DNA of 64,000 bases from Blastocladiella emersonii ATCC 22665. Its lineage: Eukaryota; Fungi; Blastocladiomycota. Where the stretch lies: contig JANHCV010000010.1 in the NCBI GenBank assembly GCA_025594325.1, positions 1,671,364-1,735,363 of the forward strand, read 5' to 3'. Under the pieces are notes generated by a model. That model saw only the letters and a program-made list of their open reading frames with translations, was not told the origin of the DNA and made no database searches. This document shows, piece by piece, positions 1 to 64,000 of the stretch; positions within the stretch are counted from its first letter, which is position 1; each line of letters opens with the position of its first letter. A program made the translations under genes and the position numbers.

Positions 1-460
1 CGACCTTGTGCTCTGGATCGCCACTCACCTTCGAGAGACTCGGCTCGTCCAATTTCTCAATGAGCACGGGCTGGTTAAACACACTCCACAGCTGCGACTT
101 TCGAGCAAACTGACTATCCGGTTGCTTCCTGCTGCTGAGGGTGCTGGTTTCCGCTTTCCGCTGCCACGTTTCGCGTGAATGTGAGGATTCTTGATGGAGG
201 ATTCACGTAACTTTTATAGACCCGTTCTCTTTCTCTCTCCAAAGCCAAACCCCATCCATGTTAGCATAAATCCCAGTCATTGGTGTCGCGCGACGCGCGT
301 GATGCTCGGGTCACGCGCGAGCGCGTAGCGCCGATCGCGCCACATTGCCCACCACCGCGAACACGGCTGTTCGCGCCCGGCCGCAGCTGGTGACTCGCCG
401 CCCGTTTCCTGTCGCCCTCAAAAGGTGGCCGCACCCTCGCCGCGGACGTGAGCTCTCTTT

Positions 461-582
461 AGCTCACGTTTCCTGATCATACAGGTGTGTGCGGCCTCCT
501 CACCCTCCTTTTCCCTCTTGTTTCCTCTCCATCTTGTCCCCATCATTCTCCCGAATAAAGCTCACGTTTCCGGATCATACAG
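461..582 (+). repeat. 24-bp direct repeat pair (461-484 and 559-582)
   Basis: agctcacgtttcctgatcatacag versus agctcacgtttccggatcatacag: 23/24 identical, 98 bp apart. Confidence 0.9.
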
Positions 583-785
583 TTGTCTCGGGAATCGTGT
601 GGGCTCGACACCACCAGCGCCGTGCTTTCCCCCGCGGTGCTCTTCATTGGGACCACTGCTTATGGCTGCAGGACGCCGTGGAGGCGTGTATTGATCTTCA
701 GGGCAAAGAAAACTTCAAGAGCTGGCTGGCCAAGGAGATACGGAGACGGATTTCGTGTAATTGGTCTGCGGGTGCGGGGTACTAA
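561..785 (+). CDS. Possible terminal exon of a small hypothetical protein (LTFPDHTVVSGIVWARHH..DAVEACIDLQGKENFKSWLAKEIRRRISCNWSAGAGY)
   Basis: Part of ORF 489..785. It follows a pyrimidine-rich tract (about 495-550) and an AG at 559-560. The composition is protein-like, but I found no start exon and recognise no family. Confidence 0.2.
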   Translation, partial: LTFPDHTVVSGIVWARHHQRRAFPRGALHWDHCLWLQDAVEACIDLQGKENFKSWLAKEIRRRISCNWSAGAGY

Positions 786-1102
786 GTGGATGGTCGTCAG
801 GCTGGTTTGCGAGTCCTCAAATCTCTCCACAGCGAGATTAGACGCTTCGCGGTACCGTCACGGACAACATTGAGAGCGTCCACCAATTGAAGCAGAGCGC
901 CGCCACGGACCGAAATCAGCGAGTGAGTGGACGTGACGCTAAGGTGCACGTGACGTTCGACACTGACGCGCCACCGTGTGCGCCACCTGTCGGCGGTCGG
1001 CGTTCATCCCCCCCCTCCGGATCACCGTAGGCGTTCATTGACTCCTCCCGACAGTCTATGCAACGAACTACTATCACTTGACGCAATCCGCCATTCCAGT
1101 CA

Positions 1103-4100
1103 ATGACTTCCCTCGCGCCGGTTCCCGCGCCCCCTGCCCGGCGGAGGCCGTCCCGCCACCGCCCCGGCAGGACCCCGACCGCGGTGAGCGATCGCGACTG
1201 TACGTTGGTTGGATAAATAGCGTCTTGCCGCTGTTCTGCTAAGTCTACATGTTGGTAAATCTTTCCAGTGCTTCTTGCGTATGGTTTGGACTCGATGGAT
1301 GCCGATCGCTGGGTTGAGCCCAGCGGCGAATCGAGTGCTGTTGTCCACGGTCCCACGGTTTCAAGCTTAGGAAGCGCGGAACTTGTCAAATCAGCTTCCA
1401 ATGCAAGCGTTGGACCACCGGGGCTCCCTCACGCCGTTGGCCCGGCTGGCAGCCGTGGCGCTGACCTCACTGCAGCCGGCAGCGGAGCCGTCGAGGACAT
1501 CGACCCGCTTTGCCTCAAGGGCAGTATTTTCCGCGATCTTCCCCGGAACTCGGCTGTAAGCCGCGAGCAGCTCTCTATCTCGCATCGTGAGTTCGACCCC
1601 AAAAAGTTCCTTGCCCATGTTCACCCTGAAGCAACGTTTCGGGACCTCGAGTACGGGCTATCCCGGCTGGACGATACGGGCGAGCAGCAGGCGGAACTCA
1701 TGCGAGGGCTGGTCCGCGACTACTTTGGCGACTTCATCATGGCCAAGTCAACCGTCGACGGTACGCAACAGGTATTGATTTGGTGCTGCAGATATCGTTA
1801 ACTCACTCCTGTCGTTCTTTCTCCTTCCTGTCTTCAGACACCTTCCGAGCGATGAGCGCCCGCGAACTTGATCCTGCTGCTCAGTTCGGAACGGATGCGT
1901 TCTGGGACACGCTAAATATTGCCTCGACAACCAGCAGCCAAGTCTTTGGTCCTATTCTGGAACGTCGCTTGCAATCGGAGAAGATCAGATCCACCCTTGC
2001 GGTCCTGGAGCGATTCAAGTTTTTTATCAACTTACCCTCCGCTCTGCAGGCGGCTGTGCTCAATGGTCACTTGGACGCTGCGGTTCGCGACTTCAAAAAG
2101 GGGCGCGCCTTGCTGCAGTCCATGTACCCGTCCATACTTGCTCCCATGGGGGAGCCGTTTTCCTTGGTGAGTCCCGCGCTATTGCTAGCCAGCAACGCTA
2201 CTGCTTCGACCTTTTTACATCAACAGCGGCGCTTGTTTGAGGCTATTTGGGCCGAAGTTACGCATGTTACTGCTCAGGTCCAGGACCGGCTCTTTCGACA
2301 GCTCAGCGAGCATTCTCTGCCTGCAGACGAGCAAGAGCAAGCCATTTCCTTAATCCTGGATATCGACCCTGCAAGTGACCCGGTTTGGTTTTACCTCGAG
2401 TCGCGCTTCAAATGGATCCTCTCGCGACTCAAGGAGCGTGTGTCCCTTCATTACCGAGGTACGCACTGCGCAAGCTTTACCAAAGCCTCCACTTGTGGCC
2501 GTACGTGCGTTCGCTGCTAATTCGGGCGTTCCTTGTCGTTCGTTAGCTCAAGAAAGCAACTCTCAAGTACCTGAGCGTTTCCAGCCGGGCCAATTTCTGC
2601 GCGCCATTGCTGTGCGCAACAAAAAGGACTACGAGCAAGCGTTTGGTACGTATGATCCGGGTATGATCACACCGTTCAATGCTAATGTCGTCTGCACATT
2701 TTGCGATACCCATTCACCGCAGGGAAGGAGCCCGAGGCGGCAAACTGGCAAGCGCGCTCGCAGCTAATGTTGGATCTTGTTCACTGCCTTGCGGGAGCAC
2801 TCCCCGATTTTTGGAAGCTTGCCAAAGGTTACATCGAGGGCAAGTACTCATCGAGGGACAATGGTGTACAGCAACCTGTCGGACGAGCCGGTGGCCGCGG
2901 AGGTCAGCTCAACTTGGACTTGGCCAAAGTCGAGCAGTGCCATCGCATGGTCCGTGATCTCGCGGACTACTTTGGGACCCTTGTTCAACATGTTGTCGCT
3001 CTTTCACCAGCGCACGGCAACGTACCAGGTACCGTTCCCGCGCACGGATACCCAAGCACAAGTCCCCCGTCGTCACCAGTGGCAGCAGTTCCAGGGCTCA
3101 TGTCCCTTCCTCCGCTTCCGCCACTTACGCACGTCAACAGCCTCACAGTGGCAGCATTCGCACCACGGATGGCGACTTCTCTTCATGACTGTTCTGAGCA
3201 AATCCTTCAAATCAAGGTCCCCTCAGACACTGTTGCTAGCGTGTTGTCGGCAGTGGACCGGGTTAAGGCACGCCTCCTGGAAATGTTGCTGGCCTCCTGG
3301 ATCACAGGTACTCGGTTTTGCTTGAACAGCTAGATCTCTCATCGATATTGACGCGCCGTACCTCTAGACATCCACACTTTGGTTTTGCTCGAGGATTGGA
3401 AGCTGGACGAGAGCGGCTCCACTGCTCTGGTTGGCTTGTTTACTTCATACGAGAAGACCATGCTTCAGGCCGCCTATAAAGTCGCGCGTTCGGCAGCAGC
3501 CCAAGATAGCGGAGGGGCACCATCGATGCCAGCCACGCGCCTTGGCAATCTCATTGTGCCAACGTTTTTCGAATCTGTGGCCCAGTTTTTGGATGGTCTT
3601 CGCAACGTCCTTGTCACGGGACGAATCAACGAGGACCAGGCTGTTCCAGTCCCAGTCACTGCTCGGGGCAAATCTTTGCAAGGGGTCCCCGCAGGATCAC
3701 TTACTGCTGGCAGCAGCGGGACCTGGCGTGCCCTCGTCTTATTGTGCAACCTGGACGCTGTCATTCACTCGGCCATACCATCATTGGTCACGATGCTTGA
3801 ATCGCTTTCGGGGCAGCCCGTCTCTGCCGAGCTGAGCCGAGCTGTCGCGCTAGCACAGGCATTGGACGCCGAGGCCATGGTCAATGTGGTCCGGAAGTCA
3901 ATTTCTGTCCTCGAGCCTCCTTTGCTACGAGGAACAGACCCCAGCCAGGTCGACTGGCTTAACATGCCAAAGCCAACGGGTACGGGAATTCCATTTCTTC
4001 ATCGACACCACCACGTAAAGTAACCCGACCTTCCTTTCTCTACAGTCGTCCGACCTTGGGTGTACCAGGTCCTTATGGAGGTGGTCGACTTACACGCGCT

Positions 4101-4458
4101 TGTCTCCACTGCATTTCCGCCTTTGACCACGCGAGTGATCACTCAAGTGCTCGCTGGATTTTCGCAGCTCCTCATTTCAGCTGTGAAAAGGCTCGACGCG
4201 CTCGGGCTTGGCGGGCTACTCCAAGTCACCCTCGAAATCGAGTTCATTCATCAAACTTTGTCAAAGTTCGAGTCACCCGAGGCCACGGAATGTTTCCAAT
4301 CTGCATACACCTCGGCTATGCAGGCCTTCCGCCCAGCTCGCGGCGCTGACCCGCAAGCCGCCAAAGCTGAGCTGCACCAAGAGCTCGGAACTGTCAAAAA
4401 CATCCTTTCGCATGCGTTTAAAGCAACTGACCTCCAGTATTCTTGCTTCCGCTCGTGA
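1103..4458 (+). CDS. SEC5: Exocyst complex component Sec5 (EXOC2), fungal-type; join(1103..1199,1269..1760,1838..2458,2547..2645,2723..3307,3368..3979,4046..4458), 972 aa
   Basis: Six GT..AG introns (60-88 nt, most with CTAA/TTGAC-like branch sites) join the ORF-track fragments into one open frame of 2919 nt ending in TGA at 4456-4458. Sec5-family motifs I recognise: N-terminal SDRDLLLAYGLDSMDADRW; FDPKKFLAHVHPEATFRDLEYGLSRL..LVRDYFGDFIMAKSTVD; VFGPILERRLQSEKIRSTLAVLERFKFFINLP; LPDFWKLAKGYIEGKY; LEDW; VRPWVYQVLMEVVDLHALV; LQVTLEIEFIHQTL; C-terminal QYSCF. There is no N-terminal IPT/TIG domain, as in fungal Sec5. Confidence 0.93.
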
Positions 4459-4520
4459 CCGTTGGTGCATACTACACCACTGATCCTCGATTTGACTCTG
4501 TGAATTTCGTTGTTCACCGT

Positions 4521-4549
4521 TGATTATGAATAATAATTTAATTTTTAAA
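4521..4549. terminator. AT-rich tract downstream of SEC5, probable 3'-end formation region
   Basis: tgattatgaataataatttaatttttaaa, about 65-90 bp after the SEC5 stop, in otherwise GC-rich DNA. Confidence 0.4.
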
Positions 4550-4586
4550 CCTCTACTAGTTCCCATGTTGTCCCTGGCTACTCTAG

Positions 4587-5273
4587 CGGGCTCCCCTAGC
4601 TTGTGCGTGCCTGCTGCCCGTTGGTAGCCGATTCTACACGATCGGCGATCCGGCCACGGACTTGCCTATTCGCCAGCTGGTCCCCCGGGGGCGGATCCCT
4701 CTCACTATCCGCCGCGCCATGCGGGGCTACTTCATCTCGAACGTCTCGCAGCTTACTCAGCATGGCAAGATTGCAGATGGCATCAACGCACAGTACGCTG
4801 AGGAGTTGCTTTCGGGCCGCTTCAACCCAGCGACCAGGTGTTTTGTGCAAGTCTCTGAGCGAACCCAGTTCATCAAGCTCGCGACTCGCTTGCTCCAGGC
4901 CTTTCTTGCCGACCCTCAAGCCCATCCACAGTGGGGCCCGTGTGCAGCCCCTTGCACCCGCGAGCCTTGCCCACTCAGTGTTGACGACCAAGTTGCTCCA
5001 CCCATCAACATCCGCGAGGCCTTCAGCGCAGAGCTTTTTTTTTTGGAACCTTTGATTTATTCCTTAGCAGCGGTTGTAACCTGCAAGCAGAGTATCCACT
5101 GTATGACAGGCCCCGGCCTTTTTCTGGCCGTGGTGCAATGCAGCAAGGCCTGGAACACGCACATCGAGGAGCAAATGGGAAGAAGTCAGGGAAGGAGGGA
5201 AGATAGGGCAAACGGACGGAGCAAATCAGACCAGGAGCGTCAAACGAGCAGTAGCGAGAGAGAGAGCGAATGA
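4587..5273 (+). CDS. Hypothetical protein or gene fragment (open frame 4587-5273; first in-frame ATG at 4719, MRGYFISNVSQLTQHGKIADGINAQYAEELLSGRFNP..)
   Basis: A 229-codon open frame with natural-looking codon runs (tac ttc atc tcg aac; ttc atc aag ctc). The in-register minus ORF 4596..4991 reads like an antisense shadow. No family recognised and the start is uncertain. Confidence 0.3.
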   Translation, partial: RAPLACACLLPVGSRFYTIGDPATDLPIRQLVPRGRIPLTIRRAMRGYFISNVSQLTQHGKIADGINAQYAEELLSGRFNPATRCFVQVSERTQFIKLATRLLQAFLADPQAHPQWGPCAAPCTREPCPLSVDDQVAPPINIREAFSAELFFLEPLIYSLAAVVTCKQSIHCMTGPGLFLAVVQCSKAWNTHIEEQMGRSQGRREDRANGRSKSDQERQTSSSERESE

Positions 5274-5391
5274 ACAATAATCGAGACCGAGCAGCGCGAC
5301 ATGCTGGGCTGGCCAGCGGGAGAACGAGGGCACGCCGGAAAGCGAGTAGCAGGACTGTGTGGCTTTGGCCGTGGCCCGAGAGAAATGTCAG

Positions 5392-5433
5392 TTTTGTCTT
5401 TTCTTTTTTGTTCTTTTTGTTTCTTTTCTTTTT
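5392..5433 (+). repeat. T-rich low-complexity tract
   Basis: ttttgtcttttcttttttgttctttttgtttcttttcttttt, lying between two possibly convergent small ORFs. Confidence 0.7.
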
Positions 5434-5494
5434 GTGTCAATCAATGCACCGATAGGCCTGATTCAGCGACGACCACGCGTTTGCTTTGGACTTG

Positions 5495-5800
5495 TCACAT
5501 CAGGATGTGCCTTGGGGAGCCGAGCAGCCAAAGACGGACGGAGGGATCTGCAGCAAGAGCCGCCTTGGCCGAAGTGGTGGGCGGGCACACGGGCGGGTCT
5601 TCTTCACGCCCAGAGGGGTTTGGGCCGTGGGAGTGCATCGAGTGCAAGCACTGCGTGCAGAAGTGGTCTTTGTTGATGAATTTAAGGGTGGCCCTGTGTT
5701 GGCCAAATGGACGTCGGACGCGTGCGCTCGCCTCGCGGGGCGGAGCGTCGGGAACGTTGAGCGGGTCGACCTCGGCGCACCCAGCGGCGTGAGAGAGCAA
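5495..5800 (-). CDS. Hypothetical small protein or fragment with a Cys/His cluster (KFINKDHFCTQCLHSMHSHG)
   Basis: Minus ORF of 101 aa. The HFCxxCxxxxH segment could be part of a Zn-binding motif. The overlapping + ORF 5486..5920 (EVVFVDEF) looks like its antisense shadow. No ATG start was established. Confidence 0.2.
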   Translation of the reverse strand: MLSHAAGCAEVDPLNVPDAPPREASARVRRPFGQHRATLKFINKDHFCTQCLHSMHSHGPNPSGREEDPPVCPPTTSAKAALAADPSVRLWLLGSPRHILM

Positions 5801-5845
5801 GCCGAGTCACCAGAGGGAGCGCGAAGCGCGCGTCTCGCCTGGCGT

Positions 5846-6565
5846 AGGGCCTATATATCACAGTATCGAACCAACAATATATCTGACAACGGAAATATAG
5901 TAAACCAGCTACGTGGATGATTGTCGTGCTACTCAAACAAAACCATACCCAAATCTATGACTTCCCACATGTCCAGCTGGTTGAGGACCCATAAATCGTA
6001 ACGTCAAAGCAACAATGTATCTGACCATGGGAATATAGTAAACGAGCCCCGGAGATAATTGTCATGGTACGCAAACAAAACCATACTCAAGTCTATGCCT
6101 TCCCACATGTCCAGCTGGTTGGGGATCCATAAATCCCAGTATCGAACCAACAAGATATCTGACCATTGGACTATATGTAACCGATCCCGTAGGTAATTGT
6201 CATGATACCCAAACAAAACCATATTCAAATCTTTCACATCCCGCATGTCCAGCTAGCCAGGGACCCATAAATCACAGTATCCAACCAACAAAGTATCTGA
6301 CCAAAGAAAGATCATAAACCAGCCACGCAGATAATTGTCATGGTATTCAAACAAAACCATACTCAAATCTTCGAATACCCGATGTCCAGGTGGGCAAGGG
6401 CCTATACATCACAGTGTTGAACCAACAAAGTATCTGACGATCGGGATGTATCAAACCGGCCATGCTGATAATTGTCATGGTACTCAAACATAATCATAGT
6501 CAAGTCTTCGAATATCCTCACGTCCACGTGGGCAAGGACCCAAAGCGCCAGGTATCCAAATCTAC
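5846..6565. repeat. Edge block of five 138-bp monomers plus a degenerate partial monomer; the first monomer is unique to the array edge
   Basis: The anchor aaacaaaaccata (or a variant) begins at 5935, 6073, 6211, 6349 and 6486. Positions 5850-5949 differ from the corresponding internal monomer (about 8974-9073). Confidence 0.95.
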
Positions 6566-6655
6566 CCCGTTGTGCACACTCTCCATTATCCAAGTCTGTC
6601 ATCCTACAATTTTGGAACCCGTCGGCAAAGCTCACGGTCCAATCAACGAACAACA

Positions 6656-6747
6656 GCCAACCTGCCAACCTGGCTACCTACCTGCCTACCTGCCTAGCTG
6701 GCTATCTGCCTACCTGCAAACCTGCCAACCTGCCCTACCTGCTAACC
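6656..6747. repeat. Degenerate (CCTG/CCTA/CCAA)n tract, in every unit
   Basis: gccaacctgccaacctggctacctacctgcctacctgcctagctggctatctgcctacctgcaaacctgccaacctgccctacctgctaacc. Confidence 0.9.
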
Positions 6748-6830
6748 AAACACACACACCGCCTCGCAAGTCCTTGTGGGCCCGCGCTCTCTGGTTGCCG
6801 TCCCAGCCAACAAAGGAATGAATGATGAGC

Positions 6831-6895
6831 CCTGGCAGCCTGGCAGCCTGCCACACTGACAGCCTGGCAGCCTGCCACACTGACAGCCTGACAGC
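6831..6895. repeat. Two copies of a 24-bp minisatellite (gcagcctgccacactgacagcctg) with 8-bp cctggcag sub-repeats, in every unit
   Basis: Copies at 6843-6866 and 6867-6890. One copy is missing in unit 19 (about 63072-63096). Confidence 0.95.
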
Positions 6896-7660
6896 GCCCA
6901 CCCAGTAGTTATTAGCTACCTCGTATGTCGTCTGAGAGGGGTTCAGCAGTCAATATACGACTGGTCTCCTCCTGGCTGGCAGCTCTGCTGTCCACTCCAA
7001 GTCCTGCATGATGATGGGCCAAGGAGGGTTACGAGCAGCTCCTCTGTCTATCCGCGTGAAACCACTCACCCGCTGACGGATGTACACCACGCACCGTGCA
7101 GCGCGCACAGCGCACAGCGCCCAACGCACCACGCGCTGCGCACACGGCGCAAACGGCCACCCTGGTGACACGCACACTCGCATGAACGGCAGGCATGCAA
7201 GGCGTCCTGAACTCAACGATGATATATCGTCTATGTCTGCTCGCTCCAACGGGTGCGCCTGCCTGCCCTCCCTGTGCCATGGATTGATTGATTCATGTCC
7301 AGTGCTGCCCCCATGCTTGCTTTCATGGCCGCGGGGTCCGTCAGGGCGCCTTGCAATGGGTGCGCCAACCCCTGTTGCCAGCCATGTGGCAAGAAACACC
7401 ACAGCACCTGCGTCGCCCTGGCCACCGTACCTTGCAAACAGCGTAGCAGCCGTACTGCTTCAGAGGGCTGCAGAGGGCTGGCTGCGGAGGGCTGAGGCGG
7501 CAGGGCTCCTCCTGCAGGAGACAGTACTGGGGCCAAGGTGTTAGTGCTAGGGACTACTAACTGAATGGTGAATGACCCACACACCACATGCTCCTGGCAG
7601 GAGTGCGTGTGGGCGCGTGGGCCTGTGTCCGTGCGTGCCTGGATTAGTCCTCCATCACAA

Positions 7661-7710
7661 GTGACCAAGGTGACCAAGGTGACCAAGGTGACCAAGGTGA
7701 CCAAGGTGAC
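7661..7710. repeat. Perfect 9-bp tandem repeat (GTGACCAAG)5 GTGAC, in every unit
   Basis: Directly visible. It translates as VTKVTKVTK in the ORF track for 18 units and is visible at about 63867 in unit 19. Confidence 0.98.
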
Positions 7711-7844
7711 ATGCAAGCACCAAGTTAGAGCGGCGGGGCAGCCATGGAAAGAAGGGCACAGGTACAAACTACCGTACCCTGGCCGCGGCCACTTGTCGCA
7801 GAACAGCCCTGCATGGCTCAGGACGCGGCGGGCGTTGGAGACAG

Positions 7845-7875
7845 GGTAGGTAGGTAGGTAGCAGCAGCAGCAGCA
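7845..7875. repeat. Compound microsatellite (GGTA)4(GCA)5, in every unit that reaches this position
   Basis: ggtaggtaggtaggtagcagcagcagcagca. Confidence 0.95.
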
Positions 7876-8283
7876 AGGAGCAGGACCTGGCTGGCAAACA
7901 ACACAAGTGAAGGCGTGCGTGATGGAGTGAGAGAGTGTTGAATGAATGGATGGGTGGATGCGATGCAGACCAGCATACGTGTCGTGCGTCGTCCGGATTG
8001 GTCGGCGACCACCCGCCAATCCTGCGGCATGGCTGTGGGGGCGGCAGTGGTGGTAGTGGAGCTAGAGTGGTGTCGTGGGGCTGGTGGGGTCCCCTCTCCT
8101 TCCTGTCTCGCCTAGGTGGGTGGGCGGACGTAGCGCGCATGCGGGCGGGCAAGGTAGGAACGTTGTTCAAGCAATGGATCATGTACTTTATGGCATGTGA
8201 TCTGCAAGACAGGGAGGGGGAGCGACTGTGTCTAATTTTGACCGAGGGACCTTGCTGCAGCCAACGTCTGGCCCAATCCGACC

Positions 8284-9665
8284 CTCCACAAATCGCAACA
8301 TGCACGAAACAAATTAGCTGACGTTTGGGATGTACCAAACCAGCCACGTAGATAACTTTCATGGTACTCAAACAAGACCATACTCAAATCTTTGACTTCC
8401 TGCATGTCCAGCTAGCCAGGCTTCTGTAAATCACATTAATGACGCAACAAAATATCTGGCCATAAGAATATTGTAAACCAGCCACTCTGGCAATTGTCAT
8501 GGCACTCAAACAAAACCATATTCAAATCTTCGACTTCCCGCATGCCCATGTGGGCAAGGACCTATAAATCACAGTATCGAACCAACAAAATATCTGACCA
8601 TAGAAACATAGTATACCAGCCACGAGGACAATTGTCATGGTACTCAAACAAAACCATATTCAAATCTTTGACTATTCACATGTCTAGCTGGTTGGCGACC
8701 CATAAATCGTAACATTGGAGCAACAAAATATCTGACCACGGAAATACAGTAAACAAGCCCCGGAGATAATTGTCATGGTTCTCAAACAAAACCATATTCA
8801 GATCTTTGAATACCCCATGTCCAGGTGGTTGGGGGCCCAGAAATCGTAACATCGAACCAACAAAATATTTGACCATAGAAATATACTAAACCAGCCACGT
8901 ACGTAATTGTCGCGTTACTTAAACAAAACCATACTCAAAACTTTGACTTCCCGCATGTTCACCTAGCCAGGTACCCATAAATCACAGTATCGAGCCAACA
9001 AAAGATCTGACAATGGAAATATAGTAAACCGGCCGCGGAGAGAATTCTCATGGTACTCAAATGAAACCATACTCAAATCTATGACTTCCCACATGTCCAG
9101 CTGGTTGAGGACCCATAAATCGTAACGTCAAAGCAACAATGTACCTGACCATGGGAATATAGTAAACGAGCCCCGGAGATAATTGTCATGGTACGCAAAC
9201 AAAACCATACTCAAGTCTATGCCTTCCCACATGTCCAGCTGGTTGGGGATCCATAAATCCCAGTATCGAACCAACAAGATATCTGACCATTGGACTATAT
9301 GTAACCGATCCCGTAGGTAATTGTCATGATACCCAAACAAAACCATATTCAAATCTTTCACATCCCGCATGTCCAGCTAGCCAGGGACCCATAAATCACA
9401 GTATCCAACCAACAAAGTATCTGACCAAAGAAAGATCATAAACCAGCCACGCAGATAATTGTCATGGTATTCAAACAAAACCATACTCAAATCTTCGAAT
9501 ACCCGATGTCCAGGTGGGCAAGGGCCTATACATCACAGTGTTGAACCAACAAAGTATCTGACGATCGGGATGTATCAAACCGGCCATGCTGATAATTGTC
9601 ATGGTACTCAAACATAATCATAGTCAAGTCTTCGAATATCCTCACGTCCACGTGGGCAAGGACCC
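8284..9665. repeat. Block of ten diverged 138/137-bp monomers (representative; 18 complete blocks in the window)
   Basis: The anchor begins at 8370, 8508, 8646, 8784, 8921, 9059, 9197, 9335, 9473 and 9610 (spacing 138, twice 137). Approximate consensus: cccataaatcacagtatcgaaccaacaaaatatctgaccatagaaatatagtaaaccagccacgtagataattgtcatggtactcaaacaaaaccatattcaaatctttgacttcccgcatgtccagctggttgggga. Confidence 0.97.
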
Positions 9666-12600
9666 AAAGCGCCAGGTATCCAAATCTACCCCGTTGTGCA
9701 CACTCTCCATTATCCAAGTCTGTCATCCTACAATTTTGGAACCCGTCGGCAAAGCTCACGGTCCAATCAACGAACAACAGCCAACATGCCAACCTGGCTA
9801 CCTACCTGCCTACCTGCCTAGCTGGCTATCTGCCTACCTGCAAACCTGCCAACCTGCCCTACCTGCTAACCAAACACACACACCGCCTCGCAAGTCCTTG
9901 TGGGCCCGCGCTCTCTGGTTGCCGTCCCAGCCAACAAAGGAATGAATGATGAGCCCTGGCAGCCTGGCAGCCTGCCACACTGACAGCCTGGCAGCCTGCC
10001 ACACTGACAGCCTGACAGCGCCCACCCAGTAGTTATTAGCTACCTCGTATGTCGTCTGAGAGGGGTTCAGCAGTCAATATACGACTGGTCTCCTCCTGGC
10101 TGGCAGCTCTGCTGTCCACTCCAAGTCCTGCATGATGATGGGCCAAGGAGGGTTACGAGCAGCTCCTCTGTCTATCCGCGTGAAACCACTCACCCGCTGA
10201 CGGATGTACACCACGCACCGTGCAGCGCGCACAGCGCACAGCGCCCAACGCACCACGCGCTGCGCACACGGCGCAAACGGCCACCCTGGTGACACGCACA
10301 CTCGCATGAACGGCAGGCATGCAAGGCGTCCTGAACTCAACGATGATATATCGTCTAGGTCTGCTCGCTCCAACGGGTGCGCCTGCCTGCCCTCCCTGTG
10401 CCATGGATTGATTGATTCATGTCCAGTGCTGCCCCCATGCTTGCTTTCATGGCCGCGGGGTCCGTCAGGACGCCTTGCAATGGGTGCGCCAACCCCTGTT
10501 GCCAGCCATGTGGCAAGAAACACCACAGCACCTGCGTCGCCCTGGCCACCGTACCTTGCAAACAGCGTAGCAGCCGTACTGCTTCAGAGGGCTGCAGAGG
10601 GCTGGCTGCGGAGGGCTGAGGCGGCAGGGCTCCTCCTGCAGGAGACAGTGCTGGGGCCAAGGAGTTAGTGCTAGGGACTACTAACTGAATGGTGAATGAC
10701 CCACACACCACATGCTCCTGGCAGGAGTGCGTGTGGGCGCGTGGGCCTGTGTCCGTGCGTGCCTGGATTAGTCCTCCATCACAAGTGACCAAGGTGACCA
10801 AGGTGACCAAGGTGACCAAGGTGACCAAGGTGACATGCAAGCACCAAGTTAGAGCGGCGGGGCAGCCATGGAAAGAAGGGCACAGGTACAAACTACCGTA
10901 CCCTGGCCGCGGCCACTAGTCGCAGAACAGCCCTGCATGGCTCAGGACGCGGCGGGCGTTGGAGACAGGGTAGGTAGGTAGGTAGCAGCAGCAGCAGCAA
11001 GGAGCAGGACCTGGCTGGCAAACAACACAAGTGAAGGCGTGCGTGATGGAGTAAGAGAGTGTTGAATGAATGGATGGGTGGATGCGATGCAGACCAGCAT
11101 ACGTGTCGTGCGTCGTCCGGATTGGTCGGCGACCACCCGCCAATCCTGCGGCATGGCTGTGGGGGCGGCAGTGGTGGTAGTGGAGCTAGAGTGGTGTCGT
11201 GGGGCTGGTGGGGTCCCCTCTCCTTCCTGTCTCGCCTAGGTGGGTGGGCGGACGTAGCGCGCATGCGGGCGGGCAAGGTAGGAACGTTGTTCAAGCAATG
11301 GATCATGTACTTTATGGCATGTGATCTGCAAGACAGGGAGGGGGAGCGACTGTGTCTAATTTTGACCGAGGGACCTTGCTGCAGCCAACGTCTGGCCCAA
11401 TCCGACCCTCCACAAATCGCAACATGCACGAAACAAATTAGCTGACGTTTGGGATGTACCAAACCAGCCACGTAGATAATTTTCATGGTACTCAAACAAG
11501 ACCATACTCAAATCTTTGACTTCCTGCATGTCCAGCTAGCCAGGCTTCTGTAAATCACATTAATGACGCAACAAAATATCTGGCCATAAGAATATTGTAA
11601 ACCAGCCACTCTGGCAATTGTCATGGCACTCAAACAAAACCATATTCAAATCTTCGACTTCCCGCATGCCCATGTGGGCAAGGACCTATAAATCACAGTA
11701 TCGAACCAACAAAATATCTGACCATAGAAACATAGTATACCAGCCACGAGGACAATTGTCATGGTACTCAAACAAAACCATATTCAAATCTTTGACTATT
11801 CACATGTCTAGCTGGTTGGCGACCCATAAATCGTAACATTGGAGCAACAAAATATCTGACCACGGAAATACAGTAAACAAGCCCCGGAGATAATTGTCAT
11901 GGTTCTCAAACAAAACCATATTCAGATCTTTGAATACCCCATGTCCAGGTGGTTGGGGGCCCAGAAATCGTAACATCGAACCAACAAAATATTTGACCAT
12001 AGAAATATACTAAACCAGCCACGTACGTAATTGTCGCGTTACTTAAACAAAACCATACTCAAAACTTTGACTTCCCGCATGTTCACCTAGCCAGGTACCC
12101 ATAAATCACAGTATCGAGCCAACAAAAGATCTGACAATGGAAATATAGTAAACCGGCCGCGGAGAGAATTCTCATGGTACTCAAATGAAACCATACTCAA
12201 ATCTATGACTTCCCACATGTCCAGCTGGTTGAGGACCCATAAATCGTAACGTCAAAGCAACAATGTATCTGACCATGGGAATATAGTAAACGAGCCCCGG
12301 AGATAATTGTCATGGTACGCAAACAAAACCATACTCAAGTCTATGCCTTCCCACATGTCCAGCTGGTTGGGGATCCATAAATCCCAGTATCGAACCAACA
12401 AGATATCTGACCATTGGACTATATGTAACCGATCCCGTAGGTAATTGTCATGATACCCAAACAAAACCATATTCAAATCTTTCACATCCCGCATGTCCAG
12501 CTAGCCAGGGACCCATAAATCACAGTATCCAACCAACAAAGTATCTGACCAAAGAAAGATCATAAACCAGCCACGCAGATAATTGTCATGGTATTCAAAC

Positions 12601-15600
12601 AAAACCATACTCAAATCTTCGAATACCCGATGTCCAGGTGGGCAAGGGCCTATACATCACAGTGTTGAACCAACAAAGTATCTGACGATCGGGATGTATC
12701 AAACCGGCCATGCTGATAATTGTCATGGTACTCAAACATAATCATAGTCAAGTCTTCGAATATCCTCACGTCCACGTGGGCAAGGACCCAAAGCGCCAGG
12801 TATCCAAATCTACCCCGTTGTGCACACTCTCCATTATCCAAGTCTGTCATCCTACAATTTTGGAACCCGTCGGCAAAGCTCACGGTCCAATCAACGAACA
12901 ACAGCCAACATGCCAACCTGGCTACCTACCTGCCTACCTGCCTAGCTGGCTATCTGCCTACCTGCAAACCTGCCAACCTGCCCTACCTGCTAACCAAACA
13001 CACACACCGCCTCGCAAGTCCTTGTGGGCCCGCGCTCTCTGGTTGCCGTCCCAGCCAACAAAGGAATGAATGATGAGCCCTGGCAGCCTGGCAGCCTGCC
13101 ACACTGACAGCCTGGCAGCCTGCCACACTGACAGCCTGACAGCGCCCACCCAGTAGTTATTAGCTACCTCGTATGTCGTCTGAGAGGGGTTCAGCAGTCA
13201 ATATACGACTGGTCTCCTCCTGGCTGGCAGCTCTGCTGTCCACTCCAAGTCCTGCATGATGATGGGCCAAGGAGGGTTACGAGCAGCTCCTCTGTCTATC
13301 CGCGTGAAACCACTCACCCGCTGACGGATGTACACCACGCACCGTGCAGCGCGCACAGCGCACAGCGCCCAACGCACCACGCGCTGCGCACACGGCGCAA
13401 ACGGCCACCCTGGTGACACGCACACTCGCATGAACGGCAGGCATGCAAGGCGTCCTGAACTCAACGATGATATATCGTCTAGGTCTGCTCGCTCCAACGG
13501 GTGCGCCTGCCTGCCCTCCCTGTGCCATGGATTGATTGATTCATGTCCAGTGCTGCCCCCATGCTTGCTTTCATGGCCGCGGGGTCCGTCAGGACGCCTT
13601 GCAATGGGTGCGCCAACCCCTGTTGCCAGCCATGTGGCAAGAAACACCACAGCACCTGCGTCGCCCTGGCCACCGTACCTTGCAAACAGCGTAGCAGCCG
13701 TACTGCTTCAGAGGGCTGCAGAGGGCTGGCTGCGGAGGGCTGAGGCGGCAGGGCTCCTCCTGCAGGAGACAGTGCTGGGGCCAAGGAGTTAGTGCTAGGG
13801 ACTACTAACTGAATGGTGAATGACCCACACACCACATGCTCCTGGCAGGAGTGCGTGTGGGCGCGTGGGCCTGTGTCCGTGCGTGCCTGGATTAGTCCTC
13901 CATCACAAGTGACCAAGGTGACCAAGGTGACCAAGGTGACCAAGGTGACCAAGGTGACATGCAAGCACCAAGTTAGAGCGGCGGGGCAGCCATGGAAAGA
14001 AGGGCACAGGTACAAACTACCGTACCCTGGCCGCGGCCACTTGTCGCAGAACAGCCCTGCATGGCTCAGGACGCGGCGGGCGTTGGAGACAGGGTAGGTA
14101 GGTAGGTAGCAGCAGCAGCAGCAAGGAGCAGGACCTGGCTGGCAAACAACACAAGTGAAGGCGTGCGTGATGGAGTGAGAGAGTGTTGAATGAATGGATG
14201 GGTGGATGCGATGCAGACCAGCATACGTGTCGTGCGTCGTCCGGATTGGTCGGCGACCACCCGCCAATCCTGCGGCATGGCTGTGGGGGCGGCAGTGGTG
14301 GTAGTGGAGCTAGAGTGGTGTCGTGGGGCTGGTGGGGTCCCCTCTCCTTCCTGTCTCGCCTAGGTGGGTGGGCGGACGTAGCGCGCATGCGGGCGGGCAA
14401 GGTAGGAACGTTGTTCAAGCAATGGATCATGTACTTTATGGCATGTGATCTGCAAGACAGGGAGGGGGAGCGACTGTGTCTAATTTTGACCGAGGGACCT
14501 TGCTGCAGCCAACGTCTGGCCCAATCCGACCCTCCACAAATCGCAACATGCACGAAACAAATTAGCTGACGTTTGGGATGTACCAAACCAGCCACGTAGA
14601 TAATTTTCATGGTACTCAAACAAGACCATACTCAAATCTTTGACTTCCTGCATGTCCAGCTAGCCAGGCTTCTGTAAATCACATTAATGACGCAACAAAA
14701 TATCTGGCCATAAGAATATTGTAAACCAGCCACTCTGGCAATTGTCATGGCACTCAAACAAAACCATATTCAAATCTTCGACTTCCCGCATGCCCATGTG
14801 GGCAAGGACCTATAAATCACAGTATCGAACCAACAAAATATCTGACCATAGAAACATAGTATACCAGCCACGAGGACAATTGTCATGGTACTCAAACAAA
14901 ACCATATTCAAATCTTTGACTATTCACATGTCTAGCTGGTTGGCGACCCATAAATCGTAACATTGGAGCAACAAAATATCTGACCACGGAAATACAGTAA
15001 ACAAGCCCCGGAGATAATTGTCATGGTTCTCAAACAAAACCATATTCAGATCTTTGAATACCCCATGTCCAGGTGGTTGGGGGCCCAGAAATCGTAACAT
15101 CGAACCAACAAAATATTTGACCATAGAAATATACTAAACCAGCCACGTACGTAATTGTCGCGTTACTTAAACAAAACCATACTCAAAACTTTGACTTCCC
15201 GCATGTTCACCTAGCCAGGTACCCATAAATCACAGTATCGAGCCAACAAAAGATCTGACAATGGAAATATAGTAAACCGGCCGCGGAGAGAATTCTCATG
15301 GTACTCAAATGAAACCATACTCAAATCTATGACTTCCCACATGTCCAGCTGGTTGAGGACCCATAAATCGTAACGTCAAAGCAACAATGTATCTGACCAT
15401 GGGAATATAGTAAACGAGCCCCGGAGATAATTGTCATGGTACGCAAACAAAACCATACTCAAGTCTATGCCTTCCCACATGTCCAGCTGGTTGGGGATCC
15501 ATAAATCCCAGTATCGAACCAACAAGATATCTGACCATTGGACTATATGTAACCGATCCCGTAGGTAATTGTCATGATACCCAAACAAAACCATATTCAA

Positions 15601-18600
15601 ATCTTTCACATCCCGCATGTCCAGCTAGCCAGGGACCCATAAATCACAGTATCCAACCAACAAAGTATCTGACCAAAGAAAGATCATAAACCAGCCACGC
15701 AGATAATTGTCATGGTATTCAAACAAAACCATACTCAAATCTTCGAATACCCGATGTCCAGGTGGGCAAGGGCCTATACATCACAGTGTTGAACCAACAA
15801 AGTATCTGACGATCGGGATGTATCAAACCGGCCATGCTGATAATTGTCATGGTACTCAAACATAATCATAGTCAAGTCTTCGAATATCCTCACGTCCACG
15901 TGGGCAAGGACCCAAAGCGCCAGGTATCCAAATCTACCCCGTTGTGCACACTCTCCATTATCCAAGTCTGTCATCCTACAATTTTGGAACCCGTCGGCAA
16001 AGCTCACGGTCCAATCAACGAACAACAGCCAACCTGCCAACCTGGCTACCTACCTGCCTACCTGCCTAGCTGGCTATCTGCCTACCTGCAAACCTGCCAA
16101 CCTGCCCTACCTGCTAACCAAACACACACACCGCCTCGCAAGTCCTTGTGGGCCCGCGCTCTCTGGTTGCCGTCCCAGCCAACAAAGGAATGAATGATGA
16201 GCCCTGGCAGCCTGGCAGCCTGCCACACTGACAGCCTGGCAGCCTGCCACACTGACAGCCTGACAGCGCCCACCCAGTAGTTATTAGCTACCTCGTATGT
16301 CGTCTGAGAGGGGTTCAGCAGTCAATATACGACTGGTCTCCTCCTGGCTGGCAGCTCTGCTGTCCACTCCAAGTCCTGCATGATGATGGGCCAAGGAGGG
16401 TTACGAGCAGCTCCTCTGTCTATCCGCGTGAAACCACTCACCCGCTGACGGATGTACACCACGCACCGTGCAGCGCGCACAGCGCACAGCGCCCAACGCA
16501 CCACGCGCTGCGCACACGGCGCAAACGGCCACCCTGGTGACACGCACACTCGCATGAACGGCAGGCATGCAAGGCGTCCTGAACTCAACGATGATATATC
16601 GTCTAGGTCTGCTCGCTCCAACGGGTGCGCCTGCCTGCCCTCCCTGTGCCATGGATTGATTGATTCATGTCCAGTGCTGCCCCCATGCTTGCTTTCATGG
16701 CCGCGGGGTCCGTCAGGACGCCTTGCAATGGGTGCGCCAACCCCTGTTGCCAGCCATGTGGCAAGAAACACCACAGCACCTGCGTCGCCCTGGCCACCGT
16801 ACCTTGCAAACAGCGTAGCAGCCGTACTGCTTCAGAGGGCTGCAGAGGGCTGGCTGCGGAGGGCTGAGGCGGCAGGGCTCCTCCTGCAGGAGACAGTGCT
16901 GGGGCCAAGGAGTTAGTGCTAGGGACTACTAACTGAATGGTGAATGACCCACACACCACATGCTCCTGGCAGGAGTGCGTGTGGGCGCGTGGGCCTGTGT
17001 CCGTGCGTGCCTGGATTAGTCCTCCATCACAAGTGACCAAGGTGACCAAGGTGACCAAGGTGACCAAGGTGACCAAGGTGACATGCAAGCACCAAGTTAG
17101 AGCGGCGGGGCAGCCATGGAAAGAAGGGCACAGGTGCAAACTACCGTACCCTGGCCGCGGCCACTTGTCGCAGAACAGCCCTGCATGGCTCAGGACGCGG
17201 CGGGCGTTGGAGACAGGGTAGGTAGGTAGGTAGCAGCAGCAGCAGCAAGGAGCAGGACCTGGCTGGCAAACAACACAAGTGAAGGCGTGCGTGATGGAGT
17301 GAGAGAGTGTTGAATGAATGGATGGGTGGATGCGATGCAGACCAGCATACGTGTCGTGCGTCGTCCGGATTGGTCGGCGACCACCCGCCAATCCTGCGGC
17401 ATGGCTGTGGGGGCGGCAGTGGTGGTAGTGGAGCTAGAGTGGTGTCGTGGGGCTGGTGGGGTCCCCTCTCCTTCCTGTCTCGCCTAGGTGGGTGGGCGGA
17501 CGTAGCGCGCATGCGGGCGGGCAAGGTAGGAACGTTGTTCAAGCAATGGATCATGTACTTTATGGCATGTGATCTGCAAGACAGGGAGGGGGAGCGACTG
17601 TGTCTAATTTTGACCGAGGGACCTTGCTGCAGCCAACGTCTGGCCCAATCCGACCCTCCACAAATCGCAACATGCACGAAACAAATTAGCTGACGTTTGG
17701 GATGTACCAAACCAGCCACGTAGATAATTTTCATGGTACTCAAACAAGACCATACTCAAATCTTTGACTTCCTGCATGTCCAGCTAGCCAGGCTTCTGTA
17801 AATCACATTAATGACGCAACAAAATATCTGGCCATAAGAATATTGTAAACCAGCCACTCTGGCAATTGTCATGGCACTCAAACAAAACCATATTCAAATC
17901 TTCGACTTCCCGCATGCCCATGTGGGCAAGGACCTATAAATCACAGTATCGAACCAACAAAATATCTGACCATAGAAACATAGTATACCAGCCACGAGGA
18001 CAATTGTCATGGTACTCAAACAAAACCATATTCAAATCTTTGACTATTCACATGTCTAGCTGGTTGGCGACCCATAAATCGTAACATTGGAGCAACAAAA
18101 TATCTGACCACGGAAATACAGTAAACAAGCCCCGGAGATAATTGTCATGGTTCTCAAACAAAACCATATTCAGATCTTTGAATACCCCATGTCCAGGTGG
18201 TTGGGGGCCCAGAAATCGTAACATCGAACCAACAAAATATTTGACCATAGAAATATACTAAACCAGCCACGTACGTAATTGTCGCGTTACTTAAACAAAA
18301 CCATACTCAAAACTTTGACTTCCCGCATGTTCACCTAGCCAGGTACCCATAAATCACAGTATCGAGCCAACAAAAGATCTGACAATGGAAATATAGTAAA
18401 CCGGCCGCGGAGAGAATTCTCATGGTACTCAAATGAAACCATACTCAAATCTATGACTTCCCACATGTCCAGCTGGTTGAGGACCCATAAATCGTAACGT
18501 CAAAGCAACAATGTATCTGACCATGGGAATATAGTAAACGAGCCCCGGAGATAATTGTCATGGTACGCAAACAAAACCATACTCAAGTCTATGCCTTCCC

Positions 18601-21600
18601 ACATGTCCAGCTGGTTGGGGATCCATAAATCCCAGTATCGAACCAACAAGATATCTGACCATTGGACTATATGTAACCGATCCCGTAGGTAATTGTCATG
18701 ATACCCAAACAAAACCATATTCAAATCTTTCACATCCCGCATGTCCAGCTAGCCAGGGACCCATAAATCACAGTATCCAACCAACAAAGTATCTGACCAA
18801 AGAAAGATCATAAACCAGCCACGCAGATAATTGTCATGGTATTCAAACAAAACCATACTCAAATCTTCGAATACCCGATGTCCAGGTGGGCAAGGGCCTA
18901 TACATCACAGTGTTGAACCAACAAAGTATCTGACGATCGGGATGTATCAAACCGGCCATGCTGATAATTGTCATGGTACTCAAACATAATCATAGTCAAG
19001 TCTTCGAATATCCTCACGTCCACGTGGGCAAGGACCCAAAGCGCCAGGTATCCAAATCTACCCCGTTGTGCACACTCTCCATTATCCAAGTCTGTCATCC
19101 TACAATTTTGGAACCCGTCGGCAAAGCTCACGGTCCAATCAACGAACAACAGCCAACCTGCCAACCTGGCTACCTACCTGCCTACCTGCCTAGCTGGCTA
19201 TCTGCCTACCTGCAAACCTGCCAACCTGCCCTACCTGCTAACCAAACACACACACCGCCTCGCAAGTCCTTGTGGGCCCGCGCTCTCTGGTTGCCGTCCC
19301 AGCCAACAAAGGAATGAATGATGAGCCCTGGCAGCCTGGCAGCCTGCCACACTGACAGCCTGGCAGCCTGCCACACTGACAGCCTGACAGCGCCCACCCA
19401 GTAGTTATTAGCTACCTCGTATGTCGTCTGAGAGGGGTTCAGCAGTCAATATACGACTGGTCTCCTCCTGGCTGGCAGCTCTGCTGTCCACTCCAAGTCC
19501 TGCATGATGATGGGCCAAGGAGGGTTACGAGCAGCTCCTCTGTCTATCCGCGTGAAACCACTCACCCGCTGACGGATGTACACCACGCACCGTGCAGCGC
19601 GCACAGCGCACAGCGCCCAACGCACCACGCGCTGCGCACACGGCGCAAACGGCCACCCTGGTGACACGCACACTCGCATGAACGGCAGGCATGCAAGGCG
19701 TCCTGAACTCAACGATGATATATCGTCTAGGTCTGCTCGCTCCAACGGGTGCGCCTGCCTGCCCTCCCTGTGCCATGGATTGATTGATTCATGTCCAGTG
19801 CTGCCCCCATGCTTGCTTTCATGGCCGCGGGGTCCGTCAGGACGCCTTGCAATGGGTGCGCCAACCCCTGTTGCCAGCCATGTGGCAAGAAACACCACAG
19901 CACCTGCGTCGCCCTGGCCACCGTACCTTGCAAACAGCGTAGCAGCCGTACTGCTTCAGAGGGCTGCAGAGGGCTGGCTGCGGAGGGCTGAGGCGGCAGG
20001 GCTCCTCCTGCAGGAGACAGTGCTGGGGCCAAGGAGTTAGTGCTAGGGACTACTAACTGAATGGTGAATGACCCACACACCACATGCTCCTGGCAGGAGT
20101 GCGTGTGGGCGCGTGGGCCTGTGTCCGTGCGTGCCTGGATTAGTCCTCCATCACAAGTGACCAAGGTGACCAAGGTGACCAAGGTGACCAAGGTGACCAA
20201 GGTGACATGCAAGCACCAAGTTAGAGCGGCGGGGCAGCCATGGAAAGAAGGGCACAGGTACAAACTACCGTACCCTGGCCGCGGCCACTAGTCGCAGAAC
20301 AGCCCTGCATGGCTCAGGACGCGGCGGGCGTTGGAGACAGGGTAGGTAGGTAGGTAGCAGCAGCAGCAGCAAGGAGCAGGACCTGGCTGGCAAACAACAC
20401 AAGTGAAGGCGTGCGTGATGGAGTGAGAGAGTGTTGAATGAATGGATGGGTGGATGCGATGCAGACCAGCATACGTGTCGTGCGTCGTCCGGATTGGTCG
20501 GCGACCACCCGCCAATCCTGCGGCATGGCTGTGGGGGCGGCAGTGGTGGTAGTGGAGCTAGAGTGGTGTCGTGGGGCTGGTGGGGTCCCCTCTCCTTCCT
20601 GTCTCGCCTAGGTGGGTGGGCGGACGTAGCGCGCATGCGGGCGGGCAAGGTAGGAACGTTGTTCAAGCAATGGATCATGTACTTTATGGCATGTGATCTG
20701 CAAGACAGGGAGGGGGAGCGACTGTGTCTAATTTTGACCGAGGGACCTTGCTGCAGCCAACGTCTGGCCCAATCCGACCCTCCACAAATCGCAACATGCA
20801 CGAAACAAATTAGCTGACGTTTGGGATGTACCAAACCAGCCACGTAGATAATTTTCATGGTACTCAAACAAGACCATACTCAAATCTTTGACTTCCTGCA
20901 TGTCCAGCTAGCCAGGCTTCTGTAAATCACATTAATGACGCAACAAAATATCTGGCCATAAGAATATTGTAAACCAGCCACTCTGGCAATTGTCATGGCA
21001 CTCAAACAAAACCATATTCAAATCTTCGACTTCCCGCATGCCCATGTGGGCAAGGACCTATAAATCACAGTATCGAACCAACAAAATATCTGACCATAGA
21101 AACATAGTATACCAGCCACGAGGACAATTGTCATGGTACTCAAACAAAACCATATTCAAATCTTTGACTATTCACATGTCTAGCTGGTTGGCGACCCATA
21201 AATCGTAACATTGGAGCAACAAAATATCTGACCACGGAAATACAGTAAACAAGCCCCGGAGATAATTGTCATGGTTCTCAAACAAAACCATATTCAGATC
21301 TTTGAATACCCCATGTCCAGGTGGTTGGGGGCCCAGAAATCGTAACATCGAACCAACAAAATATTTGACCATAGAAATATACTAAACCAGCCACGTACGT
21401 AATTGTCGCGTTACTTAAACAAAACCATACTCAAAACTTTGACTTCCCGCATGTTCACCTAGCCAGGTACCCATAAATCACAGTATCGAGCCAACAAAAG
21501 ATCTGACAATGGAAATATAGTAAACCGGCCGCGGAGAGAATTCTCATGGTACTCAAATGAAACCATACTCAAATCTATGACTTCCCACATGTCCAGCTGG

Positions 21601-24600
21601 TTGAGGACCCATAAATCGTAACGTCAAAGCAACAATGTATCTGACCATGGGAATATAGTAAACGAGCCCCGGAGATAATTGTCATGGTACGCAAACAAAA
21701 CCATACTCAAGTCTATGCCTTCCCACATGTCCAGCTGGTTGGGGATCCATAAATCCCAGTATCGAACCAACAAGATATCTGACCATTGGACTATATGTAA
21801 CCGATCCCGTAGGTAATTGTCATGATACCCAAACAAAACCATATTCAAATCTTTCACATCCCGCATGTCCAGCTAGCCAGGGACCCATAAATCACAGTAT
21901 CCAACCAACAAAGTATCTGACCAAAGAAAGATCATAAACCAGCCACGCAGATAATTGTCATGGTATTCAAACAAAACCATACTCAAATCTTCGAATACCC
22001 GATGTCCAGGTGGGCAAGGGCCTATACATCACAGTGTTGAACCAACAAAGTATCTGACGATCGGGATGTATCAAACCGGCCATGCTGATAATTGTCATGG
22101 TACTCAAACATAATCATAGTCAAGTCTTCGAATATCCTCACGTCCACGTGGGCAAGGACCCAAAGCGCCAGGTATCCAAATCTACCCCGTTGTGCACACT
22201 CTCCATTATCCAAGTCTGTCATCCTACAATTTTGGAACCCGTCGGCAAAGCTCACGGTCCAATCAACGAACAACAGCCAACCTGCCAACCTGGCTACCTA
22301 CCTGCCTACCTGCCTAGCTGGCTATCTGCCTACCTGCAAACCTGCCAACCTGCCCTACCTGCTAACCAAACACACACACCGCCTCGCAAGTCCTTGTGGG
22401 CCCGCGCTCTCTGGTTGCCGTCCCAGCCAACAAAGGAATGAATGATGAGCCCTGGCAGCCTGGCAGCCTGCCACACTGACAGCCTGGCAGCCTGCCACAC
22501 TGACAGCCTGACAGCGCCCACCCAGTAGTTATTAGCTACCTCGTATGTCGTCTGAGAGGGGTTCAGCAGTCAATATACGACTGGTCTCCTCCTGGCTGGC
22601 AGCTCTGCTGTCCACTCCAAGTCCTGCATGATGATGGGCCAAGGAGGGTTACGAGCAGCTCCTCTGTCTATCCGCGTGAAACCACTCACCCGCTGACGGA
22701 TGTACACCACGCACCGTGCAGCGCGCACAGCGCACAGCGCCCAACGCACCACGCGCTGCGCACACGGCGCAAACGGCCACCCTGGTGACACGCACACTCG
22801 CATGAACGGCAGGCATGCAAGGCGTCCTGAACTCAACGATGATATATCGTCTAGGTCTGCTCGCTCCAACGGGTGCGCCTGCCTGCCCTCCCTGTGCCAT
22901 GGATTGATTGATTCATGTCCAGTGCTGCCCCCATGCTTGCTTTCATGGCCGCGGGGTCCGTCAGGACGCCTTGCAATGGGTGCGCCAACCCCTGTTGCCA
23001 GCCATGTGGCAAGAAACACCACAGCACCTGCGTCGCCCTGGCCACCGTACCTTGCAAACAGCGTAGCAGCCGTACTGCTTCAGAGGGCTGCAGAGGGCTG
23101 GCTGCGGAGGGCTGAGGCGGCAGGGCTCCTCCTGCAGGAGACAGTGCTGGGGCCAAGGAGTTAGTGCTAGGGACTACTAACTGAATGGTGAATGACCCAC
23201 ACACCACATGCTCCTGGCAGGAGTGCGTGTGGGCGCGTGGGCCTGTGTCCGTGCGTGCCTGGATTAGTCCTCCATCACAAGTGACCAAGGTGACCAAGGT
23301 GACCAAGGTGACCAAGGTGACCAAGGTGACATGCAAGCACCAAGTTAGAGCGGCGGGGCAGCCATGGAAAGAAGGGCACAGGTACAAACTACCGTACCCT
23401 GGCCGCGGCCACTAGTCGCAGAACAGCCCTGCATGGCTCAGGACGCGGCGGGCGTTGGAGACAGGGTAGGTAGGTAGGTAGCAGCAGCAGCAGCAAGGAG
23501 CAGGACCTGGCTGGCAAACAACACAAGTGAAGGCGTGCGTGATGGAGTGAGAGAGTGTTGAATGAATGGATGGGTGGATGCGATGCAGACCAGCATACGT
23601 GTCGTGCGTCGTCCGGATTGGTCGGCGACCACCCGCCAATCCTGCGGCATGGCTGTGGGGGCGGCAGTGGTGGTAGTGGAGCTAGAGTGGTGTCGTGGGG
23701 CTGGTGGGGTCCCCTCTCCTTCCTGTCTCGCCTAGGTGGGTGGGCGGACGTAGCGCGCATGCGGGCGGGCAAGGTAGGAACGTTGTTCAAGCAATGGATC
23801 ATGTACTTTATGGCATGTGATCTGCAAGACAGGGAGGGGGAGCGACTGTGTCTAATTTTGACCGAGGGACCTTGCTGCAGCCAACGTCTGGCCCAATCCG
23901 ACCCTCCACAAATCGCAACATGCACGAAACAAATTAGCTGACGTTTGGGATGTACCAAACCAGCCACGTAGATAATTTTCATGGTACTCAAACAAGACCA
24001 TACTCAAATCTTTGACTTCCTGCATGTCCAGCTAGCCAGGCTTCTGTAAATCACATTAATGACGCAACAAAATATCTGGCCATAAGAATATTGTAAACCA
24101 GCCACTCTGGCAATTGTCATGGCACTCAAACAAAACCATATTCAAATCTTCGACTTCCCGCATGCCCATGTGGGCAAGGACCTATAAATCACAGTATCGA
24201 ACCAACAAAATATCTGACCATAGAAACATAGTATACCAGCCACGAGGACAATTGTCATGGTACTCAAACAAAACCATATTCAAATCTTTGACTATTCACA
24301 TGTCTAGCTGGTTGGCGACCCATAAATCGTAACATTGGAGCAACAAAATATCTGACCACGGAAATACAGTAAACAAGCCCCGGAGATAATTGTCATGGTT
24401 CTCAAACAAAACCATATTCAGATCTTTGAATACCCCATGTCCAGGTGGTTGGGGGCCCAGAAATCGTAACATCGAACCAACAAAATATTTGACCATAGAA
24501 ATATACTAAACCAGCCACGTACGTAATTGTCGCGTTACTTAAACAAAACCATACTCAAAACTTTGACTTCCCGCATGTTCACCTAGCCAGGTACCCATAA

Positions 24601-27600
24601 ATCACAGTATCGAGCCAACAAAAGATCTGACAATGGAAATATAGTAAACCGGCCGCGGAGAGAATTCTCATGGTACTCAAATGAAACCATACTCAAATCT
24701 ATGACTTCCCACATGTCCAGCTGGTTGAGGACCCATAAATCGTAACGTCAAAGCAACAATGTATCTGACCATGGGAATATAGTAAACGAGCCCCGGAGAT
24801 AATTGTCATGGTACGCAAACAAAACCATACTCAAGTCTATGCCTTCCCACATGTCCAGCTGGTTGGGGATCCATAAATCCCAGTATCGAACCAACAAGAT
24901 ATCTGACCATTGGACTATATGTAACCGATCCCGTAGGTAATTGTCATGATACCCAAACAAAACCATATTCAAATCTTTCACATCCCGCATGTCCAGCTAG
25001 CCAGGGACCCATAAATCACAGTATCCAACCAACAAAGTATCTGACCAAAGAAAGATCATAAACCAGCCACGCAGATAATTGTCATGGTATTCAAACAAAA
25101 CCATACTCAAATCTTCGAATACCCGATGTCCAGGTGGGCAAGGGCCTATACATCACAGTGTTGAACCAACAAAGTATCTGACGATCGGGATGTATCAAAC
25201 CGGCCATGCTGATAATTGTCATGGTACTCAAACATAATCATAGTCAAGTCTTCGAATATCCTCACGTCCACGTGGGCAAGGACCCAAAGCGCCAGGTATC
25301 CAAATCTACCCCGTTGTGCACACTCTCCATTATCCAAGTCTGTCATCCTACAATTTTGGAACCCGTCGGCAAAGCTCACGGTCCAATCAACGAACAACAG
25401 CCAACCTGCCAACCTGGCTACCTACCTGCCTACCTGCCTAGCTGGCTATCTGCCTACCTGCAAACCTGCCAACCTGCCCTACCTGCTAACCAAACACACA
25501 CACCGCCTCGCAAGTCCTTGTGGGCCCGCGCTCTCTGGTTGCCGTCCCAGCCAACAAAGGAATGAATGATGAGCCCTGGCAGCCTGGCAGCCTGCCACAC
25601 TGACAGCCTGGCAGCCTGCCACACTGACAGCCTGACAGCGCCCACCCAGTAGTTATTAGCTACCTCGTATGTCGTCTGAGAGGGGTTCAGCAGTCAATAT
25701 ACGACTGGTCTCCTCCTGGCTGGCAGCTCTGCTGTCCACTCCAAGTCCTGCATGATGATGGGCCAAGGAGGGTTACGAGCAGCTCCTCTGTCTATCCGCG
25801 TGAAACCACTCACCCGCTGACGGATGTACACCACGCACCGTGCAGCGCGCACAGCGCACAGCGCCCAACGCACCACGCGCTGCGCACACGGCGCAAACGG
25901 CCACCCTGGTGACACGCACACTCGCATGAACGGCAGGCATGCAAGGCGTCCTGAACTCAACGATGATATATCGTCTAGGTCTGCTCGCTCCAACGGGTGC
26001 GCCTGCCTGCCCTCCCTGTGCCATGGATTGATTGATTCATGTCCAGTGCTGCCCCCATGCTTGCTTTCATGGCCGCGGGGTCCGTCAGGACGCCTTGCAA
26101 TGGGTGCGCCAACCCCTGTTGCCAGCCATGTGGCAAGAAACACCACAGCACCTGCGTCGCCCTGGCCACCGTACCTTGCAAACAGCGTAGCAGCCGTACT
26201 GCTTCAGAGGGCTGCAGAGGGCTGGCTGCGGAGGGCTGAGGCGGCAGGGCTCCTCCTGCAGGAGACAGTGCTGGGGCCAAGGAGTTAGTGCTAGGGACTA
26301 CTAACTGAATGGTGAATGACCCACACACCACATGCTCCTGGCAGGAGTGCGTGTGGGCGCGTGGGCCTGTGTCCGTGCGTGCCTGGATTAGTCCTCCATC
26401 ACAAGTGACCAAGGTGACCAAGGTGACCAAGGTGACCAAGGTGACCAAGGTGACATGCAAGCACCAAGTTAGAGCGGCGGGGCAGCCATGGAAAGAAGGG
26501 CACAGGTACAAACTACCGTACCCTGGCCGCGGCCACTAGTCGCAGAACAGCCCTGCATGGCTCAGGACGCGGCGGGCGTTGGAGACAGGGTAGGTAGGTA
26601 GGTAGCAGCAGCAGCAGCAAGGAGCAGGACCTGGCTGGCAAACAACACAAGTGAAGGCGTGCGTGATGGAGTGAGAGAGTGTTGAATGAATGGATGGGTG
26701 GATGCGATGCAGACCAGCATACGTGTCGTGCGTCGTCCGGATTGGTCGGCGACCACCCGCCAATCCTGCGGCATGGCTGTGGGGGCGGCAGTGGTGGTAG
26801 TGGAGCTAGAGTGGTGTCGTGGGGCTGGTGGGGTCCCCTCTCCTTCCTGTCTCGCCTAGGTGGGTGGGCGGACGTAGCGCGCATGCGGGCGGGCAAGGTA
26901 GGAACGTTGTTCAAGCAATGGATCATGTACTTTATGGCATGTGATCTGCAAGACAGGGAGGGGGAGCGACTGTGTCTAATTTTGACCGAGGGACCTTGCT
27001 GCAGCCAACGTCTGGCCCAATCCGACCCTCCACAAATCGCAACATGCACGAAACAAATTAGCTGACGTTTGGGATGTACCAAACCAGCCACGTAGATAAT
27101 TTTCATGGTACTCAAACAAGACCATACTCAAATCTTTGACTTCCTGCATGTCCAGCTAGCCAGGCTTCTGTAAATCACATTAATGACGCAACAAAATATC
27201 TGGCCATAAGAATATTGTAAACCAGCCACTCTGGCAATTGTCATGGCACTCAAACAAAACCATATTCAAATCTTCGACTTCCCGCATGCCCATGTGGGCA
27301 AGGACCTATAAATCACAGTATCGAACCAACAAAATATCTGACCATAGAAACATAGTATACCAGCCACGAGGACAATTGTCATGGTACTCAAACAAAACCA
27401 TATTCAAATCTTTGACTATTCACATGTCTAGCTGGTTGGCGACCCATAAATCGTAACATTGGAGCAACAAAATATCTGACCACGGAAATACAGTAAACAA
27501 GCCCCGGAGATAATTGTCATGGTTCTCAAACAAAACCATATTCAGATCTTTGAATACCCCATGTCCAGGTGGTTGGGGGCCCAGAAATCGTAACATCGAA

Positions 27601-30600
27601 CCAACAAAATATTTGACCATAGAAATATACTAAACCAGCCACGTACGTAATTGTCGCGTTACTTAAACAAAACCATACTCAAAACTTTGACTTCCCGCAT
27701 GTTCACCTAGCCAGGTACCCATAAATCACAGTATCGAGCCAACAAAAGATCTGACAATGGAAATATAGTAAACCGGCCGCGGAGAGAATTCTCATGGTAC
27801 TCAAATGAAACCATACTCAAATCTATGACTTCCCACATGTCCAGCTGGTTGAGGACCCATAAATCGTAACGTCAAAGCAACAATGTATCTGACCATGGGA
27901 ATATAGTAAACGAGCCCCGGAGATAATTGTCATGGTACGCAAACAAAACCATACTCAAGTCTATGCCTTCCCACATGTCCAGCTGGTTGGGGATCCATAA
28001 ATCCCAGTATCGAACCAACAAGATATCTGACCATTGGACTATATGTAACCGATCCCGTAGGTAATTGTCATGATACCCAAACAAAACCATATTCAAATCT
28101 TTCACATCCCGCATGTCCAGCTAGCCAGGGACCCATAAATCACAGTATCCAACCAACAAAGTATCTGACCAAAGAAAGATCATAAACCAGCCACGCAGAT
28201 AATTGTCATGGTATTCAAACAAAACCATACTCAAATCTTCGAATACCCGATGTCCAGGTGGGCAAGGGCCTATACATCACAGTGTTGAACCAACAAAGTA
28301 TCTGACGATCGGGATGTATCAAACCGGCCATGCTGATAATTGTCATGGTACTCAAACATAATCATAGTCAAGTCTTCGAATATCCTCACGTCCACGTGGG
28401 CAAGGACCCAAAGCGCCAGGTATCCAAATCTACCCCGTTGTGCACACTCTCCATTATCCAAGTCTGTCATCCTACAATTTTGGAACCCGTCGGCAAAGCT
28501 CACGGTCCAATCAACGAACAACAGCCAACCTGCCAACCTGGCTACCTACCTGCCTACCTGCCTAGCTGGCTATCTGCCTACCTGCAAACCTGCCAACCTG
28601 CCCTACCTGCTAACCAAACACACACACCGCCTCGCAAGTCCTTGTGGGCCCGCGCTCTCTGGTTGCCGTCCCAGCCAACAAAGGAATGAATGATGAGCCC
28701 TGGCAGCCTGGCAGCCTGCCACACTGACAGCCTGGCAGCCTGCCACACTGACAGCCTGACAGCGCCCACCCAGTAGTTATTAGCTACCTCGTATGTCGTC
28801 TGAGAGGGGTTCAGCAGTCAATATACGACTGGTCTCCTCCTGGCTGGCAGCTCTGCTGTCCACTCCAAGTCCTGCATGATGATGGGCCAAGGAGGGTTAC
28901 GAGCAGCTCCTCTGTCTATCCGCGTGAAACCACTCACCCGCTGACGGATGTACACCACGCACCGTGCAGCGCGCACAGCGCACAGCGCCCAACGCACCAC
29001 GCGCTGCGCACACGGCGCAAACGGCCACCCTGGTGACACGCACACTCGCATGAACGGCAGGCATGCAAGGCGTCCTGAACTCAACGATGATATATCGTCT
29101 AGGTCTGCTCGCTCCAACGGGTGCGCCTGCCTGCCCTCCCTGTGCCATGGATTGATTGATTCATGTCCAGTGCTGCCCCCATGCTTGCTTTCATGGCCGC
29201 GGGGTCCGTCAGGACGCCTTGCAATGGGTGCGCCAACCCCTGTTGCCAGCCATGTGGCAAGAAACACCACAGCACCTGCGTCGCCCTGGCCACCGTACCT
29301 TGCAAACAGCGTAGCAGCCGTACTGCTTCAGAGGGCTGCAGAGGGCTGGCTGCGGAGGGCTGAGGCGGCAGGGCTCCTCCTGCAGGAGACAGTGCTGGGG
29401 CCAAGGAGTTAGTGCTAGGGACTACTAACTGAATGGTGAATGACCCACACACCACATGCTCCTGGCAGGAGTGCGTGTGGGCGCGTGGGCCTGTGTCCGT
29501 GCGTGCCTGGATTAGTCCTCCATCACAAGTGACCAAGGTGACCAAGGTGACCAAGGTGACCAAGGTGACCAAGGTGACATGCAAGCACCAAGTTAGAGCG
29601 GCGGGGCAGCCATGGAAAGAAGGGCACAGGTACAAACTACCGTACCCTGGCCGCGGCCACTAGTCGCAGAACAGCCCTGCATGGCTCAGGACGCGGCGGG
29701 CGTTGGAGACAGGGTAGGTAGGTAGGTAGCAGCAGCAGCAGCAAGGAGCAGGACCTGGCTGGCAAACAACACAAGTGAAGGCGTGCGTGATGGAGTGAGA
29801 GAGTGTTGAATGAATGGATGGGTGGATGCGATGCAGACCAGCATACGTGTCGTGCGTCGTCCGGATTGGTCGGCGACCACCCGCCAATCCTGCGGCATGG
29901 CTGTGGGGGCGGCAGTGGTGGTAGTGGAGCTAGAGTGGTGTCGTGGGGCTGGTGGGGTCCCCTCTCCTTCCTGTCTCGCCTAGGTGGGTGGGCGGACGTA
30001 GCGCGCATGCGGGCGGGCAAGGTAGGAACGTTGTTCAAGCAATGGATCATGTACTTTATGGCATGTGATCTGCAAGACAGGGAGGGGGAGCGACTGTGTC
30101 TAATTTTGACCGAGGGACCTTGCTGCAGCCAACGTCTGGCCCAATCCGACCCTCCACAAATCGCAACATGCACGAAACAAATTAGCTGACGTTTGGGATG
30201 TACCAAACCAGCCACGTAGATAACTTTCATGGTACTCAAACAAGACCATACTCAAATCTTTGACTTCCTGCATGTCCAGCTAGCCAGGCTTCTGTAAATC
30301 ACATTGATGACGCAACAAAATATCTGGCCATAAGAATATTGTAAACCAGCCACTCTGGCAATTGTCATGGCACTCAAACAAAACCATATTCAAATCTTCG
30401 ACTTCCCGCATGCCCATGTGGGCAAGGACCTATAAATCACAGTATCGAACCAACAAAATATCTGACCATAGAAACATAGTATACCAGCCACGAGGACAAT
30501 TGTCATGGTACTCAAACAAAACCATATTCAAATCTTTGACTATTCACATGTCTAGCTGGTTGGCGACCCATAAATCGTAACATTGGAGCAACAAAATATC

Positions 30601-33600
30601 TGACCACGGAAATACAGTAAACAAGCCCCGGAGATAATTGTCATGGTTCTCAAACAAAACCATATTCAGATCTTTGAATACCCCATGTCCAGGTGGTTGG
30701 GGGCCCAGAAATCGTAACATCGAACCAACAAAATATTTGACCATAGAAATATACTAAACCAGCCACGTACGTAATTGTCGCGTTACTTAAACAAAACCAT
30801 ACTCAAAACTTTGACTTCCCGCATGTTCACCTAGCCAGGTACCCATAAATCACAGTATCGAGCCAACAAAAGATCTGACAATGGAAATATAGTAAACCGG
30901 CCGCGGAGAGAATTCTCATGGTACTCAAATGAAACCATACTCAAATCTATGACTTCCCACATGTCCAGCTGGTTGAGGACCCATAAATCGTAACGTCAAA
31001 GCAACAATGTATCTGACCATGGGAATATAGTAAACGAGCCCCGGAGATAATTGTCATGGTACGCAAACAAAACCATACTCAAGTCTATGCCTTCCCACAT
31101 GTCCAGCTGGTTGGGGATCCATAAATCCCAGTATCGAACCAACAAGATATCTGACCATTGGACTATATGTAACCGATCCCGTAGGTAATTGTCATGATAC
31201 CCAAACAAAACCATATTCAAATCTTTCACATCCCGCATGTCCAGCTAGCCAGGGACCCATAAATCACAGTATCCAACCAACAAAGTATCTGACCAAAGAA
31301 AGATCATAAACCAGCCACGCAGATAATTGTCATGGTATTCAAACAAAACCATACTCAAATCTTCGAATACCCGATGTCCAGGTGGGCAAGGGCCTATACA
31401 TCACAGTGTTGAACCAACAAAGTATCTGACGATCGGGATGTATCAAACCGGCCATGCTGATAATTGTCATGGTACTCAAACATAATCATAGTCAAGTCTT
31501 CGAATATCCTCACGTCCACGTGGGCAAGGACCCAAAGCGCCAGGTATCCAAATCTACCCCGTTGTGCACACTCTCCATTATCCAAGTCTGTCATCCTACA
31601 ATTTTGGAACCCGTCGGCAAAGCTCACGGTCCAATCAACGAACAACAGCCAACCTGCCAACCTGGCTACCTACCTGCCTACCTGCCTAGCTGGCTATCTG
31701 CCTACCTGCAAACCTGCCAACCTGCCCTACCTGCTAACCAAACACACACACCGCCTCGCAAGTCCTTGTGGGCCCGCGCTCTCTGGTTGCCGTCCCAGCC
31801 AACAAAGGAATGAATGATGAGCCCTGGCAGCCTGGCAGCCTGCCACACTGACAGCCTGGCAGCCTGCCACACTGACAGCCTGACAGCGCCCACCCAGTAG
31901 TTATTAGCTACCTCGTATGTCGTCTGAGAGGGGTTCAGCAGTCAATATACGACTGGTCTCCTCCTGGCTGGCAGCTCTGCTGTCCACTCCAAGTCCTGCA
32001 TGATGATGGGCCAAGGAGGGTTACGAGCAGCTCCTCTGTCTATCCGCGTGAAACCACTCACCCGCTGACGGATGTACACCACGCACCGTGCAGCGCGCAC
32101 AGCGCACAGCGCCCAACGCACCACGCGCTGCGCACACGGCGCAAACGGCCACCCTGGTGACACGCACACTCGCATGAACGGCAGGCATGCAAGGCGTCCT
32201 GAACTCAACGATGATATATCGTCTAGGTCTGCTCGCTCCAACGGGTGCGCCTGCCTGCCCTCCCTGTGCCATGGATTGATTGATTCATGTCCAGTGCTGC
32301 CCCCATGCTTGCTTTCATGGCCGCGGGGTCCGTCAGGACGCCTTGCAATGGGTGCGCCAACCCCTGTTGCCAGCCATGTGGCAAGAAACACCACAGCACC
32401 TGCGTCGCCCTGGCCACCGTACCTTGCAAACAGCGTAGCAGCCGTACTGCTTCAGAGGGCTGCAGAGGGCTGGCTGCGGAGGGCTGAGGCGGCAGGGCTC
32501 CTCCTGCAGGAGACAGTGCTGGGGCCAAGGAGTTAGTGCTAGGGACTACTAACTGAATGGTGAATGACCCACACACCACATGCTCCTGGCAGGAGTGCGT
32601 GTGGGCGCGTGGGCCTGTGTCCGTGCGTGCCTGGATTAGTCCTCCATCACAAGTGACCAAGGTGACCAAGGTGACCAAGGTGACCAAGGTGACCAAGGTG
32701 ACATGCAAGCACCAAGTTAGAGCGGCGGGGCAGCCATGGAAAGAAGGGCACAGGTACAAACTACCGTACCCTGGCCGCGGCCACTAGTCGCAGAACAGCC
32801 CTGCATGGCTCAGGACGCGGCGGGCGTTGGAGACAGGGTAGGTAGGTAGGTAGCAGCAGCAGCAGCAAGGAGCAGGACCTGGCTGGCAAACAACACAAGT
32901 GAAGGCGTGCGTGATGGAGTGAGAGAGTGTTGAATGAATGGATGGGTGGATGCGATGCAGACCAGCATACGTGTCGTGCGTCGTCCGGATTGGTCGGCGA
33001 CCACCCGCCAATCCTGCGGCATGGCTGTGGGGGCGGCAGTGGTGGTAGTGGAGCTAGAGTGGTGTCGTGGGGCTGGTGGGGTCCCCTCTCCTTCCTGTCT
33101 CGCCTAGGTGGGTGGGCGGACGTAGCGCGCATGCGGGCGGGCAAGGTAGGAACGTTGTTCAAGCAATGGATCATGTACTTTATGGCATGTGATCTGCAAG
33201 ACAGGGAGGGGGAGCGACTGTGTCTAATTTTGACCGAGGGACCTTGCTGCAGCCAACGTCTGGCCCAATCCGACCCTCCACAAATCGCAACATGCACGAA
33301 ACAAATTAGCTGACGTTTGGGATGTACCAAACCAGCCACGTAGATAATTTTCATGGTACTCAAACAAGACCATACTCAAATCTTTGACTTCCTGCATGTC
33401 CAGCTAGCCAGGCTTCTGTAAATCACATTAATGACGCAACAAAATATCTGGCCATAAGAATATTGTAAACCAGCCACTCTGGCAATTGTCATGGCACTCA
33501 AACAAAACCATATTCAAATCTTCGACTTCCCGCATGCCCATGTGGGCAAGGACCTATAAATCACAGTATCGAACCAACAAAATATCTGACCATAGAAACA

Positions 33601-36600
33601 TAGTATACCAGCCACGAGGACAATTGTCATGGTACTCAAACAAAACCATATTCAAATCTTTGACTATTCACATGTCTAGCTGGTTGGCGACCCATAAATC
33701 GTAACATTGGAGCAACAAAATATCTGACCACGGAAATACAGTAAACAAGCCCCGGAGATAATTGTCATGGTTCTCAAACAAAACCATATTCAGATCTTTG
33801 AATACCCCATGTCCAGGTGGTTGGGGGCCCAGAAATCGTAACATCGAACCAACAAAATATTTGACCATAGAAATATACTAAACCAGCCACGTACGTAATT
33901 GTCGCGTTACTTAAACAAAACCATACTCAAAACTTTGACTTCCCGCATGTTCACCTAGCCAGGTACCCATAAATCACAGTATCGAGCCAACAAAAGATCT
34001 GACAATGGAAATATAGTAAACCGGCCGCGGAGAGAATTCTCATGGTACTCAAATGAAACCATACTCAAATCTATGACTTCCCACATGTCCAGCTGGTTGA
34101 GGACCCATAAATCGTAACGTCAAAGCAACAATGTATCTGACCATGGGAATATAGTAAACGAGCCCCGGAGATAATTGTCATGGTACGCAAACAAAACCAT
34201 ACTCAAGTCTATGCCTTCCCACATGTCCAGCTGGTTGGGGATCCATAAATCCCAGTATCGAACCAACAAGATATCTGACCATTGGACTATATGTAACCGA
34301 TCCCGTAGGTAATTGTCATGATACCCAAACAAAACCATATTCAAATCTTTCACATCCCGCATGTCCAGCTAGCCAGGGACCCATAAATCACAGTATCCAA
34401 CCAACAAAGTATCTGACCAAAGAAAGATCATAAACCAGCCACGCAGATAATTGTCATGGTATTCAAACAAAACCATACTCAAATCTTCGAATACCCGATG
34501 TCCAGGTGGGCAAGGGCCTATACATCACAGTGTTGAACCAACAAAGTATCTGACGATCGGGATGTATCAAACCGGCCATGCTGATAATTGTCATGGTACT
34601 CAAACATAATCATAGTCAAGTCTTCGAATATCCTCACGTCCACGTGGGCAAGGACCCAAAGCGCCAGGTATCCAAATCTACCCCGTTGTGCACACTCTCC
34701 ATTATCCAAGTCTGTCATCCTACAATTTTGGAACCCGTCGGCAAAGCTCACGGTCCAATCAACGAACAACAGCCAACCTGCCAACCTGGCTACCTACCTG
34801 CCTACCTGCCTAGCTGGCTATCTGCCTACCTGCAAACCTGCCAACCTGCCCTACCTGCTAACCAAACACACACACCGCCTCGCAAGTCCTTGTGGGCCCG
34901 CGCTCTCTGGTTGCCGTCCCAGCCAACAAAGGAATGAATGATGAGCCCTGGCAGCCTGGCAGCCTGCCACACTGACAGCCTGGCAGCCTGCCACACTGAC
35001 AGCCTGACAGCGCCCACCCAGTAGTTATTAGCTACCTCGTATGTCGTCTGAGAGGGGTTCAGCAGTCAATATACGACTGGTCTCCTCCTGGCTGGCAGCT
35101 CTGCTGTCCACTCCAAGTCCTGCATGATGATGGGCCAAGGAGGGTTACGAGCAGCTCCTCTGTCTATCCGCGTGAAACCACTCACCCGCTGACGGATGTA
35201 CACCACGCACCGTGCAGCGCGCACAGCGCACAGCGCCCAACGCACCACGCGCTGCGCACACGGCGCAAACGGCCACCCTGGTGACACGCACACTCGCATG
35301 AACGGCAGGCATGCAAGGCGTCCTGAACTCAACGATGATATATCGTCTAGGTCTGCTCGCTCCAACGGGTGCGCCTGCCTGCCCTCCCTGTGCCATGGAT
35401 TGATTGATTCATGTCCAGTGCTGCCCCCATGCTTGCTTTCATGGCCGCGGGGTCCGTCAGGACGCCTTGCAATGGGTGCGCCAACCCCTGTTGCCAGCCA
35501 TGTGGCAAGAAACACCACAGCACCTGCGTCGCCCTGGCCACCGTACCTTGCAAACAGCGTAGCAGCCGTACTGCTTCAGAGGGCTGCAGAGGGCTGGCTG
35601 CGGAGGGCTGAGGCGGCAGGGCTCCTCCTGCAGGAGACAGTACTGGGGCCAAGGAGTTAGTGCTAGGGACTACTAACTGAATGGTGAATGACCCACACAC
35701 CACATGCTCCTGGCAGGAGTGCGTGTGGGCGCGTGGGCCTGTGTCCGTGCGTGCCTGGATTAGTCCTCCATCACAAGTGACCAAGGTGACCAAGGTGACC
35801 AAGGTGACCAAGGTGACCAAGGTGACATGCAAGCACCAAGTTAGAGCGGCGGGGCAGCCATGGAAAGAAGGGCACAGGTACAAACTACCGTACCCTGGCC
35901 GCGGCCACTAGTCGCAGAACAGCCCTGCATGGCTCAGGACGCGGCGGGCGTTGGAGACAGGGTAGGTAGGTAGGTAGCAGCAGCAGCAGCAAGGAGCAGG
36001 ACCTGGCTGGCAAACAACACAAGTGAAGGCGTGCGTGATGGAGTGAGAGAGTGTTGAATGAATGGATGTGGATGCGATGCAGACCAGCATACGTGTCGTG
36101 CGTCGTCCGGATTGGTCGGCGACCACCCGCCAATCCTGCGGCATGGCTGTGGGGGCGGCAGTGGTGGTAGTGGAGCTAGAGTGGTGTCGTGGGGCTGGTG
36201 GGGTCCCCTCTCCTTCCTGTCTCGCCTAGGTGGGTGGGCGGACGTAGCGCGCATGCGGGCGGGCAAGGTAGGAACGTTGTTCAAGCAATGGATCATGTAC
36301 TTTATGGCATGTGATCTGCAAGACAGGGAGGGGGAGCGACTGTGTCTAATTTTGACCGAGGGACCTTGCTGCAGCCAACGTCTGGCCCAATCCGACCCTC
36401 CACAAATCGCAACATGCACGAAACAAATTAGCTGACGTTTGGGATGTACCAAACCAGCCACGTAGATAATTTTCATGGTACTCAAACAAGACCATACTCA
36501 AATCTTTGACTTCCTGCATGTCCAGCTAGCCAGGCTTCTGTAAATCACATTAATGACGCAACAAAATATCTGGCCATAAGAATATTGTAAACCAGCCACT

Positions 36601-39600
36601 CTGGCAATTGTCATGGCACTCAAACAAAACCATATTCAAATCTTCGACTTCCCGCATGCCCATGTGGGCAAGGACCTATAAATCACAGTATCGAACCAAC
36701 AAAATATCTGACCATAGAAACATAGTATACCAGCCACGAGGACAATTGTCATGGTACTCAAACAAAACCATATTCAAATCTTTGACTATTCACATGTCTA
36801 GCTGGTTGGCGACCCATAAATCGTAACATTGGAGCAACAAAATATCTGACCACGGAAATACAGTAAACAAGCCCCGGAGATAATTGTCATGGTTCTCAAA
36901 CAAAACCATATTCAGATCTTTGAATACCCCATGTCCAGGTGGTTGGGGGCCCAGAAATCGTAACATCGAACCAACAAAATATTTGACCATAGAAATATAC
37001 TAAACCAGCCACGTACGTAATTGTCGCGTTACTTAAACAAAACCATACTCAAAACTTTGACTTCCCGCATGTTCACCTAGCCAGGTACCCATAAATCACA
37101 GTATCGAGCCAACAAAAGATCTGACAATGGAAATATAGTAAACCGGCCGCGGAGAGAATTCTCATGGTACTCAAATGAAACCATACTCAAATCTATGACT
37201 TCCCACATGTCCAGCTGGTTGAGGACCCATAAATCGTAACGTCAAAGCAACAATGTATCTGACCATGGGAATATAGTAAACGAGCCCCGGAGATAATTGT
37301 CATGGTACGCAAACAAAACCATACTCAAGTCTATGCCTTCCCACATGTCCAGCTGGTTGGGGATCCATAAATCCCAGTATCGAACCAACAAGATATCTGA
37401 CCATTGGACTATATGTAACCGATCCCGTAGGTAATTGTCATGATACCCAAACAAAACCATATTCAAATCTTTCACATCCCGCATGTCCAGCTAGCCAGGG
37501 ACCCATAAATCACAGTATCCAACCAACAAAGTATCTGACCAAAGAAAGATCATAAACCAGCCACGCAGATAATTGTCATGGTATTCAAACAAAACCATAC
37601 TCAAATCTTCGAATACCCGATGTCCAGGTGGGCAAGGGCCTATACATCACAGTGTTGAACCAACAAAGTATCTGACGATCGGGATGTATCAAACCGGCCA
37701 TGCTGATAATTGTCATGGTACTCAAACATAATCATAGTCAAGTCTTCGAATATCCTCACGTCCACGTGGGCAAGGACCCAAAGCGCCAGGTATCCAAATC
37801 TACCCCGTTGTGCACACTCTCCATTATCCAAGTCTGTCATCCTACAATTTTGGAACCCGTCGGCAAAGCTCACGGTCCAATCAACGAACAACAGCCAACC
37901 TGCCAACCTGGCTACCTACCTGCCTACCTGCCTAGCTGGCTATCTGCCTACCTGCAAACCTGCCAACCTGCCCTACCTGCTAACCAAACACACACACCGC
38001 CTCGCAAGTCCTTGTGGGCCCGCGCTCTCTGGTTGCCGTCCCAGCCAACAAAGGAATGAATGATGAGCCCTGGCAGCCTGGCAGCCTGCCACACTGACAG
38101 CCTGGCAGCCTGCCACACTGACAGCCTGACAGCGCCCACCCAGTAGTTATTAGCTACCTCGTATGTCGTCTGAGAGGGGTTCAGCAGTCAATATACGACT
38201 GGTCTCCTCCTGGCTGGCAGCTCTGCTGTCCACTCCAAGTCCTGCATGATGATGGGCCAAGGAGGGTTACGAGCAGCTCCTCTGTCTATCCGCGTGAAAC
38301 CACTCACCCGCTGACGGATGTACACCACGCACCGTGCAGCGCGCACAGCGCACAGCGCCCAACGCACCACGCGCTGCGCACACGGCGCAAACGGCCACCC
38401 TGGTGACACGCACACTCGCATGAACGGCAGGCATGCAAGGCGTCCTGAACTCAACGATGATATATCGTCTAGGTCTGCTCGCTCCAACGGGTGCGCCTGC
38501 CTGCCCTCCCTGTGCCATGGATTGATTGATTCATGTCCAGTGCTGCCCCCATGCTTGCTTTCATGGCCGCGGGGTCCGTCAGGACGCCTTGCAATGGGTG
38601 CGCCAACCCCTGTTGCCAGCCATGTGGCAAGAAACACCACAGCACCTGCGTCGCCCTGGCCACCGTACCTTGCAAACAGCGTAGCAGCCGTACTGCTTCA
38701 GAGGGCTGCAGAGGGCTGGCTGCGGAGGGCTGAGGCGGCAGGGCTCCTCCTGCAGGAGACAGTACTGGGGCCAAGGAGTTAGTGCTAGGGACTACTAACT
38801 GAATGGTGAATGACCCACACACCACATGCTCCTGGCAGGAGTGCGTGTGGGCGCGTGGGCCTGTGTCCGTGCGTGCCTGGATTAGTCCTCCATCACAAGT
38901 GACCAAGGTGACCAAGGTGACCAAGGTGACCAAGGTGACCAAGGTGACATGCAAGCACCAAGTTAGAGCGGCGGGGCAGCCATGGAAAGAAGGGCACAGG
39001 TACAAACTACCGTACCCTGGCCGCGGCCACTAGTCGCAGAACAGCCCTGCATGGCTCAGGACGCGGCGGGCGTTGGAGACAGGGTAGGTAGGTAGGTAGC
39101 AGCAGCAGCAGCAAGGAGCAGGACCTGGCTGGCAAACAACACAAGTGAAGGCGTGCGTGATGGAGTGAGAGAGTGTTGAATGAATGGATGGGTGGATGCG
39201 ATGCAGACCAGCATACGTGTCGTGCGTCGTCCGGATTGGTCGGCGACCACCCGCCAATCCTGCGGCATGGCTGTGGGGGCGGCAGTGGTGGTAGTGGAGC
39301 TAGAGTGGTGTCGTGGGGCTGGTGGGGTCCCCTCTCCTTCCTGTCTCGCCTAGGTGGGTGGGCGGACGTAGCGCGCATGCGGGCGGGCAAGGTAGGAACG
39401 TTGTTCAAGCAATGGATCATGTACTTTATGGCATGTGATCTGCAAGACAGGGAGGGGGAGCGACTGTGTCTAATTTTGACCGAGGGACCTTGCTGCAGCC
39501 AACGTCTGGCCCAATCCGACCCTCCACAAATCGCAACATGCACGAAACAAATTAGCTGACGTTTGGGATGTACCAAACCAGCCACGTAGATAATTTTCAT

Positions 39601-42600
39601 GGTACTCAAACAAGACCATACTCAAATCTTTGACTTCCTGCATGTCCAGCTAGCCAGGCTTCTGTAAATCACATTAATGACGCAACAAAATATCTGGCCA
39701 TAAGAATATTGTAAACCAGCCACTCTGGCAATTGTCATGGCACTCAAACAAAACCATATTCAAATCTTCGACTTCCCGCATGCCCATGTGGGCAAGGACC
39801 TATAAATCACAGTATCGAACCAACAAAATATCTGACCATAGAAACATAGTATACCAGCCACGAGGACAATTGTCATGGTACTCAAACAAAACCATATTCA
39901 AATCTTTGACTATTCACATGTCTAGCTGGTTGGCGACCCATAAATCGTAACATTGGAGCAACAAAATATCTGACCACGGAAATACAGTAAACAAGCCCCG
40001 GAGATAATTGTCATGGTTCTCAAACAAAACCATATTCAGATCTTTGAATACCCCATGTCCAGGTGGTTGGGGGCCCAGAAATCGTAACATCGAACCAACA
40101 AAATATTTGACCATAGAAATATACTAAACCAGCCACGTACGTAATTGTCGCGTTACTTAAACAAAACCATACTCAAAACTTTGACTTCCCGCATGTTCAC
40201 CTAGCCAGGTACCCATAAATCACAGTATCGAGCCAACAAAAGATCTGACAATGGAAATATAGTAAACCGGCCGCGGAGAGAATTCTCATGGTACTCAAAT
40301 GAAACCATACTCAAATCTATGACTTCCCACATGTCCAGCTGGTTGAGGACCCATAAATCGTAACGTCAAAGCAACAATGTATCTGACCATGGGAATATAG
40401 TAAACGAGCCCCGGAGATAATTGTCATGGTACGCAAACAAAACCATACTCAAGTCTATGCCTTCCCACATGTCCAGCTGGTTGGGGATCCATAAATCCCA
40501 GTATCGAACCAACAAGATATCTGACCATTGGACTATATGTAACCGATCCCGTAGGTAATTGTCATGATACCCAAACAAAACCATATTCAAATCTTTCACA
40601 TCCCGCATGTCCAGCTAGCCAGGGACCCATAAATCACAGTATCCAACCAACAAAGTATCTGACCAAAGAAAGATCATAAACCAGCCACGCAGATAATTGT
40701 CATGGTATTCAAACAAAACCATACTCAAATCTTCGAATACCCGATGTCCAGGTGGGCAAGGGCCTATACATCACAGTGTTGAACCAACAAAGTATCTGAC
40801 GATCGGGATGTATCAAACCGGCCATGCTGATAATTGTCATGGTACTCAAACATAATCATAGTCAAGTCTTCGAATATCCTCACGTCCACGTGGGCAAGGA
40901 CCCAAAGCGCCAGGTATCCAAATCTACCCCGTTGTGCACACTCTCCATTATCCAAGTCTGTCATCCTACAATTTTGGAACCCGTCGGCAAAGCTCACGGT
41001 CCAATCAACGAACAACAGCCAACCTGCCAACCTGGCTACCTACCTGCCTACCTGCCTAGCTGGCTATCTGCCTACCTGCAAACCTGCCAACCTGCCCTAC
41101 CTGCTAACCAAACACACACACCGCCTCGCAAGTCCTTGTGGGCCCGCGCTCTCTGGTTGCCGTCCCAGCCAACAAAGGAATGAATGATGAGCCCTGGCAG
41201 CCTGGCAGCCTGCCACACTGACAGCCTGGCAGCCTGCCACACTGACAGCCTGACAGCGCCCACCCAGTAGTTATTAGCTACCTCGTATGTCGTCTGAGAG
41301 GGGTTCAGCAGTCAATATACGACTGGTCTCCTCCTGGCTGGCAGCTCTGCTGTCCACTCCAAGTCCTGCATGATGATGGGCCAAGGAGGGTTACGAGCAG
41401 CTCCTCTGTCTATCCGCGTGAAACCACTCACCCGCTGACGGATGTACACCACGCACCGTGCAGCGCGCACAGCGCACAGCGCCCAACGCACCACGCGCTG
41501 CGCACACGGCGCAAACGGCCACCCTGGTGACACGCACACTCGCATGAACGGCAGGCATGCAAGGCGTCCTGAACTCAACGATGATATATCGTCTAGGTCT
41601 GCTCGCTCCAACGGGTGCGCCTGCCTGCCCTCCCTGTGCCATGGATTGATTGATTCATGTCCAGTGCTGCCCCCATGCTTGCTTTCATGGCCGCGGGGTC
41701 CGTCAGGACGCCTTGCAATGGGTGCGCCAACCCCTGTTGCCAGCCATGTGGCAAGAAACACCACAGCACCTGCGTCGCCCTGGCCACCGTACCTTGCAAA
41801 CAGCGTAGCAGCCGTACTGCTTCAGAGGGCTGCAGAGGGCTGGCTGCGGAGGGCTGAGGCGGCAGGGCTCCTCCTGCAGGAGACAGTACTGGGGCCAAGG
41901 AGTTAGTGCTAGGGACTACTAACTGAATGGTGAATGACCCACACACCACATGCTCCTGGCAGGAGTGCGTGTGGGCGCGTGGGCCTGTGTCCGTGCGTGC
42001 CTGGATTAGTCCTCCATCACAAGTGACCAAGGTGACCAAGGTGACCAAGGTGACCAAGGTGACCAAGGTGACATGCAAGCACCAAGTTAGAGCGGCGGGG
42101 CAGCCATGGAAAGAAGGGCACAGGTACAAACTACCGTACCCTGGCCGCGGCCACTAGTCGCAGAACAGCCCTGCATGGCTCAGGACGCGGCGGGCGTTGG
42201 AGACAGGGTAGGTAGGTAGGTAGCAGCAGCAGCAGCAAGGAGCAGGACCTGGCTGGCAAACAACACAAGTGAAGGCGTGCGTGATGGAGTGAGAGAGTGT
42301 TGAATGAATGGATGGGTGGATGCGATGCAGACCAGCATACGTGTCGTGCGTCGTCCGGATTGGTCGGCGACCACCCGCCAATCCTGCGGCATGGCTGTGG
42401 GGGCGGCAGTGGTGGTAGTGGAGCTAGAGTGGTGTCGTGGGGCTGGTGGGGTCCCCTCTCCTTCCTGTCTCGCCTAGGTGGGTGGGCGGACGTAGCGCGC
42501 ATGCGGGCGGGCAAGGTAGGAACGTTGTTCAAGCAATGGATCATGTACTTTATGGCATGTGATCTGCAAGACAGGGAGGGGGAGCGACTGTGTCTAATTT

Positions 42601-45600
42601 TGACCGAGGGACCTTGCTGCAGCCAACGTCTGGCCCAATCCGACCCTCCACAAATCGCAACATGCACGAAACAAATTAGCTGACGTTTGGGATGTACCAA
42701 ACCAGCCACGTAGATAATTTTCATGGTACTCAAACAAGACCATACTCAAATCTTTGACTTCCTGCATGTCCAGCTAGCCAGGCTTCTGTAAATCACATTA
42801 ATGACGCAACAAAATATCTGGCCATAAGAATATTGTAAACCAGCCACTCTGGCAATTGTCATGGCACTCAAACAAAACCATATTCAAATCTTCGACTTCC
42901 CGCATGCCCATGTGGGCAAGGACCTATAAATCACAGTATCGAACCAACAAAATATCTGACCATAGAAACATAGTATACCAGCCACGAGGACAATTGTCAT
43001 GGTACTCAAACAAAACCATATTCAAATCTTTGACTATTCACATGTCTAGCTGGTTGGCGACCCATAAATCGTAACATTGGAGCAACAAAATATCTGACCA
43101 CGGAAATACAGTAAACAAGCCCCGGAGATAATTGTCATGGTTCTCAAACAAAACCATATTCAGATCTTTGAATACCCCATGTCCAGGTGGTTGGGGGCCC
43201 AGAAATCGTAACATCGAACCAACAAAATATTTGACCATAGAAATATACTAAACCAGCCACGTACGTAATTGTCGCGTTACTTAAACAAAACCATACTCAA
43301 AACTTTGACTTCCCGCATGTTCACCTAGCCAGGTACCCATAAATCACAGTATCGAGCCAACAAAAGATCTGACAATGGAAATATAGTAAACCGGCCGCGG
43401 AGAGAATTCTCATGGTACTCAAATGAAACCATACTCAAATCTATGACTTCCCACATGTCCAGCTGGTTGAGGACCCATAAATCGTAACGTCAAAGCAACA
43501 ATGTATCTGACCATGGGAATATAGTAAACGAGCCCCGGAGATAATTGTCATGGTACGCAAACAAAACCATACTCAAGTCTATGCCTTCCCACATGTCCAG
43601 CTGGTTGGGGATCCATAAATCCCAGTATCGAACCAACAAGATATCTGACCATTGGACTATATGTAACCGATCCCGTAGGTAATTGTCATGATACCCAAAC
43701 AAAACCATATTCAAATCTTTCACATCCCGCATGTCCAGCTAGCCAGGGACCCATAAATCACAGTATCCAACCAACAAAGTATCTGACCAAAGAAAGATCA
43801 TAAACCAGCCACGCAGATAATTGTCATGGTATTCAAACAAAACCATACTCAAATCTTCGAATACCCGATGTCCAGGTGGGCAAGGGCCTATACATCACAG
43901 TGTTGAACCAACAAAGTATCTGACGATCGGGATGTATCAAACCGGCCATGCTGATAATTGTCATGGTACTCAAACATAATCATAGTCAAGTCTTCGAATA
44001 TCCTCACGTCCACGTGGGCAAGGACCCAAAGCGCCAGGTATCCAAATCTACCCCGTTGTGCACACTCTCCATTATCCAAGTCTGTCATCCTACAATTTTG
44101 GAACCCGTCGGCAAAGCTCACGGTCCAATCAACGAACAACAGCCAACCTGCCAACCTGGCTACCTACCTGCCTACCTGCCTAGCTGGCTATCTGCCTACC
44201 TGCAAACCTGCCAACCTGCCCTACCTGCTAACCAAACACACACACCGCCTCGCAAGTCCTTGTGGGCCCGCGCTCTCTGGTTGCCGTCCCAGCCAACAAA
44301 GGAATGAATGATGAGCCCTGGCAGCCTGGCAGCCTGCCACACTGACAGCCTGGCAGCCTGCCACACTGACAGCCTGACAGCGCCCACCCAGTAGTTATTA
44401 GCTACCTCGTATGTCGTCTGAGAGGGGTTCAGCAGTCAATATACGACTGGTCTCCTCCTGGCTGGCAGCTCTGCTGTCCACTCCAAGTCCTGCATGATGA
44501 TGGGCCAAGGAGGGTTACGAGCAGCTCCTCTGTCTATCCGCGTGAAACCACTCACCCGCTGACGGATGTACACCACGCACCGTGCAGCGCGCACAGCGCA
44601 CAGCGCCCAACGCACCACGCGCTGCGCACACGGCGCAAACGGCCACCCTGGTGACACGCACACTCGCATGAACGGCAGGCATGCAAGGCGTCCTGAACTC
44701 AACGATGATATATCGTCTAGGTCTGCTCGCTCCAACGGGTGCGCCTGCCTGCCCTCCCTGTGCCATGGATTGATTGATTCATGTCCAGTGCTGCCCCCAT
44801 GCTTGCTTTCATGGCCGCGGGGTCCGTCAGGACGCCTTGCAATGGGTGCGCCAACCCCTGTTGCCAGCCATGTGGCAAGAAACACCACAGCACCTGCGTC
44901 GCCCTGGCCACCGTACCTTGCAAACAGCGTAGCAGCCGTACTGCTTCAGAGGGCTGCAGAGGGCTGGCTGCGGAGGGCTGAGGCGGCAGGGCTCCTCCTG
45001 CAGGAGACAGTACTGGGGCCAAGGAGTTAGTGCTAGGGACTACTAACTGAATGGTGAATGACCCACACACCACATGCTCCTGGCAGGAGTGCGTGTGGGC
45101 GCGTGGGCCTGTGTCCGTGCGTGCCTGGATTAGTCCTCCATCACAAGTGACCAAGGTGACCAAGGTGACCAAGGTGACCAAGGTGACCAAGGTGACATGC
45201 AAGCACCAAGTTAGAGCGGCGGGGCAGCCATGGAAAGAAGGGCACAGGTACAAACTACCGTACCCTGGCCGCGGCCACTAGTCGCAGAACAGCCCTGCAT
45301 GGCTCAGGACGCGGCGGGCGTTGGAGACAGGGTAGGTAGGTAGGTAGCAGCAGCAGCAGCAAGGAGCAGGACCTGGCTGGCAAACAACACAAGTGAAGGC
45401 GTGCGTGATGGAGTGAGAGAGTGTTGAATGAATGGATGGGTGGATGCGATGCAGACCAGCATACGTGTCGTGCGTCGTCCGGATTGGTCGGCGACCACCC
45501 GCCAATCCTGCGGCATGGCTGTGGGGGCGGCAGTGGTGGTAGTGGAGCTAGAGTGGTGTCGTGGGGCTGGTGGGGTCCCCTCTCCTTCCTGTCTCGCCTA

Positions 45601-48600
45601 GGTGGGTGGGCGGACGTAGCGCGCATGCGGGCGGGCAAGGTAGGAACGTTGTTCAAGCAATGGATCATGTACTTTATGGCATGTGATCTGCAAGACAGGG
45701 AGGGGGAGCGACTGTGTCTAATTTTGACCGAGGGACCTTGCTGCAGCCAACGTCTGGCCCAATCCGACCCTCCACAAATCGCAACATGCACGAAACAAAT
45801 TAGCTGACGTTTGGGATGTACCAAACCAGCCACGTAGATAATTTTCATGGTACTCAAACAAGACCATACTCAAATCTTTGACTTCCTGCATGTCCAGCTA
45901 GCCAGGCTTCTGTAAATCACATTAATGACGCAACAAAATATCTGGCCATAAGAATATTGTAAACCAGCCACTCTGGCAATTGTCATGGCACTCAAACAAA
46001 ACCATATTCAAATCTTCGACTTCCCGCATGCCCATGTGGGCAAGGACCTATAAATCACAGTATCGAACCAACAAAATATCTGACCATAGAAACATAGTAT
46101 ACCAGCCACGAGGACAATTGTCATGGTACTCAAACAAAACCATATTCAAATCTTTGACTATTCACATGTCTAGCTGGTTGGCGACCCATAAATCGTAACA
46201 TTGGAGCAACAAAATATCTGACCACGGAAATACAGTAAACAAGCCCCGGAGATAATTGTCATGGTTCTCAAACAAAACCATATTCAGATCTTTGAATACC
46301 CCATGTCCAGGTGGTTGGGGGCCCAGAAATCGTAACATCGAACCAACAAAATATTTGACCATAGAAATATACTAAACCAGCCACGTACGTAATTGTCGCG
46401 TTACTTAAACAAAACCATACTCAAAACTTTGACTTCCCGCATGTTCACCTAGCCAGGTACCCATAAATCACAGTATCGAGCCAACAAAAGATCTGACAAT
46501 GGAAATATAGTAAACCGGCCGCGGAGAGAATTCTCATGGTACTCAAATGAAACCATACTCAAATCTATGACTTCCCACATGTCCAGCTGGTTGAGGACCC
46601 ATAAATCGTAACGTCAAAGCAACAATGTATCTGACCATGGGAATATAGTAAACGAGCCCCGGAGATAATTGTCATGGTACGCAAACAAAACCATACTCAA
46701 GTCTATGCCTTCCCACATGTCCAGCTGGTTGGGGATCCATAAATCCCAGTATCGAACCAACAAGATATCTGACCATTGGACTATATGTAACCGATCCCGT
46801 AGGTAATTGTCATGATACCCAAACAAAACCATATTCAAATCTTTCACATCCCGCATGTCCAGCTAGCCAGGGACCCATAAATCACAGTATCCAACCAACA
46901 AAGTATCTGACCAAAGAAAGATCATAAACCAGCCACGCAGATAATTGTCATGGTATTCAAACAAAACCATACTCAAATCTTCGAATACCCGATGTCCAGG
47001 TGGGCAAGGGCCTATACATCACAGTGTTGAACCAACAAAGTATCTGACGATCGGGATGTATCAAACCGGCCATGCTGATAATTGTCATGGTACTCAAACA
47101 TAATCATAGTCAAGTCTTCGAATATCCTCACGTCCACGTGGGCAAGGACCCAAAGCGCCAGGTATCCAAATCTACCCCGTTGTGCACACTCTCCATTATC
47201 CAAGTCTGTCATCCTACAATTTTGGAACCCGTCGGCAAAGCTCACGGTCCAATCAACGAACAACAGCCAACCTGCCAACCTGGCTACCTACCTGCCTACC
47301 TGCCTAGCTGGCTATCTGCCTACCTGCAAACCTGCCAACCTGCCCTACCTGCTAACCAAACACACACACCGCCTCGCAAGTCCTTGTGGGCCCGCGCTCT
47401 CTGGTTGCCGTCCCAGCCAACAAAGGAATGAATGATGAGCCCTGGCAGCCTGGCAGCCTGCCACACTGACAGCCTGGCAGCCTGCCACACTGACAGCCTG
47501 ACAGCGCCCACCCAGTAGTTATTAGCTACCTCGTATGTCGTCTGAGAGGGGTTCAGCAGTCAATATACGACTGGTCTCCTCCTGGCTGGCAGCTCTGCTG
47601 TCCACTCCAAGTCCTGCATGATGATGGGCCAAGGAGGGTTACGAGCAGCTCCTCTGTCTATCCGCGTGAAACCACTCACCCGCTGACGGATGTACACCAC
47701 GCACCGTGCAGCGCGCACAGCGCACAGCGCCCAACGCACCACGCGCTGCGCACACGGCGCAAACGGCCACCCTGGTGACACGCACACTCGCATGAACGGC
47801 AGGCATGCAAGGCGTCCTGAACTCAACGATGATATATCGTCTAGGTCTGCTCGCTCCAACGGGTGCGCCTGCCTGCCCTCCCTGTGCCATGGATTGATTG
47901 ATTCATGTCCAGTGCTGCCCCCATGCTTGCTTTCATGGCCGCGGGGTCCGTCAGGACGCCTTGCAATGGGTGCGCCAACCCCTGTTGCCAGCCATGTGGC
48001 AAGAAACACCACAGCACCTGCGTCGCCCTGGCCACCGTACCTTGCAAACAGCGTAGCAGCCGTACTGCTTCAGAGGGCTGCAGAGGGCTGGCTGCGGAGG
48101 GCTGAGGCGGCAGGGCTCCTCCTGCAGGAGACAGTACTGGGGCCAAGGAGTTAGTGCTAGGGACTACTAACTGAATGGTGAATGACCCACACACCACATG
48201 CTCCTGGCAGGAGTGCGTGTGGGCGCGTGGGCCTGTGTCCGTGCGTGCCTGGATTAGTCCTCCATCACAAGTGACCAAGGTGACCAAGGTGACCAAGGTG
48301 ACCAAGGTGACCAAGGTGACATGCAAGCACCAAGTTAGAGCGGCGGGGCAGCCATGGAAAGAAGGGCACAGGTACAAACTACCGTACCCTGGCCGCGGCC
48401 ACTAGTCGCAGAACAGCCCTGCATGGCTCAGGACGCGGCGGGCGTTGGAGACAGGGTAGGTAGGTAGGTAGCAGCAGCAGCAGCAAGGAGCAGGACCTGG
48501 CTGGCAAACAACACAAGTGAAGGCGTGCGTGATGGAGTGAGAGAGTGTTGAATGAATGGATGGGTGGATGCGATGCAGACCAGCATACGTGTCGTGCGTC

Positions 48601-51600
48601 GTCCGGATTGGTCGGCGACCACCCGCCAATCCTGCGGCATGGCTGTGGGGGCGGCAGTGGTGGTAGTGGAGCTAGAGTGGTGTCGTGGGGCTGGTGGGGT
48701 CCCCTCTCCTTCCTGTCTCGCCTAGGTGGGTGGGCGGACGTAGCGCGCATGCGGGCGGGCAAGGTAGGAACGTTGTTCAAGCAATGGATCATGTACTTTA
48801 TGGCATGTGATCTGCAAGACAGGGAGGGGGAGCGACTGTGTCTAATTTTGACCGAGGGACCTTGCTGCAGCCAACGTCTGGCCCAATCCGACCCTCCACA
48901 AATCGCAACATGCACGAAACAAATTAGCTGACGTTTGGGATGTACCAAACCAGCCACGTAGATAATTTTCATGGTACTCAAACAAGACCATACTCAAATC
49001 TTTGACTTCCTGCATGTCCAGCTAGCCAGGCTTCTGTAAATCACATTAATGACGCAACAAAATATCTGGCCATAAGAATATTGTAAACCAGCCACTCTGG
49101 CAATTGTCATGGCACTCAAACAAAACCATATTCAAATCTTCGACTTCCCGCATGCCCATGTGGGCAAGGACCTATAAATCACAGTATCGAACCAACAAAA
49201 TATCTGACCATAGAAACATAGTATACCAGCCACGAGGACAATTGTCATGGTACTCAAACAAAACCATATTCAAATCTTTGACTATTCACATGTCTAGCTG
49301 GTTGGCGACCCATAAATCGTAACATTGGAGCAACAAAATATCTGACCACGGAAATACAGTAAACAAGCCCCGGAGATAATTGTCATGGTTCTCAAACAAA
49401 ACCATATTCAGATCTTTGAATACCCCATGTCCAGGTGGTTGGGGGCCCAGAAATCGTAACATCGAACCAACAAAATATTTGACCATAGAAATATACTAAA
49501 CCAGCCACGTACGTAATTGTCGCGTTACTTAAACAAAACCATACTCAAAACTTTGACTTCCCGCATGTTCACCTAGCCAGGTACCCATAAATCACAGTAT
49601 CGAGCCAACAAAAGATCTGACAATGGAAATATAGTAAACCGGCCGCGGAGAGAATTCTCATGGTACTCAAATGAAACCATACTCAAATCTATGACTTCCC
49701 ACATGTCCAGCTGGTTGAGGACCCATAAATCGTAACGTCAAAGCAACAATGTATCTGACCATGGGAATATAGTAAACGAGCCCCGGAGATAATTGTCATG
49801 GTACGCAAACAAAACCATACTCAAGTCTATGCCTTCCCACATGTCCAGCTGGTTGGGGATCCATAAATCCCAGTATCGAACCAACAAGATATCTGACCAT
49901 TGGACTATATGTAACCGATCCCGTAGGTAATTGTCATGATACCCAAACAAAACCATATTCAAATCTTTCACATCCCGCATGTCCAGCTAGCCAGGGACCC
50001 ATAAATCACAGTATCCAACCAACAAAGTATCTGACCAAAGAAAGATCATAAACCAGCCACGCAGATAATTGTCATGGTATTCAAACAAAACCATACTCAA
50101 ATCTTCGAATACCCGATGTCCAGGTGGGCAAGGGCCTATACATCACAGTGTTGAACCAACAAAGTATCTGACGATCGGGATGTATCAAACCGGCCATGCT
50201 GATAATTGTCATGGTACTCAAACATAATCATAGTCAAGTCTTCGAATATCCTCACGTCCACGTGGGCAAGGACCCAAAGCGCCAGGTATCCAAATCTACC
50301 CCGTTGTGCACACTCTCCATTATCCAAGTCTGTCATCCTACAATTTTGGAACCCGTCGGCAAAGCTCACGGTCCAATCAACGAACAACAGCCAACCTGCC
50401 AACCTGGCTACCTACCTGCCTACCTGCCTAGCTGGCTATCTGCCTACCTGCAAACCTGCCAACCTGCCCTACCTGCTAACCAAACACACACACCGCCTCG
50501 CAAGTCCTTGTGGGCCCGCGCTCTCTGGTTGCCGTCCCAGCCAACAAAGGAATGAATGATGAGCCCTGGCAGCCTGGCAGCCTGCCACACTGACAGCCTG
50601 GCAGCCTGCCACACTGACAGCCTGACAGCGCCCACCCAGTAGTTATTAGCTACCTCGTATGTCGTCTGAGAGGGGTTCAGCAGTCAATATACGACTGGTC
50701 TCCTCCTGGCTGGCAGCTCTGCTGTCCACTCCAAGTCCTGCATGATGATGGGCCAAGGAGGGTTACGAGCAGCTCCTCTGTCTATCCGCGTGAAACCACT
50801 CACCCGCTGACGGATGTACACCACGCACCGTGCAGCGCGCACAGCGCACAGCGCCCAACGCACCACGCGCTGCGCACACGGCGCAAACGGCCACCCTGGT
50901 GACACGCACACTCGCATGAACGGCAGGCATGCAAGGCGTCCTGAACTCAACGATGATATATCGTCTAGGTCTGCTCGCTCCAACGGGTGCGCCTGCCTGC
51001 CCTCCCTGTGCCATGGATTGATTGATTCATGTCCAGTGCTGCCCCCATGCTTGCTTTCATGGCCGCGGGGTCCGTCAGGACGCCTTGCAATGGGTGCGCC
51101 AACCCCTGTTGCCAGCCATGTGGCAAGAAACACCACAGCACCTGCGTCGCCCTGGCCACCGTACCTTGCAAACAGCGTAGCAGCCGTACTGCTTCAGAGG
51201 GCTGCAGAGGGCTGGCTGCGGAGGGCTGAGGCGGCAGGGCTCCTCCTGCAGGAGACAGTGCTGGGGCCAAGGAGTTAGTGCTAGGGACTACTAACTGAAT
51301 GGTGAATGACCCACACACCACATGCTCCTGGCAGGAGTGCGTGTGGGCGCGTGGGCCTGTGTCCGTGCGTGCCTGGATTAGTCCTCCATCACAAGTGACC
51401 AAGGTGACCAAGGTGACCAAGGTGACCAAGGTGACCAAGGTGACATGCAAGCACCAAGTTAGAGCGGCGGGGCAGCCATGGAAAGAAGGGCACAGGTACA
51501 AACTACCGTACCCTGGCCGCGGCCACTAGTCGCAGAACAGCCCTGCATGGCTCAGGACGCGGCGGGCGTTGGAGACAGGGTAGGTAGGTAGGTAGCAGCA

Positions 51601-54600
51601 GCAGCAGCAAGGAGCAGGACCTGGCTGGCAAACAACACAAGTGAAGGCGTGCGTGATGGAGTGAGAGAGTGTTGAATGAATGGATGGGTGGATGCGATGC
51701 AGACCAGCATACGTGTCGTGCGTCGTCCGGATTGGTCGGCGACCACCCGCCAATCCTGCGGCATGGCTGTGGGGGCGGCAGTGGTGGTAGTGGAGCTAGA
51801 GTGGTGTCGTGGGGCTGGTGGGGTCCCCTCTCCTTCCTGTCTCGCCTAGGTGGGTGGGCGGACGTAGCGCGCATGCGGGCGGGCAAGGTAGGAACGTTGT
51901 TCAAGCAATGGATCATGTACTTTATGGCATGTGATCTGCAAGACAGGGAGGGGGAGCGACTGTGTCTAATTTTGACCGAGGGACCTTGCTGCAGCCAACG
52001 TCTGGCCCAATCCGACCCTCCACAAATCGCAACATGCACGAAACAAATTAGCTGACGTTTGGGATGTACCAAACCAGCCACGTAGATAATTTTCATGGTA
52101 CTCAAACAAGACCATACTCAAATCTTTGACTTCCTGCATGTCCAGCTAGCCAGGCTTCTGTAAATCACATTAATGACGCAACAAAATATCTGGCCATAAG
52201 AATATTGTAAACCAGCCACTCTGGCAATTGTCATGGCACTCAAACAAAACCATATTCAAATCTTCGACTTCCCGCATGCCCATGTGGGCAAGGACCTATA
52301 AATCACAGTATCGAACCAACAAAATATCTGACCATAGAAACATAGTATACCAGCCACGAGGACAATTGTCATGGTACTCAAACAAAACCATATTCAAATC
52401 TTTGACTATTCACATGTCTAGCTGGTTGGCGACCCATAAATCGTAACATTGGAGCAACAAAATATCTGACCACGGAAATACAGTAAACAAGCCCCGGAGA
52501 TAATTGTCATGGTTCTCAAACAAAACCATATTCAGATCTTTGAATACCCCATGTCCAGGTGGTTGGGGGCCCAGAAATCGTAACATCGAACCAACAAAAT
52601 ATTTGACCATAGAAATATACTAAACCAGCCACGTACGTAATTGTCGCGTTACTTAAACAAAACCATACTCAAAACTTTGACTTCCCGCATGTTCACCTAG
52701 CCAGGTACCCATAAATCACAGTATCGAGCCAACAAAAGATCTGACAATGGAAATATAGTAAACCGGCCGCGGAGAGAATTCTCATGGTACTCAAATGAAA
52801 CCATACTCAAATCTATGACTTCCCACATGTCCAGCTGGTTGAGGACCCATAAATCGTAACGTCAAAGCAACAATGTATCTGACCATGGGAATATAGTAAA
52901 CGAGCCCCGGAGATAATTGTCATGGTACGCAAACAAAACCATACTCAAGTCTATGCCTTCCCACATGTCCAGCTGGTTGGGGATCCATAAATCCCAGTAT
53001 CGAACCAACAAGATATCTGACCATTGGACTATATGTAACCGATCCCGTAGGTAATTGTCATGATACCCAAACAAAACCATATTCAAATCTTTCACATCCC
53101 GCATGTCCAGCTAGCCAGGGACCCATAAATCACAGTATCCAACCAACAAAGTATCTGACCAAAGAAAGATCATAAACCAGCCACGCAGATAATTGTCATG
53201 GTATTCAAACAAAACCATACTCAAATCTTCGAATACCCGATGTCCAGGTGGGCAAGGGCCTATACATCACAGTGTTGAACCAACAAAGTATCTGACGATC
53301 GGGATGTATCAAACCGGCCATGCTGATAATTGTCATGGTACTCAAACATAATCATAGTCAAGTCTTCGAATATCCTCACGTCCACGTGGGCAAGGACCCA
53401 AAGCGCCAGGTATCCAAATCTACCCCGTTGTGCACACTCTCCATTATCCAAGTCTGTCATCCTACAATTTTGGAACCCGTCGGCAAAGCTCACGGTCCAA
53501 TCAACGAACAACAGCCAACCTGCCAACCTGGCTACCTACCTGCCTACCTGCCTAGCTGGCTATCTGCCTACCTGCAAACCTGCCAACCTGCCCTACCTGC
53601 TAACCAAACACACACACCGCCTCGCAAGTCCTTGTGGGCCCGCGCTCTCTGGTTGCCGTCCCAGCCAACAAAGGAATGAATGATGAGCCCTGGCAGCCTG
53701 GCAGCCTGCCACACTGACAGCCTGGCAGCCTGCCACACTGACAGCCTGACAGCGCCCACCCAGTAGTTATTAGCTACCTCGTATGTCGTCTGAGAGGGGT
53801 TCAGCAGTCAATATACGACTGGTCTCCTCCTGGCTGGCAGCTCTGCTGTCCACTCCAAGTCCTGCATGATGATGGGCCAAGGAGGGTTACGAGCAGCTCC
53901 TCTGTCTATCCGCGTGAAACCACTCACCCGCTGACGGATGTACACCACGCACCGTGCAGCGCGCACAGCGCACAGCGCCCAACGCACCACGCGCTGCGCA
54001 CACGGCGCAAACGGCCACCCTGGTGACACGCACACTCGCATGAACGGCAGGCATGCAAGGCGTCCTGAACTCAACGATGATATATCGTCTAGGTCTGCTC
54101 GCTCCAACGGGTGCGCCTGCCTGCCCTCCCTGTGCCATGGATTGATTGATTCATGTCCAGTGCTGCCCCCATGCTTGCTTTCATGGCCGCGGGGTCCGTC
54201 AGGACGCCTTGCAATGGGTGCGCCAACCCCTGTTGCCAGCCATGTGGCAAGAAACACCACAGCACCTGCGTCGCCCTGGCCACCGTACCTTGCAAACAGC
54301 GTAGCAGCCGTACTGCTTCAGAGGGCTGCAGAGGGCTGGCTGCGGAGGGCTGAGGCGGCAGGGCTCCTCCTGCAGGAGACAGTGCTGGGGCCAAGGAGTT
54401 AGTGCTAGGGACTACTAACTGAATGGTGAATGACCCACACACCACATGCTCCTGGCAGGAGTGCGTGTGGGCGCGTGGGCCTGTGTCCGTGCGTGCCTGG
54501 ATTAGTCCTCCATCACAAGTGACCAAGGTGACCAAGGTGACCAAGGTGACCAAGGTGACCAAGGTGACATGCAAGCACCAAGTTAGAGCGGCGGGGCAGC

Positions 54601-57600
54601 CATGGAAAGAAGGGCACAGGTACAAACTACCGTACCCTGGCCGCGGCCACTAGTCGCAGAACAGCCCTGCATGGCTCAGGACGCGGCGGGCGTTGGAGAC
54701 AGGGTAGGTAGGTAGGTAGCAGCAGCAGCAGCAAGGAGCAGGACCTGGCTGGCAAACAACACAAGTGAAGGCGTGCGTGATGGAGTGAGAGAGTGTTGAA
54801 TGAATGGATGGGTGGATGCGATGCAGACCAGCATACGTGTCGTGCGTCGTCCGGATTGGTCGGCGACCACCCGCCAATCCTGCGGCATGGCTGTGGGGGC
54901 GGCAGTGGTGGTAGTGGAGCTAGAGTGGTGTCGTGGGGCTGGTGGGGTCCCCTCTCCTTCCTGTCTCGCCTAGGTGGGTGGGCGGACGTAGCGCGCATGC
55001 GGGCGGGCAAGGTAGGAACGTTGTTCAAGCAATGGATCATGTACTTTATGGCATGTGATCTGCAAGACAGGGAGGGGGAGCGACTGTGTCTAATTTTGAC
55101 CGAGGGACCTTGCTGCAGCCAACGTCTGGCCCAATCCGACCCTCCACAAATCGCAACATGCACGAAACAAATTAGCTGACGTTTGGGATGTACCAAACCA
55201 GCCACGTAGATAATTTTCATGGTACTCAAACAAGACCATACTCAAATCTTTGACTTCCTGCATGTCCAGCTAGCCAGGCTTCTGTAAATCACATTAATGA
55301 CGCAACAAAATATCTGGCCATAAGAATATTGTAAACCAGCCACTCTGGCAATTGTCATGGCACTCAAACAAAACCATATTCAAATCTTCGACTTCCCGCA
55401 TGCCCATGTGGGCAAGGACCTATAAATCACAGTATCGAACCAACAAAATATCTGACCATAGAAACATAGTATACCAGCCACGAGGACAATTGTCATGGTA
55501 CTCAAACAAAACCATATTCAAATCTTTGACTATTCACATGTCTAGCTGGTTGGCGACCCATAAATCGTAACATTGGAGCAACAAAATATCTGACCACGGA
55601 AATACAGTAAACAAGCCCCGGAGATAATTGTCATGGTTCTCAAACAAAACCATATTCAGATCTTTGAATACCCCATGTCCAGGTGGTTGGGGGCCCAGAA
55701 ATCGTAACATCGAACCAACAAAATATTTGACCATAGAAATATACTAAACCAGCCACGTACGTAATTGTCGCGTTACTTAAACAAAACCATACTCAAAACT
55801 TTGACTTCCCGCATGTTCACCTAGCCAGGTACCCATAAATCACAGTATCGAGCCAACAAAAGATCTGACAATGGAAATATAGTAAACCGGCCGCGGAGAG
55901 AATTCTCATGGTACTCAAATGAAACCATACTCAAATCTATGACTTCCCACATGTCCAGCTGGTTGAGGACCCATAAATCGTAACGTCAAAGCAACAATGT
56001 ATCTGACCATGGGAATATAGTAAACGAGCCCCGGAGATAATTGTCATGGTACGCAAACAAAACCATACTCAAGTCTATGCCTTCCCACATGTCCAGCTGG
56101 TTGGGGATCCATAAATCCCAGTATCGAACCAACAAGATATCTGACCATTGGACTATATGTAACCGATCCCGTAGGTAATTGTCATGATACCCAAACAAAA
56201 CCATATTCAAATCTTTCACATCCCGCATGTCCAGCTAGCCAGGGACCCATAAATCACAGTATCCAACCAACAAAGTATCTGACCAAAGAAAGATCATAAA
56301 CCAGCCACGCAGATAATTGTCATGGTATTCAAACAAAACCATACTCAAATCTTCGAATACCCGATGTCCAGGTGGGCAAGGGCCTATACATCACAGTGTT
56401 GAACCAACAAAGTATCTGACGATCGGGATGTATCAAACCGGCCATGCTGATAATTGTCATGGTACTCAAACATAATCATAGTCAAGTCTTCGAATATCCT
56501 CACGTCCACGTGGGCAAGGACCCAAAGCGCCAGGTATCCAAATCTACCCCGTTGTGCACACTCTCCATTATCCAAGTCTGTCATCCTACAATTTTGGAAC
56601 CCGTCGGCAAAGCTCACGGTCCAATCAACGAACAACAGCCAACCTGCCAACCTGGCTACCTACCTGCCTACCTGCCTAGCTGGCTATCTGCCTACCTGCA
56701 AACCTGCCAACCTGCCCTACCTGCTAACCAAACACACACACCGCCTCGCAAGTCCTTGTGGGCCCGCGCTCTCTGGTTGCCGTCCCAGCCAACAAAGGAA
56801 TGAATGATGAGCCCTGGCAGCCTGGCAGCCTGCCACACTGACAGCCTGGCAGCCTGCCACACTGACAGCCTGACAGCGCCCACCCAGTAGTTATTAGCTA
56901 CCTCGTATGTCGTCTGAGAGGGGTTCAGCAGTCAATATACGACTGGTCTCCTCCTGGCTGGCAGCTCTGCTGTCCACTCCAAGTCCTGCATGATGATGGG
57001 CCAAGGAGGGTTACGAGCAGCTCCTCTGTCTATCCGCGTGAAACCACTCACCCGCTGACGGATGTACACCACGCACCGTGCAGCGCGCACAGCGCACAGC
57101 GCCCAACGCACCACGCGCTGCGCACACGGCGCAAACGGCCACCCTGGTGACACGCACACTCGCATGAACGGCAGGCATGCAAGGCGTCCTGAACTCAACG
57201 ATGATATATCGTCTAGGTCTGCTCGCTCCAACGGGTGCGCCTGCCTGCCCTCCCTGTGCCATGGATTGATTGATTCATGTCCAGTGCTGCCCCCATGCTT
57301 GCTTTCATGGCCGCGGGGTCCGTCAGGACGCCTTGCAATGGGTGCGCCAACCCCTGTTGCCAGCCATGTGGCAAGAAACACCACAGCACCTGCGTCGCCC
57401 TGGCCACCGTACCTTGCAAACAGCGTAGCAGCCGTACTGCTTCAGAGGGCTGCAGAGGGCTGGCTGCGGAGGGCTGAGGCGGCAGGGCTCCTCCTGCAGG
57501 AGACAGTACTGGGGCCAAGGAGTTAGTGCTAGGGACTACTAACTGAATGGTGAATGACCCACACACCACATGCTCCTGGCAGGAGTGCGTGTGGGCGCGT

Positions 57601-60600
57601 GGGCCTGTGTCCGTGCGTGCCTGGATTAGTCCTCCATCACAAGTGACCAAGGTGACCAAGGTGACCAAGGTGACCAAGGTGACCAAGGTGACATGCAAGC
57701 ACCAAGTTAGAGCGGCGGGGCAGCCATGGAAAGAAGGGCACAGGTACAAACTACCGTACCCTGGCCGCGGCCACTAGTCGCAGAACAGCCCTGCATGGCT
57801 CAGGACGCGGCGGGCGTTGGAGACAGGGTAGGTAGGTAGGTAGCAGCAGCAGCAGCAAGGAGCAGGACCTGGCTGGCAAACAACACAAGTGAAGGCGTGC
57901 GTGATGGAGTGAGAGAGTGTTGAATGAATGGATGGGTGGATGCGATGCAGACCAGCATACGTGTCGTGCGTCGTCCGGATTGGTCGGCGACCACCCGCCA
58001 ATCCTGCGGCATGGCTGTGGGGGCGGCAGTGGTGGTAGTGGAGCTAGAGTGGTGTCGTGGGGCTGGTGGGGTCCCCTCTCCTTCCTGTCTCGCCTAGGTG
58101 GGTGGGCGGACGTAGCGCGCATGCGGGCGGGCAAGGTAGGAACGTTGTTCAAGCAATGGATCATGTACTTTATGGCATGTGATCTGCAAGACAGGGAGGG
58201 GGAGCGACTGTGTCTAATTTTGACCGAGGGACCTTGCTGCAGCCAACGTCTGGCCCAATCCGACCCTCCACAAATCGCAACATGCACGAAACAAATTAGC
58301 TGACGTTTGGGATGTACCAAACCAGCCACGTAGATAATTTTCATGGTACTCAAACAAGACCATACTCAAATCTTTGACTTCCTGCATGTCCAGCTAGCCA
58401 GGCTTCTGTAAATCACATTAATGACGCAACAAAATATCTGGCCATAAAAATATTGTAAACCAGCCACTCTGGCAATTGTCATGGCACTCAAACAAAACCA
58501 TATTCAAATCTTCGACTTCCCGCATGCCCATGTGGGCAAGAACCTATAAATCACAGTATCGAACCAACAAAATATCTGACCATAGAAACATAGTATACCA
58601 GCCACGAGGACAATTGTCATGGTACTCAAACAAAACCATATTCAAATCTTTGACTATTCACATGTCTAGCTGGTTGGCGACCCATAAATCGTAACATTGG
58701 AGCAACAAAATATCTGACCACGGAAATACAGTAAACAAGCCCCGGAGATAATTGTCATGGTTCTCAAACAAAACCATATTCAGATCTTTGAATACCCCAT
58801 GTCCAGGTGGTTGGGGGCCCAGAAATCGTAACATCGAACCAACAAAATATTTGACCATAGAAATATACTAAACCAGCCACGTACGTAATTGTCGCGTTAC
58901 TTAAACAAAACCATACTCAAAACTTTGACTTCCCGCATGTTCACCTAGCCAGGTACCCATAAATCACAGTATCGAGCCAACAAAAGATCTGACAATGGAA
59001 ATATAGTAAACCGGCCGCGGAGAGAATTCTCATGGTACTCAAATGAAACCATACTCAAATCTATGACTTCCCACATGTCCAGCTGGTTGAGGACCCATAA
59101 ATCGTAACGTCAAAGCAACAATGTATCTGACCATGGGAATATAGTAAACGAGCCCCGGAGATAATTGTCATGGTACGCAAACAAAACCATACTCAAGTCT
59201 ATGCCTTCCCACATGTCCAGCTGGTTGGGGATCCATAAATCCCAGTATCGAACCAACAAGATATCTGACCATTGGACTATATGTAACCGATCCCGTAGGT
59301 AATTGTCATGATACCCAAACAAAACCATATTCAAATCTTTCACATCCCGCATGTCCAGCTAGCCAGGGACCCATAAATCACAGTATCCAACCAACAAAGT
59401 ATCTGACCAAAGAAAGATCATAAACCAGCCACGCAGATAATTGTCATGGTATTCAAACAAAACCATACTCAAATCTTCGAATACCCGATGTCCAGGTGGG
59501 CAAGGGCCTATACATCACAGTGTTGAACCAACAAAGTATCTGACGATCGGGATGTATCAAACCGGCCATGCTGATAATTGTCATGGTACTCAAACATAAT
59601 CATAGTCAAGTCTTCGAATATCCTCACGTCCACGTGGGCAAGGACCCAAAGCGCCAGGTATCCAAATCTACCCCGTTGTGCACACTCTCCATTATCCAAG
59701 TCTGTCATCCTACAATTTTGGAACCCGTCGGCAAAGCTCACGGTCCAATCAACGAACAACAGCCAACCTGCCAACCTGGCTACCTACCTGCCTACCTGCC
59801 TAGCTGGCTATCTGCCTACCTGCAAACCTGCCAACCTGCCCTACCTGCTAACCAAACACACACACCGCCTCGCAAGTCCTTGTGGGCCCGCGCTCTCTGG
59901 TTGCCGTCCCAGCCAACAAAGGAATGAATGATGAGCCCTGGCAGCCTGGCAGCCTGCCACACTGACAGCCTGGCAGCCTGCCACACTGACAGCCTGACAG
60001 CGCCCACCCAGTAGTTATTAGCTACCTCGTATGTCGTCTGAGAGGGGTTCAGCAGTCAATATACGACTGGTCTCCTCCTGGCTGGCAGCTCTGCTGTCCA
60101 CTCCAAGTCCTGCATGATGATGGGCCAAGGAGGGTTACGAGCAGCTCCTCTGTCTATCCGCGTGAAACCACTCACCCGCTGACGGATGTACACCACGCAC
60201 CGTGCAGCGCGCACAGCGCACAGCGCCCAACGCACCACGCGCTGCGCACACGGCGCAAACGGCCACCCTGGTGACACGCACACTCGCATGAACGGCAGGC
60301 ATGCAAGGCGTCCTGAACTCAACGATGATATATCGTCTAGGTCTGCTCGCTCCAACGGGTGCGCCTGCCTGCCCTCCCTGTGCCATGGATTGATTGATTC
60401 ATGTCCAGTGCTGCCCCCATGCTTGCTTTCATGGCCGCGGGGTCCGTCAGGACGCCTTGCAATGGGTGCGCCAACCCCTGTTGCCAGCCATGTGGCAAGA
60501 AACACCACAGCACCTGCGTCGCCCTGGCCACCGTACCTTGCAAACAGCGTAGCAGCCGTACTGCTTCAGAGGGCTGCAGAGGGCTGGCTGCGGAGGGCTG

Positions 60601-63600
60601 AGGCGGCAGGGCTCCTCCTGCAGGAGACAGTGCTGGGGCCAAGGAGTTAGTGCTAGGGACTACTAACTGAATGGTGAATGACCCACACACCACATGCTCC
60701 TGGCAGGAGTGCGTGTGGGCGCGTGGGCCTGTGTCCGTGCGTGCCTGGATTAGTCCTCCATCACAAGTGACCAAGGTGACCAAGGTGACCAAGGTGACCA
60801 AGGTGACCAAGGTGACATGCAAGCACCAAGTTAGAGCGGCGGGGCAGCCATGGAAAGAAGGGCACAGGTACAAACTACCGTACCCTGGCCGCGGCCACTA
60901 GTCGCAGAACAGCCCTGCATGGCTCAGGACGCGGCGGGCGTTGGAGACAGGGTAGGTAGGTAGGTAGCAGCAGCAGCAGCAAGGAGCAGGACCTGGCTGG
61001 CAAACAACACAAGTGAAGGCGTGCGTGATGGAGTGAGAGAGTGTTGAATGAATGGATGGGTGGATGCGATGCAGACCAGCATACGTGTCGTGCGTCGTCC
61101 GGATTGGTCGGCGACCACCCGCCAATCCTGCGGCATGGCTGTGGGGGCGGCAGTGGTGGTAGTGGAGCTAGAGTGGTGTCGTGGGGCTGGTGGGGTCCCC
61201 TCTCCTTCCTGTCTCGCCTAGGTGGGTGGGCGGACGTAGCGCGCATGCGGGCGGGCAAGGTAGGAACGTTGTTCAAGCAATGGATCATGTACTTTATGGC
61301 ATGTGATCTGCAAGACAGGGAGGGGGAGCGACTGTGTCTAATTTTGACCGAGGGACCTTGCTGCAGCCAACGTCTGGCCCAATCCGACCCTCCACAAATC
61401 GCAACATGCACGAAACAAATTAGCTGACGTTTGGGATGTACCAAACCAGCCACGTAGATAATTTTCATGGTACTCAAACAAGACCATACTCAAATCTTTG
61501 ACTTCCTGCATGTCCAGCTAGCCAGGCTTCTGTAAATCACATTAATGACGCAACAAAATATCTGGCCATAAGAATATTGTAAACCAGCCACTCTGGCAAT
61601 TGTCATGGCACTCAAACAAAACCATATTCAAATCTTCGACTTCCCGCATGCCCATGTGGGCAAGGACCTATAAATCACAGTATCGAACCAACAAAATATC
61701 TGACCATAGAAACATAGTATACCAGCCACGAGGACAATTGTCATGGTACTCAAACAAAACCATATTCAAATCTTTGACTATTCACATGTCTAGCTGGTTG
61801 GCGACCCATAAATCGTAACATTGGAGCAACAAAATATCTGACCACGGAAATACAGTAAACAAGCCCCGGAGATAATTGTCATGGTTCTCAAACAAAACCA
61901 TATTCAGATCTTTGAATACCCCATGTCCAGGTGGTTGGGGGCCCAGAAATCGTAACATCGAACCAACAAAATATTTGACCATAGAAATATACTAAACCAG
62001 CCACGTACGTAATTGTCGCGTTACTTAAACAAAACCATACTCAAAACTTTGACTTCCCGCATGTTCACCTAGCCAGGTACCCATAAATCACAGTATCGAG
62101 CCAACAAAAGATCTGACAATGGAAATATAGTAAACCGGCCGCGGAGAGAATTCTCATGGTACTCAAATGAAACCATACTCAAATCTATGACTTCCCACAT
62201 GTCCAGCTGGTTGAGGACCCATAAATCGTAACGTCAAAGCAACAATGTATCTGACCATGGGAATATAGTAAACGAGCCCCGGAGATAATTGTCATGGTAC
62301 GCAAACAAAACCATACTCAAGTCTATGCCTTCCCACATGTCCAGCTGGTTGGGGATCCATAAATCCCAGTATCGAACCAACAAGATATCTGACCATTGGA
62401 CTATATGTAACCGATCCCGTAGGTAATTGTCATGATACCCAAACAAAACCATATTCAAATCTTTCACATCCCGCATGTCCAGCTAGCCAGGGACCCATAA
62501 ATCACAGTATCCAACCAACAAAGTATCTGACCAAAGAAAGATCATAAACCAGCCACGCAGATAATTGTCATGGTATTCAAACAAAACCATACTCAAATCT
62601 TCGAATACCCGATGTCCAGGTGGGCAAGGGCCTATACATCACAGTGTTGAACCAACAAAGTATCTGACGATCGGGATGTATCAAACCGGCCATGCTGATA
62701 ATTGTCATGGTACTCAAACATAATCATAGTCAAGTCTTCGAATATCCTCACGTCCACGTGGGCAAGGACCCAAAGCGCCAGGTATCCAAATCTACCCCGT
62801 TGTGCACACTCTCCATTATCCAAGTCTGTCATCCTACAATTTTGGAACCCGTCGGCAAAGCTCACGGTCCAATCAACGAACAACAGCCAACCTGCCAACC
62901 TGGCTACCTACCTGCCTACCTGCCTAGCTGGCTATCTGCCTACCTGCAAACCTGCCAACCTGCCCTACCTGCTAACCAAACACACACACCGCCTCGCAAG
63001 TCCTTGTGGGCCCGCGCTCTCTGGTTGCCGTCCCAGCCAACAAAGGAATGAATGATGAGCCCTGGCAGCCTGGCAGCCTGCCACACTGACAGCCTGACAG
63101 CGCCCACCCAGTAGTTATTAGCTACCTCGTATGTCGTCTGAGAGGGGTTCAGCAGTCAATATACGACTGGTCTCCTCCTGGCTGGCAGCTCTGCTGTCCA
63201 CTCCAAGTCCTGCATGATGATGGGCCAAGGAGGGTTACGAGCAGCTCCTCTGTCTATCCGCGTGAAACCACTCACCCGCTGACGGATGTACACCACGCAC
63301 CGTGCAGCGCGCACAGCGCACAGCGCCCAACGCACCACGCGCTGCGCACACGGCGCAAACGGCCACCCTGGTGACACGCACACTCGCATGAACGGCAGGC
63401 ATGCAAGGCGTCCTGAACTCAACGATGATATATCGTCTAGGTCTGCTCGCTCCAACGGGTGCGCCTGCCTGCCCTCCCTGTGCCATGGATTGATTGATTC
63501 ATGTCCAGTGCTGCCCCCATGCTTGCTTTCATGGCCGCGGGGTCCGTCAGGACGCCTTGCAATGGGTGCGCCAACCCCTGTTGCCAGCCATGTGGCAAGA

Positions 63601-64000
63601 AACACCACAGCACCTGCGTCGCCCTGGCCACCGTACCTTGCAAACAGCGTAGCAGCCGTACTGCTTCAGAGGGCTGCAGAGGGCTGGCTGCGGAGGGCTG
63701 AGGCGGCAGGGCTCCTCCTGCAGGAGACAGTACTGGGGCCAAGGAGTTAGTGCTAGGGACTACTAACTGAATGGTGAATGACCCACACACCACATGCTCC
63801 TGGCAGGAGTGCGTGTGGGCGCGTGGGCCTGTGTCCGTGCGTGCCTGGATTAGTCCTCCATCACAAGTGACCAAGGTGACCAAGGTGACCAAGGTGACCA
63901 AGGTGACCAAGGTGACATGCAAGCACCAAGTTAGAGCGGCGGGGCAGCCATGGAAAGAAGGGCACAGGTACAAACTACCGTACCCTGGCCGCGGCCACTA

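Follow-up and report, generated by a model that had tools for sequence, protein, structure and literature searches.

In primate alpha-satellite, roughly nucleosome-sized monomers diverged by 20–30% are combined into higher-order units that are >99% identical. These units are chromosome-specific, draw on a shared monomer family and carry a short conserved box, and the arrays have divergent edge units and edge retroelements. The array described here, in the blastoclad fungus Blastocladiella emersonii ATCC 22665, resembles alpha-satellite in each of these features. It differs in its fungal host, in a monomer of 138 bp (vs 171 bp), in units that are 43% monomeric and in array lengths of 0.1–0.3 Mb (vs megabases). 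The chromosome-specific centromeric satellites of potato are also alike, with near-identical ∼1–5-kb units that each occupy one chromosome and are in some cases retroelement-derived. However, the potato repeats are not known to be related to one another, whereas the Blastocladiella arrays share one monomer core. Human D4Z4 and DXZ4 have composite, partly GC-rich units of 3.0–3.3 kb in long homogeneous arrays with heterochromatin marks. Unlike the Blastocladiella arrays, each is restricted to one or two loci in the genome, and neither is known to have a shared nucleosome-sized monomer.

In fungi, the centromeres described or proposed so far (clusters of retroelements in Cryptococcus and, as proposed, in Allomyces; the mosaic type in Mucor) are likewise gene-free repeat regions with retroelements at or beside them. 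Such centromeres occur once per chromosome, and the present arrays once per array-bearing contig or contig pair among the matches listed. The fungal centromeres described or proposed are transposon clusters or short AT-rich stretches, whereas here the repeat is a homogeneous tandem array. A 2026 centromere atlas of 325 species reported no satellite architecture in 49 fungi, blastoclads not being among the 49, and proposed that fungi are perhaps unable to keep satellite arrays. This agrees with the statement in an earlier reading of this DNA (the sequence-only reading) that no centromere of the satellite or higher-order-repeat type is described in the lineage. Satellites are never mentioned in a 2020 review of fungal genome architecture that refers to centromeres 43 times. 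In Allomyces, which belongs to the same phylum, clusters of LTR elements have been proposed as centromeres. The word "centromere" is absent from the B. emersonii genome paper (PMC9730499), and we found no literature on Blastocladiella karyotype or kinetochores.

The window, meaning the whole 64,000-nt stretch analysed (C2:1671364-1735363), comes from an assembly of 32.65 Mb in 21 contigs. From position 5846 to position 64000, it contains 18.6 units of 3124 bp, arranged head-to-tail with >99.8% identity. The features of the window, in window positions, are:

1268 to 4458, plus strand: intact Sec5 (exocyst) gene made up of five exon-sized open frames, the nearest ordinary gene on this side of the array (Pfam PF15469, matched piecewise over profile positions 2-837)
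4880 to 5031, plus strand: inverted fragment of the border retroelement (90% identity to C5:208898-209049, opposite strand)
5036 to 5827, minus strand: 5′-truncated copy of the retroelement 3′ end, its cut end touching the array (90% identity to the far-border element, C5:206730-207541)
5846 to 7660, plus strand: truncated first unit at the array edge, which opens inside the monomer block and has five monomers (comparison with an inner unit)
7661 to 63866, plus strand: 18 full units, 3124 bp long in 16 cases, with single units of 3122 and 3100 bp (from the spacing of the anchors and an alignment of the units)
14585 to 15920, plus strand: example monomer block, in which two subtypes make up nine full monomers (138/137 bp) and a partial one (repeat and monomer analysis)
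14878 to 14906, plus strand: the conserved 29-nt core box as it occurs in one monomer, with ATGGT-N11-ACCAT inside it (column conservation)
15921 to 17708, plus strand: example GC-rich non-monomer part with 8-, 9- and 24-bp microsatellites, non-coding (no Pfam or Rfam match)
63867 to 64000, plus strand: opening of the following unit; C2 terminates at unit column 134 (BLAST of contig ends against the unit)

Tandem Repeats Finder reported a 138-bp period (9.4 copies, 77% matches) that recurs each 3124 bp from 5846 to the window end, together with an identical microsatellite set in each unit of the window array. Base identity at a lag of 3124 was 94% with indels not yet allowed for, compared with 26–29% at neighbouring lags. 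The 18 complete units of the window array were excised at the (GTGACCAAG)5 anchor and aligned; 17 of them showed 0–7 differences over 3124 positions, and the remaining unit was without one copy of a 24-bp minisatellite. Per unit there are nine full monomers (138/137 bp) and a partial one, with a mutual identity of 72–82%, and the two monomer subtypes are in part ordered as a 413-bp trimer. The best-conserved part of the monomer is the 29-nt core box, with a column conservation of 94% vs 86% overall.

These results reproduce much of the sequence-only reading. Its count of about 185 monomers was matched exactly, since the window holds 185, including five from the truncated first unit. Its description of diverged monomers inside near-identical units held (72–82% vs >99.8%), as did that of an AT-rich monomer block and a GC-rich spacer in one unit, with 42% GC in the monomer block and 59% in the other 1.8 kb. 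For its two-level higher-order repeat, the nesting of 138-bp monomers in 3124-bp units stood, and a pure higher-order repeat did not: monomers account for 1.34 kb of the 3.12-kb unit (∼43%), and the other 57% is unrelated GC-rich sequence with microsatellites. Therefore, the repeat is a composite macrosatellite. In alpha-satellite terms, it has diverged monomers with near-identical and chromosome-specific units, and it departs from that model in that the unit is not made wholly of monomers.

The array extends beyond the window. Contig C2 stops at the window end, and C5 opens with further units of the array in the same orientation. When the contig ends were compared with the unit by BLAST, the last C2 base mapped to unit column 134 and the first C5 base to column 135, a phase match with a chance of ∼1 in 3000. 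In addition, a variant at unit column 3014 is found on both sides of the break, in the final unit of C2 and the opening units of C5. The exact phase and the variant haplotype across the break demonstrate that the C2 and C5 parts are one array. Two markers from the non-monomer part had exactly 85 matches each, 19 on C2 and 66 on C5, and none elsewhere in the genome. The assembled array (C2:1677209 to the contig end, then C5:1-206729) thus comprises 85 units over ∼265 kb with >99.8% identity and no genes, i.e. the long tandem array of near-identical units expected of a centromeric satellite. Unit column 134, the last base before the contig break, is a variable position with T or A, and this suggests a single path divided by the assembler at a variant, with no true gap.

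The published assembly was built from HiFi reads of about 10.5 kb (PMC9730499), so the unit number may be wrong, and the assembly may lack further units where the contig breaks. Such reads are too short to span the array, and a contig breaks inside it, as might be expected if the array were an assembly artefact. Against this, variation along the array is ordered. Only 17 variant events were seen in 39 sampled units over ∼190 kb, the variants occur in blocks common to neighbouring units, and length variants of 3100, 3124 and 3148 bp, which reflect the copy number of a 24-bp repeat, are intermingled in an orderly manner. At the array edge, 24 of 2154 positions differ between the truncated first unit and an inner unit, compared with two between two inner units. 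More divergent edge units are the pattern of arrays homogenised by unequal exchange.

Alternatively, the array could be a tandem array of RNA or protein genes, since the unit has open frames of 150–262 aa and an Sm-site-like motif. Searching Rfam at gathering score over the whole window gave no family, searching one unit at an E-value of 1 gave nothing of note, and there was no tRNA in the window; hence the units have no recognisable RNA gene (rDNA, 5S, snRNA or spliced leader). An Sm-type small RNA, considered because of the motif, was rejected, as it had no Rfam support and the motif region is found in this array alone. The 150–262 aa open frames of the GC-rich part had no Pfam match and an equal GC content at the three codon positions, unlike the nearby DAHP synthase gene, and the longest is shortened to 178 aa in most units. 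A protein-coding reading of the open frames was therefore rejected. Taken as a whole, an explanation by artefact or by a gene array is highly improbable.

The sequence-only reading had the GC-rich spacer keeping its CpGs. This was not the case: CpG observed/expected was 0.62 in the GC-rich part, compared with 1.0–1.2 in the flanks. It was 0.71 in the monomers, and TpG and CpA were in excess in the unit. The CpG depletion fits cytosine methylation of the whole unit, past or present.

We then considered the position of the array on its chromosome. The assembly has an unusual telomere motif, (AAACCT)n (PMC9730499). Telomere repeats of this type are assembled at the starts of two contigs only (C2:16-868 and C11:1-95); the complementary repeat was not found at any contig's end, and the canonical TTAGGG repeat had no match. 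An isolated internal 18-nt match to the telomere motif lies at C11:558148. The array starts at C2:1677209, 1.68 Mb away from the C2 telomere, and is followed on its other side by 1.17 Mb of C5. This chromosome-internal position rules out a subtelomeric repeat. A second reverse-transcriptase family, 45–48% identical to the element at the array border described below, was found at C2:2736, C5:1372407, C6:4972, C21:3971 and C17:33260, i.e. 3–5 kb from the termini of four contigs and 33 kb inside on C17. This family may represent a retroelement associated with chromosome ends. Its copy at C5:1372407 hints that the far end of C5 is also near a chromosome end, and that the array would then lie at 54–62% of a 3.1-Mb chromosome.

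Confinement of the monomer to this one locus, with centromeres elsewhere, would have counted against the centromere proposed in the sequence-only reading. We therefore looked at the monomer core across the genome, where the 29-nt core had 2226 matches at ≤3 mismatches, with 761 expected from the C2/C5 array. A reversed-pattern control for this core had no match in the genome. Another 29-mer, which comes from the monomer consensus but does not occur in the C2/C5 array, had 157 exact matches. The matches were periodic and marked out arrays on at least seven further contigs, one for each contig among the matches listed:

C4:464-39240, minus strand: core array with a period of 2766 or 2790 bp
C7:990719-1065669, minus strand: core array with a period of 2766 or 2790 bp
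C6:1225418 to at least 1253676, minus strand: core array with a period of 2562-2578 bp
C9:165033 to at least 217749, plus strand: core array with a period of 2641-4035 bp
C10:158662 to at least 212394, plus strand: core array with a period of 3311-3362 bp
C11:2817824-2841157, minus strand: core array with a period of 3328-3335 bp
C17:2061383-2176778, plus strand: core array with a period of about 4151 bp

These arrays are known by the coordinates of pattern matches, from which their composition is deduced, and the matches listed reach up to C17. Period and strand suggest that C7 pairs with C4, and C11 with the reverse of C10. On C11, the telomere repeat is at the contig start, 2.8 Mb from the array. 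A metagenome scan for the 29-nt core gave no match. A bacterial promoter scan of the array only recovered the core box and was set aside as meaningless in a eukaryote. Since the core is common to the arrays and the non-monomer markers are restricted to one of them, the arrays form a family with a shared monomer and chromosome-specific units. The C2/C5 array is a chromosome-specific member of this genome-wide blastoclad satellite family.

Such a family could in principle be heterochromatic macrosatellite DNA of the D4Z4/DXZ4 kind, silenced and selfish or structural, with the true centromeres elsewhere. The kb-sized, composite, partly GC-rich and CpG-depleted unit would suit this explanation, as would the fact that the fungal centromeres so far described are no satellites. 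However, a single array per array-bearing contig among the matches listed, with one common conserved monomer core, argues against it, and a one-per-chromosome pattern is not known from macrosatellites. The array also lies far from the telomere wherever a telomere is assembled. We consider a non-centromeric macrosatellite unlikely, although it is the strongest of the alternatives.

The borders of the arrays have a common feature. On the C5 side, the C2/C5 array stops at unit column 343 and is followed directly by the 3′ end of a minus-strand element with reverse transcriptase and RNase H domains. Ten copies of this element have 94–97% identity and all start at one terminal base; no second copy was present within 10 kb, and the element is therefore of the non-LTR type. 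Most placeable array borders adjoin the 3′ end of this one retroelement family. Its 3′ terminus lies beside the core arrays on C4, C5, C7, C11 and C17 and also before the C9 array, and diverged copies precede the arrays on C7 and C10. Copies of 95–97% identity at C19:32682, C16:433, C20:1789733 and C21:1731076 have no array among the matches listed, and suggest that further arrays lie near these copies. The C2-side border element, by comparison with that on C5, is opposite in facing and truncated on its 5′ side.

The arrays might accordingly be by-products of retroelements, with a non-LTR element carrying or seeding the satellite at its 3′ end (e.g. by read-through copying) before amplification. 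In favour of such an origin, the true 3′ terminus of the element directly adjoins many arrays, and satellites that arose from retroelement repeats are known in plants (PMC7004042). A diverged copy of the element 3′ end also lies inside the C17 unit. This ∼4.15-kb unit (C17:2061383-2176778) includes it in two stretches, of 82% and 73% identity, so at least one array co-amplified retroelement sequence and monomers. In contrast, the C2/C5 array unit has no detectable similarity to the border retroelement, and the element at the left border faces the other way and is cut on its 5′ side. As an account of the arrays, a retroelement origin seems improbable; it could be compatible with either functional reading, centromeric or macrosatellite.

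We return to the centromeric reading. The balance of probability tips slightly towards the C2/C5 array being the centromere of the ∼3.1-Mb C2+C5 chromosome, or DNA directly next to that centromere. This reading draws on a homogeneous gene-free array, one per array-bearing contig or contig pair among the matches listed, in an internal position. It also draws on the shared monomer with its conserved box, the chromosome-specific units, the divergent edges and the border retroelement, and is further supported by the non-genic unit and the CpG depletion. A CENP-C-type cupin domain was found in a 1644-aa open frame at C16:633010-633261 (80.6 bits), and with such a gene present, a conventional inner kinetochore is likely. 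The centromere proposed in the sequence-only reading is partly supported: the monomer family forms separate arrays with their own unit lengths on at least seven other contigs, and the C2/C5 array is chromosome-internal. The likeness to alpha-satellite proved partial, given a unit that is 57% non-monomeric.

Some observations point the other way. Centromeric satellites do not usually contain GC-rich non-monomer DNA of the kind that makes up 57% of the unit here. Ordinary genes are close to the array, at 1.4 kb on the Sec5 side and 4.7 kb on the C5 side, where a cofilin-like gene is 4.7 kb and the DAHP synthase gene 5.8 kb past the border; there is consequently no broad heterochromatic zone around the array. 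By analogy, the LTR-element clusters proposed as centromeres in the related Allomyces would also weigh against a satellite centromere in Blastocladiella.

Under the centromeric reading, the units would be kept uniform by intrachromosomal gene conversion or unequal exchange. The AT-rich monomer blocks and the conserved box may be used by centromeric nucleosomes or by a sequence-specific protein, and the retroelement may preferentially insert into the chromatin of the array. Extending this to the genome, it is an even call whether every Blastocladiella chromosome has one true satellite centromere, with a shared 138-bp monomer, a putative protein-binding box, chromosome-specific composite units and a homing retroelement.

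The layout is that of the satellite centromeres of animals and plants, and is unreported in fungi. Satellite arrays that are both large and homogeneous are kept by at least one early-branching fungus, and their pattern is the one that centromeres would be expected to show. Should the centromeric reading be true, the fungal kingdom would have its first satellite-type centromere here. Binding of the arrays by CenH3 would mean that, within the groups sampled, satellite centromeres are not limited to animals and plants. It would also make B. emersonii, a laboratory model with a small genome, tractable for studying the origin and uniformity of higher-order repeats. The composite unit and the conserved box are direct experimental handles, and the CENP-C gene is a ready target for chromatin mapping.

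Base composition changes near the array. GC content is 55–58% over the last 5 kb before the array, compared with 64–65% at 10 kb distance, and third-position GC is 0.6–0.67 in Sec5 and the cofilin-like gene, compared with 0.94 in the DAHP synthase gene. This lowered GC may reflect reduced recombination there. Separately, six weak reverse-transcriptase matches (25–33% identity) occur within 10 kb at C6:337874-348195, which is an unrelated retroelement cluster or gene family.
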